Assembly: GCA_963753345.1 (NCBI GenBank)
Contig: CAVWBU010000023.1
Span: 25,987 to 89,986 of the forward strand
Origin: an uncultured Fibrobacterota bacterium
GTDB lineage: Bacteria; Fibrobacterota; Chitinivibrionia; Chitinivibrionales; FEN-1185
Reading direction: 5' to 3'
Length of the DNA: 64,000 bases
Shown: positions 1-64,000 of the stretch, piece by piece
How positions within the stretch are numbered: the stretch's first letter is position 1
How the letters are laid out: each line of letters opens with the position of its first letter
Position numbers and translations under genes: made by a program
The notes under the pieces: generated by a model
Database searches by the model: none
Told to the model about the DNA's origin: nothing
The model's input: the letters and a program-made list of their open reading frames with translations, nothing else

Positions 1-1
1 C

Positions 2-253
2 AAACCTATTGCCGAAATTATATCCAACTCTGAAATCAAGACAGAGAGCGGTATTTCCGCTGGTCTTACCGTATCCTTTGGCGGTGTCGATTTGCACGTA
101 GGGAACTGTTATGTCTTCCGCTAACCCTGCACCGGCGGAGAGGATGAAACCCTTGAGGACGTCGTCGAAACCGAAAGCATTTACCGAGAAGAAGACCATC
201 AAGAGCGTTGGAAGAACGGGGTTGGAAAAGTGTTTGAGGTTCTTATTAGTCAT
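2..253 (-). CDS. N-terminal part of a secreted, probable outer-membrane beta-barrel protein (runs off the window edge)
   Basis: Hand translation from ATG at 253: MTNKNLKHFSNPVLPTLLMVFFSVNAFGFDDVLKGFILSAGAG...LDFRVGYNFGNRF. It has a signal peptide and alternating beta-strand patterns and stays open to the edge. Confidence 0.6.
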   Translation of the reverse strand, partial: MTNKNLKHFSNPVLPTLLMVFFSVNAFGFDDVLKGFILSAGAGLAEDITVPYVQIDTAKGYGKTSGNTALCLDFRVGYNFGNRF

Positions 254-373
254 TATGAGTCGTTCACTCGCGTCATCTCGTGGCAAGTCTTTTTCGTCGA
301 GAGCGGGCGCGTATAACTGACAAGATGCAATATAGGTGTCCCCACTTACCATTGGCAAATCTGTTACTTCAAA

Positions 374-403
374 ATTGCTTCGTCGCAGACTTCTCGCAAT
401 GAC
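374..403 (+). repeat. Short REP-like palindromic unit (attgcttcgtcgc...ctcgcaatgac)
   Basis: Imperfect hairpin attgc...gcaat. It resembles the widespread gattgcttcgtcgc...cctcgcaatgac intergenic repeat half. One copy in the window. Confidence 0.4.
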
Positions 404-530
404 ACGACATCCGGCCCATTCCACTTTGTATTTCTACTTCTTTGTCATTTTGTATTTCTTCAACAATCGCTCCTTGGTGCCCCCGCAAGAAGAAAAGTTA
501 CAAAGTGACAAAGAGAAGTAAGTGCATAGT

Positions 531-693
531 ACCACTGCTCTCCATGGGTGCCCCCACGCCGGTGCTTGATTCTTGCAACAGCACTCTCAAGGGGTGCACC
601 CAGGAGGGGGTAGCGGAGGACCGGCCGCGGCCATTCAGAATACTGTCTTGAAAAGTGTCGCGGCCGGGCCGGAGCGAGGGGGAAACCTCCCCC
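531..693 (+). repeat. Structured intergenic element, module B (solo copy 1)
   Basis: ctctccatgggtgccccc...ggggtgcacccaggagggggtagcggagga, then a hairpin, then gccggagcgagggggaaacctccccc. Homologous copies at about 13582, 29191, 33614 and 37459. Confidence 0.85.
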
Positions 694-730
694 GCAAAAA
701 GTCACATCTTGATAAACCATAATTACAATC

Positions 731-2170
731 TCAACCTCCCCCCTCATTCCTCGCAATGCAATCCTTCCAATATCCCTTTATCGCCTCCCACACTTCCCTG
801 CCCGATCCCGACCGGCTCACCCACACGATGCACAAATCGTCCCGGTGCCGCTTCACCCAGCGCGTGGCGATTTCCTGCTCCGGAAAGTCGGTGGGGTTGG
901 GCGGGAGCGTGCCGCCAAAGAAGAACGCCTCGAGCTCCGACTCCATGGCCGGGCCGTCGGCGTAGTCCGACGAAAACGGTCTCAGGTTTATCTTCTGGTT
1001 CTTGCGGAACCAGAACGACATGCCCCTGCCCTGCTCGGCGTGCGGCAGGAGCACCACGCAGTCGTCAAGCGGCGCGAAATCGCCCTTGCGCTCCGCGATC
1101 TCGATCTGGCTGTTGAGAACCGGCGAATGCTTTCGGATGAGGCGGTATTCGTAAATCAGGCTTTCCAGCTCCGAGCCGCACCGGTGGGTCACGAGCTGGT
1201 GGGATTCGGAGCGTATGCGGTCGAGCTTGTCCGGCGATTCGTCGGACGCGCGGAAATATCCCGAAAGCCTTCTCCTGAGGCTCGTCGCCTTGCCGATATA
1301 CAAATAGGAATTATTTTTTGCCTTGAACCCGTACACGCCCGGGCCGGCCGGCGCGTTCGCGATGTCCTCACGGGAAAACGCCTTTGACGAAAAGTCGAAC
1401 GAGAACAGCTCCTTCTGCTCCGCTTCCTCAATATCGGAGAACCGCGTGATGCCTTTTCCGCGCATTTCATCGAGCAGCCTGGAGCAGCACAGGGCGAAGC
1501 GCTCGCCGTGCCGGTAGGCATAGCCCGCGGCGGCCGGCGAGCCAAACAGGGTTATATTGCATTGGTCAAGAGAGAGTGGCCGCGGCGCCGGCCGGCCGCA
1601 GCAGGAAAAAAGCGTCCCGGCGAGCACGGCGCTGTCGGGCGCGGGCAGGCCTGCTTCGGCGGCGAGCTGTGAAAACAGCGCGTGCTGCCGCCAGGATAGA
1701 AACAGCGGCGTTCTTGCTTCACAGGCGCGAATGAGAAGGCCGGCCTTTTCCTGGCCCGGCTCCTCGGAAAACGGCGTGTCGCCCACGCTTGCGAGAAGCT
1801 CCTGTTCCTCAAAGGGAAGCGACGCCGGGTCCGCAAGCCACCGCTCGAACAGCAGTTCGGGGGCTTCGCTCACCGTCCACACGGAAACGTGCGCCGCGCG
1901 CCGGGGGTCGTTGGGCAGCACGAGAAAGTAGACCGCAGCCCAGGGGATTTCCGAAAGCGGCTTCGATGCATCGGGCGACGCGGCCGTTTCTGAAACGCGC
2001 CAGAGATTGTCTTCGCCCAACGAAAAGCGTCCATCCTTTGAAAGGATTCCCCGCATTGCGACATGCGCGAGGTTTTCGTCGGGGTTCTTGAACTTGAGGA
2101 ACTCTTGCGCCAGTACGGGCGACGGAGACGGCCCGTGCTGCCGCAGGTATGTCAGTATCTCATCGTGCAT
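731..2170 (-). CDS. GIY-YIG nuclease (UvrC/Cho N-terminal-like) fused to a degenerate N-terminal exonuclease-like region
   Basis: PAGPGVYGF...YLYIGKATSLRRRLSGYF...ELESLIYEYRLIRKHSPVLN is the UvrC-type GIY-YIG motif. Confidence 0.8.
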   Translation of the reverse strand: MHDEILTYLRQHGPSPSPVLAQEFLKFKNPDENLAHVAMRGILSKDGRFSLGEDNLWRVSETAASPDASKPLSEIPWAAVYFLVLPNDPRRAAHVSVWTVSEAPELLFERWLADPASLPFEEQELLASVGDTPFSEEPGQEKAGLLIRACEARTPLFLSWRQHALFSQLAAEAGLPAPDSAVLAGTLFSCCGRPAPRPLSLDQCNITLFGSPAAAGYAYRHGERFALCCSRLLDEMRGKGITRFSDIEEAEQKELFSFDFSSKAFSREDIANAPAGPGVYGFKAKNNSYLYIGKATSLRRRLSGYFRASDESPDKLDRIRSESHQLVTHRCGSELESLIYEYRLIRKHSPVLNSQIEIAERKGDFAPLDDCVVLLPHAEQGRGMSFWFRKNQKINLRPFSSDYADGPAMESELEAFFFGGTLPPNPTDFPEQEIATRWVKRHRDDLCIVWVSRSGSGREVWEAIKGYWKDCIARNEGGG

Positions 2171-2407
2171 GACGCGCTCTTTCCGTGAGCTGGTGACAGC
2201 ATAATAAAACTACCTTCCCGGCGTAAAATGGCGCAACAAGCCTGCCGCAAGGCAATATTCGCCTTTGTTAAGATTCCGAGGCGGGACCGGCGGGGCGTTT
2301 ACCCATTGCGCCGGAAAAGGGTTGTGCGCCGCCGCACGGGCTGTTATTTTATACACCGACCGGGACGCGGCGTGCGCTGCGTCCCGTTTCCCGACGGCAA
2401 CAACCGG

Positions 2408-3973
2408 ATGTCAACTCTCCACACCACCATCGACCGGCCCGACCTCAGGCGCTCGATCACCATCGCGTCGGCCATCATGATGTCGTCGGTGCTCCTCAGC
2501 AGGATTATGGGGCTGGTGCGCGAACAGGTGCTGTCGGGATACTGCGGTACGTCAACCGAGATGAACGCCTACGTGGCGTCGTTCATCATCCCCGAGATCC
2601 TCAACCATTTCCTGGCGGGCGGCTTCCTTTCCATCACGTTTATCCCGATTTTCCAGAAATACCTGCTGAGCGGCGAGCGCGAAAAATCGTGGCGGGTGTT
2701 CTCCAACCTCCTCACCACCGGCACCATCGCGCTTTCGGTGCTCGTCGCCCTCTCCATGATATTTACAAAGCAGATCGTCGGCCTCATGGGCCATGGCGTG
2801 CCCACCGAGCTCACGGTGCGGCTCACCCGCATCATCATGCCCGCGCAGCTCCTCTTTTACTGGGGCGCGTTCCTTCTCGCGGTCCAGTACGCGAACAACC
2901 GATTCTTCCTGCCCGCGATGCTGCCGCTCTGCTACAACGGCGGCATCATCCTCGGCGGTATCGTGCTGTACCCGATTATCGGCATCGAAGGATTTGCGTG
3001 GGGCGTTCTGGCCGGCTCGATCGTGGGGAACATCGCGTTGCAGCTGCCCGGCGCGCTCGGCGTGGGCATGCGGTACCGGTTTGTCGTTGATGTCAAGGAC
3101 AAGGACCTTTCGCGGTACGTGCTGCTCACCCTGCCGCTTATTCTGGGCCTGGGCATGACCTTTTCAAACGAGATTTTCTTCCGGTATTTCGGGTCGTTCC
3201 TCAAGGGCGGCGCGCTCGCAAGCATCAACTATTCCCTCCGCACCATGATGATTTTCGTGGGCGTGTTCGGCCAGGCCGCCGGCGTGGCGTCCTATCCGTT
3301 TCTGTCAAGGCTTGCCGCCGAGAAGAATTTCGGGGAAATGAACGATATCCTCAATTCCCTCATCCGCAAGATTTCCGCGTTCCTCATCCCCTGCTGCGGC
3401 GCGCTCATCCCGCTCTCCTCCCAGGTGATCGCCGTTTTGTACCAGCACGGCAGGTTCGACGCAGCCTCGACCGCGGCCACCGCGCCCGTGCTCGCCGTGT
3501 ACCTTGTCGGCGCGTTTCCGTTCGCCGCGAGCACCATCGTGATGAGGAGCTATTATGCGGAGCAGAAGATGATTTTCCCCATGGCGGTGAACTCGGCGGT
3601 GGCCCTGGCAAGCATCCCCTGTTACCTGGGGCTGAGCGCCGCGCTCGGCGCCATGGGCATTGCGCTCGCGTCGTCGGCCGCGATGACCGTGCAGTTCTTC
3701 ATCCTGTACTGGACATGGGAGAAGCGGCACTCCTTCTTCGCGGCGTTTTCGGAAACGCTTCTCTGCCTCGGCAAGGTCGTTGCCATTGCGGCCGGGGCGG
3801 CGGCGCTCAGCCTTGGCGTCAAGACGGTCCTCGCCCGGCACCTCGGCGGCCACTCGGTCGTTGCGAATCTCCTTCTCGCGGCCGGCGCCGGTATTCCCGC
3901 GCTCGCCGCGGCCGCCGCGGCGCTGCACGCCCTTAAGGTGGTAAACCTTCGCCGGCTTGCGAAAAGGGTTTGA
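2408..3973 (+). CDS. murJ: Lipid II flippase MurJ (MviN)
   Basis: LLSRIMGLVREQV, AYVASFIIPEIL, GFLSITFIP and LYQHGRF, with about 14 TM segments. Start moved to ATG 2408. Confidence 0.93.
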   Translation: MSTLHTTIDRPDLRRSITIASAIMMSSVLLSRIMGLVREQVLSGYCGTSTEMNAYVASFIIPEILNHFLAGGFLSITFIPIFQKYLLSGEREKSWRVFSNLLTTGTIALSVLVALSMIFTKQIVGLMGHGVPTELTVRLTRIIMPAQLLFYWGAFLLAVQYANNRFFLPAMLPLCYNGGIILGGIVLYPIIGIEGFAWGVLAGSIVGNIALQLPGALGVGMRYRFVVDVKDKDLSRYVLLTLPLILGLGMTFSNEIFFRYFGSFLKGGALASINYSLRTMMIFVGVFGQAAGVASYPFLSRLAAEKNFGEMNDILNSLIRKISAFLIPCCGALIPLSSQVIAVLYQHGRFDAASTAATAPVLAVYLVGAFPFAASTIVMRSYYAEQKMIFPMAVNSAVALASIPCYLGLSAALGAMGIALASSAAMTVQFFILYWTWEKRHSFFAAFSETLLCLGKVVAIAAGAAALSLGVKTVLARHLGGHSVVANLLLAAGAGIPALAAAAAALHALKVVNLRRLAKRV

Positions 3974-4115
3974 TACAAACTTCCAATAAAAATGTAATAT
4001 CTGTTTCACCTGCCGTGCGCAATTGTTAATTTATTACCCCTCTGCCTTACAAACGGGGAATCCGGTCTCTGTACAGTCGGGAATTGTCGCAGGAAAAGAG
4101 ACAGACGCGCCGCCC

Positions 4116-5123
4116 ATGAAACCATTTGACAGGAACAGCAGCCTTCTTTTCGCCGGCGCCGCGGCCGCATGCATATTCACCGCAGGCGTGCTCGCGCATG
4201 CAAAGAGCCCCGGCCGTAGTGACCGCGACACAATGGCGTCCCGGAACGCAGCCGCACCCGCTGCCGCGCGGCACCCGCGCGATTCGGCGCTCTTTGTTCC
4301 TGCGGCGCAATGGACAGGCAGAAAATTCCATGTGCTTTCCAAACAGAAGATGTTCCGTCAGTTCGGGTACGAGCTGTACCTGTCGAAGAACCTGGCCGCG
4401 GCCACCGGACCCCTCGACACGTCCATCGAGACCGCCAAGCACCATGTCCGATGCGACAAGTTCGCCGGCACCACCCTCGTGGCCGCCTCGGTGGAGCCCG
4501 CCGGCGACGAATTCCTTGTTTCCTTTACCCATGCGAAAACGGGCCGCACGGTGTTCGGAAAAACACACAAGGGCGCCATTGAAGGCCTCGCCTGCGAAAG
4601 CGACCTCGACAGCGCCGCAAAAAGATGGACGGGCGCGACCGTATACTCGCGTCGCGGGTTCATCAACACCGGGGACTCGTCCGCGGGTTCCTACGGGAAG
4701 ATCGCGGTGAAGATCCAGGACAGGCTCAAGGTGACCGCGGTGGTCTGGGGCCTCACGCCGCTCCCGCCCAAGCCGCTGTGGCTGCAGGTGGAAACGGCGG
4801 CGAAGGAAAAGGGGTTCATCCCCGTCGCGGTGAGCTGGACAAACACCATGACCGACAAGATCCTGCCCCAGGCTCCCTGGAACGACGAGATCTTCGAATC
4901 GAACCCGGCGGACCTTTACAAGTGGGACAGCCTCACGTGGAGCGCCGTCAACCGGCACACCATCGTAAGCGGCATGACCAAGGAGCAGGTGACCGTGAGC
5001 TGGGGCCCGCCGCACTCGGTGAACGCCGACACGGCGCGGCGGCAGTGCCCGCTGCAATGGGTGTACGGCGGCCAGTACGTGTGCTTCGACCACGATACGG
5101 TCGTTGCCATCGGCGCGCGGTAG
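4116..5123 (+). CDS. Secreted hypothetical protein with a C-terminal SmpA/OmlA-like motif
   Basis: Signal peptide; C-terminus IVSGMTKEQVTVSWGPP...QWVYGGQYVCF. Confidence 0.7.
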   Translation: MKPFDRNSSLLFAGAAAACIFTAGVLAHAKSPGRSDRDTMASRNAAAPAAARHPRDSALFVPAAQWTGRKFHVLSKQKMFRQFGYELYLSKNLAAATGPLDTSIETAKHHVRCDKFAGTTLVAASVEPAGDEFLVSFTHAKTGRTVFGKTHKGAIEGLACESDLDSAAKRWTGATVYSRRGFINTGDSSAGSYGKIAVKIQDRLKVTAVVWGLTPLPPKPLWLQVETAAKEKGFIPVAVSWTNTMTDKILPQAPWNDEIFESNPADLYKWDSLTWSAVNRHTIVSGMTKEQVTVSWGPPHSVNADTARRQCPLQWVYGGQYVCFDHDTVVAIGAR

Positions 5124-5257
5124 CCGGGCGGCCGGATGCTTTTTTGTAAACACTTCCCAAAGGGGAGAAGACCCGTAAAATTGTCCAAAATTGTTTTCCT
5201 TGCGTTGTACCAATAGTATATTTAATCAATCCACCCTAAGAAAGGAGAGGTTGTACC

Positions 5258-5542
5258 ATGGCAAGACTCAGCAAGCAGCAGCTTATCGCCCTTCAGAAGA
5301 AACTCGGGACCGACCAGGCAATAGGAGACAAGGTTGGTGTCACCCGTCAAGCGATCCATCAGCTGCGCAACAAGTTCGGCATCGACTCGCTCATTGCGAA
5401 GAATGCGGACAGAAACAAGAAGATCCTCGGCATGTACAAAGGCGGAAAGACCGGCACCGACATCGCCAAGAAGTTCGAACTGTCCGTTTCGCAGACATAC
5501 CGCATCATCAGCACGTCCGGAAAGGGAAAGAAGAGGAGATAA
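5258..5542 (+). CDS. Small basic double helix-turn-helix DNA-binding protein
   Basis: Two HTH-like motifs (DQAIGDKVGVTRQAIHQLR; GTDIAKKFELSVSQTYRII), a strong RBS (aaggagagg) and its own terminator. Confidence 0.85.
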   Translation: MARLSKQQLIALQKKLGTDQAIGDKVGVTRQAIHQLRNKFGIDSLIAKNADRNKKILGMYKGGKTGTDIAKKFELSVSQTYRIISTSGKGKKRR

Positions 5543-5572
5543 GCTTCTTTCTAAGGGATTTGTCAATATCGT

Positions 5573-5611
5573 TCCACATGGCGGGCTGTTCCGCCATGTG
5601 GATTTTTTTTT
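5573..5611 (+). terminator. Rho-independent terminator
   Basis: tccacatggcgg-gctgtt-ccgccatgtgga followed by a T9 tract. Confidence 0.85.
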
Positions 5612-5668
5612 GCCCCACTTTCCCGGGCGTAAACTATCGCAGCCGGCGCGAGTCAAGGAACGCCGCCT

Positions 5669-6508
5669 ATGCCCCTTGTGTCGGTCATCATCCCGACGTA
5701 CAACCGCGCCGCGCTGCTTGAGCGGGCGATAGGCTCGGTGCTTTGCCAGACCATGCGCGACTGGGAATGCATCGTGGTCGACGACGCGTCAACCGACGGG
5801 ACAGAAGGCGCCCTGCGGTCGCGGGGACTTCTCGCGCACGTGAAGTATGTCCGCCTGCCGCTTCACAAAGGGGTATCGGCTGCCAGAAACGCCGGCGTGG
5901 AAGCGGCCGGGGGCGCGTGGCTTGCGTTCCTGGATTCCGACGACGAGTGGCACGCCCCGAAACTGGAACGGCAGATGCGGTGGCACGAGAGGAATCCGTC
6001 GTACCGGATTTTCCAGACCAGGGAAATCTGGGTGCGGCGCGGCAGGCGCGTCAATCCCCCGGCAACGCATGAGAAGAGGCATGGATATATTTTTGAAGAC
6101 AGCCTTGCCCGGTGCATGGTGACGCCGTCGTCGGTGGTGATGGAAAAGTCGCTGTTTCGCGACGCAGGCGGGTTCAACGAGTCGTTTCCCGCCTGTGAAG
6201 ACTACGACCTGTGGCTCAAGATCACCTGCGAACACCCCGTGGGGCTGGTTGACGAATGCCTGCTCACCCGCTACGGCGGACACAGCGACCAGCTTTCCGC
6301 AACGGTGCCGGCGATTGACAGGTTCCGCATCCAGAGCATTGAGGACATTCTCGCATCCGGAAAGCTTTCGGCCGCTCAGGCGGACCTTGCGCGAACAACC
6401 CTCGTGAAGAAGGCGCGCATCATGGCGAACGGTTGCAGGAAGAGAGGAAACGGTGAGGACTACGAACGGTACTCGCGCATCGCAGGAACTCTCGCGCCTG
6501 GAGGCTGA
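5669..6508 (+). CDS. Family 2 glycosyltransferase
   Basis: VSVIIPTYNR, VVDDASTD, GVSAARN, AFLDSDD and CEDYDLWL. Confidence 0.92.
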   Translation: MPLVSVIIPTYNRAALLERAIGSVLCQTMRDWECIVVDDASTDGTEGALRSRGLLAHVKYVRLPLHKGVSAARNAGVEAAGGAWLAFLDSDDEWHAPKLERQMRWHERNPSYRIFQTREIWVRRGRRVNPPATHEKRHGYIFEDSLARCMVTPSSVVMEKSLFRDAGGFNESFPACEDYDLWLKITCEHPVGLVDECLLTRYGGHSDQLSATVPAIDRFRIQSIEDILASGKLSAAQADLARTTLVKKARIMANGCRKRGNGEDYERYSRIAGTLAPGG

Positions 6509-7454
6509 CCTCCCGCGCATTGCAGCATCGCTGCGCTTTACCCAGGTGCAACTTGACAAACTCACCTTGCCGGAAGATTTGTTCGCAAAGAACTCCGCGC
6601 CCCTTCCCGAGGCCGCCCTTCTCGTTCCGCTGGTGGTCGCGGAAGAACGCGGCGGGTATCTGATACTGGACGGATGCAAACGGTATCTCGCGATGCGGGC
6701 GCAGTGCCGGCCCGCCTGCGCGTGCGGCGTTGTCAAGGCGCCGGTTTCCGCACCCCGGGCCGGCCTGCTGCGGATCATGCTCAACCGCGGCAGGAATCTT
6801 GACATTGGCGAGCGTGTGCTCTTTTACCAATGGCTCGCCGACCGCGGGTTCGGCGACGGCACCAAGCGTCTGCTCGGCCTTGACGATAATGATGTGCACG
6901 ATTTTCAAAACATCATCTCATGTCACGATGATGTCATCGCAGCGACATCCAGAGGACGGATCAATGTCCGGAACGCCGCCGACTTCAATCTGCTTGACGA
7001 ACGAGACAGGTCCGCCTATCTGATGTTTTTCGACGGCTTGAAGCTTTCCCTTCAGACCGAGCGGGAGTTTCTTGAGTGGCTTCCCGAAACGGCCTCAACG
7101 CGGGGAATCGAGGTCCGCGACATTCTTGCGCTCCAGGAACTTTCCGCAATAAAATGCAACACGACATTGAATGATCCGCAGAAGATCCAGAAAATCCGGG
7201 CCTCCCTGCATTCCCTGCGTTATCCCCGATTCGATGCCGCGCTCAAGCAATGGAACGCGCTTGCGCAGAAGATCAATCCCGATCCTTCATCGATACATTT
7301 CGTGCCGGGCCGGTTCTTCGAAAAAGACAGGCTCGATATACGGGTCACGGCGTCAAAACCCGACCAGGCGATTAACGCATTCGAAAGCCTTCGGGAAATT
7401 TCCCGGGAAGAATGGTCGCAACTGATCCGGCCGCCGGGCACCAGCGGAACATGA
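6453..7454 (+). CDS. ParB/Srx N-terminal domain protein (start uncertain)
   Basis: PLVVAEERGGYLILDGCKRY resembles ParB box II and is followed by a helical region. Confidence 0.7.
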   Translation: MRTTNGTRASQELSRLEADLPRIAASLRFTQVQLDKLTLPEDLFAKNSAPLPEAALLVPLVVAEERGGYLILDGCKRYLAMRAQCRPACACGVVKAPVSAPRAGLLRIMLNRGRNLDIGERVLFYQWLADRGFGDGTKRLLGLDDNDVHDFQNIISCHDDVIAATSRGRINVRNAADFNLLDERDRSAYLMFFDGLKLSLQTEREFLEWLPETASTRGIEVRDILALQELSAIKCNTTLNDPQKIQKIRASLHSLRYPRFDAALKQWNALAQKINPDPSSIHFVPGRFFEKDRLDIRVTASKPDQAINAFESLREISREEWSQLIRPPGTSGT

Positions 7455-7645
7455 TGAGGTGCGCAGCAATCATATATATTATTGCTGCCTCAAACGCGTC
7501 TCCCGTTTCCGCAGGGGGAACTGACATGATCAAAAGCAGTACTCAAACAGCACGACCGGCAGGGACTCCGGCGCGCTCGTCACAAACCATCCAGTTGAAC
7601 CCTTCTTCCGCAACCGCGTTGTAACCCTTTCGATTCCAAAAGGCG

Positions 7646-7915
7646 ATGGCCATGATCCGACCAGCAATGGGACACCTGCAACTGCACGGATTTCCGGTGA
7701 TGATGGCGGGGTTCTCGGTGGTGGCGCTATGCGCGGCGTTCTTCGGGATCGGCGTCGCCGCGCATTTCATGACGCATCAGCTCCGGAGCGTGACGTACTT
7801 CTGCGCGCTGGGAGGGCTGGTCGTCTACGCGGCGGGCCGGATCCTCATCATTGTCGAAAAGAGAATGCGCAACCGCGCATCCGAGCAAAAGGACACAACC
7901 GGGGAACTGTCGTGA
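7646..7915 (+). CDS. Small two-TM membrane protein
   Basis: Two hydrophobic segments. The stop overlaps the GTG start of the next gene (GTGA coupling). Confidence 0.6.
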   Translation: MAMIRPAMGHLQLHGFPVMMAGFSVVALCAAFFGIGVAAHFMTHQLRSVTYFCALGGLVVYAAGRILIIVEKRMRNRASEQKDTTGELS

Positions 7916-8379
7916 AAATCCAGGACCTTCTGCAGAAAAACGGCATCATCACCAATCTGGATTCTCCGGACAAGAGCGCGCTGCTCACCCAGATGGCCAG
8001 GTACCTCGCCTCGCTGTACGATATCAAGGACCAGGACCTTATCGTGCGGAAGATCCTGGACAGGGAGGCAGAAGTGTCCACGGGCATCGGCTACGGCATC
8101 GCCATTCCGCATGCCCGCATAGAAGGGATAGACCGCGTCTTTATGATAGCGGGTCGGATGGTGAAAGGAATCGATTTCAACGCGATCGACGAACAGCCGG
8201 TGCACCTCGTTTTCATGATGCTCTCCCCCGCGCACGCCTCCGCCCAGTACACCCAGCTCCTTTCCTCTCTGTCAAGGATCATGTCCTACGAAGAAATCCG
8301 CATCAGCCTGATCGAAACCGAAGACCCGGAAAAATTCCTCGACGTCATAGCCCGCGGCGAAAACAAATACGTGGGGTAA
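7912..8379 (+). CDS. ptsN: PTS EIIA (Ntr/fructose-type) component
   Basis: ILDREAEVSTGIGYGIAIPHAR (phospho-His motif), plus IDFNAIDEQPVHLVF. It lies next to nitrogen regulatory genes. Confidence 0.85.
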   Translation: MKIQDLLQKNGIITNLDSPDKSALLTQMARYLASLYDIKDQDLIVRKILDREAEVSTGIGYGIAIPHARIEGIDRVFMIAGRMVKGIDFNAIDEQPVHLVFMMLSPAHASAQYTQLLSSLSRIMSYEEIRISLIETEDPEKFLDVIARGENKYVG

Positions 8380-8570
8380 CGGGCCCTGTTCCCCGCGCCT
8401 GCCGGCTTTCTGCATGCTGCGGCGCGAGGATCAAGCTGCCCGCGCTTTATCTGCCGTCATGGTTGCTTCCGATACATTTTTGTGTTTTGTTGGGCATGAG
8501 AAGGATTTTTCATTTATTTTGTGTGCTCACCGGGCCGGGCAATCCTGCCGCGTTGTAGCGGAAAACCTTC

Positions 8571-10136
8571 ATGAGCAACCCGAACGAAATAGGCTCCCAC
8601 CTCAGTTTCAACGGCCTCGCCACGCTGTACCGCATCGCCCAGCTCTTGAGCTCCGGCGGCGGCATCGAGAAGATCATGGAGGGCGTGCTTGACATACTGG
8701 AAACGCATGCGGGCATGAAGCGCGGCATGATCTCCATCCTCAACCCCGAGAATTCCGAGCTTGCCGTCGACGTGGGCCGCGGTATCTCCGAAAGCGGCAA
8801 GCAGCGCGGACGCTACCGGCTCGGCGAAGGCATTACGGGGAGGGTGGTGGCCACGGGGAGGCCCATCGCGGTTCCCAAGTTGAGGAACGAGCCCACGTTC
8901 CTTGACAAAACAGGAGCACGCAAAAACCTTAAGGACACCGACCTTGCCTTCCTCTGCGTGCCCATCAAGGCTGCGAACGACGTGGTGGGCGCGCTTTCGG
9001 TTGACAAAGTGAGCGTGGAAAGCGCGGTGACGCTTGAAGGCGAGCTGCAGTTTCTCCAGGCCGTCGCGGCCCTTGTTGCGCAGGTGGTGGTGGCCCGGCG
9101 GAGGCAGCAGGAACTGATTTCGGCCCTGGAACGCGAAAACCTCGAACTCCGCAAGACCCTCGAGGAAAAGGGCAAGCCCGACCAGATGGTGGGAAACAGC
9201 GGCTCCATGCGCGAAGTGTACCGCCAGATCGCGCAGGTCGCTCCGTCGATGACCACGGTGCTCCTTCGGGGAGAAACCGGCACGGGCAAGGAGCTTGTGG
9301 CGCGCGCCATTCACCAGAAGAGCGCCCTTTCGTCCGGACCCTTTGTGCCCGTCAACTGCGCCGCGCTTCCCGAATCGCTTCTGGAAAGCGAACTGTTCGG
9401 GCACGAAAAAGGTTCGTTTACCGGCGCGCTGTCGAAGCACATCGGCAGGTTCGAATCGGCCGACAACGGCACGCTCTTTCTTGACGAGGTCGGTGAAATG
9501 ACCATGTCGGCCCAGGGACGCCTCCTGCGTGCGATCCAGGACAAGGAAATACAGCGCGTCGGCGGCTCCGCGGCCGTCCGCGTGAATGTGCGCCTCATCT
9601 GCGCGACCAACCGCGACCTCGAGGCCGACGTGGCCGAAGGCCGCTTCCGCGAGGACCTTTACTACAGGATAAACGTCTTCACCGTCCATCTGCCCCCGCT
9701 CAGGGAGCGCGGCGCCGACGTTCTTTTGCTTGCCGACTATTTCGTCAAGAAATACGCTTTGCGGAACAAAAAAAAGATCGAGCGCATTTCCACGCCGGCC
9801 ATCGACATGCTCTCCGCGTACCATTGGCCGGGGAACGTGCGCGAACTTGAAAACGTGATCGAGCGCGCGGTCCTTGTGGCAACCGGAAACGTGATAAACG
9901 GCCACGACCTGCCGCCCACGCTCCGCATGAAAGAAGCAAACCTGCAGGGAACACGCAAGGACACCTTTGAAGCAATGGTCGCGGCGTACGAAAAGGAGCT
10001 TATCATGGAAGCGCTCAAGGACGCCCGCGGCAACCAGACAAAAGCCGCGCAGATACTCGGCACCACAAAACGTGTGGTCCAGTACAAGACCCGGAAACTC
10101 GGCGTCGACTTCCGCAGACTGCGCGGCACCGCGTAG
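8571..10136 (+). CDS. NifA-like sigma54 activator (GAF + AAA+ + Fis HTH)
   Basis: GAF segment GEGITGRVVATG; Walker A GETGTGKE; ESELFGHEKGSFTGA; LFLDEVGE; WPGNVRELEN; C-terminal HTH. Confidence 0.93.
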   Translation: MSNPNEIGSHLSFNGLATLYRIAQLLSSGGGIEKIMEGVLDILETHAGMKRGMISILNPENSELAVDVGRGISESGKQRGRYRLGEGITGRVVATGRPIAVPKLRNEPTFLDKTGARKNLKDTDLAFLCVPIKAANDVVGALSVDKVSVESAVTLEGELQFLQAVAALVAQVVVARRRQQELISALERENLELRKTLEEKGKPDQMVGNSGSMREVYRQIAQVAPSMTTVLLRGETGTGKELVARAIHQKSALSSGPFVPVNCAALPESLLESELFGHEKGSFTGALSKHIGRFESADNGTLFLDEVGEMTMSAQGRLLRAIQDKEIQRVGGSAAVRVNVRLICATNRDLEADVAEGRFREDLYYRINVFTVHLPPLRERGADVLLLADYFVKKYALRNKKKIERISTPAIDMLSAYHWPGNVRELENVIERAVLVATGNVINGHDLPPTLRMKEANLQGTRKDTFEAMVAAYEKELIMEALKDARGNQTKAAQILGTTKRVVQYKTRKLGVDFRRLRGTA

Positions 10137-10220
10137 ACCATTGGCCCGCCGATGCTTTGCATTTTCCGCATTCTTCCTGCCGACGAAATTGGAAATCCAG
10201 ATAATTAACCGCGGCGTTCA

Positions 10221-10236
10221 TGGCATGCGCCTTGCA
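10221..10236 (+). promoter_or_regulatory. sigma54 -24/-12 promoter
   Basis: TGGCATGCGCCTTGCA matches TGGCAY-N5-TTGCA, 38 nt before the 10275 ORF. Confidence 0.8.
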
Positions 10237-10274
10237 ATAGAAAAGGCAGACGCGCACTTCATCCAAGGAGCATC

Positions 10275-10556
10275 ATGTCCGGTTCCGCACAGAGAAATCT
10301 CGACCAGATCCTGGCGGGGTTCGAGCGCAACATGATAGAGAAAACGCTGCGGGACACACGCGGGAACCAGAGCGAAGCCGCAAGGATACTTGGCATTTCC
10401 AAACGAAAAGTGCAATACAAGGCCAGAAAATACCGAATCGATTGCAGAGCGTTCAAGGACCGTCACCTGTCGGAAAGGAACATGCTTTTCCCCTGGCAAC
10501 CGCCCGCGGATGCAAACCGTAACACCAGCGAGGATTTCCACAGTCTTCTTCCGTGA
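10275..10556 (+). CDS. Stand-alone Fis-type HTH protein, paralogous to the C-terminus of the upstream NifA-like activator
   Basis: RBS aaggag. FERNMIEKTLRDTRGNQSEAARILGISKRKVQYKARK aligns with YEKELIMEALKDARGNQTKAAQILGTTKRVVQYKTRK. Confidence 0.8.
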   Translation: MSGSAQRNLDQILAGFERNMIEKTLRDTRGNQSEAARILGISKRKVQYKARKYRIDCRAFKDRHLSERNMLFPWQPPADANRNTSEDFHSLLP

Positions 10557-10685
10557 CTTCATGTGGGCCTGGCGAGCGCGGATCGGCACAATTCCCGCCT
10601 ATTCATCCATTCCCGCAAACCCATTATCGGCAATCTTCTCTTTAGTCAACATGTTCCGCCAAGTTTCATGGTGATGTGGAGCGAT

Positions 10686-10724
10686 ACAAAATTGTGTCCA
10701 AAGAGTCGTTTATTACAATTTTGT
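10686..10724. promoter_or_regulatory. Paired palindromic enhancer candidates (ACAAAATTGT, ACAATTTTGT)
   Basis: Two near-identical palindromes 29 nt apart, 70-110 nt upstream of the amtB sigma54 promoter. Confidence 0.55.
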
Positions 10725-10795
10725 CCGATCATCAGCATTGACCGCAGTTGTGCACGATTCAGCCTTTCATAGCGGAACAATGTCCGCTTTGACAA

Positions 10796-10811
10796 TGGCA
10801 CGGATCTTGCA
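10796..10811 (+). promoter_or_regulatory. sigma54 -24/-12 promoter of amtB-glnK
   Basis: TGGCACGGATCTTGCA is a consensus match. Confidence 0.88.
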
Positions 10812-10921
10812 TTTCCAACCACTCCGGAGGAATATCACAAGTAAACGGCATCAGGCATTGTTGCAAGATACCCTAAACACTCATCAAAGATAGAACGGTT
10901 TTAAAACAGGAGGAGGATGCA

Positions 10922-12280
10922 ATGGTGAAAAAAGCTTTTGTGGCCATCGTACTCGGGTTCATCCTGGCGGCGGTCATGCATTCGGTCGGACAACCCGTCG
11001 CCTCGGCGGACACGGTAAAAGCGGTAATTTCCGCCGCGCCCGCTCCAGCCCCGGCTCCCGCCGCGATTCTCAATTCCGGAGACACGGCATGGATGATCGT
11101 GGCCACCGCGCTCGTTATGCTCATGACGCTGCCGGGGCTTGCATTGTTTTACGGCGGCATCGCAAAGCGCAAGGACACTCTTAACGTGATCGCCATGTCG
11201 TTCGTCACGTTTGCAATCGTGAGCGTGCTGTGGGTGATTTACGGATATTCCCTTGCCTTCGGCACCGACGTGCACGGCATTATCGGCAACCTGCAGAAAT
11301 TCATGATGAGCGGCATCAAGGTCGACACGCTTTCCTCGTATCAGAACACCATTCCCGAGTTCATCTTCGTGGTGTTCCAGCTCACCTTTGCCGCGATAAC
11401 GGTTGCGCTGGCAAGCGGCGCGTTCATCGAGCGGATGAAGTTTTCGGCGTGGATATTGTTTTCGATATTGTGGCTCACGTTCGTGTACTGTCCGGTCGCC
11501 CACTGGGTGTGGGGCAACGGCTTCCTCGCCAAACTCGGAGCGCTTGACTTTGCGGGAGGGACCGTGGTGCACATCAACGCCGGCATCGCGGCACTCGTGG
11601 GCGCGCTGGTGCTCGGAAAACGCAGGGAACCCTCGCTTATCCCAAATAACCTTGTTGCGACCGTGACCGGCGCGGGTCTTTTGTGGTTCGGGTGGTTCGG
11701 GTTCAACGCAGGGTCGGCGCTCACCGCGAGCGGACTCGCCTGCGCCGCCTTCATCAACACCAATACGGCAACCGCCATGGCCGCGGTCGCCTGGATGGTC
11801 ACCGAATGGATATTCCACAAAAAGCCAACGGTGCTGGGGCTTGCCTCGGGCGCGGTTGCCGGGCTCGTTGCGATCACGCCGGCGGCCGGTTTCGTCAACG
11901 TGGGCGGCTCAATCATCATCGGAATTCTGGCGGGCGTGGTCCCCTATTTCATGGTTGCGTTCGTCAAGGAGAGGCTCGGCTACGACGACACTCTCGACGC
12001 ATTCGGCATCCACGGCATCGGCGGGACGGTCGGCGCGCTTCTCACCGGGTTCCTTGCCGACCCCGCGATCAACGCGGCGGGCAGAGGCCTGTTCTACGGC
12101 AATCCGGCCCAGGTGAAAATCCAGCTCATCGCCATAGGCACGACCATCGGGTACGACGCGGTTGTCACCTTCATCATCTTCATGGTCGTCAAGGCCGTGG
12201 TGGGCGTCCGCGTGAGCGCAGACGACGAACTTGTGGGAATGGACCAGAGCACGCACGGCGAACGGGCAATGGGATACTGA
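10922..12280 (+). CDS. amtB: Ammonium transporter AmtB
   Basis: GDTAWMIVATALV, FQLTFAAIT, LDFAGGTVVH, LWFGWFGFNAGS and DDTLDAFGIHG. Confidence 0.97.
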   Translation: MVKKAFVAIVLGFILAAVMHSVGQPVASADTVKAVISAAPAPAPAPAAILNSGDTAWMIVATALVMLMTLPGLALFYGGIAKRKDTLNVIAMSFVTFAIVSVLWVIYGYSLAFGTDVHGIIGNLQKFMMSGIKVDTLSSYQNTIPEFIFVVFQLTFAAITVALASGAFIERMKFSAWILFSILWLTFVYCPVAHWVWGNGFLAKLGALDFAGGTVVHINAGIAALVGALVLGKRREPSLIPNNLVATVTGAGLLWFGWFGFNAGSALTASGLACAAFINTNTATAMAAVAWMVTEWIFHKKPTVLGLASGAVAGLVAITPAAGFVNVGGSIIIGILAGVVPYFMVAFVKERLGYDDTLDAFGIHGIGGTVGALLTGFLADPAINAAGRGLFYGNPAQVKIQLIAIGTTIGYDAVVTFIIFMVVKAVVGVRVSADDELVGMDQSTHGERAMGY

Positions 12281-12316
12281 CCGCACCACCAAACATTTGC
12301 AACAAAAGGAGAGACC

Positions 12317-12664
12317 ATGAAATACATCGTAGCAATCATCCAGCCGTCGCGGCTCGAGGCCGTGAAGGAGGCCTTGAGCAAGTTGGAAGTGTTCCGCCTC
12401 ACCGTCACCGACGTGGAGGGCATCGGCCGCCAGAAGGGACATACCGAGGTATACCGCGGACACGAGTACAAAATAAGCTTTATCTCCAAAGTCAAACTTG
12501 AGATCGCCGTGGACGACAAGCATGTCGAGCCCATTGTGGAGGCGATCGCATCCGCTGCCCGCACGGGCAAGGAAGGACAGATCGGCGACGGCAAGATATT
12601 TGTCCTCCCGCTCGATGACGTGATGCGGATAAGGACCCGGGAACGGGGCGCGGAAGCGTTGTAG
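12317..12664 (+). CDS. glnK: PII nitrogen regulatory protein
   Basis: GIGRQKGHTEVYRGHEY T-loop and ARTG...GDGKIFV; directly after amtB. Confidence 0.95.
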   Translation: MKYIVAIIQPSRLEAVKEALSKLEVFRLTVTDVEGIGRQKGHTEVYRGHEYKISFISKVKLEIAVDDKHVEPIVEAIASAARTGKEGQIGDGKIFVLPLDDVMRIRTRERGAEAL

Positions 12665-12669
12665 GAAGA

Positions 12670-12700
12670 AGTTCAAAGTTGACAGTTGACGGTTGACAGT
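12670..12700 (+). repeat. Heptamer tandem repeat (agttgac-like, about 4 copies)
   Basis: agttcaa agttgac agttgac ggttgac agt. Confidence 0.6.
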
Positions 12701-12754
12701 AAACGAATAAATGCAACCCTGATCTTGGTTAACTACAATGACAAAGGAAACATC

Positions 12755-13543
12755 ATGAAAAGAATGACTTTCAATCTCCTACTCGCTGCAGCGGTCCTGC
12801 TGTGCCTCAGGACGGCACAGGCCACGCCTTCCACGCAGATTTGGATTCCGTCAACCGACATACAGGGATTCGGTGTCCTTCATCTGGGGTGGGATTCCTA
12901 TATCAAGACACGCCTGGCGGCGGGAGATGTGGGTACCGTTACCAATGGAGGCATAACCGTCGGCGTGTTACCGTTTAAGAAAGTCGGCATGGAAATCGGC
13001 CTTGACTACAGGGATATCAGCTCCAACCACATATATCCGATGTACTTCAATGCCAAGCTGGGGGTTCCTGAAGACGCATTTTTCAAATACATGCCTGCTG
13101 TCGCAATCGGGACTTTCGATGCAGGCACGAAAACCGGCGGCGCAAGTCTCACGAATTTCAACATTACGTACGGCCTTATTGCAAAGAACATCTGGAAGCT
13201 CGGACGCATTTCGGCAGGATACTACGTGGGCAACGACAAAGCCCTCCTTGTTCCGAAAAAGGACGCGCAGGGATTTCTTGTGTCGTGGGACCGTACCCTC
13301 ACCGAAATTTCCGACAAACTATGGCTTGCCGTTGATTACATGGGAGGCTACAACAGCTACGGCGAGTTGAGTGTCGGTGCCTCGTATGCAGTGACGCCCG
13401 ACGCGAGCTTCATCGTCGGATACGACGTTTGGAGTGACGTAAATTCCACGCCGTTGGTCCAGGCAAAACCCACGGTAACGGTCCAGTTTGACGTCAATCT
13501 CCCCGCAATCCAGGATTGGTTTAAGAAGCCGGAAAAGAAATAA
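12755..13543 (+). CDS. Outer-membrane beta-barrel (porin-like) protein in the amtB-glnK operon
   Basis: RBS aaagga, signal peptide ending AQA-TPSTQIW, amphipathic strands, VTVQFDVNL near the C-terminus. Confidence 0.75.
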   Translation: MKRMTFNLLLAAAVLLCLRTAQATPSTQIWIPSTDIQGFGVLHLGWDSYIKTRLAAGDVGTVTNGGITVGVLPFKKVGMEIGLDYRDISSNHIYPMYFNAKLGVPEDAFFKYMPAVAIGTFDAGTKTGGASLTNFNITYGLIAKNIWKLGRISAGYYVGNDKALLVPKKDAQGFLVSWDRTLTEISDKLWLAVDYMGGYNSYGELSVGASYAVTPDASFIVGYDVWSDVNSTPLVQAKPTVTVQFDVNLPAIQDWFKKPEKK

Positions 13544-13581
13544 TAGTGATTGACAAAATGATACTAATTAAGAATTCTGGT

Positions 13582-14081
13582 GGGGGAAGTATCCCCCTGG
13601 GGTGCAGCCTCCTCGGAAAGGTTTTGGTTTGTCTTGTTTGTCAACCTTTCCTGTGGGGTCTGCACCCACACCCCCTCCTGGGTAGCCGCCTTGATAAGGC
13701 AGTTGTAAGACCACACATTGTTGTGGCGGCACCGATGGAGAGTAGTTGAGAAGTTGAGGAGTTGAGAAGAAAACGCGTTGAAAAGTTGAAGAGTTGAAAC
13801 GTTGAATGGTTAAGAAGTTGACACATATACGGGTAGACGCATTAACGCGTTCACGTATGCGTGTTTTTAACACCGATTGGCGCGAAAAATGTAAATTGAC
13901 AGAATAGATTTCTTATGCCGCGCGTTAGGTGGACCGGAGGGTGCGTAAGAGCGAATTGCCGGCCGACCCGGCCGACAGGCATAGGGCGGTCCGGCAACGA
14001 GGCCGAATGGCCGAGCCCGGAGGGAGACCGACCCCTTGCAGAGTCGCACGACCGTGCGACTCCGCAAGGGGGAACGCCCAA
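13582..14081 (-). repeat. Composite structured element (module A 14081-13872, 8-mer tandem tract, module B 13748-13582)
   Basis: The reverse complement matches the composites at 28903 and 33370. Confidence 0.85.
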
Positions 14082-14091
14082 TTCTTTCTCA

Positions 14092-15591
14092 TCATTTTAA
14101 AACAGCAACCACACCCGAAACCACCATATTACCTAATTCGTACGTGACAACATACAACCCGTTCCTCACTCTTTCACCACGCAGATCTGAATAATCCCAG
14201 ATAAGAGCGGAAGACGATGATGAAAGAGAGCGCACCAGCCGTCCCTGCATCGAAAAGATGTTGATGCGAAAACCGGCAGACGAAACGCCGCGCATGCCGA
14301 TGATGCACCTGTTTGCCGACGCGTTCATCGTCATTGCCGGTTGAAGGTCTTTCAATCCCCCCTTGCCTGCATCAACAACCTTTGTCGCCGGCGGAGCGTA
14401 CACTTCGAACTCGAACATGGAATAGCCGAACCCGGAGAGGCGCTGGAGGCATCGGACGCGCACGAACCGCGCCTGGGTCTGGGCAATCTTGATCGGCCGC
14501 TTTTCCCAGCCTTTGCCGTCGGTGATGTGGGCGACGGTCGTCCAGCCGTCATCGTCGTCGGATGCCGCAAGGGCAATCTGCAGCAGGTATTCCTTTGCGC
14601 CCGAGTCTTCCCAGTTGAGAAAAACCGAGTCTACCGTGAAAACCGCTCCGAGGTCGACGTAGACCCACGCGGAGTCTTTGTTCGGGTCGTTCTTGTAATC
14701 GGTCCCCCACCTGGTCGAGGAGTCATCGTCGACCACGTTCGCGGCGACAAGGTCGCCGCCTTCGGCGCTTGTGCATTTTGCAAACTTCTTGCACGCGAGG
14801 TTGATTTTCGCTTTTTTGGAAAATGAAAGCGAGGCCCAATTGCTCGTGACGTTGCCGCACGGAGAGGAAACTGTGCACCGGAAAACGGCACCGCTGTCCA
14901 CCAACGTCGGCTTGAAGGCGTAATAGGCTGCCGTCGCCTGTGGAATATCATGGTACGTGGCGTCGATCAAGCCCATGCGCTGCCACTGAAACGACATGTC
15001 GGTCCCGTCTGCATCCACATAGAAGGAAGTGTTGAGCCCGGCCGTGTACGTCCGGTCGGCCGGGTCGGCGGCGATCACCGGCGGAACGCAGCCGGTATAA
15101 TTCCCGTACACCTCGAATTCCCATATCGAGTACGCGAAGATCGACGCGCGCTTGTATCCCTGCATGCGCACATAGCGCGCCTGGACAGGCACGAACGTGA
15201 TGGACCGCGTCTCGCCCTGGGTTCCGTCGGTGATGTGCGCCGCGGTGGTCCAGCCGCTGTCCGTTGCCGGAAGCGCGGTGGCGACCTGAATCGCGTAGTC
15301 CTGGCCGGCCGCAGTTTCCCAGTAGACAACAACAGAATCGACCGCGTACTGCACGCCCAGGTCAACGTAGATCCATTCGGAATCGGTGGTGAGGCTTTCC
15401 CACCGGTCGGTAAGAACGCCGTTGACGGCCTTTCCGGGCGGGTTGTCCTCGCCCACGCTGGAGGAAAAAACAGGGCGGTAGAGCGCGAGATTGGGTCGGC
15501 CGAAAACGTTTGAAACCAGCAATGTTGCCAGCAGGATGAAAAATGCGGACGTGACAATGCGGACATGATCAGGGAATGTAATCGATTTCAT
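14092..15591 (-). CDS. Secreted protein: two discoidin/F5-8 type C (CBM32-like) domains, an Ig domain and a T9SS-like tail
   Basis: NLALYRPVFSSS...WIYVDLG...ARYVRM...YSIWEFEVY occurs twice; tail IFSMQGRLVR...NGLYVV. Confidence 0.85.
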   Translation of the reverse strand: MKSITFPDHVRIVTSAFFILLATLLVSNVFGRPNLALYRPVFSSSVGEDNPPGKAVNGVLTDRWESLTTDSEWIYVDLGVQYAVDSVVVYWETAAGQDYAIQVATALPATDSGWTTAAHITDGTQGETRSITFVPVQARYVRMQGYKRASIFAYSIWEFEVYGNYTGCVPPVIAADPADRTYTAGLNTSFYVDADGTDMSFQWQRMGLIDATYHDIPQATAAYYAFKPTLVDSGAVFRCTVSSPCGNVTSNWASLSFSKKAKINLACKKFAKCTSAEGGDLVAANVVDDDSSTRWGTDYKNDPNKDSAWVYVDLGAVFTVDSVFLNWEDSGAKEYLLQIALAASDDDDGWTTVAHITDGKGWEKRPIKIAQTQARFVRVRCLQRLSGFGYSMFEFEVYAPPATKVVDAGKGGLKDLQPAMTMNASANRCIIGMRGVSSAGFRINIFSMQGRLVRSLSSSSSALIWDYSDLRGERVRNGLYVVTYELGNMVVSGVVAVLK

Positions 15592-15631
15592 GTCCCCCCC
15601 TTCCCGAAAAGCATGAAACCATTTTGCACTA

Positions 15632-15934
15632 TCAGGCGATCTTAATGCCGGTGGTCCGTATTTCCCTCTGAAATCCGACAACGTCCTTTCCGGCGATAAA
15701 AAGATGCGGCTCGATCAGAGCGTCTATTTCCCTTCGCGTCTTGAAGAGCTTTTTGAGCAAGGAAAAGTAGTCCTCAGTGAGCCCACTCGTAAAGATGCCG
15801 ATGTCGATATCACTGTCCGGGAAGGCGGTACCGCGCGCGCATGAGCCGAAAACCCATGCGCTTTCCACATCGACAATGCCGCGTATGGCCTCCACATACC
15901 GCTTGGCCTTCAGGATAATTTCATCTTTATCCAT
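15632..15934 (-). CDS. Minimal nucleotidyltransferase (MNT antitoxin-like)
   Basis: WVFGSCARG...DSDIDIGIF...IEPHLF. Confidence 0.85.
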   Translation of the reverse strand: MDKDEIILKAKRYVEAIRGIVDVESAWVFGSCARGTAFPDSDIDIGIFTSGLTEDYFSLLKKLFKTRREIDALIEPHLFIAGKDVVGFQREIRTTGIKIA

Positions 15935-16020
15935 GCGTAAAGCTCCTCCGTCTTTCCGAGCACCAATTTCGCATACGCTGCATCCATTTTCACGAGCAGT
16001 GCTTCTTTCATGACGGCCAT
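15910..16020 (-). pseudogene. Remnant C-terminus of a HEPN-domain gene
   Basis: Hand translation MAVMKEALLVKMDAAYAKLVLGKTEELYAWIKMKLS* overlaps the MNT start, as in HEPN-MNT pairs. The N-terminal part is absent. Confidence 0.55.
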
Positions 16021-16154
16021 CCTGTTGTTTGTCTAAAGATAAATCATGTAAACAAGGCAGCCTATCTCCAAGAAAGGTTACTGTCAAGGAAACCCCGGCC
16101 GGGTCAGATCATCCTTTCTCCGATCAAGAATACCCCCAGCACATGCGCAGTCGT

Positions 16155-16841
16155 TCACCTTGCCGCAGAATGGGGCGCACCATAGCTCTCCATTGCAAAC
16201 GGTTTCCCGTGCCCGGGATAAACCACTGTGACATTCATCTTGCTTAACCTGTCAAGGCTGCCGCGGAGCGCCGCTTCGTTTTCGATGATGTTCGCGCTGT
16301 CCGGTTTCTTCCTGTTGACAAAGGTGTCCCCTGCAAACAGGTCGCCCGAATCGGTCAGAATCCCGATCGAGCCGGGAGTGTGGCCGGGAAGATGGACAAT
16401 CCTCGCGTTCAAACCGTATTCCTTGAGGCTTTGTCCGTCGGAAAGCAGAATGTCCGGAGCAAATTTCGGAACGCTCACCCGTTTCCCCAGCAGGACCCTC
16501 ACCATCATCCTCACGGTAAAAAGCATCCTGTACGAAAACGGCCGCACCTTGCGTTTAAGGAACACGCCCTTCTCCACCTGGTTTACATCGCCGGAATGCA
16601 TCGCGATCTTCACCTTGTACTTGTCCCGAAGCCGCAGCGCGTTCCCCGTATGGTCCCCATCTCCATGGGTAATGAGCACCACCTTGAGACTGCCGGGCAC
16701 GCAGCCGGCCGACTGCAATTCCCTCTCCAGCATTTCCCCTTGAAAGGGCAAACCGGTGTCAATTATAACGTACCCGTCTCCGGCCTTAAGAAGATATGCA
16801 TTGACAAAACCCAATTCAATCACCCTGATGTCATTGTTCAT
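16155..16841 (-). CDS. MBL-fold metallo-hydrolase
   Basis: IDTG, THGDGDHTG, PGHTPGS, AGD and YPGHG. Confidence 0.92.
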   Translation of the reverse strand: MNNDIRVIELGFVNAYLLKAGDGYVIIDTGLPFQGEMLERELQSAGCVPGSLKVVLITHGDGDHTGNALRLRDKYKVKIAMHSGDVNQVEKGVFLKRKVRPFSYRMLFTVRMMVRVLLGKRVSVPKFAPDILLSDGQSLKEYGLNARIVHLPGHTPGSIGILTDSGDLFAGDTFVNRKKPDSANIIENEAALRGSLDRLSKMNVTVVYPGHGKPFAMESYGAPHSAAR

Positions 16842-16858
16842 ACCCTATTCCTCCTTGT

Positions 16859-18151
16859 TTACAAAGAATCGGTGACTTCTTCCGAACGTTCTATGCCCTC
16901 CTCCACCGCAATGGTGATTTCCCTTTCCGGCGCGGGCATGCTGTTTCCTGCCTGCCGGATGCCCCCTGAAAAAATGAAGGCGCCCAGAATGCACAGCGTG
17001 CCTCCCGCGAGAAAGGCATTCGGCGCGCCGATGGCCCCGGCAAGCACGCCCGCAAATAAATTGCCAAAGGGAGCCATCCCCAAAAAGGCCATTGCATAAA
17101 ATGCCATCACGCGGCCCCTTTTCCTGTCGTCCGCCAACACCTGAAGCAGCGTGTTGCTGGAGGCTATCTGGACCATCATCCCGCATCCGACAACAAGCAG
17201 CGCCAGCATGGAAAGCCAGAAACTTTTCGAAAACGAAACCGCGATGAGCCCGACCCCGAACAGCCCTGCCGCAAAAGGTATCAATTTCCAGACGTCATAA
17301 CTGTTTTTCCTTGACGCGAGGTACATCGCGCCGATCAACGCGCCCATTCCGGTGGCGCCAAAAAGGAAGCCGAGCGTATGAGGCCCCCCTCCGAGGACTG
17401 CCTTTGCAAACACGGGCATCAGCACCTGATACGACATTCCCAGGAGGCTCACCAGCGCCAAGAGCAGTATGGTGGACCGCATGGGGACCGATTTGTAAAT
17501 ATAGGCGAATCCTTCCGAGAAATCATGGATGATGCGCGGGTTTGCGGGCTCCCTTTTCCTCGGCGCGATGTTCATGGCAAGCAGGGCCACGATTATCATT
17601 GCATAGCTTGCGGCGTTGACGAAAAAGCAGACCCCTTCGCCCGCCGACGCGATGAGAATGCCCGTAATCGAAGGTCCCACCAGACGCGCGCCGTTCACCA
17701 TGGACGAATTAAGGGCGATCGCGTTGCCGAGGTCCTCCTTTTTTTCGATCATCTCGACGACAAATGATTGACGGGCGGTAACATCGAAGGCGTTGATTAT
17801 CCCCAGGCAGGCATTGAGGACAATGATCCACGGCACCGTGATTGCGCCGGTCACCACGAGGACAGCGAGGACAGCGGCCTGGATCATGGCAAGCGCCTGG
17901 GTAACGAGAAGAATGTTCCTCTTGTTCCACCGGTCGGCCAGTACTCCGCCGAGCGGTGAAAGAAGAAAGGAAGGTATCTGACTCACGAATCCGACAATGC
18001 CCAGCATGACCGCCGAATTGGTGAGCCGGTACACCAGCCAGGCGGTTGCCACGCGCTGCATCCAGGTGCCGATCAGCGACGTGCCCTGCCCGACAAAGAA
18101 CAGGCGATAATTCCTGTATTGTAAAGCTCTGAAGGTTGACTTGAGGGACAT
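16859..18151 (-). CDS. MFS transporter (MFS_3/DHA3-like)
   Basis: RNYRLFFVGQGTSLIGTWMQ, GGVLADRW and RGRVMAFY; about 12 TM segments. Confidence 0.92.
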   Translation of the reverse strand: MSLKSTFRALQYRNYRLFFVGQGTSLIGTWMQRVATAWLVYRLTNSAVMLGIVGFVSQIPSFLLSPLGGVLADRWNKRNILLVTQALAMIQAAVLAVLVVTGAITVPWIIVLNACLGIINAFDVTARQSFVVEMIEKKEDLGNAIALNSSMVNGARLVGPSITGILIASAGEGVCFFVNAASYAMIIVALLAMNIAPRKREPANPRIIHDFSEGFAYIYKSVPMRSTILLLALVSLLGMSYQVLMPVFAKAVLGGGPHTLGFLFGATGMGALIGAMYLASRKNSYDVWKLIPFAAGLFGVGLIAVSFSKSFWLSMLALLVVGCGMMVQIASSNTLLQVLADDRKRGRVMAFYAMAFLGMAPFGNLFAGVLAGAIGAPNAFLAGGTLCILGAFIFSGGIRQAGNSMPAPEREITIAVEEGIERSEEVTDSL

Positions 18152-18399
18152 AAGCAGGTACGGAAAAAGCCTTTGCGGGTTACCTTTGTGCTGACTCGAA
18201 AGATAATTCTTCCGCAACGACGCTGCGAAGGACGACTGTTCTGTTTTATCACAACAAGAGGACGCCGCACCAGCCGCCTTTCATCATGGTCTGGCAAGAA
18301 CCATGAAGATGGCAATGGTTGATAATTTGCAAATGAGCTTCGATCACGAACCAAACATAGGGATGAGGAGCTCCGCGCCAGAATCACGAGGTCGGTTTC

Positions 18400-18714
18400 T
18401 CAAGCTTCGATTCCCGCATATCTCACATTCCGGGAATTTGCAAAAACGCGAGGCCTTCTATTGATGGTTACCCCGTGCCTGGCCCTCACTTCCGCCTCGG
18501 CTCTCAACCAATCTTCCAGATCTTTTCCCGGCGTGCGATGGTGTTCGCAAAATATCTCATACGCCCGTTTCCGTATTTCGGCTCTCAGCAGCAGGCGTGC
18601 CGTCAATTCCTCGGCGCCAACGGCGACCGCGCTTCCCGCGGGCGAACCGCCTCGGCCCCACATAACCAGCGGCATTGCGTTGAGTTTTCTTCCGTTCGCC
18701 ATACGTTCCTCCAC
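18400..18714 (-). CDS. DUF2934 domain protein
   Basis: EIRKRAYEIF...GKDLEDWLRAEAEV. Confidence 0.8.
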   Translation of the reverse strand: MEERMANGRKLNAMPLVMWGRGGSPAGSAVAVGAEELTARLLLRAEIRKRAYEIFCEHHRTPGKDLEDWLRAEAEVRARHGVTINRRPRVFANSRNVRYAGIEA

Positions 18715-18792
18715 CTTTAATTCTCGACAACCCAGCCCTGTTCCCGGGATTTCCTTTTTCCTGATTATTAGACCGGAAGCGCTGTGTTCCCG

Positions 18793-19809
18793 TTACCGTA
18801 TACCGGCAAGAAGAGCGACTCGACGGGCGTATTCGTTGGGAAGGTGGTCGGGCAGGAGCTTCTTGTAGTCCTTGCTCTTGAGATTTTTCCAGATCGTTGC
18901 GGCGTACAGATAACCGTTCCTGAATTCGTTGTGGGTGAGGCTGTAGTCGTATCCGCCGGGAAGGTGAAGCACCACCTCATCGCCCAGGTGGCGGTAGATG
19001 CCATGCCACGACGGGTGGAGCGAATCCGCCGGGTTGCCCGACGCCGGCAGCGTGGGCGGAATAAAGGGGACCGGATCGTCGTCATTGACAAACCGTATAA
19101 CCGGAAGGCACCGGTACGCCACGACGGTTGACTCCGCAAGCACCTTCGGCTGGCCGAAGGTGTACACCGGCCCCAGAAAGAAACCGGCCTTCTGCAGGTG
19201 AATGGCAAGAAGCAAAGCGACGGCCCCGCCCAGCGAGTGGCCGGTGATGTAAAGCCGCGCGTGTGCGGCAATTTTTGAACGGATGAGGGGCTCAAGCCGC
19301 TCGGTGGCCTGCAGAAAGCCCCTGTGCACCCAGGCGCCGATTATCGGATCATACGCTTTGGGATAGTCAAAGTCCTGGATGACATTTTCGACGGAAAACG
19401 TGCCCCGGATGATTATCCACACACGGCCGCCGGCCGAGTCGAACCAGATGCACGCTTTGTTGCCGGCAAGATAGGGAACCGGCAAACTTCCCACGCTGTC
19501 GATCCAGACCGTTCCCAGCTGTTTGAGCGAATCGTTGCACAGATAAGAAAGCCAGGAAAGACGCGCGGCAAGGGCGGCTTCCCTGAAATTGACGGCCGGC
19601 ACGCCGGCGCTTGCGCTGTCGGCGCTGCACCAGCCTTGAGGAGCGCAAAAGGCCGAATCGGAAGGGCCCGGTGCGCATACGTCAATAATGCCGCCCGCGC
19701 CAAGCACGCAAACGCGAGGAGGAAGGGTTGCAACGCAGGCAAGACCAACCACGGCAATGGCGGGAAAGAGCCTGGCCGCACGACGGAAAATCGCGTTGGA
19801 GCAGATCAT
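18793..19809 (-). CDS. Secreted class 3 lipase
   Basis: IIIRGT, VHRGF, TGHSLGGA, YTFGQP, VNDDDPVP and DHLP. Confidence 0.88.
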   Translation of the reverse strand: MICSNAIFRRAARLFPAIAVVGLACVATLPPRVCVLGAGGIIDVCAPGPSDSAFCAPQGWCSADSASAGVPAVNFREAALAARLSWLSYLCNDSLKQLGTVWIDSVGSLPVPYLAGNKACIWFDSAGGRVWIIIRGTFSVENVIQDFDYPKAYDPIIGAWVHRGFLQATERLEPLIRSKIAAHARLYITGHSLGGAVALLLAIHLQKAGFFLGPVYTFGQPKVLAESTVVAYRCLPVIRFVNDDDPVPFIPPTLPASGNPADSLHPSWHGIYRHLGDEVVLHLPGGYDYSLTHNEFRNGYLYAATIWKNLKSKDYKKLLPDHLPNEYARRVALLAGIR

Positions 19810-19958
19810 CGTTCCGCCATTTCCTGGAAATCCATCAAGGCCGGAGGGAACAGGATTAATGATACATAATAAATTCGGCCGAAGCAATCATTAATCCGCG
19901 AGGGATTTCACTCCTCGCCTCGCCTCTCCCCGGATACTCCGGGTTCGGCTTCTCCAAT

Positions 19959-19988
19959 TTGACAAAAACCCCGGATAAACCTTATATT
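19959..19988 (+). promoter_or_regulatory. sigma70-type promoter with conserved spacer
   Basis: TTGACA-aaaaccccggataaacct-TATATT (18-nt spacer). Confidence 0.6.
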
Positions 19989-20326
19989 CTCATGAGTGGC
20001 GGGTGGCTGGAAAGGGTTGAGAGGTTGAGACGGCCGACGGACAGAGGGTTAGGAGTCAAACTGGATTCGTGATTTCATTCCTCCCTTTCCCACAAATCGG
20101 AATACCTGCACGGTTGTAAGAGCAAGCCTGAAGAGGCAAAAGTCCGGACGCTCGGCAATACCGCCGGAGCCGGCAACGCGGCAATTCCTTGCGCAGCCGT
20201 TAGTTCCGTTTTCGCACTATCTGCCGCAACAAGAAGGCTGTTCCCTTTTCAATCCTTTGCAGAGGACCGGGAATGCTTATTGCTCTCGTACTTGGAATGG
20301 CCTGGTTCAAATAGATGGGGGTTTGC

Positions 20327-23300
20327 ATGTGTCCTAAAGAAACCAAGATCATTGTTTCTTCACTTCTCGTCGTAATCATCGGCCTTCTCTTCTTTTGTGA
20401 AAGAAACAATCCTTACGACCCGAACTCCAAATCGTTTGTTCCCGGGAAAAAGCCCCATGTCGCTTTCGCAAACAAGACCATGTCCGCTTATCTTCTTGAC
20501 ACAATTTCTATCCCGGTTGTCTGGTCCGACACTGCCGTCGGCGGGGTAAAGGGGGCCATCAAGAAATTTTACATCGACTGGCACGGCGACACGCTCTTTA
20601 ACGACAGCGTCGCCGGGACCGCGGCCGACACCCTGGTGCTCAGAAAAGCATTCCCGGTGGAAACCGTAACGGTGCGGATCAGGGCGCTCGATTACGACGG
20701 CAATTACAGCGATGCCGACAGCATGAAGCTGTCCGTGCTTTCGAGCAGGCCAAGAATAGTGATCTCCGGCGGTTCCCGAACCGTCCGTAAAGCGGCCGTA
20801 TGCACGCTGTCGGTTTCGGCAACCGACACGGGCGGCAAGATACAATCCTTTCTCTGGGCAAAAAACGGCGCGGATTTCAACGACACCACCTTTGCTGGAT
20901 CATTTCAGGTTTCGTACAGCGACACTGGCGCGAAGATCGTTCTTGTCAAGGCCCGCGACAACAAGGGCGTCGAGTCCGGCGTTGACACGTTTCATATTAC
21001 TGTGTTCGACAAACGCGGCGCGGTGTTGTATGACGGAAATGGAAATACCGGCGGCATTGTTCCGACCGACACCAATATCTACGTTGCCGGACAACCGGTA
21101 ATTGTGCTCGGCAATACGGGGAATCTCGAAAAATCTGGATATGTTTTCTCAGGGTGGAACACCCTTTCCACGGGCAGCGGCGCAAATTATTCCCCCGGCG
21201 CCACGTTTTCGATGGATACCGTAAGTGCGATCCTGTATGCACAATGGACAGCAAACCCGACGTTTACTGTTGTCTATAATAGTAATGGCAGTACTGGCGG
21301 TACCGTTCCTGCCGACACCGTGCACTATTCACTGGGTCAAAGCGTCACGGTGCTCGCGAATACAGGCTCTCTTGACAAGTCAGGAAATGCCTTTGTCGGC
21401 TGGAACACGGAAGCAAACGGCACCGGCATCGGCTATGCGGCGGGCGTGTCCTTTTTCATGGGATCCGCCAATGTAACGCTGTACGCGCAATGGACCGCCG
21501 ACCCGACCTACACGGTGACGTATGACGGCAACGGCAACTCAGGCGGCACTGCTCCCGTGGACAACAACAACTATCTGTCCGGCGCGGCCGTGAAAGTCCT
21601 CGGCAATGCCAACGGTCTTGTCAAAACGGGAAACACCTTCATCGGATGGAACACCAAGCCCGACGGCAGCGGGACTGCCTATGCATCGGAGGTCTCGTTT
21701 ACCATGGGCTCCGCGAGCGTGACCTTATTCGCGCAATGGACCGCGCTCCCGACGTACACGGTCACCTATAACGGTAACCTCAGCACGGGCGGGACCGCGC
21801 CGACAGACGCCAACAGCTATATGCAGGGCCAGACCGTAACGGCGCGCGGCGCCGGCACGCTGGTCAAAACCGGCTCCACCTTTGCAGGCTGGAACACGAA
21901 GATCGACGGCACAGGGATCGGCTATGCGGCCGGGGCTACGTTTGCCATGGGAACCGCCAACATTACCCTGTATGCGCAGTGGACGGTTATTCCGACATAC
22001 ACCGTCACCTACAACGGCAACAACAATACCTCCGGGACAGTGCCTGCGGACAATAATCATTATACGTTCGGACAGCCGGTGACGGTGCTTGCCAACACCG
22101 GGAATCTCGCGAAAACAGGCGCAACTTTCGTGGGGTGGAACACGCAGGCCAACGGCAGCGGCACCGGCTACGCGGCTGCGGTGTCCTTTGTCATGGGTTC
22201 AGCCAATGTTACCTTGTATGCGCAATGGACCGCAAATCCAACCTACACCGTGACCTATCGGGGGAATACCAACTCGGGCGGCACCGTTCCTGTGGACTGT
22301 AAACAACTATCTGTCCGGCGCGACCGTTACCGTGCTCGGCAATACCGGCGGGCTTGTCAAAGCAGGAAATACCTTTGTCGGATGGAACACGCAGGCCGAC
22401 GGCAGCGGCACGACCTATGCATCACAGGCCACGTTTGTCATGGGCTCAGCCAACATAACATTGTATGCGCGGTGGACCGCGCTCCCGACGTACACCGTCA
22501 CCTATGACGGCAACGTCAACACGGGCGGTACCGCGCCGGTGGACGCCAACAGCTACCTGCAGGGGCAGACCGTGACAACGCGCGGGGCAGGCACGCTGGT
22601 CAAAACAGGTTATACCTTTACAGGCTGGAACACGAAGGCCAACGGAAGCGGGACCGCCTATGCGGCAGGAGTGACGTTTGCCATGGGCGCAGCCAACGAT
22701 ACGCTGCATGCCCAGTGGGCGCTTGTCCCCACCTATGGCGTCGCCTATAACGGCAACACCAATACCACAGGGGCCGCACCCGCGGACAATAACCGTTATA
22801 CGGTCGGACAATCTGTCATCGCGCTCGGCAACACCGGGAACCTTGCAAAACCGGGCTACACATTCGTCGGCTGGAACACGCAGGCCAACGACAGCGGCAT
22901 CGGTTACGCGACCGGAGTGTCCTTTTTCATGGGTTCCTCCAATGTGACCTTATACGCTCAATGGACCCAGCTCCCAACCTACACGGTCACCTACGACGGC
23001 AACGGCAGCACGGGCGGGAGCGTCCCTCTGGATGGCAATAACTATCTGTCGGGCGCGACGGTGACGGTGCCCGACAATCCCGGCGGACTTGTCAAAACAG
23101 GAAACACCTTTATCGGCTGGAACACAAAGACGGACGGCAGCGGTACGACCTATACATCACTTGCCACCTTTACAATGGGTTCCGCCAACATAACGCTGTA
23201 CGCGCGGTGGACCTCCAACCCGACCTACAAAGTGACCTACGATGGCAACGGCAGCTTGGGCGGGACAGCACCGGCCGACGCCAACAGCTACCTGCAGGGC

Positions 23301-26083
23301 CAGACCGTGACAACGCTGAGCGCCGGGTCACTGGCCAGACCAAGATTACTATACTTTACAGGGTGGAACACTCAGGCAAACGGCGAAGGACTTGGCTACG
23401 GGGTCGGCGTCACGTTTGCCATGCCCTCCAATAACGTGACGCTGTTCGCTCAGTGGACCGGCATTCCCACGTATACGGTCACCTATAACGGCAACGGTAA
23501 TAATGCCGGCACAGCACCTACAGACAACAATCGCTATGCAGCCGGACAGCCGGTAATTGCACTCGGCTACGGCAGTCTTGTGGATTCGGGCTACACATTC
23601 GTGGGATGGAACACGAAGTCCAACGGCACCGGTATCGTGTACGCGGCCGGAGTCTCATTTGTCATGGACACCGCCAATGTGACGCTCTACGCGCAATGGA
23701 CCGCGCTCCCGACCTACACCGTCACCTATGACGGCAACGGAGGTACAGGAACTCCCCCTTCAGACGGAAACCACTATCTGTCCGGCGCGATTGTGACCGT
23801 GCTCGGCAACACCGGCGGGCTTGTCAAAACAGGAAATACCTTTGTTGGCTGGAACACGAAGACTGACGGCACCGGCTTGAGCTACACATCACCGGGCACG
23901 TTTACAATGGGTTCCGCCAACGTAACGCTGTATGCACGGTGGACATCCAACCCAACGTACAGAGTGACCTACGAGGGGAACGGCAGTTCGGGCGGGACCA
24001 CGCCGGCGGACTCCAACAGGTATTTGCAGGGCCAGACCGTGGTTGTGCTCGCCAACACCGGCGTGCTTGTGAAAACCGGCTTTACTTTTGCGGGCTGGGA
24101 CACCAATGCCCTCGGCAGCGGGACTGTCTATGCCCCGGGAGCCTCGTTTATCATGGGAACTGCCAATGTGACGTTGCACGCGCAGTGGGCGGCGATTCCG
24201 AAATACACGGTCACCTATAACAGGACCACCGCCAACAGCGGTATCGGGACTGTTCCTGTGGATACAAATCATTACATGTTCGGACAATTGGTGACCGTGC
24301 TCGGCGACACCGGCGGGCTTGTGAAAACAGGTTCTACCTTCGTCGGGTGGAACACACAGGCAGGTGGCGGCGGCATCGGGTACGCGGCGGGAGTGTCATT
24401 TGTCATGGGTTCTGCCAACGATACACTCTACGCGCAATGGAGTGCCCTCCCGACCTACACCGTCACTTATAACGGTAATACGAACACAAGCGGAAACGCG
24501 CCGGTGGACCCCAACAATTATCTGTCCGGTACGAGCGTGACAGTGCTCGGCAGCAACACACTTGTCAAGACCGGATACACGTTCGTTGGCTGGGATACCA
24601 TTGCCAACGGCGGCGGGAATGTCATAGGAACCTCGTTTACCATGAAATCCATCAACGTGACATTGTACGCGCAATGGACCGCAAACCAGACGTATTCCGT
24701 CACTTACTTCGGCAACGACAGCACGGGCGGCACTGTTCCGGTTGACAAGAACAACTATCTATCCGGCGCGACGTGACCGTGCTCGCCAACACAGGCGGTC
24801 TTGTCAGAACAGGAAATACGTTCATTGGCTGGAACACGCAAGCCAGACGGCAGCGGGACATGCCTATGCCCCAGGAGACACGTTTACCATAACGTCCGCC
24901 AAGCTGCCGTATGCGCAGTGGACCGCGCTTCCCACCTGTACGGTCACCTATTCGGAAACGGCAACACGAGCGCGAATGTGCCGTCAGATGCAAGTCACTA
25001 TTTTCGGAACAACTGTGCCGATTCCGGGTAATGCGGAGGCCCTGCACAGAACCGGCGATAAATTGCGGATGGGATGCCATGTGCACGTCGATGGTGGTCG
25101 ACAGTCTTAGGATCCGTCGTTTACTATGGATCAGCCAACGTGACACACAAATCACACAATAGCGGCGACCTTTGCACTCACGTACATGCACCATGATGGC
25201 AACGACTGCAGCAGGCGGCACTATTCCGCGAGGAGGGAACACGATTAATCCGGTTCAACAGATGACAACGTATACCATTACCGCCGCTCCGCATTATCAT
25301 ATTGTGGCCGTTGTTGTAACTGGAACACGCAGAAAGATGGCAAGGGGACACTCCTACTCGTCCCGGAGACATTTTAGAAATGGGTACCAGTAATGTAACG
25401 TTATACGCCATCTGCGTCTTCACCATCACGCAACGGCCTGTTTAACCCGGGTCAATATCCCCGTCCGGAGCAGTGACTCGATACCGGGAGCGGATCAAAC
25501 TTTTCTATGACACCCGGTCCCAATTATCATGTCGATAGTGTTTATGTCAATGGATCACCAGTAACTCCAGCCTTGACGTACACATTCACGGTGTTTCGGG
25601 CAACTCCACCATTTCCGCAACGTTTGTGATCAACACGTACACGATTTCATTTGATCCAAGCGGCGCAACCGGATCGATGGCTGATCAAACCATAACAAGC
25701 GGATCATCGGCAAGTCTTGCGGCGAACGTATTTACCAAAGCAGGATGGACTTTTGCGGGATGGGCAACCACTGCCGGTGGAGCAGTAGCTTATTCCGAAA
25801 TGGCGCAAGCTACACCATGGGCACATCAAATGTGACGCTGTATGCAGTATGGACAGCCACCGTTACCTTTGATGACCAGGGCGCTACCGTACTGGAAAGT
25901 CCAGCAGCGATAAGTGTTACATCGCCGGCAACAACAGTCGGTACGTTACCAACCTCGCCCTCAAAAGACCTCTATAATTTTAATGGTTGGTATACGGAGG
26001 TGAATGGCGGAGGATCGTCATTTACCGCAAGTACCACGGTTACTGGTAGTATTACTGTGTATGCCTATTGGACACTGCAATGA
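20327..26083 (+). CDS. Giant surface lipoprotein with about 20 InlB B-repeat (Listeria-Bacteroides repeat) domains; interrupted by frameshifts
   Basis: Lipoprotein signal LLFFC-ERNNPYDP, PKD-like domains, then repeats YTVTYDGN...P.D...Y..G..V...F.GWNT...G..Y...F.MG..NVTLYAQW. Frameshifts at about 22300 and 24772, and many between 24800 and 25800. Confidence 0.8.
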
Positions 26084-26106
26084 GTTTTAAGGAATAGAAG
26101 TATCTC

Positions 26107-27996
26107 ATGCCCTTTTCATTAAACGATTTTACAACCATCAAGAAGATGAACGACGGCGCCATGGGGACCGTGTACAGCGCGATACACAAGGTCTCGAAAC
26201 GCAGGGTCGTCATCAAGGAGCTCGCCTCGGGGCTGATGGCCGGCGACAGTCTTGTAAAGCGCCTTTCGGATGAAGCCAGAGCGGCCGCCGCCCTGGACCA
26301 CGAAAATATCGCGCGCGTGTTCGATTTCGGCGAAGAGCACGGGGCATTCTACGTTTGCATGGAGTATGTTGACGGATGGGATTTCGAGCACCTCCTGCAG
26401 CAGCCCCAGCCGATGCCTCTTGCGATAGGAGCCATGATTGTTCTTCAGGCATTAAAAGGTCTGTTTCACGCACATAGCAAGGACGTTGTGCACTGCGACG
26501 TCAAGCCGGGCAATATTCTGATTTCCAGAACCGGAAGAGTGAAGGTGGTCGATTTCGGCTTCGCCTTTGCGGGGACGCATTCGCGCGAGCGCATCGATCC
26601 GACGAAAGTTTTCGTAACCCCGGCCTATGTTCCGCCGGAGGTGGTGATGGGGAGCCGGCAGCAGGATGTGTACATGGACATCTGGTCGTGCGGGGTTCTG
26701 GCCTACCAGATCCTGGCCGGCGAGCGCCCGTTTTTTTCCGTGGACCCGGCCTCCCTCATGTTTTCCATCGTGTATGAAAGGGAAAGGGAAGTCCGGCTGC
26801 TGGCGCCGGTGGTTCCGGACACCGTCGCAGGCGCTGTTTTCAACTGCCTTAACAAAGACAAACTGCTGCGTCCGCCGACGCTCGGGCCGCTCATAGAATC
26901 GCTCGAAAATTTTATCACCGAACTCGGGGTTCGGGACGTCCAGAAATGCGTGTGTGATTATCTCGGCGGCTCTTTCACAACGCCGCCCTATCTGGCCGGG
27001 CTTCTGGTTCGGTATCATCTCCGGAAGGCGGAGGTATTGCGCGATGCCGGCGATGCGCTCGGCTCCGAAGCGCATTTCAGCGAGGTTGAACGCTACGGCG
27101 GCAAGGACCTGCTCCCCAAAAAATGGAGAATAACGCGTCAGGCGCCGGCGGGCGCGAAAGCGTTGAAGCAGGAAAACCGGCGTGCCGTGTATTTGTCAAG
27201 ACAATTCTGGGCAGGGGCGATAGTCCTCGGGGTTTCGGGCATCTTGTCGATTGCCGGCATATCGGCGTTCATAGGGATCCAGACGCTCTCAACGCCGCAC
27301 GAGACCGCCGGCCGGGCTCCGTTGGACACCGCAACATCCGCACTCAGCGTTTCAAAAATCCAGGTTCACGAGCAGGTGAAGCCGCAGCAACACGACAGTG
27401 CCCTGCAACCGGCCGCTGCTACAGTCGACCGCCAACCTGCCTCCGCCGATGACACGCTAGAGACCCAGCCAAGTCTGCCGCGCCCCGAGGCAACAAAGAA
27501 AAAGAAGCCCGCTGGCCTTCATGCAACGGAGCGCCCCCCCATCCAGGAGGCAAGCGCCGTGATGATCGGGACATTGCGGCTCAGCATTGATCCCCTGCAG
27601 GCGCACGTGCTGGTCGACGGCATAAAAATCCCCAACGCCACGTTGTCCGAAGGGGCGCGCCTCACCGTGGGGAGCCATTCGCTTGCCGCGTTCTGCGACG
27701 GGTATGCCACCTACAACGGCACGGTGCGAATCGAACGCAACGAAACGCAGGCGCTAACGGTGGCGCTCAGGGCGCTCGAAAAAGGCACCGGTCTGCTCCA
27801 TGTCCATTCGTACCCCTGGGCGGAAGTGTATGTCGACGATGTGGACAAGGGTCCGTGCCCGACCCAGCAGCCCATAGCGCTTTCCGAGGGCGATCATGTG
27901 GTGGTTGTCAAACGGGACGGCTTCAAGCCCCACTCGGAAACGGTCCACATTGCCAGAGGGGAAGAGTCCCGCCTCAAGGTCGAGCTTTCACAATAA
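26107..27996 (+). CDS. Membrane Ser/Thr protein kinase with C-terminal PEGA domains
   Basis: VVIKEL, HCDVKPGNIL, VDFG and DIWSCG; a TM helix; PEGA motifs HSYPWAEVYVDD...LSEGDHVV. Confidence 0.9.
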   Translation: MPFSLNDFTTIKKMNDGAMGTVYSAIHKVSKRRVVIKELASGLMAGDSLVKRLSDEARAAAALDHENIARVFDFGEEHGAFYVCMEYVDGWDFEHLLQQPQPMPLAIGAMIVLQALKGLFHAHSKDVVHCDVKPGNILISRTGRVKVVDFGFAFAGTHSRERIDPTKVFVTPAYVPPEVVMGSRQQDVYMDIWSCGVLAYQILAGERPFFSVDPASLMFSIVYEREREVRLLAPVVPDTVAGAVFNCLNKDKLLRPPTLGPLIESLENFITELGVRDVQKCVCDYLGGSFTTPPYLAGLLVRYHLRKAEVLRDAGDALGSEAHFSEVERYGGKDLLPKKWRITRQAPAGAKALKQENRRAVYLSRQFWAGAIVLGVSGILSIAGISAFIGIQTLSTPHETAGRAPLDTATSALSVSKIQVHEQVKPQQHDSALQPAAATVDRQPASADDTLETQPSLPRPEATKKKKPAGLHATERPPIQEASAVMIGTLRLSIDPLQAHVLVDGIKIPNATLSEGARLTVGSHSLAAFCDGYATYNGTVRIERNETQALTVALRALEKGTGLLHVHSYPWAEVYVDDVDKGPCPTQQPIALSEGDHVVVVKRDGFKPHSETVHIARGEESRLKVELSQ

Positions 27997-28025
27997 CCGG
28001 GGTTGACAAAGGCTATTCGCGGCGC

Positions 28026-28754
28026 CTAGAACGAAAACGCGACACGAGCGCCGTTGGGTTGCAGTACAAGTGAAACCTTGTGCGGCGCGGGTTCCTTTTT
28101 GGCAAGCAATACGATGGAAACGGGGACAAGGACGGCCGCGACTCCAGCGGTGATGCCACCGCCGATATACAGATTGCGGTACTCGTTGTAGTAATAATTG
28201 AAGTTCGCGCCCGGACCGGTAAGCGCATTGTATTTCTGCATGTCCTGGTAACCGAAATAAAAACAATTTGCGCTCACGCCTGCCGAAACAATCCCGCACA
28301 CAAGCAGGGTTACCGGAAGAGCGACGCTTTTCTTCTGGACCTGAACGATGACCGTCGGTTTCTTCTTGATGACGGTGTCCATGGTCGCAAGCGTCTTTTC
28401 CAGTTTGGCCTGTTTGAAGACAATGGCGATGGTCGGCTGCACTTCGAGCGTGTCGATATCCATTCCCGGGAATTTATCAAGCGCTGTTCTAAAGGCCGCC
28501 TTTGCCTGGTCGACCCGGTTGAGCATGGCAAGAGAGAAACCGTAGTACTTGTATCCTTCCCGCTGGTCGGTCCCGGACAGGAGCGGCAGGAGCACGGCAC
28601 AACTGTCGGCCGCCTTTTTATAGTCGCCGTCCTTGAAACTTGCTATGGCCTTTTCAAGACGGCCATGGCTTTCGGCATTCTGAGCGTGCACGCTTTGCAT
28701 GCCTGCCTGAATTGACAGGAAGAAAAACGCCGACACGATTACAATTTCACGCAT
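28026..28754 (-). CDS. Secreted TPR protein with a hydrophobic C-terminal region and terminal beta-strand
   Basis: Signal peptide; YKYYGFSLAMLNRVDQAKAAFRTAL; ends VSLVLQPNGARVAFSF. Confidence 0.75.
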   Translation of the reverse strand: MREIVIVSAFFFLSIQAGMQSVHAQNAESHGRLEKAIASFKDGDYKKAADSCAVLLPLLSGTDQREGYKYYGFSLAMLNRVDQAKAAFRTALDKFPGMDIDTLEVQPTIAIVFKQAKLEKTLATMDTVIKKKPTVIVQVQKKSVALPVTLLVCGIVSAGVSANCFYFGYQDMQKYNALTGPGANFNYYYNEYRNLYIGGGITAGVAAVLVPVSIVLLAKKEPAPHKVSLVLQPNGARVAFSF

Positions 28755-28817
28755 ACCTGTTCTCGATTCTGCTGATGCATCACTTTGGACGGGAAATACC
28801 GAACCGCCGCCCTTCTG

Positions 28818-28846
28818 AAAATAAGGTTTTCCGGGGAAACAGTCAA
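28818..28846 (-). promoter_or_regulatory. sigma70-type promoter with conserved spacer
   Basis: TTGACT-gtttccccggaaaacct-TATTTT (17-nt spacer) upstream of the TPR gene. Confidence 0.6.
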
Positions 28847-28902
28847 CTTTTGACAAATGAATGAGATGGGCGCCCCGCTATTTTTGTTTTAAAACTTAGA
28901 AT

Positions 28903-29343
28903 TTGGGCGTTCCCCTCCCCCTCGACAAAGCTCGGGGTCGCGTCGGTCTCCTTCCGGGCTCGGCTATTCGCCTCGTTGCCGGACCGCCCCGAGTCGCCTT
29001 CGGCGAGGAGTCGGCCGGCAATTCGCTTTAGCTCACCCTCCAGTCCACCTAACGCGCGGCAGAGGGATTCTATTCAGTCAAGAGTTTCTTCTCTCGCCAA
29101 TCGGTATCCCAAGCAAATCAATCAAGACTTCTTCTTTGATTTTTCAACTCTTCAATCTTTCAACCATTCAACGTTTCAACTTTTTCTTTGCCACTGCTCT
29201 CCTTGGGTGCCCCCCAACCGAAGCAGCTTTCTTGCAAGTAAACTTACTTTGGGGCCACCCAGGAGGGGGTAGCAGAGGACGCCGAAGGCGGCCGGAGCGA
29301 GGGGGACGACCCTTGGAAGTACCCGACGGGGTAAACCTCCCCC
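28903..29343 (+). repeat. Composite structured element (A 28903-29105, ttcaac tract, B 29191-29343)
   Basis: ttgggcgttcccc...ccacctaacgcgcggca...cgccaatcggt, then the ttcaac repeats, then module B. Confidence 0.85.
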
Positions 29344-29480
29344 ACTATATTCTGGTCTATTGCATCATCTATTATCATTGACAATAAAAACAGTATATTA
29401 TCGGCAGAGCCCCTTCGGACCCATCACCGTCTCTTGTTCGGCGTCATCATAACCTCCACCTCATTCCCTTGGGGGACCCG

Positions 29481-32112
29481 ATGCACCTGTCACGCTTTCC
29501 CCTGTCAACCATCGTCGCGACGCTCCTAGCCACATTCATTTCCCCGCACCAAGCCGGTGCAACGCATCCGTCAATCTTCTTCTCTGCTCAGCGACGTTGC
29601 AGGCATCCGGACAAAGGCAACCACCACGCACGCCGCCATCATGCAGCCGATAGTCTCCTGTGCAAACTCACTGCTGCCGCTTCCCGTGCCCACGGCGCCA
29701 ACGGGCGCGGCTTCTTCCGATTTGAGCCTGGATTCCCGGGACGTGACAGTGCTCGCTTTCGCCTATGTCGCGACCGGCGACAGCCGCTACCTGGCCCTGG
29801 CGCGGCAGTACCTCGCCGCGTTCGCCGCGTGGCCGGTCTGGGGCGCGGACGCCACGCTCGGAGACCGGGACCTTTCGCTCGGGTACATGTTGCGGGGCTG
29901 CGCCATGGCCTACGACTGGCTGTACGACAGCCTGGCGGCCGCCGACCGCGCCGCAATGCGAAGCGCATTAGTCAAGCACAGTCAGGAGATGTACGAAGCG
30001 GCTTCCGGGCCTTACAATGCCGCATGGGGAAACTGGTGGCCGGAATCCTACGGCCAGAACCACTGGGACAACAACAACACGGCGCTGGGAATCGCGGCCC
30101 TGGTTCTCAGCGGGGAATGCGACAGCAGCACACTATGGCTCACGCATGTGATTGCCGAAATGCGAAAAGACAGCTTCGACCTCGCAAACATCGGCGACGG
30201 CACATGGCACGAAGGATGTCTGTACCAGGACTCAAAGCTCACCGCTACCATGCCGTTCTATTTCAATCTCAAGCGCCTCAGGAACATCGATTTGTATCCG
30301 CACAATTACCTGTCGCAGTTTGCGCTGTTCGCTCTGTACAATTATCTGCCGCTCGACCGGCAGATGGCCCTGGACTTCTCAAGCTACATTGACGACTGGG
30401 GCGGGTGGCTCTCCGCAGCCGGATATTCGCTGCTCGCGCTTGCCGGATCGGAATGCGGGTCCGGCTACGGTCAGTGGCTCTGGAACAAAATGGGAACCGA
30501 CCTCGGCCGCAGCTCGTACCAGGCCGGAAACCATGTGCCGGAGTTCTTCTACTATTCGCCTTCCGCACTGTCAACTGCGCCGACCGGCCTGCCGCTGTAC
30601 AGGACATTCACCGACCTCCAGGGCGTCATCTGGCGCACGGGCTGGGGCGACAGCGACCTTACGTTCGGGCTCAAGACCGGCGCCTACGGCGGAACGTTCC
30701 TTTACAATCAGTACCTGTCGAAAAAATATCCTTTCGACACGGCCGGCGCAAACCTCAACGTGGGCCACAACCATGCCGACGCAAACACGTTCTGGCTGTA
30801 CCGCGGCAACGTCACCCTGATCGGCGAGAACGAGGGCCGCAGCCTGTATAACGACCTCGGCACCGCGTACCAGTCCTCGTCGCACAACACGCTCCTTGTT
30901 GACGGCAGGGGACAGTATTTCCCCACAAACCAGACCGGCGTCTACGCGGACAACGACGGCAGCCTGAAGACCGTCTGCGATGTTGCGGGATACGACTTTG
31001 TTGAGTCCGATGCGTCAAAGAGATGCCGGGCAACAAACACCGACGGTTCCATGGGGCCGCTCATGGTTTCCCTTTTCGTAAGAAATGTCCTGTTTGTAAG
31101 GCCTTCGTATTTCATCATCGTCGACAATGTTGCGGACAGCACCGCCCATGCCTACGAACTGCGGTTCCATTGCGCGGATTCGGCAATCATCGACACCACG
31201 GGTGGATGGGCGCGCGCGTCGAGTTCCGGCGGCAACGTGCTCGGCATAAAAACGCTCTCCCCAGTGCCGTTCGCGTACGACACGGTTGATTCCGCGAAGC
31301 CGGCCGTGCTGATTAGGCCGCCGCAGGCCGTGAAACGCGCGGACTTTGTCCATGTTCTCTACCCTACGCAGGCTTCCACATGGTCGGCCAGGCCGCAATT
31401 CTCTCTTGTCAACCAGACCCTGTCGGCCACCGTTGTCCATGTGAGCGGCAGTGGAACGTTCGACCACATCATCCGCCATGCGGACGCGGCCGACACCGTC
31501 ACCGCCGGGAATTACGTGATCGACGGCAACGCGGCGAGCGTCGGCAGGACGGCCGACGGAAGCGTGAAAGACCTTTTCCTGGCCGCGGGCACCTTCGTGG
31601 CCGACAGCGCCGGCCGCAGGCCTCTTTTGCAAAGCGCCGCAGGCGTGAACGCCGTGCACGCATCCATAACCGACACCGCGGTGACGGTGTGGCTCGACGA
31701 CAAAAGCGCGCTCAACCTCAGGCTCTACGCCCCGCAGGCGACGCCGTCGATGGTGCGCGTGCCGGGACGGAACGCCTCCGCCTCCGCCGCGAACGGGTAC
31801 CTCACCATCACCGAAACCATGCGCGTCGCTCCGGGCAATGCCGTGCGTTCGGGCGGCCCGGCCGCCGCATTCTCTTTTGACAAGAGACACGGAGTGGTTC
31901 GCATCCTGTCTGCACGGCCGGGCAACGTGACGGTGCGCCTGTACCGTCTCGACGGAAAATGCGTGTGGAAAAGCGGCGAAACGGCTGCGGGTCCCGGACA
32001 AAGCATCTCGGTGCCGATCGACCTGCGACGCAGGGGGCATGCCACGTACATCGTGCGCGTTGAGATCAACGGCGCTGTGGCCGGGCAGTCGCTGGTGCAG
32101 CTGGCGGAGTAA
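29481..32112 (+). CDS. DUF4962/heparinase II/III-like polysaccharide lyase or epimerase with a T9SS-like tail; one frameshift near 29590
   Basis: The signal peptide and HPSIFFSA are in one frame and continue as SDVAGIRTKA in the next. Motifs QNHW, WHEG..Y, GHNHADANTF and HNTLLVDG. Confidence 0.82.
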
Positions 32113-32226
32113 CGGCGGGGAACGCGGTTTGTCAATTGAAGAACCCCGTTGACCCATCGCTCCCGCAATACTACACTTTTCGTGGGTACTCGTTTGCCCG
32201 CATACCCTTTTCCGGGGAAAGCCGTT

Positions 32227-33348
32227 ATGATTCCAGCGATGCTTTGTGTCGTGCTTGCGCTGGTGCCGCAGCTTCACGCGGCAGGAGCGACAAAGACGGC
32301 ACCGCGGCAGAAACCCGCCCCCTTCGTTTCCCTCATGGGCGCATCCGCCTGGAAATTGACAAAAGCATACCGGTCAATCGAACCCTGGAAATGCACCGAC
32401 AGCCTTTTCGAGCCCAGCGACGGCTGGATCGCCACCGACGCGGTGTGGGGCGATTTCGTGCTCGAAGGCGAGTTCCTGTACAATGGAAAGAGCGAGGGAG
32501 GGGTGCTGGTACGCGGCGACAAAGAAGCATGGATTCCCTGGCTTCACGGATATAAAATGGACATCGACGCGGATATGCCCGGCACCGGCCACATCCACTT
32601 CCCCTTCCGGCCGCAGCCGAACCCCGGCGTGGTCCAGTTTCCCGTTGATGTGTGGCAGCATTTTTCCATCCGCGCGGCCGGGCAGGTCATATCGGTAAAG
32701 CTTGACGGAAAAGAAGTCATCAAGTTCCGCGACGACCACTACCGGTACGGCTCCATCTGCCTGGAAGGCGAAAAGGGCGGATTGCGATACCGGAATTTGC
32801 GCGTCCAGAGGCAAGACATTACAACTCCGGCTGGCCCGCGCTCGCCCTACACCGAGCTTTTCGACTCGGCCGCGCCGCCGGGGATGAAGACCGAGGGCGC
32901 TGTTTCGTTTGCAAACGGCGTCGTGGAAATCGACGGCAGCGCCCGGCCCGCCTCGGTCCGGTTCCCGCAGGCCGTTGTTGCGGGCGCGGTGGAGCTTGAC
33001 GTCTGGTGCAAGCGGCGCCAGGGGTCAATGGCGCCCTACCGGATCGGCTTTCTTGCCGGAGCTCCCGGTTCCGGCCCCTGCTTTACGTGCAGGAACAACC
33101 GCGTCCAGCCGTGCGCGACCGGGCAATGCACGTCCCTGTTTCCCATGTTCATGGAGACCACCTGCGCGGAAACGTGGCGGTTTGAGATCACCCGCAGGAG
33201 CATCGACGCGATCCGGTTCGGCGAAAAGGTTATGTCGTGCTCAGACATCGTCCCGAAGGGTTCGACGCTCTGCGTCTCCGCCGACTCGTGCGTGTTGCTG
33301 CTGAGAGGAGCGAGAATGATGGCAAGGAGTTCGGTGATTTCCAAATAG
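32227..33348 (+). CDS. DUF1080 (3-keto-glycoside hydrolase-like) domain protein
   Basis: WGDFVLEGEF...EGGVLVR...WQHFSIRA...GSICLEGE...LRYRNLRV. Confidence 0.75.
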   Translation: MIPAMLCVVLALVPQLHAAGATKTAPRQKPAPFVSLMGASAWKLTKAYRSIEPWKCTDSLFEPSDGWIATDAVWGDFVLEGEFLYNGKSEGGVLVRGDKEAWIPWLHGYKMDIDADMPGTGHIHFPFRPQPNPGVVQFPVDVWQHFSIRAAGQVISVKLDGKEVIKFRDDHYRYGSICLEGEKGGLRYRNLRVQRQDITTPAGPRSPYTELFDSAAPPGMKTEGAVSFANGVVEIDGSARPASVRFPQAVVAGAVELDVWCKRRQGSMAPYRIGFLAGAPGSGPCFTCRNNRVQPCATGQCTSLFPMFMETTCAETWRFEITRRSIDAIRFGEKVMSCSDIVPKGSTLCVSADSCVLLLRGARMMARSSVISK

Positions 33349-33369
33349 AGACGACGATAGTATACATAC

Positions 33370-33774
33370 TTGGGTGCCCCGCCGCTTTGCGGCGGCGGCC
33401 GTCCTTCCGGTCTCGGCCTCCGGCCTCGGGCCGCCACGGCCCTATGGCCCACAGGGCCGGGTCCGGGCGGCATCCCGCTCTAGCAGAACCTCCAGTCCTG
33501 CCTGGCGCGCGGCAACCGAATTTTCTTCAGTCATTTACTTTTTCTCGCGCCAATCTGTATCAAATTAAATCAGGCAAGGCTTTTTTTGTTGGAACTTCTC
33601 AACCTCTTCTTTTCAACAACTCTCCTTGGGTGCCCCCCAACTACAGCTTTACACTTGCAACTACTCCAACTTGGGGGCCACCCATGAGGGGGTAGCGGAG
33701 GAACGGCGCGCGGTTGACATTGTGATATCACCGGGGAGAGCGCGCCGGGCCGGAGCGAGGGGAATACTTCCCCC
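33370..33774 (+). repeat. Composite structured element (A 33370-33558, B 33614-33774), diverged copy
   Basis: ttgggtg...ccttccggtctcggc...cctccagtcc..ctggcgcgcggca...cgcgccaatctgt, then module B. Confidence 0.8.
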
Positions 33775-33894
33775 ACATGCAACCTCTATTGCTTGCCAAA
33801 AATCATCATCCTGAAATTTATGGACTAAGCCCTGTTCCGCAGCGTATCTTTCTGAGGAGAAAAAATCCCCCGAAAGAACCCGTATCTGCTATCA

Positions 33895-35232
33895 ATGAAA
33901 AAATCATCCGTACGCTCAAAGACCGCTCCGCGGTCCCATGGCATCAAGCTCCGGCCCGACAAGAAATCCGAAATCCGCGACGCGCTTGTCCGAGAGCGCG
34001 ACCTGCTCAGGCTCCTTCTCGACGAACTGCCCGACAATATCTACGTCAAGGACCGCGAGGGCCGCTACGTCTTCGACAACAGGGCGCACCGGAAGTTCCT
34101 CGGAGCGAAGACGGAGCAGAACGTGTCGGGCAAGTCGGTGTTCGACTTCTTTCCCAAGGCGCTTGCGCAGAAGTACGACGAGGACGACAGAAAGGTCATC
34201 GCCTCCGGAAAGCCCCTGCTCAACCGTGAAGAACCGATCACCGACGCGGCCGGCGCCGACAAATGGGTTGCCACCTCAAAAATACCGGAATTTGACAGAA
34301 AGGGAGCCGTATCGCGGCTCGTGTGCATCAGCCGCGACATCACCGACCGCAAGCGCTACCAGGACGCGCTGGAAAAGACCAAGGCCGAGCTCGAGACGCG
34401 CGTGAACGAGCGCACCGCCGAGCTCAAATCGGCCAACGAACGGCTCCGCGAACAGATCAAGCTGCTGCGGGAAAAGGCGCGCCTCGACGCCGAGCTCGAG
34501 GCCGCCCGGAGCATCCAGCAGCGGCTCACGCCGTCCTTCAGGCCGAAAATCCCCCGTGTCAATCTCAGGGGAGCGTACTTTCCAGCCTACGAGGTGGGGG
34601 GCGATTATCTTGACTACTTCCAGAACGAGACGGGAAACTGGGTGATTGCCATCGCGGACGTGTGCGGCAAGGGAATTCCCGCGGCGCTGCTCATGGCCAT
34701 GCTCCGGTCAACGTTCCGCGCGAGCGCGCGGCGCGAAACATCGGCGCGCGAGCTTTTGTGCTCGGTCAACGATTCCATTTCAGCAACCATCGACCACCGG
34801 TCGTTCATCACCGCCCTCTGCCTCATCATCGGCAGCGACGGCCTTTCCATGTCGTATGCCCGGGCCGGTCATCCGCCGCTGCTGCGGCTCGGCGCGGGCG
34901 GCAGGCCGCCGGAGGAGATGAAGTCGGAGGGCCTCGCTCTTGGCCTGGCGCCCGACAACGCCACGTTCAGGTCCGGCCTTGAGGAGACGGCTATTCGCCT
35001 TGACATCGACGACCGCTTCTTCATGTACACCGACGGCCTTATGGACGCCGAAGGAAAGGGCAAGGAAAGCTTCGGCCAGGAACGCATATGCGCGCTTCTC
35101 GCCTCCCTGCCGGGCGTCGACGCAGAGGGGCTTGTCACGCAGGTGATGGAGCGCATCCGTCAATTCGCGGGCGGCGTACCGTACCGCGACGACATGACCA
35201 TGTGCGCCCTGAACGTGACCGGTGCGGCCTGA
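33895..35232 (+). CDS. PAS-domain PP2C/SpoIIE (RsbU-like) phosphatase
   Basis: PAS (IYVKDREGRY...RDITDRK), a coiled coil, EVGGDYLD, IADVCGKG, YTDGL and RDDMT. Confidence 0.92.
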   Translation: MKKSSVRSKTAPRSHGIKLRPDKKSEIRDALVRERDLLRLLLDELPDNIYVKDREGRYVFDNRAHRKFLGAKTEQNVSGKSVFDFFPKALAQKYDEDDRKVIASGKPLLNREEPITDAAGADKWVATSKIPEFDRKGAVSRLVCISRDITDRKRYQDALEKTKAELETRVNERTAELKSANERLREQIKLLREKARLDAELEAARSIQQRLTPSFRPKIPRVNLRGAYFPAYEVGGDYLDYFQNETGNWVIAIADVCGKGIPAALLMAMLRSTFRASARRETSARELLCSVNDSISATIDHRSFITALCLIIGSDGLSMSYARAGHPPLLRLGAGGRPPEEMKSEGLALGLAPDNATFRSGLEETAIRLDIDDRFFMYTDGLMDAEGKGKESFGQERICALLASLPGVDAEGLVTQVMERIRQFAGGVPYRDDMTMCALNVTGAA

Positions 35233-35405
35233 AGAGCGCGGGAAAAAATGTGAGCGTTGCCCCCTCCTTGACCTTTGCCATAACCATTAAAATAAATCGG
35301 ACGGATAGCCAGCCGCATGTTCAACAGCCATCTGTAAAACTGTGCGCCACGATCTTTCCCCGATCGTGTACCGTCCGCAAAGATCGCTGTTGAGGACTAC
35401 ACTAC

Positions 35406-37241
35406 ATGAAACTTGACAATCCCCTCGTCCAAAAAATATTGATCTTTCTTATCGGGCTGATTGCCTGGGGAAATGTGGCCAATTTCGGATTTGTTTGGGA
35501 TGACACCAGTTATATCGTGTATAACCAATCGATAAAAAGCCCGGCAAATGTGCCGCGATATTTCTTCGACATCTCCACAATGTCCCAGGGCAAGGATGGC
35601 GCGCTCGCCGCTGTCTTCAGGCCGTTGCGGAACGTTTCGTACTTTTTCGATTACGCCGTTGCGGGGCTTAACCCGGTTTGGTGGCACGTTCATAACCTGC
35701 TGCTGCATCTGATTGCCGTATTCCTGGTGTATTACATTTTGCGTCGGCTGATCGGCGGGCGCTACGCGGCCTTTCTCGGATCTCTTGTGTATCTTCTGCA
35801 TCCGGTGCAGGTCGAAGCAGTAGCGTGGATAAAGGGCCGGGACGACCTTTTGTCAATGCTGTTTATACTGTCGGCATTTACCGTATGGATCAAGTCGGTG
35901 CGGTTTACCCTCTTTCGAATCGCACTTCTCTGCATGCTTTTTCTCTGCGCCTGTCTTTCGAAAGAACAGGCCATTGTTCTTCCGGTTCTGCTCTGCTTGT
36001 ATGAAATTCTGCGGGCACCGCGATTGTGTGAAAATGGCGTCTGGGTTCGGAACCTGATGCTCTCAAAAAAGACATGGGCCCTGTGCGCCTTGTTCATCAT
36101 TGCCGGGGGATACCTGGCATGGCGCACCACGGTTATGGGGAAAATCGGACAAGGGGCCTATCTTGCAGGGGACCTGTATTCAACGATGCTTACGATGATA
36201 CGGGTGGCGGTTTACTATGTCAGGCTTGTTGTATATCCGGTCCATTTTTTTGTTGATTACGCGTGGATTACCCCGTCCCATTCATGGTATGAATGGCGGG
36301 TGCCGGCCAGCGCGTGCATCCTTGCCATTATCGGCGCTGCGGCATTTTTGGTGCGGAAGAGGAACTTCTATTCCGCGTACGGCGTGCTATGGTTTTTTGT
36401 CTGCCTTCTGCCGGTTTCCAATATTGTTCCGACAATGCAATATATGGCCGAACGGTTTTTATATATGCCACTGTTCGGCGTCGCCTTGCTCTTTGCCGAT
36501 GTCGTCAAGTATTGTGAACAACGGTGGCGGACCGCGACCGTGGCGGTTTCAACATGCATGGTCCTCTTTCTGGGTGTTCAGACCATACAACGCGCCTCGA
36601 TCTGGCGCAGCGACACCACCCTTTTCGGAGCGACGGCGCGGGAAACAGGCTATCAACTTGCGCGACCGTATTTTAATTGGGTTGCGGCGCTTCTCAAGCA
36701 GGGAAAGGGCGCTGAGGCATTGCCGCATGCCCAGGCCATGTGGAAACGATACAGCGCCTCCAGCAGCATCAGCAAACTCCAGCTTTCCGGTCTGGCGCAC
36801 AATCTCGGCGCGGCATATTTATTATGTAACGACGTGAGCAATGCCCTGGTTTTTTTTCATATCGCCTATGCCACGGACTCAGCCAATGCGTACAACGCGC
36901 TGTGCGTCGGGCTCGCTGAGGAAAAGGCAGGCAATGCCGAGTCGGCCCTCAAATTTCTTGACAGAAGCTTGAAACTTGAACCCAATAATTCCAATGTTTT
37001 ATTTCAGCGCGGTCTTGTCCTCAAGTCCCTTCGAAATTATGCGGGAGCGGAAAATGCGTTTCGCGCAAGTCTGGCGATCACGCCGAGCGAGGAAACCGTC
37101 TATTGCGCTTTGTTCGACCTGCTGTATGAGCAGAAGAAGTTCGCCGAAGCCGAAAAGGTCATAAAAGACGCACGAGCGCGATGGCCTGCAGACAGCAATC
37201 TTGCGGAAAAAGAAAAAGCGCTGCAGTCGGCCGGGCAGTAA
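35406..37241 (+). CDS. TMTC-like GT-C membrane glycosyltransferase with C-terminal TPRs
   Basis: FVWDD, FRPL, HPVQVEAVAWI, LSKE and MAERFLYMP; TPRs at the C-terminus. Confidence 0.85.
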   Translation: MKLDNPLVQKILIFLIGLIAWGNVANFGFVWDDTSYIVYNQSIKSPANVPRYFFDISTMSQGKDGALAAVFRPLRNVSYFFDYAVAGLNPVWWHVHNLLLHLIAVFLVYYILRRLIGGRYAAFLGSLVYLLHPVQVEAVAWIKGRDDLLSMLFILSAFTVWIKSVRFTLFRIALLCMLFLCACLSKEQAIVLPVLLCLYEILRAPRLCENGVWVRNLMLSKKTWALCALFIIAGGYLAWRTTVMGKIGQGAYLAGDLYSTMLTMIRVAVYYVRLVVYPVHFFVDYAWITPSHSWYEWRVPASACILAIIGAAAFLVRKRNFYSAYGVLWFFVCLLPVSNIVPTMQYMAERFLYMPLFGVALLFADVVKYCEQRWRTATVAVSTCMVLFLGVQTIQRASIWRSDTTLFGATARETGYQLARPYFNWVAALLKQGKGAEALPHAQAMWKRYSASSSISKLQLSGLAHNLGAAYLLCNDVSNALVFFHIAYATDSANAYNALCVGLAEEKAGNAESALKFLDRSLKLEPNNSNVLFQRGLVLKSLRNYAGAENAFRASLAITPSEETVYCALFDLLYEQKKFAEAEKVIKDARARWPADSNLAEKEKALQSAGQ

Positions 37242-37458
37242 CCAGGTGAAATCCGGCGGAAGGATTTGACCGTACGGGTGGACAGTCGGGTGTGTGACAA
37301 CTATCTGTTAATCCCTGTGCCACGATCATCCTTGATCGTGCAGCGTCCGTAAAGGGTCCAGTCGAGGACGACGGTGGCACATAATTTGTTATTTTAGGTT
37401 TTGAAAGGCACCGGTGTGACATAGTGATAAAGTCACAAAGTAGCAGTAAGTGCATGGT

Positions 37459-37590
37459 ACCACTGCTCTCCATGGGTGCCCCCGCAGCAGAGCATGGTTT
37501 CGTAACTACTCTCTCTAGGGGTGCACCCAGGAGGAGGTAGCGAAAGACCGGCCGCAGGCCGGGCTGAAGCGAGGGGGAGACTTCCCCCTC
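37459..37590 (+). repeat. Structured intergenic element, module B (solo copy 2)
   Basis: Shares module B and an upstream flank (aaagt.acaaag.ag.agtaagtgcat.gtaccactg) with the copy at 531. Confidence 0.85.
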
Positions 37591-37601
37591 CAAGTGAATT
37601 T

Positions 37602-39443
37602 CTATTTAACTACTATGAACCTCACACACGCTGTCTCCTTCGCACTTGTCACCCTGACCACGTACACCTGATTTCCCGCGTTTCGATTTTCATCAAATTG
37701 CCAGATCACCCTGCTCTCCCCTGCGCTGCCGCGCGTTTCCCAGACCGTGCGGCCTTTCATGTCGCATACGACAAGCAGGTAGGGCGCGGGACGGCGCAGC
37801 GCAACGGCAAACACCGCCCGGCCTCCGGTCGCGCTTGACAGCCGCACCCAAGCGGAGGAAGAAGCGAAACCGTGATTGACATTCTCAACCACGCCGCTGC
37901 CAGCGCCCGTGAGCGGGTGCGGATAGGTGTAGGGCGTGTAGTTGGGCATGGCGCTGTTGTAGAAATCGCGGCCCTCCTTGATGCGCCAGGGGTTCGTGCT
38001 GGTGAGCTTGGCAAGGTCGGCGCTGCCGTTGACGGTGTTGTTCCAGGAGTAGGTGGGTTCAAGAACCTGATGGGGCCAGGCCATGGGCGTTATGCCTGTT
38101 CCATACGGAGGCTCGTCTCCGGTGATCAGATCTCCCATTCCCCGGCCCCGTTGATCGATGCAAATCGTGGCCCTCAGAATTCTGAAAATGTCCCCGTTAC
38201 TCCATGTCAATACAGGAGCGTGCCACGTCAGGCCGCTTGTCGTGAGGGTATCGGCGGTATTCGAAATAATCAAATCGCTCTGCCCCTTGGTCATGTTATG
38301 CACATGATAACCCTGCCATTGGTTCGGCGTCCACGCCCTGCCGGCGCACGTCATGGTCTTGCTCCCGGTCACGCCCGTGCACACGCCCGAATCATAGGTG
38401 ACGCCGTCGTTGACGTCGAAAGGACTCGTGCCGTCGCATTTGCCCCACGGATCGAACGTGTCGTAATCGCGGTAGTTCTCAATTGAAAAGGCGCCGGAAA
38501 AATTGTTGGTTATCGTGTTGTTGAAGATGATGAACGTGCCGCCCCGAAGCTGGCCCACGTAGTAATACTCCGCCGTATCGTTGAGCGTGACCGTGTTGTT
38601 GTAAATTTCCATTGCCCGCATGCTCCGCAGCCGCCCCGGCGAATCCGTGCCGTGGTTGCTGATGGTGGCGTTGAGAAGCGTGTTGTGGCGGAACACCGCC
38701 CGGCCGCCGCTCCAGCCGTCGATGGCCACGCTGTACGGCGTTGCGGTAAAGACATTGTCCTCGATAAACACCGCCTTTTCGGTGCCTGCGTACAGGGAGT
38801 CGGCCCATGAGCCGTCGCCGTTCGCCTGGCTGTTCCAGTTCGGATGGAAGATGTACATGCCGAAATGCCATCCGAGCAGGTCAAAGGTATTGTGGTCGAT
38901 AACGCCGTACGTTGATCCGCCGGTCGATATCCCGTTCCCGACTTCCACGATAAAATGCACGTGGTCGACACGCCAGGTGTGCGAGTAGCCTTCGATTGAA
39001 ATCATGGCGGGGTTGTATACGGAAGGATCGAGATTGGGATACACGGAACTGTTGAAGGTCATGGCGGTCACGCGCGTGAGCCCTCCCAGTTTGGTGGCGA
39101 TGTCCAGCATGGTGCCCCTGGGATTGCCTGATGCCGGCGTCGGAATGCTGTCGATAATGATCGTGCTGTCGGCGCCGGCGCCCCGAATCGTAAGCGCCTT
39201 GGTGTTCCATGCAGGCGGATTCCATGCGGTCTCCGTGCCTACGCCCACGGTTGCGGTCCACGAGCAGGTACCCTTCGGAATGGCCACGGTATCCCCATCC
39301 TGCGCGGCGTTGATCGCGGCCTGCACATCGGCAGATGAACAGCTTGTGGCCGTAACGGTTGCGGCGTCCGATCGTTCGCACATCCATGCCGGCAAAAGCA
39401 CCGCCGCAACGACAGAGATCATGGTTGATGCAAAGCGCTTCAT
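37602..39443 (-). CDS. Secreted right-handed beta-helix (pectin-lyase-fold) protein with a T9SS-like tail
   Basis: DVQAAINAAQDGDTVAIP, and repeats GVIDHNTF / VFIEDNVF / VFRHNT / EIYNNT; tail CDMKGRTV. Confidence 0.78.
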   Translation of the reverse strand: MKRFASTMISVVAAVLLPAWMCERSDAATVTATSCSSADVQAAINAAQDGDTVAIPKGTCSWTATVGVGTETAWNPPAWNTKALTIRGAGADSTIIIDSIPTPASGNPRGTMLDIATKLGGLTRVTAMTFNSSVYPNLDPSVYNPAMISIEGYSHTWRVDHVHFIVEVGNGISTGGSTYGVIDHNTFDLLGWHFGMYIFHPNWNSQANGDGSWADSLYAGTEKAVFIEDNVFTATPYSVAIDGWSGGRAVFRHNTLLNATISNHGTDSPGRLRSMRAMEIYNNTVTLNDTAEYYYVGQLRGGTFIIFNNTITNNFSGAFSIENYRDYDTFDPWGKCDGTSPFDVNDGVTYDSGVCTGVTGSKTMTCAGRAWTPNQWQGYHVHNMTKGQSDLIISNTADTLTTSGLTWHAPVLTWSNGDIFRILRATICIDQRGRGMGDLITGDEPPYGTGITPMAWPHQVLEPTYSWNNTVNGSADLAKLTSTNPWRIKEGRDFYNSAMPNYTPYTYPHPLTGAGSGVVENVNHGFASSSAWVRLSSATGGRAVFAVALRRPAPYLLVVCDMKGRTVWETRGSAGESRVIWQFDENRNAGNQVYVVRVTSAKETACVRFIVVK

Positions 39444-39516
39444 GGTTTCCTCGCTTGTTAAGGTTCCTGCACGAATGGCCCGCCGGGGCGCCGACAAACG
39501 GCACGTCATATCCGAC

Positions 39517-39545
39517 AATATAAGGTTTTTCCGGGAATCTGTCAA
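39517..39545 (-). promoter_or_regulatory. sigma70-type promoter with conserved spacer
   Basis: TTGACA-gattcccggaaaaacct-TATATT (17-nt spacer). Confidence 0.65.
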
Positions 39546-39774
39546 CCTTGACAAAAACTGCGGGGCTGGTTCCGCAATGCGGCATTGGCCTGTCCCTTCC
39601 TTGTCGCCTGGTCGTGACCCGGGCATCGTCTGCCCAATATCGCATTTATCAAGTAAGAAAAGTCTTGACTCCGCAGGCCGGCGCTTCCTATCTTACCCAT
39701 ACCTTACACGCTCCATTTCGCGGCTCGTATGCGAACCATCGTCCCGGCCGTTACGCCGCAAAGGATACTTTTCT

Positions 39775-41187
39775 ATGAGTACGCCTGCCTTTCCCCGTTC
39801 TCCCGTCCTCATCGTTGACGATGAAGACGATGTATTGCAGTCCTACAAGACAACCCTCCGGTTCAACCGCATCGACAACTTCGAGCTGTGCAACGACAGC
39901 AGCCGGGTGATGGGGCTGGTCGACCGGAACGCGTACTCGGCGATGGTGCTCGACCTTTTCATGCCGCACGTGACGGGGCAGGAACTGCTGGAGCGCATCC
40001 GGGAGAAACATCCGGACATCGTCGTGATCGTGGTCACCGGCTCCAACGACGTGAACACCGCCGTCGAATGCATGAAACGCGGAGCCTACGACTATTTTCT
40101 CAAGCCCGTGGACGACAGCCGGCTGGTGACGAGCCTGCGCAACGCCATCGAGCTGGCCGAGCTGCGCCAGGAGAACAGCGCCCTGCGCACGCACATGCTC
40201 ACCGCGGGCGTGCGGAAGCCGGAACTGTTCGCGTCGATCGTGACGGTGAGCGAATCGATGAGGTCGATCTTTTCGTATATCGAGGCCATCGCCGCAAGCC
40301 CCCGGCCCGTGCTGATCACCGGCGAAAGCGGCACCGGCAAGGAACTTTTCGCGCGCGCGCTGCATGCCGCGAGCGGACGCGGCGGCAAATTCGTGGCCGT
40401 CAACGTTGGCGGACTCGACGACACCATGTTCTCCGACACGCTCTTCGGACACCGCAAGGGCGCTTTCACCGGAGCGGACGCCGATCGTCCGGGGCTTATC
40501 GAGCAGGCACGAGGCGGGACGCTGTTTCTTGACGAAATCGGCGCTCTGCAGGCCGCGTCGCAGATAAAGCTTCTCCGGCTCCTGCAAGAGGAAGAGTACT
40601 ATCCCCTCGGCTCCGATTCTGTAAAGACCGCCGAGACCACGGTGATCGCCGCGACCAACGAGGACCTCGACGTGCGCCTGCGCGACGGCGCGTTCCGCAA
40701 CGACCTGTACTTCCGCCTTCTCACGCACCATATTCACGTGCCGCCGCTTCGGGAGCGCGCGGGCGACATTCCGGTTCTTGCCGAACGCTTCGTGAACGAA
40801 GCGGCGGCAACACTCGGAAAGCCGGCTCCGGCCCTTCCGCCGAAGGTCATGGCATGTCTGCGGCAATCCCGCTTCCCGGGCAATGTGCGTGAACTGCAGT
40901 CGCTCATGTTCGATGCCGTCACCCGCTGCCAGGGAGAGCAACTCGATGCCGCGTACTTCGAAACCTACGCTCGCACGCATGGATGCAAACCCGGCGATGC
41001 AGGGACCGATCCGTCTCAACCGCTGGATGTCTTGAAGTCCGGAGGCATTCCGAAGCTCAAGGACATTGAGGAGTACCTTATCGAAAAGGCCCTGGAGAAA
41101 GCCGGCAACAACCAGACCGTTGCGGCCCAGATGCTCGGCGTGTCGCAGTCGACGCTGAGCAGGCGCACGAAGCCGGATGGCGCCTGA
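39775..41187 (+). CDS. NtrC-family sigma54-dependent response regulator
   Basis: REC domain (LIVDDE, LDLFMP, KP), GESGTGKE, GAFTGA, FPGNVREL and an HTH. Confidence 0.93.
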   Translation: MSTPAFPRSPVLIVDDEDDVLQSYKTTLRFNRIDNFELCNDSSRVMGLVDRNAYSAMVLDLFMPHVTGQELLERIREKHPDIVVIVVTGSNDVNTAVECMKRGAYDYFLKPVDDSRLVTSLRNAIELAELRQENSALRTHMLTAGVRKPELFASIVTVSESMRSIFSYIEAIAASPRPVLITGESGTGKELFARALHAASGRGGKFVAVNVGGLDDTMFSDTLFGHRKGAFTGADADRPGLIEQARGGTLFLDEIGALQAASQIKLLRLLQEEEYYPLGSDSVKTAETTVIAATNEDLDVRLRDGAFRNDLYFRLLTHHIHVPPLRERAGDIPVLAERFVNEAAATLGKPAPALPPKVMACLRQSRFPGNVRELQSLMFDAVTRCQGEQLDAAYFETYARTHGCKPGDAGTDPSQPLDVLKSGGIPKLKDIEEYLIEKALEKAGNNQTVAAQMLGVSQSTLSRRTKPDGA

Positions 41188-43234
41188 GGACCATCGGATG
41201 CGTCTCTTTTGTAAAGTTCCCTTTCCCCGCCGGGCCGCAATCGCGGCCATTCTTGTTTTCTGTTGCCTGTCGTGTTCGCATCGCGCCCCGCGCGAGGTCC
41301 CTCGCGCCGTCAAGGGCGTCGTGGATCTCTCGGCATGGCGGTTCGATACCAATGGCCCGCTGCGTCTGGACGGCGATTGGGAATTTTATTGGGCACGGCT
41401 GGCCGGCCCCTCCGATCTCCTTGCGGACCGCGTTCCTGCACCGTCCCTTCGTCCGGTGCCGGGATTGTGGAACCGTCCCACCGCAGGGGCTCCGGCGTTC
41501 CCCGTGTACGGCTTCGCAACCTACTCGCTGCGGATCACCGGGCTGGAGCCGTCGACGCCCCTGGCTTTGTCGATTCCGGAGATGCATACCGCGTACCGCA
41601 TGTGGCTTGACACCATGGAAGTCGCGTCGAACGGCATCGTCGCCGCAGACCGCGCGCACGCCTCGCCTCAGTACCTTCCACAGACCATCACGGTCTTTCC
41701 GCAACGCCACGAGGCCCGGCTCATTGTGCAGGTCGCGAATTTCCACGGGCCCTCGGGAGGCATTCCCCGCAGCATCATTGCCGGAACGCAACAGCAGATG
41801 ATCGACCGCGCGCTCGACCAGCGGACATTCAATGTCTTCATGATCGGCGCGCTGCTCGTGATCGCACTGTACTTTGCGGGGCTGTATGCCATGGGCAAAA
41901 AGGAGCCCACCCTTCTTTTCCTTGGCATATTGGGGGCAGTGCTCATCGCCAAATCACTCGTGGTGGGCGACCGCCTCCTCGTACAGATCTTCCCCGCCTT
42001 TCCATGGGGACTGCTGCAGAAAATCGAAATCATCCCGATGTACCTCGGCGTGGCGGTCTATGCAAACCTCATATACGCGCTGTATCCCAAGGAGACGGGA
42101 CGGCGCATGTTCCTGCTGATCTTCTGGACCAGCATCGGCATGTCGGTCCTCATGATGGCCCTCCCGACCCAGGCGATGTTTGCGGCGCATTCGCCCGCTG
42201 AGTATCTGCGCTCCGCCGCCGCCCTTTACGGCGCCTACGCCCTGGTGCTTGCCATAATAAGAAAGCGCGACGGCGCCATCGCCATTGCCCTGGGGTTCCT
42301 CTTCCAGCTCGCCGCCATTATTCAAGACACGCTCAACGAAAAGAATATTTTCCAGACAATGTACCTGGCGCACGCGGGGCTCATCATCTTCAGCCTTTTT
42401 GCGGGCAGCGTGATCAACCGCCGGTTCATCCGGGCCGAGCAGCGGGCGCGCGAGCGCCAGGACGAGCTGGCCCACATCGAAAAACTCGCAACGATGGGCA
42501 CCGTGGTCGCCGGCGTGGCCCATGAGATCAACAACCCCAACAACTCCCTGCATCTCGACGCGCAAACGCAGCAGAAGGCCCTCGCCAGCCTCTTTACTGT
42601 CATTGACGAACGGGAGACTGATCTTGGGGACGCGAGGATCGGCGGCTACGACTATCGCGACCTCAAACAGGACATGCTGTCGGCTTCCGAGCGGATGATC
42701 CGCAACTCCCAGCGCATCACCCGCATCGTGTCCAATCTCCGCGCGCTGGGCAAGAAAGACGTGCCCATGGACGAAAACATCGACCTCAACACAACGACAC
42801 TTTCCGCTCTGGACGTTATTGACCACGTTGTCAAGCGGTCGACCCGCGCGCTCAGGCTGGAACTCGCGCAGGGAATTCCTTTTGTCAAGGGGAATACGCA
42901 GCATCTCGAGCAGGTCGTCATCAACCTCGTGCGCAATGCCTGCCAGGCGCTGCCCGACATTGACCGGGCGGTGACCATCACCACGTCCTTTGACGCGGCG
43001 CAACGCCGGGTTTCGCTTACGGTCGCCGATCAGGGATCGGGCATGGACGAGGTGGCACGCAAGAATGCCCTCACGCCCTTCTACACCACCAAGGGCGGAG
43101 AAGGGACCGGGCTGGGGCTTTCCATCTGCAAGAACATCGTTACCGCCCACGGCGGCACCATTTCCATTGACTCCGCACCCGGCAAAGGCACCAGCATTCG
43201 CATCACCCTGCCGGTGACTCCTGCGCACGTATAA
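41177..43234 (+). CDS. Sensor histidine kinase with an extracellular DISM-like domain and 7TM region
   Basis: LDGDWEFYW, GFATYSL, 7 TM segments, H-box GVAHEINNP, N-box NLVRNA, DQGSG and GTGLGL. Confidence 0.92.
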   Translation: MAPEDHRMRLFCKVPFPRRAAIAAILVFCCLSCSHRAPREVPRAVKGVVDLSAWRFDTNGPLRLDGDWEFYWARLAGPSDLLADRVPAPSLRPVPGLWNRPTAGAPAFPVYGFATYSLRITGLEPSTPLALSIPEMHTAYRMWLDTMEVASNGIVAADRAHASPQYLPQTITVFPQRHEARLIVQVANFHGPSGGIPRSIIAGTQQQMIDRALDQRTFNVFMIGALLVIALYFAGLYAMGKKEPTLLFLGILGAVLIAKSLVVGDRLLVQIFPAFPWGLLQKIEIIPMYLGVAVYANLIYALYPKETGRRMFLLIFWTSIGMSVLMMALPTQAMFAAHSPAEYLRSAAALYGAYALVLAIIRKRDGAIAIALGFLFQLAAIIQDTLNEKNIFQTMYLAHAGLIIFSLFAGSVINRRFIRAEQRARERQDELAHIEKLATMGTVVAGVAHEINNPNNSLHLDAQTQQKALASLFTVIDERETDLGDARIGGYDYRDLKQDMLSASERMIRNSQRITRIVSNLRALGKKDVPMDENIDLNTTTLSALDVIDHVVKRSTRALRLELAQGIPFVKGNTQHLEQVVINLVRNACQALPDIDRAVTITTSFDAAQRRVSLTVADQGSGMDEVARKNALTPFYTTKGGEGTGLGLSICKNIVTAHGGTISIDSAPGKGTSIRITLPVTPAHV

Positions 43235-43319
43235 GTGCGGCGCCGGGGCGCGTAACGCAGTGAAAAAATGGGTTCGAAAAGTGCGGTGGTTTTTTACTCG
43301 GGAGACGGCATTTTTCGCT

Positions 43320-44813
43320 CTACCTGACGTTCACCCATCGAAATATCTGCCGCTGTCCGGCCTCACCAGTGCTCACAATCAGATAGGTTCCCGATTTCAA
43401 AGCATGCAGTTTTTCCCGAATCAAGGCGGAAGAATTCTGCGCGCCGTTTATGCAGGCGAGTCGTTGCCCTGCCAGCGAATAAATGGCAATGTCCGAGTGC
43501 AGCGAACCCATGGAACCCGGCATGAAGTGCAATGCGGGTTTGTACGGGTTGATGACACCCTGGCCCGCACGCTCCCAAATCGTTTTTGCAAGCCATGTGG
43601 TGTCTTCCTGAAATCCAGCCGGAACATGAACCCAGAGGAATGGATTCTGAAAATCAACCCCTGAGGTGAATGAAGTATCGGTGCTTTCAATGAGTTTTAC
43701 ATAAAGAGAATCTTTGAGATCGATAAGATAAATTGACTCGCATTTGTCGGTTTGATTCCACGCGCCTCCGACAAACCATTCACGGTCTACACCAAGACCC
43801 GAAACTGCATAGTATGGATGGTTCGACCATTCTGGGTTGTGCCATTCCTTGCCGAATGCTTCACCAATCCCCTTTGTCGAGTCCACGGGAATAATGGTCC
43901 TCTCGGCAGGCATATTATACACCCTTAGATCTTCGGCGTCATACCGGGAAATAAAAAGAAGCTGATGCACTCCCCATGTCCCCAGAAGCGGCTGATAGCA
44001 CTTTGCGGCCGTGATGGGCGATGAAGAAAAATCGTAATACAACATTGTGTTCGTGAAAATCCGGCTTGCGGAACGCGAAGGGTTGCACGCGCCGACTGTT
44101 ACGAATGTGTCGGTATTTGTACCGTTTTTTTCCACCCGCATGGTGTGGATCGGCTGCGGCAGTCCGGTGCTGCCCTGCAGGTCGAGCATGAAGGCGTTTG
44201 GTCCGCCATCCCAAGCGGAATTCAAATACCGGTTGTCCCACGAAAGCCCGCCATAGTAGCTCCCTCCGCTAAAAACAACTTCCGCAGACCCCGGGACTTT
44301 GTTGACGATTTTCTTTCTTAACGTTTGACCGCCTGCATAACAGAGCTGTTGGGGGCATGCAACGCTCGTGGCATAGATGATTTCCGGCGTATCGGCAGAG
44401 GTATTTTGCACGAATCGAGGGACGTACGCGGTGTCCGCCACTTTAACCGGCGTTCCGGAAACCGCCAGCTCACGAACCCAGGCGGTTGCCGCGGCCGTGG
44501 ATGGCCCTTCGGCATCTGTACCAGCCTGGTAGGCAATCCAATTGCCATCCGAAGAGATGACTGGTAAATATGCAGGCACGGTGAGGTTCATTTTCGAAAT
44601 TTGCGGGGTGGTCGCGGAGAAGTCGACAAAGTAAAGGGAGTCCTGGCATGTAAAAACGATCTTGACGTTTGCGGTGCCGCACATGGCGGCAAGCTGGCTT
44701 GGGGAGGCCGTTATCCGGGCCTTGATTTGCGCATGAGAATACGTGATACAACAAACAAGCGCTGTGATGAAAAGGCACTTACCGGGAAGTTGAAAACTTG
44801 TTTTTCTTTTCAT
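43320..44813 (-). CDS. Secreted TIGR02171-like (Fibrobacter paralogous family) propeller protein with a T9SS-like tail
   Basis: YFVDF...LPVISSDGNWIAY...VPRFV...GSYYGGLSWD...ACNPS...HQLLFI...PEWSNHP follows the motif order I recall for that family. Confidence 0.65.
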   Translation of the reverse strand: MKRKTSFQLPGKCLFITALVCCITYSHAQIKARITASPSQLAAMCGTANVKIVFTCQDSLYFVDFSATTPQISKMNLTVPAYLPVISSDGNWIAYQAGTDAEGPSTAAATAWVRELAVSGTPVKVADTAYVPRFVQNTSADTPEIIYATSVACPQQLCYAGGQTLRKKIVNKVPGSAEVVFSGGSYYGGLSWDNRYLNSAWDGGPNAFMLDLQGSTGLPQPIHTMRVEKNGTNTDTFVTVGACNPSRSASRIFTNTMLYYDFSSSPITAAKCYQPLLGTWGVHQLLFISRYDAEDLRVYNMPAERTIIPVDSTKGIGEAFGKEWHNPEWSNHPYYAVSGLGVDREWFVGGAWNQTDKCESIYLIDLKDSLYVKLIESTDTSFTSGVDFQNPFLWVHVPAGFQEDTTWLAKTIWERAGQGVINPYKPALHFMPGSMGSLHSDIAIYSLAGQRLACINGAQNSSALIREKLHALKSGTYLIVSTGEAGQRQIFRWVNVR

Positions 44814-44838
44814 TGCATTGGTTCATTCATGTTTTTAT

Positions 44839-46107
44839 CTACGGATTTTTGATCCGGAAATAGCAATCCGAGTAATCCAGGATTCCGGGACTGTTGTAAT
44901 TGGAGATTTCAATCAAGCATGAATCGGTTACGCTGCTGACCATGGTTTGGCCCTGTTGCAGGGAATCGGGAATAGTAAAGATCAACGTATCGACAGCGGA
45001 GTTTCCCTGCAGGTATTTAGCCAATGGGCCGGACGGCGGCATCAATTCGTACCGCCCGATAATGATAGTAAACATTGCTGAACCCGAAAGGTTTGACGCT
45101 ACTAACACCGTACACTGCTGGCCGACATGAAACGTCTCACCGCCGTTGGGAGAAATGATCCGGTACACCGTATCAGACGGATCCGGAGGATCAGGACAAC
45201 CAGTTGTCGTCACCGTGAGCCTAGCTGATGTTGACGTCACGCTCCCTTGCGAGTTGGTGACAACCACGTCATAGACGCCGGAGTCGGGAAACGTAACGGA
45301 ACCAATGGTATAATTTGCGTTTGTCGCGCCGATAATGTTCACGCCGGCCTTGCGCCATTGGCAGGTGGGCGCAGGATTGCCGGTAGCGACAACTGTAAAG
45401 GTTGCAGACTGGCCAGCGGTGACTGTCTGCGACGCCGGCTGCTTGCTGATGGCAGGCAGGGTGAGGACGGGATTGACCGTAAGCGTTGCGCCCGCCGATG
45501 TCACGCTCCCCTGACTGTTCGTTACAATCACATCGTAGGTTCCGGCATCGGTGAGCGCGACCGATGTGATGATATAGCTTGCGTTCGTCGCGCCGGCTAT
45601 GGCAGCTCCGTTCTTGCGCCATTGGTACGTGGGCACGGGATTCCCGGAGGCGACAACAGAAAAAGTGTCGGCCTGGCCAACAAGCTTTGCCTGCGACACC
45701 GGTTGCGTGGAAATGGTGGGTAGCGTAAGCGCGGAATTGACGGTGAGCGTCGCACCCGTGGATGTTACACTCCCCTGCGAGTTAGTGACGACCACGTCGT
45801 AAGTTCCGGCATCGGTGAGGGCAAGAGCGGCGATGATATAGATCGCATTCGTGGCACCGTTTATGGGAGTGCCGTTCTTTTGCCATTGATATGTGGGACT
45901 TGGATTGCCAGTGACAACGACTGACAGCGTCTCAGGTTGGCCGGCGTATTTTGTCTGCGACATCGGCTGCGTGGTGATTGCAGGGGCCGACACTGGATTC
46001 GTAGGCGTTTTGTTGCAGCAGCAAAAAATGCTCAGCAGAAAAACACCGGCAAAAATGAGGCGCCGGCTCGCGGCGCCCGTTATGGAGGCAAAAATATTGC
46101 TTGACAT
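44839..46107 (-). CDS. Lipoprotein with three Ig-like domains and a C-terminal SPNGGE domain (cassette gene B2)
   Basis: IFCCCNK lipobox; three P.I..QP.SQ...GNP.PT.QW.K repeats; YRIISPNGGETF. Confidence 0.85.
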   Translation of the reverse strand: MSSNIFASITGAASRRLIFAGVFLLSIFCCCNKTPTNPVSAPAITTQPMSQTKYAGQPETLSVVVTGNPSPTYQWQKNGTPINGATNAIYIIAALALTDAGTYDVVVTNSQGSVTSTGATLTVNSALTLPTISTQPVSQAKLVGQADTFSVVASGNPVPTYQWRKNGAAIAGATNASYIITSVALTDAGTYDVIVTNSQGSVTSAGATLTVNPVLTLPAISKQPASQTVTAGQSATFTVVATGNPAPTCQWRKAGVNIIGATNANYTIGSVTFPDSGVYDVVVTNSQGSVTSTSARLTVTTTGCPDPPDPSDTVYRIISPNGGETFHVGQQCTVLVASNLSGSAMFTIIIGRYELMPPSGPLAKYLQGNSAVDTLIFTIPDSLQQGQTMVSSVTDSCLIEISNYNSPGILDYSDCYFRIKNP

Positions 46108-46150
46108 GAAGATACCCCTGAACGGAAAAGGTGATACGCGGTTAAATAAT

Positions 46151-46190
46151 CCCACAGCACGCTTTGAGGAACGCGCTCGCTGTGGGATTC
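46151..46190. repeat. Intergenic hairpin (cccacagc...gcgctcgctgtggg)
   Basis: Homologous to 48641-48679 and to the end of the 56031 element. Confidence 0.65.
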
Positions 46191-46194
46191 GTCA

Positions 46195-47607
46195 TCAACG
46201 GCTGACTACAAAGCGCGTCATGATTCCGTTCCGGTCCACGGCATAATAAACGCCCGGGGTAAGTTTTGGCGCTGCAGCGGAAATCACCTCAATACGGCGA
46301 CCTCTGATATCAAACATATAGCGGCCTTGCGATGGAACGCCGCGATACTCCAGACGGTTTTCATGCAGCGGCGTAATGGTGCCAACGCTGGTCGGATCGA
46401 TCCATACGGCCGGAAAATCCAGAAGCGTACTGTGACTCAACGGAGCCAGCGGCCTTAAAATTCTGGTCCACGTATTGGTAGGATAATGAACGAGCCAAAT
46501 TGAGCCTGTATCAGGTGTTATTTTGCGGATAGCCTGATTCAACGAATCAGGGGTTATATACCAGTTGGCCATAACCAGGCTTCCAACGATGTATTCGTTA
46601 TTATTAGTAAAACTCCAACGTCCAAAATCAGCCCCGAAATCGCTGGTTTTAGGATTCCCGTCAACAGTATCGTTAGGAAGGAAATTAAAATATTGTTTAG
46701 GCGCCCAGTTTACACTGACAGCTTCCGTCTTTACAAGGGTAGCAATCCATGGGACAGGGGTAGCACTTTGTTCTTGAAATGGGACCAGCGTGAGCGAATG
46801 GTGACGAAAATTGCAAGTTTGATCCGCCAGGCAGAGACACCACTGTGCATACCCGGAATTGTAGCCTCCAATAGCTCCGTCATGAGATAGTACACACATA
46901 CAACCAGCCGTCTGCTGCGTGGTCGGCACCCATAAATTGGCATCGGTAGCATTGCCGGTCGCGGGAATAGTAGCCATATGGGGACAGTCACCGCCACCGG
47001 TATTTATTCGTGCAAAAAAATGGTTGGCTGCAAGTCCAAAAGTAAACGATATCTGGCCGCCAAAATGAGCGACCAGGCGATCGGTACCAAAGGTAGGCGC
47101 CGCATTGGCGCTGAATGTTACGGGAACTGCATGCACATCTGCATCACCGCTGGCCCTATAGGCAACTTGCACTAGTTTATTAGTAGGAGTGCTTCCCGGG
47201 GCATTATACCAGAACGAACAAACACCAAAGCCGGGGCCTGGGCCGCCACCGAGGCTCACAACAGGCACCTGTGTTTTAAACTGACCGTCAATACGGATGA
47301 TGTAAAGCTTACTGTTCCCATAATAGAGGACCCACTGTCCATCTTCAGTTATCGCGGGGCTGGCACAAAAGCCATCACCCACAGTGTTTGGAATAGGCGT
47401 TGCATTAAGCGACCCTAATGGGGCGGTTACCATACCAGCCCCGGTAACAAAGCAAGAAACTACCGTTCCTTTCACGGGAAGAACGTAACCGGAATCCACA
47501 TACTTCGTGATATTTACCTTGTGGACAAATGCCGGACACTGCGCCGAAGCCATGCCGACGCACACAAGAAAAGCCGCCGCTACCTGAAACAAGTAAATAC
47601 GCCTCAT
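46195..47607 (-). CDS. Secreted Cys-rich propeller-like protein with a T9SS-like tail (cassette gene A2)
   Basis: Signal peptide, ITEDGQWVL, a Cys cluster and tail FDIRGRRI. Paralog of 48681-50066. Confidence 0.8.
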   Translation of the reverse strand: MRRIYLFQVAAAFLVCVGMASAQCPAFVHKVNITKYVDSGYVLPVKGTVVSCFVTGAGMVTAPLGSLNATPIPNTVGDGFCASPAITEDGQWVLYYGNSKLYIIRIDGQFKTQVPVVSLGGGPGPGFGVCSFWYNAPGSTPTNKLVQVAYRASGDADVHAVPVTFSANAAPTFGTDRLVAHFGGQISFTFGLAANHFFARINTGGGDCPHMATIPATGNATDANLWVPTTQQTAGCMCVLSHDGAIGGYNSGYAQWCLCLADQTCNFRHHSLTLVPFQEQSATPVPWIATLVKTEAVSVNWAPKQYFNFLPNDTVDGNPKTSDFGADFGRWSFTNNNEYIVGSLVMANWYITPDSLNQAIRKITPDTGSIWLVHYPTNTWTRILRPLAPLSHSTLLDFPAVWIDPTSVGTITPLHENRLEYRGVPSQGRYMFDIRGRRIEVISAAAPKLTPGVYYAVDRNGIMTRFVVSR

Positions 47608-47849
47608 ATCTGTCCCCCCCTTCACTTTTGTTAAGCGGTTTACTATCAAACCATTACCTTAAATACTCCATTCCCGACCTTTCAACTGTTTCGCCCCTCT
47701 TGCTCACGGATGATAAATATAACCACGATTTATGCATTAGGCTATCAAATTCTCAGAATCTATACTCTACTCTTGCAGAAAAATTCTCAACGAAACCTCA
47801 AGCACTGCGTTTGGCCGCGACTTTCTTCCGGTTCATCGCTGTTTTTCGC

Positions 47850-48596
47850 CTACGGATTCTCGATCCGAAAATAGCAATCCGAGTAATCCAGGATTCCCTC
47901 ATCGGTGTACTTGTTGATTTCAAGCAAGCATGAATCGGTGACGCTGCTGACATTTCCCCCGCCAAGTTGCGTTAAGGAATCGGGAATTGTAAAAATTATA
48001 GTGTCGACAGCGGAGTTTCCCTGCATGTATTGACTTAATGGGCCGGACGGCGGGAACAAAGTGTACCGCCCGATAACGATATTGAGCAGTGCCGAACCCG
48101 AAAGCTTGGACATTACTCTCACCGTGCACTGGTCGCCGACATGAAACGTTTCACCGCCATTCGGAGAAATGATCCGGTACACAGTATCAAGCGCATCCGG
48201 AGGATGAGGACATCCAGTTGTCACCATGAGAGTAGCGCCTGTAGACGCTACACTCCCTTGGCTGTTCGCTACGACCACGTCGTAGGTTGCGGCATCGGTG
48301 AGCGCGACCGAAGGGATGATATAGCTCGCGTTCGTGGCACCGGTTATGGCGGTCCCGTTCTTTCGCCACTGGTACGTGGGTGCAGGATTGCCGCTGGTGA
48401 CAACCGCAAAGGCCACGGATTGGCCAACGGTTATTGTCTGCGACGCCGGCTGCGTGGTGATGGTAGGGGCCGAAACCGGATTCGTAGGAGTCTTGTTGCA
48501 GCAGCAAAAAATGCTAATCAGAAAAACACTGGACAAAAGCGCGAGTCGGCAATAACGCCGGCTCGCGACATCTGCAACAAAAACATTGTTTGACAT
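47850..48596 (-). CDS. Lipoprotein with one Ig-like domain and an SPNGGE domain (cassette gene B1)
   Basis: Near-identical segments to B2, including the IFCCCNKTPTNPVSAP start. Confidence 0.85.
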   Translation of the reverse strand: MSNNVFVADVASRRYCRLALLSSVFLISIFCCCNKTPTNPVSAPTITTQPASQTITVGQSVAFAVVTSGNPAPTYQWRKNGTAITGATNASYIIPSVALTDAATYDVVVANSQGSVASTGATLMVTTGCPHPPDALDTVYRIISPNGGETFHVGDQCTVRVMSKLSGSALLNIVIGRYTLFPPSGPLSQYMQGNSAVDTIIFTIPDSLTQLGGGNVSSVTDSCLLEINKYTDEGILDYSDCYFRIENP

Positions 48597-48640
48597 GAAG
48601 AAGCCCCAGAACGGAAAAGGTGATGCGCGATTGAACAACC

Positions 48641-48679
48641 CCACAGCAGGCATTGAGGAGCGCGCTCGCTGTGGGATTC
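48641..48679. repeat. Intergenic hairpin, second copy
   Basis: ccacagcaggcattgaggagcgcgctcgctgtgggattc. Confidence 0.65.
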
Positions 48680-48680
48680 C

Positions 48681-50066
48681 CTATTGATGGCTGACTAGAA
48701 TGCGCTGGCAGCTTCCGTCCGGAGCTATGCTATAATAAACACCCGGCAAAAGTTTCGACACCGTTCGATCATTTGGCATAATACGGCCTCTGATATCAAC
48801 CAGATATTTGCTGCCCTGCAACGGAACGCCGCGATACTCCAGACGATTCCCGTGCAGCGGTGTTATAACATTGGAACCGGGGTGGTATGAGGTATCGATC
48901 CAGACTGCAGGAAAGGATAGGAGCGTATTCCTGCCCACCGGGGTCAGCGGTTTGAGAATCCTATACCAGGTGTTGTCGGGGTAGTGAACAAGAAATATGG
49001 AGCCCGAGTCCGACATATCACTATCGAGAGGCGTTTGGCTATTTGGAAGTGCATTTCCATCACCTGCGATGTAGTTGGTGTCGTTAGTGTAACACCAGCC
49101 TTTGAAATCCGACCAGAAATTACTGGAAATAGCATTTTCACCAATAGAATCATTTAGAGTATACAAAAATTTATGGGGCGCCCAGTTTATACTGGCGGCC
49201 TTGGTCTGCAGTAAAGTGAGCCAAGCCATCGAAGGCGCGGTCGTTTCCTGAAAAGGGAGCAGCGCGAAGGATTTATGCCGCAGCAGGCAGAATTCATCCG
49301 CTATGCAGCCGCACCATTGCTCGTATCCCGGATTATAGCAGCAGAGGCGGCCGTCATGCGACATCGTGCACTTGCAGCCTATTTGCGGATAGGTGGTGGG
49401 CACCCAGAAATTGGCGGAGGTGGCCACACCTGTGGCGGGAATGGTAACCATTTTCGGACCGTCATGCGCATCGCTTATTCTGGTAAAAAAATGATTGTAG
49501 GCGCAACCCATGGAAAACTGGCACACCGCGCCGCAGTTGATGATTTCACGGTCGGTGCCGAACGTGGGAGCGGCATTTGCTGAAAAGGTGACGGGGATTG
49601 AATGTATATCACTGTCGGAGAATCTATAGACAATTTCCAGTTTGCCGCTGGGAGCATGCCACCAAAAGGTGCAACAGCCCTCGCTTCCGCTGGAGGTTAC
49701 CGGCACTTTTGTCTTGAACTGCCCGTCAATGCGGATAAGGTAGGGCCCGCCCGAGTTGAAAAGCACCCATTGTCCATCTTCGGTTATCTGGGTACTGTTA
49801 ATACCCATGCCCGCGGTGTTTGGAATAAGCGTTGGAGTGACCACTGCAGGGGTCGCACCTAATGGAGCAGTGTAAATTCCAGAATTCCCATACGTCAACC
49901 CAGTGACAACCGTCCCTTTGAAGGGAAGAACGACCCCGGGGGAATCCGGATATATTAGAACAGCCGTCTTGTGGACAAACGGTGTGCATGGAACAGAAGC
50001 CGCTGAAGCCGTGCCGACGCACACAAGAAAAGCCGCCGCCAACCGACACATGTAAATCCGGCTCAT
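48681..50066 (-). CDS. Secreted Cys-rich propeller-like protein with a T9SS-like tail (cassette gene A1)
   Basis: Paralog of A2: shared ITEDGQWVL, IRIDGQFKT, PVTFSANAAPTFGTDR, SHDG, NWAP and FPAVWID. Confidence 0.8.
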   Translation of the reverse strand: MSRIYMCRLAAAFLVCVGTASAASVPCTPFVHKTAVLIYPDSPGVVLPFKGTVVTGLTYGNSGIYTAPLGATPAVVTPTLIPNTAGMGINSTQITEDGQWVLFNSGGPYLIRIDGQFKTKVPVTSSGSEGCCTFWWHAPSGKLEIVYRFSDSDIHSIPVTFSANAAPTFGTDREIINCGAVCQFSMGCAYNHFFTRISDAHDGPKMVTIPATGVATSANFWVPTTYPQIGCKCTMSHDGRLCCYNPGYEQWCGCIADEFCLLRHKSFALLPFQETTAPSMAWLTLLQTKAASINWAPHKFLYTLNDSIGENAISSNFWSDFKGWCYTNDTNYIAGDGNALPNSQTPLDSDMSDSGSIFLVHYPDNTWYRILKPLTPVGRNTLLSFPAVWIDTSYHPGSNVITPLHGNRLEYRGVPLQGSKYLVDIRGRIMPNDRTVSKLLPGVYYSIAPDGSCQRILVSHQ

Positions 50067-50318
50067 GTCTGTTCCCCCCCTTCGCTTATTTAATCGGTTT
50101 ACTGCCGAGCCATTTCCATAACCGTCCTTAAAAGATACCCTTTCCGACCTTTCAACTTAACCCCACCCCTATAAAATTGGGCAGCCTAAATATAATACAT
50201 ATTATAAGGAAATTTGCCGGGAAAAGTGAAAAGAAACGTGCTTGCGAGAAATGTTTTCGAAGGTTCAATCGCAGGAAAACGCATGGGAACGGTGGGGATG
50301 TAAAACGGTTATCCACCA

Positions 50319-51173
50319 TCACAATGAAGGACAGTAGCAATCTTCTTCGGAAGATCGAATTGCTTCGGGCTCGTTCTGTTTCCCCCACACCAGCAGATGC
50401 TTGAGCCTGTTGGCAAACTCGGTCGACCCGTCTTCCTCGGCGCACTGGGCAAAAGCAAGGGTAATGACAGCGCCGACTCCGAGTTCGGGAATCATACGAG
50501 GCCCGCCGAACAGGTTGTTCTTGAGCCGCGCGGCCAGTTCCATTGCTTCCCGTGCATTGGTGTTCGGAAGAATGAGCAGAAGCAGGTTCTCGGTGTGCCG
50601 CGCAAGAACATCAACCGCCCGCACTGACCTCCGTATCATCCTTGCGACAATGTCGGTCACTTTTTCCCTCACCTGAAGGGAGACCAACGTCCCGTCGGCC
50701 GCATATATGTCCACGTCGAACATGATCGCCGAAAGCGCGTGCTTGTACCGACGGGCACGCAGCGTCTCCTCTCTGAGCCGCTCCATAGGCACGCCGGAAA
50801 TCTCGATCTGCCGGCCGTTGTGATGAACCATCCGAACCGAAGAGCCGGCGCCGGAGCCGACGCCGAGCTGGTCGTAATAGTCAATTGCCGCAGTCCTCAC
50901 ATTAACGACGCGGGACAGTCTCGATTCCATGCGCCGCTTATGTTCCAGGATCTTTTTCCACTGAAGACGCGCCTTTTCCTCGGGAACAACAACCGAGGAA
51001 AGCGCCTTCACAAGGAAACTGAACGGACTGGAAGCCGAGCCTTTTGCGCCGCGAAGCAGTTCCTGAACAAGCGAAAACGACCGAGGATCGCCATGTTCCA
51101 GGGGTTTGCGGACAAGTTCTTCGTAACCTTCAAATTCAACGGATGATTCGGATGACTGTGGTGCGGGACGCAT
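50319..51173 (-). CDS. Degenerate GGDEF-domain protein (RxxD I-site kept)
   Basis: LSAIMFDVD...SVRAVDVLARHTENLLLLILPNT; HTENL sits at the GG(D/E)EF position. Confidence 0.8.
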   Translation of the reverse strand: MRPAPQSSESSVEFEGYEELVRKPLEHGDPRSFSLVQELLRGAKGSASSPFSFLVKALSSVVVPEEKARLQWKKILEHKRRMESRLSRVVNVRTAAIDYYDQLGVGSGAGSSVRMVHHNGRQIEISGVPMERLREETLRARRYKHALSAIMFDVDIYAADGTLVSLQVREKVTDIVARMIRRSVRAVDVLARHTENLLLLILPNTNAREAMELAARLKNNLFGGPRMIPELGVGAVITLAFAQCAEEDGSTEFANRLKHLLVWGKQNEPEAIRSSEEDCYCPSL

Positions 51174-51290
51174 GTTTTTCCTTCCGATCTGCTGGTTTCC
51201 GGAAACAAGTATTGACTCTATGAAAACATCATAAAGTCAACTTCAACACCTGTGCGGCTCGCCGGTATTGTTGTACCGCAGCCGTTGGGG

Positions 51291-51920
51291 TTACACCACC
51301 ACCTTGGCCTTGCAATCCTGACCCTCTGCGGACTCAGGTACCTCGGCGAGCTCGCTCCACTCCGGAAGAACAGGAAGCTCATCGCCCTCAAACAATGGGA
51401 TCAACGCCCTGCCAGACGGGCAATCCGGCACATAAAGGTATCTCTTGAGCCTGCATGAACACCCGAGATGGAACGGAGGAATGACCTGCGGAAACGCGCG
51501 GATTTGGGACCTGCTCACGAATGTTTTCTGCAGCAGGTGGCCGCAGCACACCGCGTCACTCCGGCCGACTTGATAGAAATAAAATTTAACGTCCTGCTGA
51601 TCACCTTTCTCGATTTCGATGAGGTTTATTTCCAGACAACTGTTCCACGCATGGATGTAACGCCGCCTGAATTCTTGGGCCTGCTCCGAATCCTTTCCAA
51701 AAGGGGAAATACGATCCAGGTGCGCCACCATTTCCGCAAAAGACGGCTGGCGGTCCGGTACACCAAGAATCGGCGCTTCACAGGCGGCAACGCGGCTGGC
51801 GCCCGCCTTCAAGGCCGCTTCGGTTCCGGCGCTTCCGTTTTCCTGTCCGGTAAGAATCACCTGTGCTCCCGCAAGCTCCGACGGCCAGACTGCAGTGCTG
51901 ATGCAGGATGGATTAATCAT
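51291..51920 (-). CDS. Hypothetical protein with a PPFHLGCSC motif
   Basis: RBS gaggag before ATG 51920; the motif resembles the PPxHxxCRC of phage SPP1 gp7/Mu F-like proteins. Confidence 0.65.
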   Translation of the reverse strand: MINPSCISTAVWPSELAGAQVILTGQENGSAGTEAALKAGASRVAACEAPILGVPDRQPSFAEMVAHLDRISPFGKDSEQAQEFRRRYIHAWNSCLEINLIEIEKGDQQDVKFYFYQVGRSDAVCCGHLLQKTFVSRSQIRAFPQVIPPFHLGCSCRLKRYLYVPDCPSGRALIPLFEGDELPVLPEWSELAEVPESAEGQDCKAKVVV

Positions 51921-52063
51921 AAGATTCTCCTCGATTGCGTTTCCGTCGTCCTGGCTGCTCTTGCCGGCAAGCGCAATGTAGTTGAGATTATACGGGCATT
52001 GGGCAATCATGAGCCAACCGATACAGGTTTATTGAACTATCCGAAAATAGCTAAGGAGGCTTC

Positions 52064-52080
52064 CGCATAGACCGTGCCAA
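52064..52080 (-). promoter_or_regulatory. sigma54 -24/-12 promoter candidate
   Basis: The minus strand reads TTGGCACGGTCTATGCG. TGCA-containing palindromes lie upstream at 52161-52178 and 52188-52202. Confidence 0.6.
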
Positions 52081-52265
52081 TTCGGTTTCTGATGTTGTTT
52101 TTAGTTTACTTTCAACGTGTTACGGCAAAATTTTGGGCATGGAAATAGCGGTTTACTTAATGCGCAATGCATTGCGTAGTGTGGAAAAATGCAGGATGCA
52201 TTAAGACGAAGAAAGGTGGAGCTACCAAGAGCAAGCGGAAGGAAAGCCTGGCCAACGTAAACTAT

Positions 52266-52941
52266 CTATTTCTTTTGCGGGTCTCGATAAATTGTCCCTC
52301 CAATTACAATCGATCCGACAAACTTGCCGCGTTTGGATGTCATGAAGTTTGTCTTGCCGGCAAGCTCCTCTTCGTGTGCGTATCCTCCCCGAACCCCAAA
52401 CAGGAAATGTTGAAATTCGACCTGCACACCAATAAATGGCGTCCCATTCCAGAACCAATCGGGCGAAAAACTGCCCGCGCGCCCGCCTGCCGGCGTGTAA
52501 GCCGTCATTCCCCCGCCTACACCCAAGACCCATCCGCTGATCTCGGGTTGATTTACTGGTTGACATAACGCTGGGAAAAAGGGCCAATGAAACAGCGAGA
52601 AGGGTATGACCCGCTCGACTGCGACTTGCGCGCCCCATGCATTGAACCCGCCGGGTGTCCTCGCAGTGTCGGTGATGAACCGGGAGTAATCCATCTGGTA
52701 CTCATCGAAATACCAATGAAATATTTTCAACTCGAAAGTCCAAAGTTGCTTCGGGCAATTGCACGTTTCCCCGCTCCAGTGAAGTATGCCGAAACTTCAG
52801 GTCCTGCACGCCGGTTCTGCCCGGCAGATACCCGATCGGGTCACCGAAGAGGTAGAAACGGGTGACACCTTTGTTCTCGGCGGAGTCGTTGGCAAGGCAA
52901 CCGAAAACGCAGAGCAGAACAATAAACCGGGTGAGTTTCAT
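52266..52941 (-). CDS. Secreted, probable outer-membrane protein with a frameshift near 52735
   Basis: The signal-peptide ORF (...EATLDF) continues in another frame as ELKIFHWYF... after one extra base. Confidence 0.6.
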
Positions 52942-52967
52942 GGTTGGCCCTTTACTCCAAAAAGAAA

Positions 52968-55775
52968 TCACCAGCTAAAGACCTCGCCGCCCAGAGAAAT
53001 GGAGGGAGTGGCTCCCTTCAAGAAGCTCTGACATGTCCTGGCCTTGCTTGCAAGCGCGATCGAGATCCGAAGTCGCTCCATAAGAGAGATGGAAAACTCC
53101 GCAACCATTTTATGATCGATATCACAGTAGGTTCTGCGGTAAAAATTCTGAATTGTCTGCTTCTTCCACACGCTGGCCTGTCCATTGCAGAATTCCGGAA
53201 AATCGGGCCCTGTCTTGAATCCCAATCTGCATTGTATCCAGGGGTGCCACATCACTTCACATTCAAACCCAAGGAGCAAATACCAGGGAACCTCATAGGA
53301 CATACCCAGACCTTGACCAAGGGCAACAACCTTTCCCAGATTGATGCTGTCAATATTTGCGGCAGCTGTCCATCGGAAATATTCGCTTCCCGACTTGAAG
53401 CTGAGCCCGATTTCTCCTCCCGCAGGCGCCGAAATTAAACCGTACAAGATCGCGTGGGGACGGGATTGGTCAATAAACCCAATGGCCGGATTTCCAAAGA
53501 CGTTAACGACGTTTCTTTCTAGCTCCGGTCCGCCCGGCTCATTGCTGTAATCTCTGAGAAGCTTGGACAGCGCCGATTTCATTCTTGCCTTAACCTCAGG
53601 GCCGGTGAGACATTGCGGCGGTTCATACCCACCCAGGGGTTCCCATTTGCCAGAGGCATGGTTATATTGCCATTCCTTTTCGAGCGAAGGAATATCGGTA
53701 TATTTGAAACCAAGGATTTTCATGCAATCAAGGATTTTGTCGAATTCGGTTGAGTCATTTATGCCGTCTAGTTTCGCCCGTACCTCATCAAGTTCGCCTT
53801 GCGAAACAATTTCCGGAAGAAATTGCCCGCATCCGTCCAACGACGTCTCAAGATAGTGTTCGAGGACCGGTAATTTGTGCCCAAGGATGCACTCTGCGGG
53901 GCTTGATGCTGTCTTGCTGTCGCGATAAGTGGCCCACGATTGATGAAATTTGCAAATGTATTTTAGCGCCAAATCAAGGCGTGCCCCCGTGTCGACATAT
54001 CCGTTTTCCCCTACACCGTCCAAAAACTTGTTTGCCAATTTGTCAAAGGCTTGAAGATCGTCATGCTCAACATGACATAGTTTTTCCAGGGAATCTTCAA
54101 GCGACTTGCCTGCCTTGGTGCTGTCGGGCCCTCTCCTCAAAAAGGCCGCGATGATCTTCCTTGCGCATTCACGCTTCTGCGCCGATCCTTCGGGGGTGCG
54201 CCAATACTGGAAATACAACTCTCTGGACAAGACAACCAACCTTTTGAAATTTGAATCGATGGTGTCTATGGGAACATTGCCCTTTGCATCGATGTCGCCT
54301 GATTTGCAGCTGTCGAGCAATCTGCGGATAGTATCGAACTTGCGGCTATTAATCTCGGGGTTCTGCAAGCTGTCGACGCTGAATGAGTCGCGAAAATCGC
54401 CGGAAAGGTATCTTTCTGCATCATACATACCTAGATAGAAATCGAATATGCGAATGTCTGTCTCCAAGAATCCAAATAACTCATTAAGCAACCTGCTGAA
54501 GGTCGGATAATAGTTTCGTGACAGGTGCAATTTTTCCTCAAGACCGGGATACTCCTCCTTAAGGGTTAAAAGCTCGTTATACGTTGCCGATCGAGCCCAA
54601 TCCCAAACCGCATTACCCAGCACCTCGGCAATCGAGGCAGAATCGGGTGTCCAGTGTCCCTGCACAGTCGGATAAATGCTGTTCTTAGGATTTATGAAAA
54701 AGTAGTGGAAATCTGGTTTTCGATTGCGAGACCAGGTATCGACGTGTTCCTGACTCCATGTCGGTACATCTTTGATGCCACCTCCGACTTCGAAAGCGCT
54801 ATTGGCGAGTTGAAAAGCGAGCCTGATCGGCGAAACATCGAAGATCCCTCCGTCAAGGTAGCTCCAGAGCGTATCGGGTAGCACCGCTCTGTTAAGGGGG
54901 TTATGGATTCTTTCGGAATCCAATATCCGGTAAATGTCGTTACTGTCTAAAATGGCTTCTCTGGACATGGTGTCCAGCTTTGACGGCACTATTTGTAGGT
55001 GATTGATGGGAAGGGGCCTGAAACATCCTGGTATACTCACCGATGCGAGCGCCAGGTTATACAGGACGTTCCAATACGCACTTACGGCATCATGCTTCCT
55101 AAGCGGAAGCACAGGCGTCTCCGTGGCAGCCGATGTGTCGATGTAATTACTGCATGACCAGGATTTCGCAGCATCGACCACGCCCCGGACCACGAACCGT
55201 TGTTTGACAGTCGGAACATCGAGGCCGTGGGTCACTTCCTGATTGACTGCTGCAATGTGCGTCGCGGTGATGCCGAGAAGCATGTCGTAAGCCGGGTCGG
55301 CTCTTTTCATTTGAGCCGGCCCGAATTCTTTCCCAACGGATATGAGGCCTGACCTACCTAAGAAGCCGAGCCGGGTATCAGGGCCGCGAATGCGGTCAAA
55401 CCCGATCCGGGACCACGCTATGTAGAACATGCTGTTTTCTGGAATGCCGATACGCGTTGTATCGGCTAAGGTGATGAAGGTCAGAAGTGCGTTGATCGAG
55501 CCGGCAGAAGTTCCTGTGACAATTTTTGCTTTAAACCGTTCTTTATTCTGCTTGAGCCACTCCGTGAGATAATAATTGTATCCCCCTTCGTAGGCCCCCA
55601 GTGAGGACCCGCCTCTGCTTATGATGGCCAGATAATGTTTGTCTACCGATCCAAAATTTGAGGAAGCCTTTGGTGACGCCACCGACGTTTCCGGTTTATT
55701 GTTTCCCCATGCCAGAGTGCATCCGACCAACGTTGCAAGAATTGCAATTCTCACAAGCATCTCCAAGCACCTCAT
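52968..55775 (-). CDS. Large secreted patatin-like phospholipase with a C-terminal beta-rich region
   Basis: GGSSLGAYEGG oxyanion motif, GTSAG nucleophile, SVSIP..F.P and DGG. Confidence 0.85.
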   Translation of the reverse strand: MRCLEMLVRIAILATLVGCTLAWGNNKPETSVASPKASSNFGSVDKHYLAIISRGGSSLGAYEGGYNYYLTEWLKQNKERFKAKIVTGTSAGSINALLTFITLADTTRIGIPENSMFYIAWSRIGFDRIRGPDTRLGFLGRSGLISVGKEFGPAQMKRADPAYDMLLGITATHIAAVNQEVTHGLDVPTVKQRFVVRGVVDAAKSWSCSNYIDTSAATETPVLPLRKHDAVSAYWNVLYNLALASVSIPGCFRPLPINHLQIVPSKLDTMSREAILDSNDIYRILDSERIHNPLNRAVLPDTLWSYLDGGIFDVSPIRLAFQLANSAFEVGGGIKDVPTWSQEHVDTWSRNRKPDFHYFFINPKNSIYPTVQGHWTPDSASIAEVLGNAVWDWARSATYNELLTLKEEYPGLEEKLHLSRNYYPTFSRLLNELFGFLETDIRIFDFYLGMYDAERYLSGDFRDSFSVDSLQNPEINSRKFDTIRRLLDSCKSGDIDAKGNVPIDTIDSNFKRLVVLSRELYFQYWRTPEGSAQKRECARKIIAAFLRRGPDSTKAGKSLEDSLEKLCHVEHDDLQAFDKLANKFLDGVGENGYVDTGARLDLALKYICKFHQSWATYRDSKTASSPAECILGHKLPVLEHYLETSLDGCGQFLPEIVSQGELDEVRAKLDGINDSTEFDKILDCMKILGFKYTDIPSLEKEWQYNHASGKWEPLGGYEPPQCLTGPEVKARMKSALSKLLRDYSNEPGGPELERNVVNVFGNPAIGFIDQSRPHAILYGLISAPAGGEIGLSFKSGSEYFRWTAAANIDSINLGKVVALGQGLGMSYEVPWYLLLGFECEVMWHPWIQCRLGFKTGPDFPEFCNGQASVWKKQTIQNFYRRTYCDIDHKMVAEFSISLMERLRISIALASKARTCQSFLKGATPSISLGGEVFSW

Positions 55776-56030
55776 GGGATCTCCGGAGCATGGGTAAGGG
55801 GAAACCCGCCATGCGGCGGGGTTCTGCCATGCGGGCGATGCATGGCCGGGCACAACCTGGAATCTTTCTCAATTGGAAATCGCGGGCGGGGTTCTTGCGA
55901 TACGGGCGACGATATCGCAAACGTAAAGGACGGGATTCAGGCTTTGCGTGGCCCCGGCCGCGTGTAGATAATATACGGCTTTTCGGGCACGGTGTCAAAC
56001 ATGAAGATGAGTTGCGGCGGAACTATTGAA

Positions 56031-56143
56031 GAACCCCGCAGCAAGCTGCGGGCAATCTTCCATCCCTATGGAAAGAAAACATACTTATAGTCGCTCGCTA
56101 ACCCCGGAGCAAGCTCCGGGGAATGCGCTCGCTGTGGGATTCA
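56031..56143. repeat. MITE/REP-like double-hairpin element
   Basis: Two palindromes, ccccgcagcaagctgcggg and ccccggagcaagctccgggg, then aatgcgctcgctgtgggattca. Confidence 0.65.
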
Positions 56144-56266
56144 CTGGAACAGCGCGTTGCTCCGGTGAGATAAAGAATAAATCTGTAACACGAATATGAA
56201 CTATTTTATTTACTGAAACCCGGTTTATCCGATGCATCTTCCCGAGTAAATAATGGCAGGTTATTA

Positions 56267-58750
56267 ATGATTAAAAATTCTACAAAAGAAACAATATATC
56301 ACCAAATCCTTCCGGCCGTCATTTTTTTCACGTTTTACTTCCTCTATTTCTATTTGCTTGTCGATCCGCGATTGCGTTTTTATGCTCATACCACCTTGGG
56401 CGATCTTCATTTATTCACGCAGAAAGAAGTCCTTTTTCTTGACCTTTGGAAAGGTCCCGGCCAATTGAGTTTGCTCTTTGCCGGGTTCATTCTCAAATAC
56501 CTGATTTTCAGATGGACAGGTCCGGCACTTTTCACCATTTCCGCTGTTTTTTTGTTTTGGATCACCAAACGCCTCGCGGCCTCGATGGGCGGCACAGAAA
56601 TAAAGGCAATTCCTTATCTGCCTGTTCTTCTGACATTTGTCTTGCCTATCGAACACGATTTCATCTTTGTGTATATCCTTCCTTTCTATCTTTCGCTTTT
56701 GTTTGCGGCCATCTACGTTTGTCTGCCCAATCGCGCCGTGCTGCGAATTCCTTTCTTACTGATATTTGCGGCGATCGTCTATTTCTTCGGAGAGAATGTC
56801 CTTTTCATTTTTTGCGCTGTCTGTTTTCTTCATGAGGTCTTCAGAAGAAAGTCGGTTTTGCTCGGAGCGGTGATCCTTGTCACGGCAATTCTGATTCCAT
56901 TTATCAGTACTGCGTTTATCTGGCCTACCAGGCTTCACTCCTGGGATACCCTTCATAATTATTTATGGACCGATTTCTCACGGCTGGATTTCATCACTCT
57001 CTATATTTTCACTTTTTCCGTTCCCGTGACAATGCTGGCGGCCTGGATACTGCAACGGATGCTTCCCCGGCATGAGGAACCTTCCGGGGCGGAAGCAGTG
57101 CAGGGCGCCCGGACTTTTTCCTGGCGGTTGGGAACCCTGCTTTTCGCAGGAATCTCTGTTGCGGGAGCGCTTTTCCTTTTTGACGGCTATCTTACTTCAT
57201 ATTTGCGTTTTATGGCTGTTTCCGGCCAGCGGCTTTGGATTCACGAACAAACAATGTCGGTATTTCCTTGGACGTATGGCATTTTGATCCTCGTTGAAAT
57301 CGTGCTGGCCCTATGCACCTCCTGGTTGATGTCCGTTTGGCATTTTCCTGGGCGCCCGAAGACCAGATTGGTCGCGTATGTGGCTTTATCTCTTGTCAAC
57401 TGTTATTTATTCGGGGCCTTCGCTTTCCTGTTTACCTTCGCCTGCGCTCTGTACGAGTGGCTTTATACGAAAAAGTTTTTATGGATTCCGATTCAAATTG
57501 TCGCAGTGCTCGCCTTTTCCGTCGTTTTCACCCTCGCGGCAGGAAAAGACTTGGCCCAAGCATTTGTTCCGCTGAATCCGTTTCTGTTGAATCGGGAAAA
57601 CAACGAAGGACTGGCCGTCCTGAATATTCTGCGATTTTTTCCACTCCTCATGACTTTTTTTGGAATTTGGATTGCGTGGGCTGGCGTCAAGAAAAACGGT
57701 CGGGATGAAGGATCACCCATCACTATCAGTACCGCTATTTCACATTTCCTGCATCGTCCATTGGGCAGCGCCGCGGGCGTTGGCATCACAAGCGCATTAA
57801 TTCTTATTACAGCAAGTTTGGTCATGGCAGGCATATTCTTCGATGTTGAAAGACATGCCCGGTTCCGCCTCAATTATATGGCCAGGACCGGGCAATGGGA
57901 CAAGGTGCTTCTGGAAGTCCGTCAGTTGAGCAGCCAATCATTAAATAATTATGTCCTGCTGGACATAAACAGGGCATTGTATGAAACGGGACGGATGAGC
58001 GATGATTTTCTTATCGTTCCTCAAAATCCGGATGCCCTTTTCCCGAATTGGGGAGATACGCATGCGCGATTGCAATTTGCCGAAACCTGGCTGGAACTCG
58101 GGTTGATCTCACCGGCGGAGGAGGTGGCGTATCAAATTCTTGCCGAAGGGAAACATCCCCTTGTTCTTCTGCTCTTGACCAAAATTCATCTCGCAAAGAA
58201 TCAAACAACGACGGCAAGGGTTTTCCTGAGAGCGCTGGAACGGGAGCCGGGATGCGCCTCATGGGCAAAACCGTATCAGAATTACCTCGACCATGTCTCC
58301 TCCCCGTCGGTCGAGAAAGAAATAAAATATCTTCAGGACCAGATGTACAAAGGCGAAAAAATGATGCAAAGCAACACCAATTCACTTTCCCTCCTCGAAA
58401 TCATTTTGAATGAAAACCCCAAGAACAGGATGGCTTTTGAATACTGGATGGCCTTCAGTTTGCTGATGCTGCGCGAAAAGAAACTCGCCGTTTCTTTTCA
58501 TTTGTTAACCGACCTGGGAGTTCCAGGGAACCATCGGCTTTACCAGCAGGCATACCTGCTGATGCGCAAGGATGCTCCAAAGGCTGCCATAGATTCCATC
58601 GAGATCGAACCATGCACACGGGATTTATTTGCGAGATTCACGGATGTCTACGAAAACCGCGGTACATCCGAGCCGCTGGACGCCGTATATGATTTCCGGA
58701 ACACCTACTTTTACCTTGATCTTTTTGTGGAATCCATGAGGTCCCGATGA
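56267..58750 (+). CDS. DUF6057-like polytopic membrane protein with a C-terminal helical domain
   Basis: Many TM segments, then QWDKVL, NRALYETGRM.DDF and NPKNRMAFEYWMA. Confidence 0.7.
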   Translation: MIKNSTKETIYHQILPAVIFFTFYFLYFYLLVDPRLRFYAHTTLGDLHLFTQKEVLFLDLWKGPGQLSLLFAGFILKYLIFRWTGPALFTISAVFLFWITKRLAASMGGTEIKAIPYLPVLLTFVLPIEHDFIFVYILPFYLSLLFAAIYVCLPNRAVLRIPFLLIFAAIVYFFGENVLFIFCAVCFLHEVFRRKSVLLGAVILVTAILIPFISTAFIWPTRLHSWDTLHNYLWTDFSRLDFITLYIFTFSVPVTMLAAWILQRMLPRHEEPSGAEAVQGARTFSWRLGTLLFAGISVAGALFLFDGYLTSYLRFMAVSGQRLWIHEQTMSVFPWTYGILILVEIVLALCTSWLMSVWHFPGRPKTRLVAYVALSLVNCYLFGAFAFLFTFACALYEWLYTKKFLWIPIQIVAVLAFSVVFTLAAGKDLAQAFVPLNPFLLNRENNEGLAVLNILRFFPLLMTFFGIWIAWAGVKKNGRDEGSPITISTAISHFLHRPLGSAAGVGITSALILITASLVMAGIFFDVERHARFRLNYMARTGQWDKVLLEVRQLSSQSLNNYVLLDINRALYETGRMSDDFLIVPQNPDALFPNWGDTHARLQFAETWLELGLISPAEEVAYQILAEGKHPLVLLLLTKIHLAKNQTTTARVFLRALEREPGCASWAKPYQNYLDHVSSPSVEKEIKYLQDQMYKGEKMMQSNTNSLSLLEIILNENPKNRMAFEYWMAFSLLMLREKKLAVSFHLLTDLGVPGNHRLYQQAYLLMRKDAPKAAIDSIEIEPCTRDLFARFTDVYENRGTSEPLDAVYDFRNTYFYLDLFVESMRSR

Positions 58751-60336
58751 AAAAGACAACATCAAGGTTGCGGTATTTCTTGCTTTTGTGCGTTGTCTTC
58801 GCGGCTGCCGGCGTTCTCGTTTTTTCTTTGGCCGCCGTTGAAAAGCCCGACCTGCGTTCCTGTGCCGACAGTGCCCGACCTCCGTCGATCAAACCCGATT
58901 ATATCGATGTAACGGTGCCTCCCAATATCGCCCCGCTCAATTTCATTATCGAGGAGCCGGGCGATGGCTACTATGCCCAACTCACCGGCCAGGCCGCCGG
59001 GTGTATTAAAATCGCCTCCAAAAACCCTGCCATCAAGATTCCCATAAATAAATGGAAGAAGCTTCTTGACGCCAACAAAGGCCGGTCGTATAAGATGGAC
59101 ATCTGCGTCAAGCACGGAAAACAATGGAGCCGGTTTACAACGGTTACAAACCACATTGCCGAAGAAAAGATCGATTCGTACCTTACCTATCGAAAACTGC
59201 CGACCATGTTCTACAACCCTAACCCCGAAATGGGCATTTACCAAAGAGACATCGAAACCTTTAAGGAACGCGTTTTACTTCACCGGCGCGATGTCGGGAA
59301 TGATTGCATCAATTGCCATATCGCTTCTGCGAATCGGACCGGTACCATTCTTTTTCACGTGCGGCGTTCTCGCGACATGGGTCCCGGCATGGTTATCGTG
59401 CACCATGGAGCCGTGCGATTCGAAACCCATTCCCTTACCCCGCGCGGGCTTATTTCTCTCACCAGCATTCATCCTAATGGCAAGGTCATGGCGTTCGCTG
59501 CTGTCAAGATGGGCTTTTTTTCGTTTATTGGAAAGGGCAGCATTGATGACAGGCTGCAATTTGAATATTCCGCAGACCTCGGCCTGTACGACATCGAGAC
59601 CGGCGAAATCAAGTTCATTCCCGGATTGTCCACTCCCGAATACAACGAGACATGGCCAAGCTGGTCCGGCGATGGAAAATATCTTTATTTCTCGCGATGC
59701 AAGGTGATCTGGCCCATGCCGAAACCGGGAGGAGAAAAAGTCCTGCCCAATAATTATAAAGATGTTAAATACGATCTTATGCGGGCTGCGTTCGACACGG
59801 CAACCAATACCTTTGGACCGCCTGAAACAATCCTCAGTGCGCAGGATGTAGGAAAAAGCTGTGTGCAGCCGAGCGTTTCTTTTAACGGCAGGTTCGTTGC
59901 TTTTATTCTTGCAGATTACGGCATGTTCCCGATCAATAATCCGGAAAGCGACATGTATCTCATGGATATGAAAACCCGAACCTACAAGGCAATGGCCTGC
60001 AACAGCCCGCAAAGCGAATCAATGATCCGCTGGTCAAGCAACGACCGCTGGATTCTATTCGGTTCCAAGCGCCGGGACATTTTGTATACGCGGCTCTATG
60101 TTGCGTATGTAGATGAAGACGGCCAGAGTCGGCGCGCCGTGGAGCTTCCTCAAGAAGATCCAATGAAGGATGAGACGGATCTAAAGCTGTTCACCACGGC
60201 TTCCCTGCTGAGCGAACCTGTCAAATATGACAAGAAAAATATTATCAAAGCCATCCTTTCCCAAAATACGAGCGAAACCAAGAACGCCAGCCCAAGAAAA
60301 GCTGAGAGCGCCCTGCCCGGAGAACAGCAGCGATAA
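58747..60336 (+). CDS. TolB/PD40-like propeller protein with a single CxxCH motif
   Basis: PDYIDVTVPPNIAPLNF, DCINCH, ETWPSWSGDGKYLYF and WSSNDRWILFGSKR; ATGA overlap with the upstream gene. Confidence 0.8.
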   Translation: MKKTTSRLRYFLLLCVVFAAAGVLVFSLAAVEKPDLRSCADSARPPSIKPDYIDVTVPPNIAPLNFIIEEPGDGYYAQLTGQAAGCIKIASKNPAIKIPINKWKKLLDANKGRSYKMDICVKHGKQWSRFTTVTNHIAEEKIDSYLTYRKLPTMFYNPNPEMGIYQRDIETFKERVLLHRRDVGNDCINCHIASANRTGTILFHVRRSRDMGPGMVIVHHGAVRFETHSLTPRGLISLTSIHPNGKVMAFAAVKMGFFSFIGKGSIDDRLQFEYSADLGLYDIETGEIKFIPGLSTPEYNETWPSWSGDGKYLYFSRCKVIWPMPKPGGEKVLPNNYKDVKYDLMRAAFDTATNTFGPPETILSAQDVGKSCVQPSVSFNGRFVAFILADYGMFPINNPESDMYLMDMKTRTYKAMACNSPQSESMIRWSSNDRWILFGSKRRDILYTRLYVAYVDEDGQSRRAVELPQEDPMKDETDLKLFTTASLLSEPVKYDKKNIIKAILSQNTSETKNASPRKAESALPGEQQR

Positions 60337-60429
60337 CAATTCCCAGCCCGCAGCAGAGAAACCGCATAAAAAATACCCCCCGTCCATTTCTGGGCGGAGG
60401 GCATCTTTAAAATTACGAATGAACAGCCG

Positions 60430-61614
60430 CTATTTCATTGACACGAGGTTTTGCGAAAACGATTTGCCGTTATCGACCAACCGCACCACATATGCGCCCC
60501 TGGACAGCATGGCAGTTATTGTCTTCATCACATTGTCGCCCGCATTCATCTGCCTCACTTTGTTGGTATAATCGGCAACCAGCTGCCCTTTCAGGTCGTA
60601 TACCTTGAGCTGGGCTGTTGACGGATTCACGAGTGCATACGACTGGGGTGCACGATTCCTGAAATCGCTGCGGACAGCGCTCTGGGTCCCCCCCTGCTGG
60701 TACACCCTGACATAATCGAGGTCCATATGCGTCGGAAAGATTGTGTTGTCGATATTCTGTCCCTGATACGCGCCGCCTACCGCGACGTTTATGATCCAGA
60801 AGAACGGGTTATGAAATGCCACTTTATTATCAGCCGTATTAATATTGGGGGTAGTAAAAGCGGCTGATGGGAAATTTGGGCCCCAGAACAATGTGTCATC
60901 CCAATAATAATGCACGTCCGTTGAATCCCAGAGAATGCCATAGGTGTGAAAACGATCGCACAGGCACGTATTCTTGCCGTTGACAACATAGTTATGCTGG
61001 CAGCTGTGATAGCTTGCGCCGCCGTTGACTCCATAGTGACAGCACGCAATAAATTCATCATCGCCGGCTATGCCAGGTACCGGCTGTGCCGCGTTCGCGT
61101 TCACGACACAAGCACATGTTCTTTGCTCGTAGAGCTCCATCTCGCCGCACGTGGGCCATGCAACGCCGTGATTGATGCTGTTACCCAGCATCCAGACAGC
61201 GGACCATAGACCCGGCCCATTCTTGCCCCCTGTTCCTATCGGACCTTGGATGGCCGCTTCAAAATAGCCGTAGGTGAAAATCTTCTTGTCACCGGTATTT
61301 ATTCGTCCGGAGTTGTACATTGAGCTAGCGGCAGTAGCACCGCCGTTTTGTGCACCGCTCGGATTGTACTTGGACCAAATGTGCAAGGCGCCGTTTGAAA
61401 CCTCGACGCAACTGTGGGTATAGAACTCCTTTTCGGCGTTCGGCTGGTTCGCGCCCGTGTCGTAACTCCAGGCGCTCGTGTCCAGGGCGGTGCCGTTGAA
61501 CTCGTCGGACCACGCAAGCCCCCATTTTAAAGTATCAGTTACCACTTTTGGCAAGGCATACGCAGACCCCGTACAGAAAACCAACATCGAACAAAAAACG
61601 AGCAACTTCTTCAT
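60430..61614 (-). CDS. GH16 laminarinase-like glycoside hydrolase with a T9SS-like tail
   Basis: WSDEFNG, SGRINT, GLWSAVWMLG, WPTCGEMELYE, PFFWIINVAVGG and DYVRVYQ. Confidence 0.9.
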   Translation of the reverse strand: MKKLLVFCSMLVFCTGSAYALPKVVTDTLKWGLAWSDEFNGTALDTSAWSYDTGANQPNAEKEFYTHSCVEVSNGALHIWSKYNPSGAQNGGATAASSMYNSGRINTGDKKIFTYGYFEAAIQGPIGTGGKNGPGLWSAVWMLGNSINHGVAWPTCGEMELYEQRTCACVVNANAAQPVPGIAGDDEFIACCHYGVNGGASYHSCQHNYVVNGKNTCLCDRFHTYGILWDSTDVHYYWDDTLFWGPNFPSAAFTTPNINTADNKVAFHNPFFWIINVAVGGAYQGQNIDNTIFPTHMDLDYVRVYQQGGTQSAVRSDFRNRAPQSYALVNPSTAQLKVYDLKGQLVADYTNKVRQMNAGDNVMKTITAMLSRGAYVVRLVDNGKSFSQNLVSMK

Positions 61615-61813
61615 CCTCTTCCCCCTTCCTTAGGCGTGAAATTGAGAACAATGTAAGACAGTAAGGTAATAGACAAAAATTCTTGAGCCCGCTCACTTCC
61701 AACAATATAAGTAAAAAAGTCGTTTTATGCAAAAAAAAGGAGCACAAATTCTAGCATGAGGGGGTCCAGGGGATGATGGCATTTTTGATCACCGGACCGC
61801 CGAAAACAAAATG

Positions 61814-61845
61814 AAAGCCCTTCCGGAACCTCCCGGAAGGGCTTT
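61814..61845 (-). terminator. Hairpin terminator between the GH16 paralogs
   Basis: aaagcccttccgg-aacctc-ccggaagggcttt with an A-rich left flank. Confidence 0.65.
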
Positions 61846-61867
61846 GCCGAAAATCCAGAAAATCCTC

Positions 61868-63004
61868 TTACCTTGCCGTAACGAGCTTCCTCGCCGTCGA
61901 CAACCCGTTGTCTGTAAGAAGGAGCACATATGCGCCGTTCGAAAGCGTGGAAGGCACCACCTTCATCACATCGTCGCCTGTTTTCATCTGCCGCACCTTG
62001 CTGGAATAATCGGCAACCAGTTTCCCGCACAGGTCGTATACCCTGACTTTGGCTGTTGACGGATTTACAAGAGCAAACGACCGGAGTGTCTGGTGCTTGA
62101 CAGCCCGGTCCACAATGCCGGTTGCGCCCTTCTGGTACACCCTTACATAATCGATGTCCATCCTCTGCGGGAAAATGGAATTGGTGACATTGCCTCCTTG
62201 ATAAGCGCCACCCACCGCAATGTTCAGGATCCAGTAGAATGGCGAATGAAACGCCACTTCATTGGTAGCCTGGTTGATACTGGGAGGAGGATCGTCTGTC
62301 GGGAAATTTGGGCCCCAGAACAGCGTGTCATCGAAGTAATGTTCCACATGTAATGAATCCCAAAGCATGCCATAGGTGTGGTAGCCGTCGCACAGGCACT
62401 TCGGATAGTCACGCTGGCCGCAGTTATAGTTTGCGCTCCCGTCGGCGTTCGCATAATGACAGGTCGCGATAAAACAATTATCGCCCGCCACAGTCGGCAC
62501 CGACGCTTCCGGACAGGGGTTGGTCTCATTCTGCGGACCGGTTCTTGCTTCGTACAACTCCATCTCGCCGCATTTGGGCCATGGAACTCCGTGATTGATG
62601 CTGGCGCCTATTATCCAAACTGCGGGCCATAGACCATTGCCCTGCGGGGCCCTCATTCTCACTTCAAAATAGCCGTACTTGAATTCCTTTTTTCCCCCGG
62701 TATTTACGCGACCGGACGTGTACTTGGCGTTTGCAGCGCTTGCGGCATTGAGCACACCGTTCGGATTGTACTTGGCCCTCAACGTTAGAGCGCCGCTGTC
62801 CATTGTGTAGTTACCCTGACTGTAAAACTCCTGTTCGCCATTCTGACCCGCTCCGGTATCAAAACTCCAGGCAGTCGTGTCCAGCGTGGGGCCATCGAAC
62901 TCGTCGGACCATACAAGTCCGTAACCTGCGGTTACCGGCGGCAAGGCATATACCGCTCCCGCACCGAAAATCAACATCGAAAGAAAAACAACAAACTTCC
63001 TCAT
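61868..63004 (-). CDS. GH16 laminarinase-like glycoside hydrolase (tandem paralog)
   Basis: WSDEFDG, GLWPAVW, WPKCGEMELYE and DYVRVYQ; tail YDLCGKLV. Confidence 0.9.
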   Translation of the reverse strand: MRKFVVFLSMLIFGAGAVYALPPVTAGYGLVWSDEFDGPTLDTTAWSFDTGAGQNGEQEFYSQGNYTMDSGALTLRAKYNPNGVLNAASAANAKYTSGRVNTGGKKEFKYGYFEVRMRAPQGNGLWPAVWIIGASINHGVPWPKCGEMELYEARTGPQNETNPCPEASVPTVAGDNCFIATCHYANADGSANYNCGQRDYPKCLCDGYHTYGMLWDSLHVEHYFDDTLFWGPNFPTDDPPPSINQATNEVAFHSPFYWILNIAVGGAYQGGNVTNSIFPQRMDIDYVRVYQKGATGIVDRAVKHQTLRSFALVNPSTAKVRVYDLCGKLVADYSSKVRQMKTGDDVMKVVPSTLSNGAYVLLLTDNGLSTARKLVTAR

Positions 63005-63247
63005 CCGCTTCCCCCTTGTTTGGTATGATTGTGATTTTGAGAATATTTTATGGGAACCTATTGACAAAAATGATAATACCACCTCCGCTTCATCAACAGG
63101 AGGTGTACTCGATCTCCCCTCGGTCAGATAATGTGTTCCGTGTTGGGGCGTTGCTCAGCAGTAATGATAAGACGGAATTCTCCCCCTCTTGGTGGGTCAC
63201 ACGCCGACAAACAATATAAATAAGGAAGCCATCCTGTGCCAAAGGAA

Positions 63248-63433
63248 ACAGGAAGATTCCAACTTCGAATCCATGAATTTGAAGATGGCTTTATATTAAG
63301 GACGGTCGCCCCGATGCGTTCGAGATGCGGGGCCCCAAGGACAGGAAAATTCCAACTTCGAATCCATGAATTTGAAGATGGCTTTATATTAAGGACGGTC
63401 GCCCCGATGCGTTCGAGATGCGGGGCCCCAAGG
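63248..63433. repeat. 93-nt direct tandem duplication (2 copies)
   Basis: 63248-63340 and 63341-63433 differ at one base (gaagat versus gaaaat). Confidence 0.9.
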
Positions 63434-63471
63434 CGCCATCGCCGAAATAAAAGCTACAGACCAGTCAGTTC

Positions 63472-63831
63472 TTATTCTCTCCTGTTCTTTCTGACGTACT
63501 GAAATATCATCCCCGTAACGCCTTTCCATATATAGCTTCGCAGTTGTACCGGCTGAAAAACACCTTTCACGTTTCTGTATCGAAGGTTATAGGACCGAAT
63601 TTTTTTAGGGGTCCATAGTAGACATTCTTGAAGGATATCTTCGCCATATTCCCTCGCAACAGATGGATATAGTATTGTGCGAATCCTATAAATGAAAAAC
63701 CCGATTTGATGAAGCAGTAATGTTTGTTGTGCCGAAGAATTTCCTCTCTTAGCAAGGCGGATGAGTTTGCGTTCATCGTGAAGAGGGAGATTGGGGTATT
63801 GCTTGACGACCTGTTTATATTGTTCAAACAT
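63472..63831 (-). CDS. Short sigma70 region 1.2/2-like protein (no region 4)
   Basis: YPNLPLHDERKLIRLAKRGNSSAQQTLL...EDILQE...LRSYIW, then a stop codon. Confidence 0.55.
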   Translation of the reverse strand: MFEQYKQVVKQYPNLPLHDERKLIRLAKRGNSSAQQTLLLHQIGFFIYRIRTILYPSVAREYGEDILQECLLWTPKKIRSYNLRYRNVKGVFQPVQLRSYIWKGVTGMIFQYVRKNRRE

Positions 63832-63916
63832 TTTCGGCAATATATAATAAGTGCGTGATTGTGATAGCACTAAAATAGCTACAACCTTTCAGGCTCCATT
63901 TTTTAAGCACGGTAAC

Positions 63917-63948
63917 AAAAAAGGCTCACGGATCGCTCCGTAAGCCTT
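63917..63948 (-). terminator. Terminator downstream of the tRNA
   Basis: aaggctcacgga-tcgc-tccgtaagcctt preceded by an A-run (a U-tract on the minus strand). Confidence 0.65.
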
Positions 63949-63958
63949 TGATCTAAAA

Positions 63959-64000
63959 TGGCGCCTCGCAGAATTGAACTGCGGACACAAGGATTTTCAG
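63959..64000 (-). tRNA. tRNA-Phe(GAA), 3' half (truncated by the window edge)
   Basis: The minus strand reads ctgaaaa (anticodon loop, GAA), tccttgtgtc, cgcag-ttcaatt-ctgcg (T arm), aggcgcc-a. Confidence 0.85.

Follow-up and report, generated by a model that had tools for sequence, protein, structure and literature searches.

A modular three-hairpin repeat dispersed through the intergenic DNA of an uncultured Fibrobacterota bacterium and its close relatives

The window analysed here, a stretch of 64,000 nt from an uncultured Fibrobacterota bacterium, carries five copies of a non-coding sequence of 120-190 nt, called module B, which is predicted to fold into three successive hairpins (H1, H2 and H3). 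The original prediction had located them at 531(+), 13582(-), 29191(+), 33614(+) and 37459(+), and these proved to be all the copies in the window, where a covariance model of H1 (R1) gives exactly five matches and the exact core pattern three (0.00 expected from 100 shuffles). The features ascribed to them are likewise present: the long stem ctcc..gggtgccScc / ggSgg..accca.gag and the terminal GGGGG-N-CCCCC hairpin in all five copies, the linkers GTAGC.GA(G/A)GA and GC.G.AGCGA in four, and four different middle stems as quoted. At 13582 the change from GCCCCC/GGGG.GC to GCCGCC/GGCGGC was confirmed, and a TGTGGGTGCA...TGCACCCCA stem takes the place of the linkers. The surrounding genes are arranged as described, that is, convergently at 13582 and 37459, divergently at 29191 and in tandem at 531 and 33614.

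Copy 1 occupies 538..700 on the + strand (71.3 bits with R1), with H1 at 538-610, H2 at about 611-677, H3 at 678-693 and an A-rich tail to 700. It is preceded by an alternative 5' module (468..537, +), in which a truncated H1 5' arm (468-487) is followed by GTTACAAAG/GTGACAAAG-type short repeats with GTAAGTGCATAGTACCACTG at the end, a type found before 20 of the 279 B copies of the genome. Copy 2 (13575..13742, -; 77.9 bits) has H1 at 13671-13742, an H2 of the TGTGGGTGCA..TGCACCCCA type and H3 at 13582-13597, and is one of three copies in the window that belong, as the 3' part, to a larger composite in which a module of ~200 nt, X, lies upstream. Here, the gene 14092..15681(-) has its stop codon at 14092-14094 and X (13873..14081, -) begins 10 nt past it, and an array of 8-mers, (TCAACNNN)n, lies between X and B (13745..13822, -). 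The same order is seen at copy 3 (29197..29350, +; 78.8 bits), with X at 28903..29103 (+), an extra fragment of the X 5' end at 28866-28880, the (TCAACNNN)n array at 29144..29180 (+), H1 at 29197-29269, a short H2 (CGCCGAAGGCGG) and a terminal hairpin, H3 (29301-29343), carrying a 28-nt loop insert. Copy 4 (33620..33781, +; 75.1 bits) comprises H1 (33620-33692), a long H2 and H3 (33759-33774), and lies downstream of an X of the GGGTGCC...CCTGGCGC subtype (33370..33555, +) that begins 21 nt past the stop codon of the gene 32149..33348. Finally, copy 5 (37466..37595, +; 57.0 bits), with H1 at 37466-37537, a short H2 (CCGGCCGCAGGCCGG) and H3 at 37573-37588, follows another alternative 5' module (GTGACATAGTGATAAAGTCACAAAG...GTAAGTGCATGGTACCACTG; 37415..37465, +), and the stop end of a convergent ORF, 37602..39626(-), lies 13 nt beyond its H3.

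Genome-wide, nhmmer returned 279 matches to module B, equivalent to 0.98% of the 4.52-Mb genome, and 421 to module X. Together, the two modules make up 2.65% of the genome. Among the intergenic regions that measure 150 nt or more, they occupy 394 of 1382 and account for a fraction of 0.208 of the bases; 11 of 268 B copies overlap a called gene. The full unit measures ~430 nt and consists of the GC-rich X (~200 nt), the (TCAACNNN)n array and B in the order H1-H2-H3, with units spanning 120-650 nt. An X is found within 400 nt upstream of B in the same orientation in 201 of 275 cases and in the opposite one in 2, the other 72 having none. Within B, the 10-bp inner stem of H1 is nearly invariant, H2 combines a conserved helix base with interchangeable tips falling into 82 sequence clusters, and H3 is a G5/C5 hairpin whose loop holds an insert of 28-30 nt in 26 of 237 copies; the reverse complement of this insert also occurs inside copies of X. 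In a contingency table, H1 subtypes combine with H2 types almost without restriction, and modules are found in either orientation. H2 opens with TAGCG.. (G+TAGC) in about 120 of 237 copies, among them the commonest types, and with TGAC, TGCC, TATG or TGTG in others.

The putative ends of the unit would lie between TT and GGGCG on the left, where T is found at -1 in 259 of 269 copies and A at -4 in 211 of 269, and directly after ..CCCCCACNAAA on the right. Each of them has a hairpin nearby, CCCC..GGGG at 8 nt from the X left end and H3 at ~7 nt from the B right end, and a terminal motif that faces outwards, GGGGGAAGT...ACTTCCCCC, is common to B and long-form X. The upstream flank of X, in which a promoter- or SD-like signal was sought, holds just an A-rich stretch with T at -1, unlike the profile before gene starts. 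A coding function of X was considered and rejected, as the distances from the NTG that opens X to the conserved TAA do not keep to one frame (70, 68 and 53 of 191 fall in the three) and ORF lengths do not differ between frames.

The fold had been claimed to be kept while the sequence changes, with covarying stems, and the first part of this claim stands. H1 partners pair in 89-90% of the cells, against 86% in shuffles, none of 500 reaching the observed value, and in 42-65% when the partners are slid; the middle stem does vary in sequence as proposed, with 82 types of H2 built on a common helix base. The covariation, in turn, was overstated, since it rests on few events inherited by subfamilies: pairs with a change on both sides show no excess over shuffles (154 of 500), and two H1 pairs, 16-61 and 17-60, are cleanly compensatory (CG to GC). 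In X, a long-range closing helix, GGGCGTT/AACGC versus GGGCGCC/GGCGC, is concordant in ~204 of 209 copies, with compensatory changes from TT/AA to CC/GG across 130-215 nt, and 12 of the 35 RNAalifold pairs show compensatory changes. The compensatory changes are real but few. Of 237 B copies, 182 fold better in the strand of the original prediction than in the complementary one, H1 stems contain 464 G-U versus 132 A-C cells, and the H1 loop keeps the motif CTTGCAAC from one species to another. Both the long-range helix of X and the varying length of the hairpin tips are more characteristic of functional RNAs, which was counted against regarding the unit as a mobile repeat.

The gene context, which had been taken to be unbiased, is not so. 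In statistics that rest on gene calls made for this analysis, the H3 end faces the end of a convergent gene in 176 of 258 copies, usually at a distance of 5-40 nt; in ~70% of copies it lies 5-40 nt from the stop codon of such a gene. Copies are found between convergent genes in 72 of 248 cases (29%), compared with 258 of 1382 (19%) of all intergenic regions, and copies directed towards the start of a downstream gene are under-represented (73 of 248). Both outer ends of the unit sit 10-40 nt from stop codons, and the strand that folds better is, in ~70% of copies, antisense to the gene whose stop codon adjoins. There is also a weak bias towards the strand of negative GC skew (131 of 219 copies); GC skew is a poorer predictor of orientation (60%) than the adjacent gene (~70%). 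This gene-orientation bias could reflect a host function and was also counted against the mobile-repeat reading. The earlier view that the element is neither a riboswitch nor a canonical terminator was upheld, the latter because no U tract follows the hairpins: none was found after H3, where flank positions 1-7 are A/C/A-rich, and the 32 terminator-like sites in 26000-44000 all lie outside B and X.

Searched with the H1 model, 81 genomes of the order yielded five matched genomes, all in one Chitinivibrionales genus: the genome studied here (G000) and those of G001, G002, G004 and G005. This means five of the six species of the genus, the exception being G003, whose genome is 99% complete, and none of the 75 genomes from 32 other genera. 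H1 variants are species-specific, such as GGGTGCGCCC in G005. Between G000 and its sister species G001, with 87-92% nucleotide identity, one of four orthologous sites is conserved and three differ, two having B in G000 and an inverted X in G001 and one having B in G001 only. This extra B, between the orthologues of 33895..35232 and 35406..37241, does not show a clean junction because a local duplication accompanies it, and copy 531 has no usable empty site because synteny breaks in the next relatives (L012 and L013). Contigs from four DNA runs mostly stop at the repeats, their joints being cross-matches between copies, and three of them span the copy at 37459. Neither the orthologous sites nor these contigs showed a clean filled/empty junction. 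The B copies appear old, with a median nearest-neighbour identity of 85.7%. The search of the whole window against Rfam gave no match at or above the gathering score, with chance-level matches only (E > 3) over 33200-33900, viral contigs gave none to the B core pattern, and no description of this repeat system was found among the titles and abstracts retrieved from the literature.

In our reading, the X-B unit is a non-coding, modular repeat confined to this genus, an intergenic element that is selfish or was once mobile and folds as a single strand, with module B and its three hairpins as the 3' part. It would found a new BOX/BIME/ERIC-like family rather than represent a conserved host RNA gene, and we assign this reading a probability of about 0.6. 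Its predicted nature as a dispersed non-coding repeat lacking a target-site duplication (TSD) was borne out; over 147 composites, the best direct repeat averages 2.33 nt, compared with 2.36 +/- 0.10 nt in re-paired controls. Counted against the favoured reading are the apparent age of the copies and the fact that no mobilising enzyme, TSD, clean junction or parent element was found in the loci and genomes searched.

There are different explanations to be weighed against this reading. The units might be structured RNAs beneficial to the host, working in cis where transcription units end, as mRNA 3'-end stabilisers or as unconventional terminators or insulators, or else acting as a multi-copy small RNA, with copies that spread secondarily. 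The compensatory TT/AA to CC/GG changes of the X closing helix over 130-215 nt speak for it, as do the variable tips on kept helix bases, the H1 loop motif shared by several species, the strand-specific folding and G-U content of H1 stems, the proximity of both outer ends to stop codons, and the depletion of copies directed into a downstream gene start. Nevertheless, the family is missing in one species of the genus and in the 75 other genomes of the order, three of four orthologous sites differ between close species, the modules occur in either orientation, no hairpin is followed by a U tract (the 3' flank being A-rich), and the better-folding strand is mostly antisense to the gene whose stop codon adjoins, all of which makes such a role unlikely. 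The size and copy number of the units, together with the outward-facing terminal motif common to B and long-form X, would suit a classical MITE derived from an insertion sequence with a DDE transposase. Such an origin is highly improbable in view of the absence of a TSD, of the nine transposase loci sampled, none of which has termini matching B or X, and of the lack of any X...transposase...B unit in G000; the eight X...ORF...B arrangements of this genome enclose unrelated proteins, and none represents a parent element.

Single-strand (HUH/Y1) transposition would make the unit a non-autonomous ssDNA element mobilised through subterminal hairpin ends by a RAYT or an IS200/IS605-type TnpA. Non-autonomous elements derived from IS200/IS605 (PATEs) have neither terminal inverted repeats (TIRs) nor TSDs, and are characterised by subterminal hairpins, a conserved base abutting one end and strand-specific folding, all of them properties that the X-B unit shares, to which the GTAG opening H2 in about half of the copies can be added, together with the weak preference for the strand of negative GC skew, although this preference was not used as evidence for such transposition. 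Unlike PATEs, however, X-B has no linked Y1 or TnpB gene, and its left and right hairpins differ from each other. PF01797, PF07282 and PF00078 were not found in G000, a 94%-complete metagenome-assembled genome from whose assembly multi-copy IS elements may be missing, and PF01797 was not found in G001, the only genome with PF07282, which lies on a 1.9-kb contig free of both modules. Neither B nor X adjoins the Y1 genes of G002, G004 and G005 (that of G004 is flanked by other palindromes), and the same holds for the TnpB and RT loci of the sister genomes. The units also far exceed REPs in size (120-650 nt), and their orientation follows the adjacent gene more closely than GC skew. The proposed HUH/RAYT link was not sustained, and we give this route a low probability.

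Among known repeats, the BOX elements of Streptococcus pneumoniae and S. suis (PMC3049150) have conserved end modules, variable inner modules and extensive predicted stem-loops, are confined to close relatives, are over-represented between convergent genes and turn over slowly; their terminal inverted repeats pair together, and ISSpn2 was proposed as the parent insertion sequence. Like them, X-B combines conserved end modules with interchangeable inner ones, forms stem-loops, is restricted to close relatives, is over-represented between convergent genes and shows slow turnover. Unlike them, it has no TIR and no parent, shows no sequence relation, belongs to a host of another phylum and is larger, with a multi-helix domain of ~200 nt and 8-mer arrays. 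With REP/BIME (PMC2817692 and PMC3733652), it has in common the high copy number and the extragenic GC-rich palindromes arranged in mosaics, in both orientations and at gene 3' ends, and the GTAG at the start of H2 in many B copies may be a further resemblance; REPs, however, are single hairpins of 20-40 nt with a REP-flanked RAYT gene, whereas B has 120-190 nt, three hairpins and no linked RAYT. Similarly, the terminator-like pneumococcal repeat SPRITE is strongly enriched near the 3' ends of convergent genes, but according to PMC3049150 it consists of one long stem and a U-rich tract, in contrast to the B hairpins, which lack a U tract and have an A-rich tail after H3.

For the modular repeat favoured here, we propose that the units would have spread as DNA by means of a trans-acting activity recognising their folded, single-stranded hairpin ends, which would explain the absence of TIRs and TSDs and the conserved T at -1. 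Recombination at the conserved linkers may later have reassorted the units, and most of the copies seen today are presumably old. Where they are co-transcribed with neighbouring genes, the stable hairpins probably act as 3'-UTR structures, and selection would remove the copies pointing into the start of a downstream gene. There is a slim chance, on the other hand, that the ~430-nt X-(TCAACNNN)n-B unit is a genuinely RNA-level entity, propagated via an RNA or single-strand intermediate in a way so far undescribed for bacteria, or serving a genus-specific RNA-binding system; it may be pictured as a multi-helix RNA with a long-range closing helix, perfect, hypervariable tips on its hairpins and a conserved loop, CUUGCAAC, that is palindromic. 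If the RNA-binding variant were true, recognition would take place at the 8-mer array and at the variable tips, and some 300 intergenic regions would be wired into one post-transcriptional network.

For the organism itself, an uncultured peat/sediment bacterium, these results mean that about one fifth of its intergenic DNA belongs to one modular repeat system, absent from Rfam, which breaks short-read assemblies (contigs end at the repeats), gives rise to spurious ORFs and complicates intergenic annotation. Given their conserved folds, the long-range helix of X and their fixed placement next to stop codons, the X-B units offer a good opportunity to learn how repeats of this type can spread in the absence of a recognisable transposase, and whether they are co-opted by their hosts as 3'-end structures.

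The five copies of module B, at 531, 13582, 29191, 33614 and 37459 of the window, were recovered as the original prediction had described them, both by sequence inspection with alignment and by a covariance model of their first hairpin, which gives exactly five matches in the window. The sequence shows the quoted linkers, the change from GCCCCC to GCCGCC with its partner from GGGG to GGCGG in the 13582 copy, and the four differing middle stems; the exact core pattern of B occurs three times in the window against 0.00 expected (100 shuffles). No Rfam family reached its gathering score anywhere in the window, and around one B copy there were only chance-level matches (E above 3). Searching the source genome (4.52 Mb, 55 contigs, 55.9% G+C, its relatives being all uncultured MAGs) with a profile of the five copies gives 279 matches at E below 1e-3; 268 of them cover at least 120 profile positions, 278 copies remain distinct once flanks of 60 nt are counted in, and the matches make up 0.98% of the genome.

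B consists of three hairpins, H1, H2 and H3. H1 has an outer stem CTCTCC/GGAGGG, invariant in its 3' strand and variable (C or T) in its 5' strand, an inner stem of 10 bp (GGGTGCCCCC/GGGG.GCACCC, one base bulged on the 3' side) that is almost invariant (Watson-Crick pairs in 246-252 of 252 at nine positions), and an apical part of about 35 nt bearing a CTTGCAAC sequence conserved across four species. The base of the H2 helix is retained (T-A at pair 1 in 189/235 copies, G-C or C-G at pair 3, C-G or G-C at pair 4), with an internal loop GGAGGA / GCCGGAG above it, while the tips fall into 82 sequence clusters; the minimum-energy fold closes the H2 ends in 160/235 copies, with a median z-score of -1.85. 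H3 is GGGGGA-N3-4-TCCCCC, with a long loop insert in 26 of 237 copies; after it come a tail A-C-(C/A)-A-A-A-A (named base or bases at 55-76% per position) and then T-rich sequence.

B is mostly one end of a larger composite of 300-650 nt. A second, GC-rich module, X (profile length 221), precedes 201/275 B copies in the same orientation, with a median separation of 50 nt; it is opposed in only 2, and 72 have no X within 400 nt. With 421 nhmmer matches genome-wide, X has more copies than B, those of the window lying at 13873-14081 (-), 28903-29103 (+) and 33370-33555 (+). X is a multi-helix repeat of ~200 nt; it starts with TTGGGCG(TT/CC)CCC and a hypervariable perfect hairpin, and the loop of its final hairpin holds the conserved ATCTATTCAGTCAAT; X as a coding sequence was rejected. 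Between the two modules there are usually tandem 8-mers TCAACNNN, as at 13745-13822 (-) and 29144-29180 (+), and two or more YCAAC occur in the 60 nt upstream of 148/279 B copies. The genome has at least 233 such arrays, some standing alone in other intergenic regions, and their period of 8 matches neither codons nor the DNA helix. In 20 of the 279 copies, including 531 and 37459, a GTGACAAAG-type module after a truncated H1 arm is found instead. Altogether, X and B account for 2.65% of the genome and for 0.208 of the bases in intergenic regions of at least 150 nt; there are 1382 such regions, and 394 contain 60 nt or more of X or B.

Smaller pieces recur as well. The H3-loop insert found in 26/237 B copies, GACGACCCTTGGAAGTACCCGACGGGGTAA (28-30 nt; 29307-29334 in the third copy of the window), appears as its reverse complement, CCACCCCTTCGGGTGCTTCCAAGGGTCGTC, inside many X copies (e.g., on contigs C6 and C13), about 26 of 30 bases being alike, so that one small module is present in both orientations. 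About 30 X copies have a long form whose complement ends with the CTTCCCCC terminus of B; the extension (..GGGGCGCCCAGATCTTCTCTTGAGTTTTGAGACAGGCTGnnCTTCCCCC, complement shown) has a flank of the same kind as B, and is also seen at loci L031 and L032 of the sister species G001. Some B 5' flanks (e.g., contigs C52, C37, C30 and C26) carry a AATCCGCA TTCCGCAA TCATCAA TCCACAA array in place of the TCAAC array, and a motif GATTGCTTCG..CTCGCAATGACA recurs in many of them; these alternative arrays and the motif point to probable further repeat families.

The stem covariation originally proposed for B stands in part. H1 is paired in 90.2% of cells over 51 sequences from five species, against 86.5% after shuffling (0/500 reach the observed value) and 44-64% with slid partners, and in 89.1% over the 89-sequence model alignment (86.1% shuffled, 42-65% slid). 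Two pairs switch cleanly (CG 76 / GC 6, specific to species G005, and CG 61 / GC 16), but the five pairs changed on both sides are no excess over shuffles (154/500), so the covariation of H1 is real yet built on few events. In X, RNAalifold predicts 35 pairs from nine copies, 12 with compensatory change, including a closing helix of the 5' end with the conserved CCTAACGCGCGG box, the long-range partner being CCT(AA/GG)CGCGCGG. Genome-wide, 157 X copies combine GGGCGTT with CCTAACGC and 49 combine GGGCGCC with CCTGGCGC, against 15 and 4 mixed combinations, of which 11 and 3 are, by their sequence, fragments nested before a copy that is itself concordant. Nesting is likewise seen in 2 of the 49. 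Once nested copies are removed, about 204 are concordant and about 5 discordant, a concordance that amounts to one double compensatory event over a distance of 130-215 nt. As to the strand, the orientation first assigned folds better than its complement in 182/237 B copies (mean -68.5 vs -64.7 kcal/mol) and H1 stem cells hold 464 G-U vs 132 A-C, an argument that is only moderate because C and T vary freely in the 5' strand of the outer stem, which contributes much to it.

What kind of element is this? The main rival reading is a putative structured RNA used by the host at the ends of transcription units, a reading to which the long-range helix of X and the orientation bias relative to genes still lend real weight. 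By our own, home-made ORF calls, only 11/268 B copies overlap a gene; in 175/248 intergenic copies (176/258 with refined ends) the next gene past H3 runs on the opposite strand, and its stop codon mostly lies 5-40 nt away from H3. At its 5' end, X adjoins a same-strand gene's stop codon in 145 copies (median 24 nt) and faces a divergent gene start in 132 (median 73 nt). Between convergent genes lie 29% of B copies, vs 19% of all intergenic regions; between tandem genes, 103 are antisense and 32 same-sense, and B orientation tracks the adjacent gene (about 70%) better than local GC skew (131/219). The hairpins lack a following U tract, and the 32 terminator-like sites in 26000-44000 all lie outside B and X.

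Restricted distribution and turnover are the other side of the family. By BLAST, B is in 4/5 other genomes of the genus, and other genera give only H3-sized fragments; the H1 model matches 5/81 genomes of the order, all within this genus, with none in G003 (99% complete) nor in 75 genomes of 32 other genera. Other species have their own B variants and module combinations. At four orthologous sites compared with G001 (87-92% identical), X-B at 29191 is conserved, G001 carries an inverted X in place of B at the 33614 and 37459 sites, homology resuming inside the H3 3' arm, and between 35233 and 35405 G001 alone has a B with a local duplication. A motif made of a CACGATC..GATCGTG hairpin and a following ..GAGGAC(T/G)AC is duplicated around that extra copy; in the window, two related examples lie at 35347-35402 and 37320-37374. 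Most B copies are old, since the median identity to the nearest neighbour is 85.7% and only 18/266 reach 96%.

The HUH/REP-type option of the original prediction fared poorly. No PF01797 (Y1), PF07282 (TnpB) or PF00078 (RT) was found in the source genome, a 94%-complete MAG, and none of the sister-genome loci of these genes (Y1 in G002, G004 and G005, TnpB only in G001, RT in G002 and G004) has B or X. In G004 (locus L091, contig C33, 1100-2150), a single RAYT-like Y1 gene (152-aa frame) has its own palindromes on both sides (GCCCGGGGTTTCGCCCCGGGC, GCCCCTTCAGGGCAAG); it forms a REP-like system of its own that has no relation to B or X. The termini of the DDE transposase loci that were sampled match neither module, and no X..ORF..B parent element was found. 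G002 has 147 DDE_Tnp_1 and 36 rve matches, in many identical copies, and the other genomes of the genus none to 7 and at most one, respectively; either IS load or assembly quality differs greatly within the genus. The absence of target-site duplications was borne out for the composites, and in the left flank of X position -1 is T in 259/269 and position -4 is A in 211/269.

The evidence places X-B most readily among the small dispersed repeats of intergenic DNA. PMC3049150 describes the pneumococcal BOX as modular, highly structured, restricted to close relatives and enriched between convergent genes, and SPRITE as close to gene 3' ends. X-B has the mosaic build and abundance of the REP/BIME family, but fails its defining tests on hairpin size and RAYT linkage. 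As to its spread, the lack of TIR and TSD, the hairpins near both ends and the conserved base at the left junction of X suggest that a folded single strand would be what is recognised. The free assortment of modules and the small insert found in both orientations suggest that modules would be reshuffled through DNA-level recombination or nested insertion. Literature searches on Chitinivibrionia or Fibrobacter repeats found no title or abstract describing such a repeat, no Rfam family matches, and we rate X-B as a new family within the known kind of small dispersed repeats, unusual in its size, in its share of the intergenic DNA and in the RNA-like build of X.

Follow-up and report, generated by a model that had tools for sequence, protein, structure and literature searches.

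The mini-HTH gene of an uncultured Fibrobacterota bacterium encodes a 93-aa protein that, judged from its sequence, is an ACT-type DNA-binding domain alone, without ATPase and without sensor domain. ACT is the NifA-like sigma54 activator encoded beside it, and the gene lies between ACT and the ammonium transporter gene amtB in the window, the whole stretch of 64,000 nucleotides (contig C23) that was analysed. The ingredients of a feedback loop are present: a selected gene for a DNA-binding domain only, a conserved sigma54-type promoter and adjoining ACT-type sites. The mini-protein probably feeds back on nitrogen gene control. In our preferred reading, to which we give a probability of about 0.45, this DNA-binding-domain-only protein is induced by nitrogen limitation, occupies the ACT sites and damps or reshapes activation, forming an operon-linked negative feedback. 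The mini-gene would be transcribed from its own sigma54 promoter within an ACT-driven nitrogen-limitation regulon that includes amtB-glnK and glnA. ACT would bind ACAAWWTTGT palindromes. The recognition helix of the mini-protein is nearly identical to that of ACT, so the mini-protein is predicted to bind the same sites, namely the paired amtB and glnA enhancers and the single sites before the activator genes. At the enhancer it would displace or thin out ACT, and induction would be damped or reshaped. We infer the sign of this effect from the anatomy of the protein; lacking the means to contact sigma54 or hydrolyse ATP, it would lower or reshape ACT-dependent activation by occupying the sites.

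The mini-HTH gene spans 10275..10556 (+) and is preceded by an RBS, AAGGAG, at 10265..10270 (+), read from the sequence. Its orthologues also carry AGGAG-type RBSs, and the 93-aa ORF with its own RBS proposed in the initial annotation is borne out. Pfam HTH_8 (PF02954) covers residues 14–53 with an E-value of 2.3e-12 and 46.9 bits, well above the gathering cut-off of 22, and the protein belongs to this family. Two weaker HTH families score below their cut-offs. Only HTH-type families are found by Pfam, with no AAA+ or Sigma54_activat domain in the 93-aa protein, so it is not an enhancer-binding protein, for which AAA+ is required. In NCBIfam, the protein matches the AtoC and FlbD models over their C-terminal 50 residues only. 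BLASTP aligns the mini-protein with ACT residues 458–518 with 25/61 identities (41%, E 1e-15). The likeness to the ACT HTH that had been claimed from a hand alignment is thus confirmed, with 25/61 replacing the hand count of 24/53. The paired recognition helices read KRKVQYKARK in the mini-protein and KRVVQYKTRK in ACT, in agreement with the initial description of a shared KRxVQYKxRK helix in a protein that lacks AAA+. The best non-self match of the mini-protein in the genome is the ACT C-terminus (E 1.6e-11; the next is 3.7e-4), and among the 12 sigma54 activators of the genome ACT alone shares the KRxVQYK helix with it. Arg44 and Lys45 are invariant in 22/22 aligned mini-proteins. At the position of Lys45, 22/23 rows of the ACT group have Ile or Val, and KR[IV][IVM]QYK is found in 22/23 of these rows, that is, in every orthologue and the paralogue of G063.

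The AlphaFold model of the mini-protein has a mean pLDDT of 77.9, with residues 11–50 at 94–97. It consists of a long helix (residues 2–27), the two helices of the HTH (32–39 and 43–52) and an extra helix (57–68); the tail behind it has low confidence. The N-terminal helix is single, and the model has no separate helix A. The disordered tail bears a conserved Trp74 and a C-terminal LLP; Trp74 and LLP or LLLP are found in most members, the exceptions being L047, L049, L050, L052, L053 and hit P0010. The top Foldseek matches are Fis and the DNA-binding domains of NtrC4 and NtrC1, with rmsd values of 0.9–1.2 Å over 46–49 residues; the shortness of the domain makes the E-values weak. The best sequence matches among solved structures are 2m8g (E 3.3e-07), Fis and a NifA entry. 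A usual microProtein acts by poisoning through a protein-protein interaction domain. The mini-protein is likewise small, single-domain and related to a larger regulator (93 aa, HTH_8 only), but its anatomy suggests that competition for DNA sites is a more natural mechanism than protein-interaction poisoning.

The -24/-12 element of the mini-gene, TGGCATGCGCCTTGCA (TGGCAT-N5-TTGCA), is located at 10221..10236 (+), 54 bp before the start. A second element, TGGCACGGATCTTGCA at 10796..10811 (+), is a pattern match in the amtB-glnK promoter that is conserved in the orthologous loci. These are the only two matches of TGGCAY-N5-TTGCW in the 64 kb (chance expectation in the window 0.25; 3 of 100 shuffles reached two), and the whole 4.5-Mb genome has seven. 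The consensus sigma54 promoter assigned earlier to the mini-gene is therefore one of two in the window. The alignment of five orthologous loci shows conserved -24/-12 elements for both the mini-gene and amtB within a spacer that is not conserved; GGCA-N7-TTGC precedes the mini-gene in all five. All 19 distinct members of the family have a [CT]GGC[AC][CTA]-N5-TTGC[ATG] element 50–93 bp before the start. rpoN is present in the genome of the window (G000). With both the -24/-12 element and rpoN in place, the mini-gene is predicted to carry a conserved sigma54-type promoter. Separately, two near-equal Sigma54_DBD matches, at G000:C30:2910-3386 and C29:9109-9585 (204.1 and 203.7 bits; 483-aa frames), suggest two rpoN copies or an assembly duplicate.

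The two ACT-type palindromes described in the initial annotation do lie between the mini-gene and the amtB promoter. Palindrome 1, ACAAAATTGT (10686..10695), matches ACAAWWTTGT and is a putative enhancer site. Palindrome 2, ACAATTTTGT (10715..10724), follows palindrome 1 at a spacing of exactly 29 bp and precedes the amtB -24 element by 81 bp. The genome contains 16 copies of ACAAWWTTGT, and exact 29-bp pairs are found at two places only, before the amtB and glnA promoters. The glnA pair is at G000:C20:21582/21611, 29 bp apart, before the glnA sigma54 promoter. All five genus genomes examined have the 29-bp pair 76–81 bp before the amtB -24 element. Assignment of the palindromes to ACT is drawn from sites before sigma54 promoters in genomes with ACT only. 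G063 (ACT, no mini-gene) has a relaxed pair before amtB with 30-bp spacing and one weak site, and G078 (ACT, no mini-protein) has ACT-type sites before a sigma54 promoter, beside a GlnE-like gene. The strict 29-bp pattern is found in one of five genomes without the mini-gene (G078) and is absent from G063, G036, G002 and G012. With a PWM threshold for ACT-type sites of at least 14, 18/19 loci have a site no more than 350 bp before or 490 bp after the start of the mini-gene; the PWM is trained on the five genus genomes and glnA, and only loci L039–L053 are independent tests. L051, the sole locus without a nearby ACT-type site, is cut. At the same threshold, the mini-gene promoter has its own upstream ACT-type site in 13/19 family loci and none in the window or in five further type-1 loci. 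The nearest sites to the mini-gene promoter of the window are the amtB pair, about 465 bp downstream, and any ACT dependence of the mini-gene in the window would rest on that pair. The genome also has a second nitrogen cluster (G000:C20:17127-23245), with amt (413 aa), PII, a GlnD-like 833-aa gene, a palindrome pair, the sigma54 promoter TGGCACAGGAATTGCG and glnA.

The gene order in the window is a PTS-EIIA-like gene, ACT, the mini-gene, amtB (10922..12280, +; Pfam Ammonium_transp, E 4e-127), glnK (PII; 12317..12664, +; Pfam P-II, E 1.2e-29) and a conserved 285-aa gene (12686..13543, +). The order from ACT to the 285-aa gene is found in G000, G061, G064, G065 and several metagenome loci, and G062 has the same order as far as amtB, inside which its contig is cut. 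The arrangement of activator, mini-HTH gene and amtB, whose conservation the initial annotation had proposed as a check, is thus conserved in genus genomes and metagenome loci. The 285-aa gene comes after glnK in all complete loci and has no Pfam or NCBIfam match; its product may be an outer-membrane protein, possibly a channel, of the nitrogen regulon. It was also observed to follow glnK or accompany PII genes in nearly every locus of both types (L021–L023, L040–L053). The amtB leader, 100–170 nt long and downstream of the amtB sigma54 promoter, has a conserved mini-ORF of 6–7 codons in 4/5 orthologous loci (L021, L022, L023, L002; peptides MKQQSS*, MKYKSS*, MKQLSSR* and MKQMQSH*), preceded by a conserved CTCAACATAGACAGGA block. 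In the window (about 10870–10921) only the CTCAACATAGACAGGA block of the leader is kept, and the mini-ORF is absent. An Rfam search for a riboswitch or leader RNA before amtB in three orthologous loci has no match at the gathering score.

The initial annotation linked the mini-protein to amtB and to this activator specifically, and this part does not hold. In type-2 loci a mini-paralogue is divergent from another NifA-like activator, 44–46% identical to ACT. The recognition helix of that activator differs from that of ACT, and the type-2 mini-paralogue keeps the ACT-type helix. In all eight type-2 loci a site precedes the mini-gene start by 327–344 bp, a position about 100 bp ahead of the divergent activator gene. 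The units downstream of the mini-paralogues vary: amt2-glnK2-DUF1646 in L026; the 285-aa gene, then amt2 and glnK, in L052; an amino-acid permease–PII fusion and a further PII in L053, and likewise a PII pair beside the mini-paralogue in L050; and nifH-nifI1-nifI2-nifD in L046, with its own second sigma54 element. In L044 the mini-gene lies between two 29-bp site pairs, with divergent glnA on one side and amtB on the other. The fusion in L053 (L053:4414-6297) is 628 aa long and carries its PII domain at the C-terminus; the separate PII gene comes next. The mini-gene appears to be the first gene of its unit in several loci. The variety of these units argues that the family is part of the sigma54 nitrogen regulon in general.

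ACT (8571..10136, +; 521 aa) has the Pfam domains GAF, Sigma54_activat, AAA_lid and HTH_8, and its orthologues occur across the order. NCBIfam TIGR01817 (NifA) gives 506.7 bits, under the cut-off of 528.85, so ACT is not assigned to NifA. nifH is not found in the 94%-complete assembly of G000, where the best Fer4_NifH match has 27.5 bits over 43 positions. Together with the score just under the NifA cut-off, this suggests that ACT behaves here as a general nitrogen regulator. The terminator scan finds a weak hairpin after ACT (10139–10154) and none after the mini-gene, with counts no higher than in shuffles. Directly upstream of ACT is a PTS EIIA_2-type gene (7729–8379, +; Pfam E 1.3e-31), which is possibly EIIA-Ntr-like and has an uncertain start, as the longest frame reaches the domain only at residue 67.

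Within genome collections, the mini-HTH family is confined to one Chitinivibrionales genus. Among 81 genomes of the order, the stand-alone frame is found only in G000, G061, G062, G064 and G065, all of the window's own genus, and G065 carries two copies. A profile search of 296 Fibrobacterota genomes gives six copies at 134.8–165 bits, and the next match, at 76.7 bits, is an ACT C-terminus. A pattern scan of 185,579 species genomes finds full-length relatives in Fibrobacterota MAGs only, which suggests that the Fibrobacterota mini-proteins are a separate sequence family. A word-indexed search of 5.8 billion proteins returns four clusters only, with 100, 86, 67 and 61% identity, and the closest named homologue is labelled Chitinivibrionales. 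Further members are found on metagenome contigs, making 19 distinct proteins from 22 loci after identical proteins are merged. A profile search of 1.84 billion representatives gives 6,625 HTH_8-type matches, many of them small (53–130 aa), and the KRKIQYK signature of the family is found in only a handful of these. The mini-gene is not found in G063, a 96%-complete genome of the same genus with ACT and amtB, indicating that the mini-protein is dispensable. An unusual repeat architecture was seen in two proteins of the representative library, P0006 (1423 aa) and P0011 (7571 aa), which have six to eight separate HTH_8-like stretches each.

The mini-gene is under selection. Between G000 and G062, the sole pair without synonymous saturation, dN/dS is 0.19 for the whole gene, 0.09 for the HTH core and 0.45 for the tail; the tail evolves faster, with values up to about 0.9. 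The remaining pairs are saturated (pS 0.66–0.92), with a core pN of 0.15–0.25. Contigs from four metagenome runs span the ORF, and by codon reading all nine listed differences inside it are synonymous, one common to all four runs and eight from one variant contig. The low dN/dS and the synonymous-only differences indicate that the gene is maintained and is no decaying copy. A decayed duplicate, the outcome that the initial annotation named as fatal to its proposal, is ruled out by dN/dS, by these differences and by 19 intact members with RBS and promoter. In a tree of 66 columns a single clade (98/95) unites the ACT C-termini from across the order and leaves all mini-proteins outside, and monophyly of the mini-proteins has support of 67/92; the alignment is short, and an old origin and fast divergence after an old duplication would look alike. 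A recent tandem copy of the 3' end of ACT is ruled out by the position of the mini-proteins outside the ACT clade. The initial view of a copied activator domain thus stands as to the type of the domain and fails as to its source: the mini-protein belongs to the ACT family of DNA-binding domains, yet it is no recent copy of the neighboring ACT.

The preferred reading, in which the mini-protein damps activation from the ACT sites, is supported by selection on the gene, the promoter elements in 19/19 members, the presence of rpoN, the helix shared with ACT only, the invariant Arg44 and Lys45, the 29-bp site pairs, the sites near 18/19 loci and the fold of Fis and the NtrC4 domain. According to the available text of PMC10590331, DNA-binding domains without a helix A, the NifA domain among them, are monomers in solution and still bind DNA, and the isolated NifA domain binds its DNA target in vitro. 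The binding favors a DNA-level competitor and the monomeric state counts against it; with no helix A and a precedent for a likely monomer, the strength of competition with a tethered oligomeric activator is uncertain. The 10-bp palindrome is also short for a Fis-type dimer. Other points against damping are that G063 does without the mini-gene, that the mini-gene promoter of the window has no upstream ACT-type site, and that a pure competitor model leaves Lys45, the extra helix and the W...LLP tail without a function.

Alternatively, the mini-protein could be an architectural helper in the manner of Fis or IHF, bending DNA or pre-marking the enhancer and thereby aiding ACT oligomerization or looping in a positive feedback. 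We regard this as unlikely, even if it comes closest to the preferred reading. The fold shared with Fis and the NtrC4 domain is compatible with such a role, the mini-gene comes first, before the genes to be activated, and the invariant Lys45 and helix 4 could add DNA contacts in the model. Fis stimulates the E. coli glnAp2 promoter. However, an ACT-like recognition helix should land on the enhancer itself and not between enhancer and promoter, and no conserved block is found in the enhancer-promoter spacer. In addition, the genome already has four HU/IHF-family genes, and the N-terminal arms and helix A of Fis are absent from the mini-protein.

A single ACT-type site, ACATTTTTGT at 8474..8483 (PWM 16.2), lies 97 bp upstream of the ACT start codon, and equivalent single sites are found about 100 bp upstream of ACT in G061, G065 and G064. 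The site in the window is a candidate autoregulatory site of ACT. Such sites raise a more doubtful alternative, that the mini-protein regulates activator synthesis, repressing or activating the promoters of ACT and the second activator through single palindromes without competing at paired enhancers. The sites about 100 bp before the divergent activator gene in all eight type-2 loci fit this as well. However, single sites could equally serve ACT autoregulation, the promoter scan finds no convincing sigma70-type match before the activator genes, and nothing separates a preference for single sites from one for paired sites.

The tail suggests a third alternative, in which Trp74 and LLP dock on a PII/GlnK-like nitrogen-signalling protein or on ACT, making the mini-protein a PipX-like adaptor. 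The tail motif is kept in most members though the residues around it vary freely, and every complete locus encodes at least one PII protein. We consider this improbable, as any nitrogen operon would be expected to contain PII genes, the tail is the faster-evolving part (dN/dS 0.45 to about 0.9), and it is absent or different in L047, L049, L050, L052, L053 and P0010, of which L047, L050, L052 and L053 are still beside PII genes. The complex prediction for a GlnK trimer with the mini-protein (score 0.01, mark 0.32) speaks neither for nor against binding. Finally, a non-functional remnant of a partial duplication, as a small gene with a domain related to its neighbor's and absent from one genome of the genus (G063) might suggest, is hardly credible given a dN/dS of 0.19 (core 0.09), synonymous population differences, 19 intact members and a position outside the ACT clade.

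The preferred reading of enhancer occupancy can be extended. Sigma54 nitrogen regulons may repeatedly evolve a DNA-binding-domain-only "headless activator" as the first gene of each unit (amtB-glnK, nifHDK, permease-PII), separately transcribed, each induced operon dosing its own enhancer-occupying protein, with the Fibrobacterota family as one independent instance. The conserved W...LLP tail might in addition link this protein to proteolysis or to a protein that reports nitrogen status. We offer this generalization tentatively, as a speculation with the odds against it. If true, the design would give operon-autonomous feedback on a shared master activator, and if it recurs in other phyla it would be a general circuit motif, one undescribed in the literature searched. 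In uncultured Fibrobacterota of peat and sediment, members of the family lead operons for ammonium uptake, amino-acid uptake and nitrogenase. For this lineage without genetics, the analysis provides a regulon model with a NifA-like master regulator, pairs of 10-bp palindromes 29 bp apart, and amtB and glnA as targets.

Fis is among the closest known systems. It is regarded as a descendant of an NtrC-type DNA-binding domain. The mini-protein resembles Fis in being a small, stand-alone HTH_8 protein; the two share the helix B-C-D fold, and their TRGNQ turns are identical. However, the mini-protein scores 27.1 bits on the Fis equivalog NF001659 against a cut-off of 99 and is not a Fis; it has neither N-terminal hairpin arms nor helix A, and the alignment covers Fis residues 53–97 only. 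It also differs in its sigma54-type promoter, its nitrogen regulon, its restriction to one genus, and its extra helix and tail. DNA-binding domain constructs of NifA, NtrC1 and NtrC4 (2m8g, 4l5e, 3e7l/4fth; the G. diazotrophicus NifA domain) match the fold with rmsd values of 0.9–1.0 Å, and those of NifA and NtrC1 lack helix A as the mini-protein does. These constructs are engineered fragments, whereas the mini-protein is a natural, separately encoded and selected gene product with an invariant lysine and its own tail. Papers on the "Fis family" (PMC5623727 and PMC2607301) concern, in their available parts, full-length regulators. In the literature searched, which leaves most subscription journals outside, no stand-alone DNA-binding domain of an activator driven from a sigma54 promoter is described for the control of amtB, glnA or nif. 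As far as their abstracts go, NinH of phage lambda and BldC of Streptomyces are, like the mini-protein, small natural proteins of a DNA-binding domain only, each resembling the DNA-binding part of a larger regulator family. However, NinH is phage-encoded and BldC is MerR-like, and neither abstract mentions sigma54, the enhancer sites of an activator or nitrogen control. Known control of sigma54 activators works through sensor domains and protein anti-activators, and a DNA-binding-domain-only protein would, if the preferred reading is true, add a DNA-level layer by enhancer occupancy. NifL, PspA and HrpV are anti-activators encoded beside or within the regulon of their sigma54 activator, and they bind the activator protein. 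They are unrelated to the DNA-binding domain of the activator, whereas the mini-protein is made of such a domain and would act on the DNA sites.

Follow-up and report, generated by a model that had tools for sequence, protein, structure and literature searches.

REP, BIME and REPIN repeats are intergenic palindromic units that combine into mosaics with fixed relative orientations, occur in hundreds of copies and lie near gene 3′ ends; REPs measure 20-40 nt, and REPINs go with RAYT transposases. BOX elements of Streptococcus pneumoniae and S. suis are built from a 5′ and a 3′ module that always keep the same order, with a variable array of short units between them, and in the excerpts of PMC3049150 used here they were judged parasitic, structured when transcribed, restricted to close relatives and now largely dormant, with a mobilizer that is unknown; the end modules of the S. 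suis type are larger, at 115 and 133 nt. MITEs are defined in the same excerpts by AT-richness, terminal inverted repeats and target-site duplications (PMC3049150).

Composite copies in the window and across the genome

The window, that is, the whole 64,000-nt stretch of DNA from an uncultured Fibrobacterota bacterium that was analyzed, carries three composites in which a module A is followed by a linker and a module B in fixed order and orientation, together with two solo copies of module B. An earlier note on this DNA had proposed these sites, and all three composites as well as both solo copies are real, the latter with the different, shared 5′ flank that the note had described. Coordinates were set with an nhmmer model and then refined by alignments, which gave the following features.

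13864-14084, minus strand: module A of copy 1 (nhmmer match 13865-14081, model positions 1-210, 158 bits; row in alignment A4)
13748-13863, minus strand: linker of copy 1, the A tail and then tandem TCAAC-type heptamers (direct reading)
13578-13747, minus strand: module B of copy 1 (nhmmer match 13586-13746; row in alignment A1)
28900-29113, plus strand: module A of copy 2 (nhmmer match 28903-29112, 184 bits; covariance model (CM) R2, 220.9 bits at G000:C23:54886-55099)
29114-29192, plus strand: linker of copy 2, the A tail and TCAAC-type heptamers (direct reading)
29193-29347, plus strand: module B of copy 2 (nhmmer match 29193-29340, model positions 2-162)
33367-33566, plus strand: module A of copy 3 (nhmmer match 33390-33563; row in A4)
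33567-33614, plus strand: linker of copy 3 (direct reading)
33615-33778, plus strand: module B of copy 3 (nhmmer match 33616-33770; CM R1, 127.3 bits at G000:C23:59601-59764)
533-697, plus strand: solo module B (nhmmer match 534-689; row in A1)
37461-37592, plus strand: solo module B (nhmmer match 37462-37585; row in A1)

Module A spans ~200-220 nt, module B ~135-165 nt and the composite 350-500 nt. From 5′ to 3′, module A opens with a G-run/C-run motif, a long variable hairpin H1 and a small hairpin H2, and continues with H3, a long hairpin in two parts, and hairpin H4; a conserved stretch without pairing and the 3′ strand of the closing helix P1 come last. Module B combines the long stem P0+P1 with a G-run, the hairpin P2, which is long and variable, and P3, a G5/C5 hairpin at its terminus. 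The ends of the element, the 5′ G-run/C-run motif and the 3′ G5/C5 hairpin, are only loosely alike. Module A of copy 3 belongs to a second subtype, in which the H1 and H3 sequences differ and the architecture is unchanged (RNA fold −88.2 kcal/mol, z = −3.04), and the fold of its module B contains P0/P1, P2 and P3 (z = −1.89). In copy 2, a mini-insert of ~27 nt occupies the P3 loop of module B at ~29307-29333; this pattern has 66 occurrences in the source genome, with the same orientation as B in 11/11 copies inside B and the opposite orientation to A in 39/39 inside A. The 5′ flank common to both solo B copies consists of short ACAAAGT-type heptamer repeats and a shared ~18-nt motif: the heptamers adjoin a B 5′-end fragment at ~470-532, upstream of the first copy, and the same kind of heptamer flank lies at ~37405-37460, upstream of the second.

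Genome-wide, 419 A and 286 B copies were found in the source assembly (4.52 Mb, 94.3% complete), in line with the many copies per genome that the note had suggested. The elements are GC-rich and total 135,375 bp, which amounts to 3.00% of the genome and 17.2% of its non-coding DNA, at a density of one module per 6-7 kb, and they are strictly intergenic, between unrelated genes, as judged with crude ORF calls. As a side observation, contigs of short-read or metagenome assemblies break at the repeats, and spurious ORFs are created by them. Among 449 repeat clusters, 200 read A>B> on one strand and a single one has the reverse order, the others including 132 solo A, 73 solo B and 27 convergent A/A pairs (A> A<). 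Counted by module, a same-strand B lies downstream of A in 214/419 and any other A-B arrangement concerns one A only, so that the linkage of the two modules, now measured genome-wide, refutes co-occurrence by chance. The A-B gap of 21-325 nt (median 65 nt) is filled by a variable array of TCAAC-type heptamers, and the 176 such arrays with at least three units in the genome all lie outside the A and B models. Truncation of B at its 5′ end is rare, with 275/286 copies beginning within the first 20 model positions.

These repeats resemble REPs and BIMEs in their mosaic units, their hundreds of copies, their position near gene 3′ ends and the A> A< pairs that recall inverted REP pairs; they differ in modules of 135-220 nt with several helices and in the lack of a RAYT/Y1 gene among those found in the source assembly. 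The likeness to BOX is closer in layout and rests on architecture, not on boxA, boxB or boxC sequence: in both, a 5′ and a 3′ module in constant order enclose a variable array of short units. Like BOX, the elements are intergenic, are predicted to form extensive base pairs in a transcript, in some cases lie one within another, and are abundant in closely related species only (PMC3049150, as excerpted). Unlike in BOX as described there, however, the modules are larger (~210 and ~150 nt), the middle is made of 7-nt repeats instead of tandem boxB modules, an inverted A can take the place of B beside A, and the core of B is phylum-wide, in contrast to BOX, nearly all of which is found in two species of another phylum (PMC3049150). 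By this analogy of layout, the family appears to be a new example of a known bacterial repeat kind, the BOX-type modular repeats, and the proposal of a system undescribed in kind was set aside on the same ground (PMC3049150, as excerpted).

Paired helices and the folding strand

That the hairpins of module A differ in sequence and yet stay paired, as had been noticed by eye in the window, was borne out by counting. When 36 proposed pairs were scored in 25 A copies, paired cells made up 91.9% versus 83.7% in shuffles, a level that none of 500 shuffles reached, and partner-slid controls gave only 32-54%; pairs changed on both sides numbered 17 versus 9.4 expected. Column covariation supports helices in both modules (404 distinct A rows, 278 distinct B rows), and the fixed helices hold G:T over A:C at 640:87 in A and 791:49 in B, counts that do not represent independent events since the copies share ancestry. 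With G:T so far above A:C, the strand that runs from A to B is indicated as the folding one. By whole-module folding energy, the top strand of B was more stable in 217/239 copies; for A the reverse complement was more stable in 172/211, at odds with B on the strand.

The composite had been read earlier as one large multi-domain structured unit. Its hairpins do covary; a single obligate unit has to be given up, because A and B also occur solo or in other combinations, B is present or absent beside an orthologous A, and the taxonomic ranges of the two modules differ.

The wobble pairs also bear on whether the repeats could be double-stranded DNA sites for a host protein, in the manner of BIMEs, to which gyrase, IHF or other nucleoid proteins bind. 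Strictly intergenic elements that fill 17% of the non-coding DNA, convergent A/A pairs like inverted REP pairs, and tandem heptamer arrays that could be iterated binding sites are consistent with this, but helices that tolerate G:T and not A:C, in the proportions given above, are not expected of a duplex site. Moreover, no sequence conservation was seen at orthologous sites, and the expansion is held within one clade, unlike nucleoid proteins, which are general, so that duplex sites appear highly improbable.

Mobilizers, turnover and gene context

Searches of the source assembly returned no match to the Y1 transposase (Y1_Tnp, PF01797; 6/14 reference genomes match as control), to the TnpB zinc-ribbon domain (PF07282; control genomes do match) or to reverse transcriptase (PF00078), and as the assembly is 94% complete, a gene missing from it is not thereby proven absent. 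No ORF-bearing parent, that is, an autonomous copy, was found in the assembly, and no transposase occurs among the genes between an A and a B. The sole HNH gene (C34:35174-35341) is absent from the A positions listed on that contig, a 3-copy IS5-like element has inverted repeats unrelated to the A and B ends, single IS110-family and rve genes adjoin neither module, and no IS with ends matching A or B is present in the assembly. Two candidates are disfavored by these searches: a retroelement-derived repeat (group II intron, retron or SINE-like), given no PF00078 and a B that is almost never 5′-truncated, and a TnpB/IscB guide-RNA relic (omega RNA, HEARO), given no PF07282 and no Rfam match. At the gathering threshold, Rfam 15 gave no match in the window or in 22 related loci, and in E-value mode copy 2 drew only three chance-level matches (E between 1 and 7.7). 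The earlier note had named catalogued repeats with a known mobilizer as the alternative to its own reading; these searches gave no Rfam family and no mobilizer in the assembly.

Target-site duplications were sought around 158 anchored composites (k = 4-8, all offsets; duplications of 2-3 bp lie beyond the reach of a test that starts at k = 4), and none was found, the best signal being 8/158 versus 2.49 expected for 4-mers; 18 A/A pairs and 43 solo B likewise gave nothing, and no clear terminal inverted repeats were seen. The elements share with MITEs (Correia/NIME, ERIC, RUP; PMC3049150, as excerpted) a small, non-coding, dispersed nature, strong structure and possible orientation-dependent effects on transcripts, but they are GC-rich, without duplication, with ends only loosely similar and no matching IS.

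Hairpin-rich ends without terminal inverted repeats or target duplication, together with strand-specific folding, would be expected if the repeats were non-autonomous derivatives of single-strand transposons (IS200/IS605-type, REPIN/RAYT or a TnpB/IscB guide-RNA relic) moved by an HUH Y1 transposase. Element strand was also associated with local GC skew: 107 plus-strand copies lay at positive and 68 at negative skew, against 140 and 43 of the copies on the minus strand (Fisher p = 0.002). This association is significant but weak (57-61%), and it runs opposite to what we take to be expected from IS608. The modules are 5-10 times REP length, HEARO and related Rfam models have no match, and neither PF01797 nor PF07282 was found where the controls matched, so that such an origin appears very unlikely.

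Comparison with the sister species (G001) gave identities at orthologous sites of 79.2% for A, 80.5% for B and 77.7% for the linker (39 long alignments), against 83.7% at third codon positions and 87.1% in other intergenic DNA. At a shared site, the copies thus evolve at least as quickly as third codon positions do, without selection for sequence at individual sites, and their conservation is not beyond neutral. Orthologous A and B of copy 2 are present in the sister species, where the site of copy 3 holds A> A< in place of A> B> with the same termini; B is also cleanly present or absent beside orthologous A, and an A>B> composite stands there at a site without an element in the source genome. 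Eight orthologous A pairs contain 13 double compensatory changes, which are best explained by exchange between copies. Since a whole composite was never matched by an empty site whose flanks could be aligned, and contigs break at repeats, mobility is inferred, not seen.

Between co-directional genes, the composites were sense in 33 cases and antisense in 66 (p = 0.0012) and solo B in 11 and 30 (p = 0.004), with solo A at 35 and 29 (not significant). The median distance from the 3′ end of B to the 3′ end of a gene is 32-35 nt, and only 83/193 composites have a same-strand upstream gene able to read into them. Terminator-like sites (a GC-rich hairpin with an immediate T-run) were absent from 28700-29600 and from 33200-34000, the terminal hairpin of B being followed by ~8 mixed bases and then T-rich sequence; promoter-like sites were absent inside copies 2 and 3, with three near copy 2, all in its flanks. 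Judging from sequence, sense-oriented B probably affects transcripts.

Taxonomic range and the preferred reading

The core of B, ~100 nt with two G-runs, each able to pair with one terminal C-run, occurs at low copy across the phylum (74/151 genomes sampled) and in 34/81 genomes of the order; its 3′ half is nearly invariant across families and orders, and in other families T-rich sequence follows the terminal hairpin. Module A is patchy (10/151 genomes of the phylum sample). The large expansion is limited to five species of one genus: hundreds of first-look candidate copies were found in G001, G002, G004 and G005, almost none in the divergent congener G003, and only short or low-copy matches in other genera. 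For a repeat that is purely parasitic, a phylum-wide B core with a nearly invariant 3′ half is out of the ordinary, and it hints at a partner or function that has been conserved.

Such a core, with its near-invariant 3′ half and the T-rich sequence behind its hairpin in other families, would suit functional structured RNAs kept by the host, either a cis-acting terminator, insulator or transcript-stabilizing module placed at gene ends or, for the B core, a small RNA gene amplified in this genus, and so would the top-strand wobble asymmetry with covariation, the orientation bias of B and the 32-35 nt between its 3′ hairpin and gene 3′ ends. However, orthologous copies evolve at or above the third-codon-position rate, sister species differ by modules that were gained, lost or swapped, no promoter- or terminator-like site appeared inside the elements when copies 2 and 3 were scanned, most composites lack a same-strand upstream gene, and the several-hundred-fold copy number is seen in one clade only. 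We regard host-kept RNAs as rather unlikely. It also seems doubtful, and somewhat less probable, that the phylum-wide B core is the recognition module of an undescribed host-encoded or lineage-conserved mobilization or RNA system, with A as its patchy cargo or partner and A-B as a non-autonomous element copied via a folded single strand by an enzyme outside the transposase and reverse-transcriptase families searched.

The reading we prefer, with a probability of roughly 0.6, is a BOX-like modular repeat family of selfish or neutral DNA, probably selfish, that spread via a folded single strand, A and B being separate families of interspersed repeats, non-coding and rich in hairpins, that are usually joined head to tail in this lineage. 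According to this BOX-like reading, the repeats would have multiplied in an ancestor shared by the five species of the genus, being copied or reshuffled as a single strand, and a trans-acting factor would recognize the fold of this intermediate and its invariant motifs without pairing. The composite may have spread by being copied as a unit or by one module settling beside the other, and recombination between copies would have made the mosaics. Whenever transcription runs along the B strand, the strong structure of B would terminate or destabilize the transcript, and sense B would thus be selected against between co-directional genes.

If the BOX-like reading is true, few interspersed repeat families of bacterial genomes would match this one in density and in elaborate structure, and a limited literature search found no such repeat described in this phylum. 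Transcript ends are probably shaped by the repeats; as a natural experiment, they can show how modular repeats are assembled and exchanged and how genomes tolerate them. The neutral decay at each site, set against the near-invariant B core across the phylum, makes a fold-recognizing factor directly testable; should the B core instead belong to a conserved system, the repeats would represent mobile elements of a new, structure-dependent class or else a functional RNA that is both new and widespread.

Copy number and arrangement of modules A and B

Two hairpin-rich intergenic repeat modules, A and B, are present in the window as three composites, in which a linker of TCAAC heptamers joins them, and as two solo copies of B, both of which were also recovered by a repeat search over the window:

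14084-13578, minus strand: composite, copy 1
28900-29347, plus strand: composite, copy 2
33367-33778, plus strand: composite, copy 3
533-697, plus strand: solo B
37461-37592, plus strand: solo B

By sequence reading, all three composites have the identical layout of A, a short tail, a TCAAC-type heptamer array and then B. Module A opens with the G-run/C-run motif GGGCGTTCCCC and contains several hairpins as well as conserved unpaired stretches, such as CCTAACGCGCGGCA; B carries the internal motif CCCAGGAGGGGGTAGCG and is closed by a G5/C5 hairpin. The genes neighbouring the composites are mutually unrelated, and encode an ammonium transporter, an F5/8 type C domain protein, a heparinase-like protein, a SpoIIE phosphatase, a TPR protein and others.

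Three nhmmer rounds on the window's own assembly, G000 (window at C23:25987-89986; 4.52 Mb in 55 contigs, 94% complete, contamination estimate 4.8%), identified 419 A and 286 B modules, in line with the many copies per genome that the earlier note had expected. A same-strand B was found within 500 nt downstream of 214 of the 419 A copies, with a gap of 21-325 nt (median 65), while 204 had no B within 500 nt and one was arranged otherwise. Conversely, a same-strand A preceded 208 of the 286 B copies; 77 lacked one and one showed another arrangement. The fixed A-then-B order proposed from the three window copies also held genome-wide, with A>B> (arrowheads give the strand) in 200 of 449 clusters and A<B> only once.

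Table. Clusters of A and B modules in G000 (n = 449)
A>B>: 200
Solo A: 132
Solo B: 73
Convergent A> A<: 27
A>A>B>: 6
Other kinds, one of them A<B>: 11

Repeat coverage amounted to 135,375 bp, that is, 3.00% of G000 and 17.2% of the DNA outside crude ORF calls, and A and B are amplified in this clade to extreme density. Copies of A had a median nearest-neighbour identity of 92%, those of B of 86%. At least 99% identity was reached by 30 A and 15 B copies, which are probably, at least in part, duplicates on redundant small contigs. Several small contigs were seen to repeat parts of larger contigs, with protein identity of ≥80% (contig groups C44/C45/C46, C10/C39/C43, C3/C17 and others), which fits strain redundancy in the assembly. 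Window sequence was present in metagenome DNA runs from peat, freshwater sediment and soil. In four such runs, contigs ended at the repeats and the depth of the repeat bin was about 30x that of the flanks; no contig spanning an empty site was found among the four.

Other small repeats share the intergenic DNA of G000, including modules upstream of the two solo B copies (window ~470-532 and 37405-37460). These comprise:

Small hairpin unit with AGATTGCTTCG and CTCGCAATGACA at its ends: 20-26 copies
ACAAAGT-type heptamer arrays: 20
TCAAC arrays of at least three units: 176
CCTCACCCC...GGGAGAGGGG hairpin: recognised by eye

A mini-insert of ~27 nt was also observed in hairpin loops, for example at window 29307-29333 within B of copy 2. 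Its exact pattern has 66 genome copies (39 in A, 11 in B and 16 elsewhere), and its orientation was opposite to A in 39/39 cases inside A and the same as B in 11/11 cases inside B. In some other genera, the BLAST matches to the composite were short mini-insert matches only.

Two further repeat sets of the window are coding. At 21088-24951, ~16 tandem units of 243-252 nt code for Listeria-Bacteroides repeat domains, and the region has two long overlapping ORFs in different frames (20315-22507 and 22332-24776), which suggests one giant repeat protein split either by a frameshift or by misassembly. The second set, at 44962-48755, contains 264-nt tandem units (45206-45984) and a longer segment duplicated 2.5-3.0 kb away (repeat families D6, D9, D13 and D15).

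Helices and folding strand

The earlier note had stated that the hairpins vary in sequence yet stay paired, and this was borne out quantitatively. In nhmmer match columns, covarying helices were found at model positions 72-79/112-119, 83-87/104-108 and 119-123/128-132 of A, and at 19-22/58-61 and the terminal hairpin of B. An eight-helix model of the whole of A (the closing P1, plus H1, P5, H2, a bipartite H3 and H4), tested on 25 copies, gave 91.9% paired cells versus 83.7% after shuffling, with 0 of 500 shuffles reaching the observed value; both-side changes occurred in 17 pairs versus 9.4 expected, and pairing was 32-54% when the partners were slid as a control. For B, RNAalifold returned a long P0+P1 stem and a terminal hairpin, with double changes in 6 of 19 pairs. 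The folds of copy 3 were concordant, module A having z = −3.0 and module B z = −1.9.

G:T outnumbered A:C on the fixed helices, by 640:87 for module A and 791:49 for module B, and by 283:78 and 133:39, respectively, when the two most wobble-rich helices were omitted, although these counts, like the covariation, are not independent since the copies share ancestry. This excess argues that the A-to-B strand is the folding strand, either as RNA or as single-stranded DNA. By whole-module folding energy, a second caveat, the two modules disagree: the top strand was favoured in 217 of 239 B copies, and the reverse complement in 172 of 211 A copies.

Variation between sister species, element ends and candidate mobilisers

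Orthologous sites were compared with a sample of the sister species G001 (23 contigs, 131,838 nt), whose genes are ~87-93% identical to those of G000. The same arrangement was found at many sites, for instance at window copy 2 and its G001 ortholog, and other sites differed. At G000:C35:139386-139585, B with a short leader stands beside A where G001 has that A alone, and both flanks align cleanly. One site has a full A>B> in G001 and no element in G000, with intergenic DNA that is unalignable and borders that are therefore unreadable; another has A>B> in G001 versus B alone in G000, with different upstream filler. At the sites of window copy 3 and G000:C15:66870-67270, A>B> in one species is replaced by A> A< in the other, with identical outer termini and the 3′ tip of B kept after the inverted A. 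The earlier note had proposed empty sites in close relatives for defining the ends; the check found none for a whole composite. Upstream of the TPR gene, the G001 sample has a solo B between two ~190-nt leaders (locus L133:2322-2834), and the leader is single in the window (35354-35400).

Over 39 long alignments, A, B and linkers were 79.2%, 80.5% and 77.7% identical between the two species, respectively, compared with 83.7% at third codon positions and 87.1% in other intergenic DNA. Whole helix subtypes can differ between orthologous A copies. Between eight A copies and their orthologs, 35 of the 136 helix pairs had changed: 13 on both sides and still paired, nine on one side and still paired, and 13 broken in at least one copy. 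We read these changes as probable copy-to-copy exchange and not as selection acting site by site.

The element flanks are purine-rich at the 5′ side and T-rich at the 3′ side, and those of A> A< pairs are mutual inverted repeats, which places the true start of A ~12 nt upstream of its G-run. No target-site duplication was detectable, and the inverted-flank test was likewise negative. An ORF-bearing parent, which the earlier note had envisaged, did not emerge from the 12 widely spaced A...B pairs (separated by 0.4-9 kb): the six ORFs scanned, from five of the pairs, were ordinary genes with no transposase.

No Y1 transposase, TnpB or reverse transcriptase was found in the 94% complete G000, whose single IS110-family gene and single rve gene do not adjoin A or B. 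An IS5-like element of ~0.9 kb, with three identical copies (C18:84641-85048, C32:215672-216079 and C49:51509-51916), terminal inverted repeats of 18 nt and a short repeat at its flanks, was rejected as mobiliser since its ends are unrelated to A and B. Multi-copy proteins were traced to redundancy in the assembly and not to IS elements. The GIY-YIG gene next to the solo B (533-697) was also discarded: it is conserved as a single copy, and 12 of 13 relatives have it, the element-poor congener G003 among them. In one Fibrobacter-like genome, two of three HNH-domain ORFs are mirrored in arrangement and have a B-like copy ~100-130 nt away (L209:14952-16106 and G125:C1:281062-281477). No general linkage of HNH genes to B was found: none of four HNH matches in two other genomes was near B, and the fourth genome searched had no HNH match.

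The composite had no match in plasmid and phage collections. At the gathering threshold, Rfam matched neither the window nor any of 22 related loci, and it gave chance matches only in E-value mode; ARAGORN detected no tRNA or tmRNA likeness in the window. A full-text search of the host-lineage literature, covering main texts, returned no description of such repeats.

Gene context, taxonomic range and nature of the repeats

Gene contexts were counted from crude ORF calls made after masking the repeats.

Table. Strands of the flanking genes (upstream/downstream) with respect to the composite (n = 193)
Same/opposite: 50
Opposite/same: 44
Same/same: 33
Opposite/opposite: 66

Between co-directional genes, composites were thus sense in 33 and antisense in 66 cases (p = 0.0012). 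The bias was found for solo B (11:30, p = 0.004) and not shared by solo A (35:29), and its link to B suggests that a sense-orientation B is harmful to read-through transcripts. The 3′ end of B faced a gene 3′ end rather than a 5′ end in 116 versus 77 composites and 48 versus 22 solo B copies, at a median distance to the gene of 32-35 nt. Replication-strand bias was weak, element strand showing a slight association with the GC skew around it (Fisher p = 0.002). No promoter-like or terminator-like site was found inside copies 2 or 3.

BLAST with copy 2 gave hundreds of first-look candidates in G001 and in the element-rich congeners G002, G004 and G005, one weak match in G003, and short matches only outside the genus (any match in 11 of 31 genomes). 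Identity of one shared protein was 96% for G001 (partial match), 62-71% for G002, G004 and G005, and 47% for G003, which is by these values a distant congener. Covariance models, with rough E-values, extended this range. Matches to the model of B (R1) were present in 34 of the order's 81 genomes and in 74 of 151 of the phylum sample, typically with 1-14 scored matches each; the latter include 46 of the 55 genomes in one family of a different order. A genome of this well-sampled family encodes 'Fibrobacter succinogenes major domain' proteins, from which the phylum would be Fibrobacterota. In the alignments, the 3′ half of B was almost invariant across groups, and its 5′ stem and long middle hairpin were variable. 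The model of A (R2) had matches in 13 of the 81 genomes from the order and in 10 of the 151 from the phylum sample; outside the five element-rich species, A had 1-9 copies, among them one A> A< pair and one solo A between genes.

Of the suggestion that A and B form a single unit, the fixed order in this clade stands, but the two are distinct modules, each with its own history. Non-conserved orthologous sites, indels and swaps, and the clade-limited burst together point to A and B being selfish or neutral repeats, which would not be host elements required at each site. The closest described system is the BOX elements of streptococci, which have a three-part architecture in common with the composite and were judged parasitic (PMC3049150). 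Maintained helices, one-strand wobble and invariant unpaired motifs point to a folded single strand that may be recognised by some factor. The phylum-wide, nearly invariant core of B does not fit a simple parasite, and this core is the main ground for keeping a bolder reading open.
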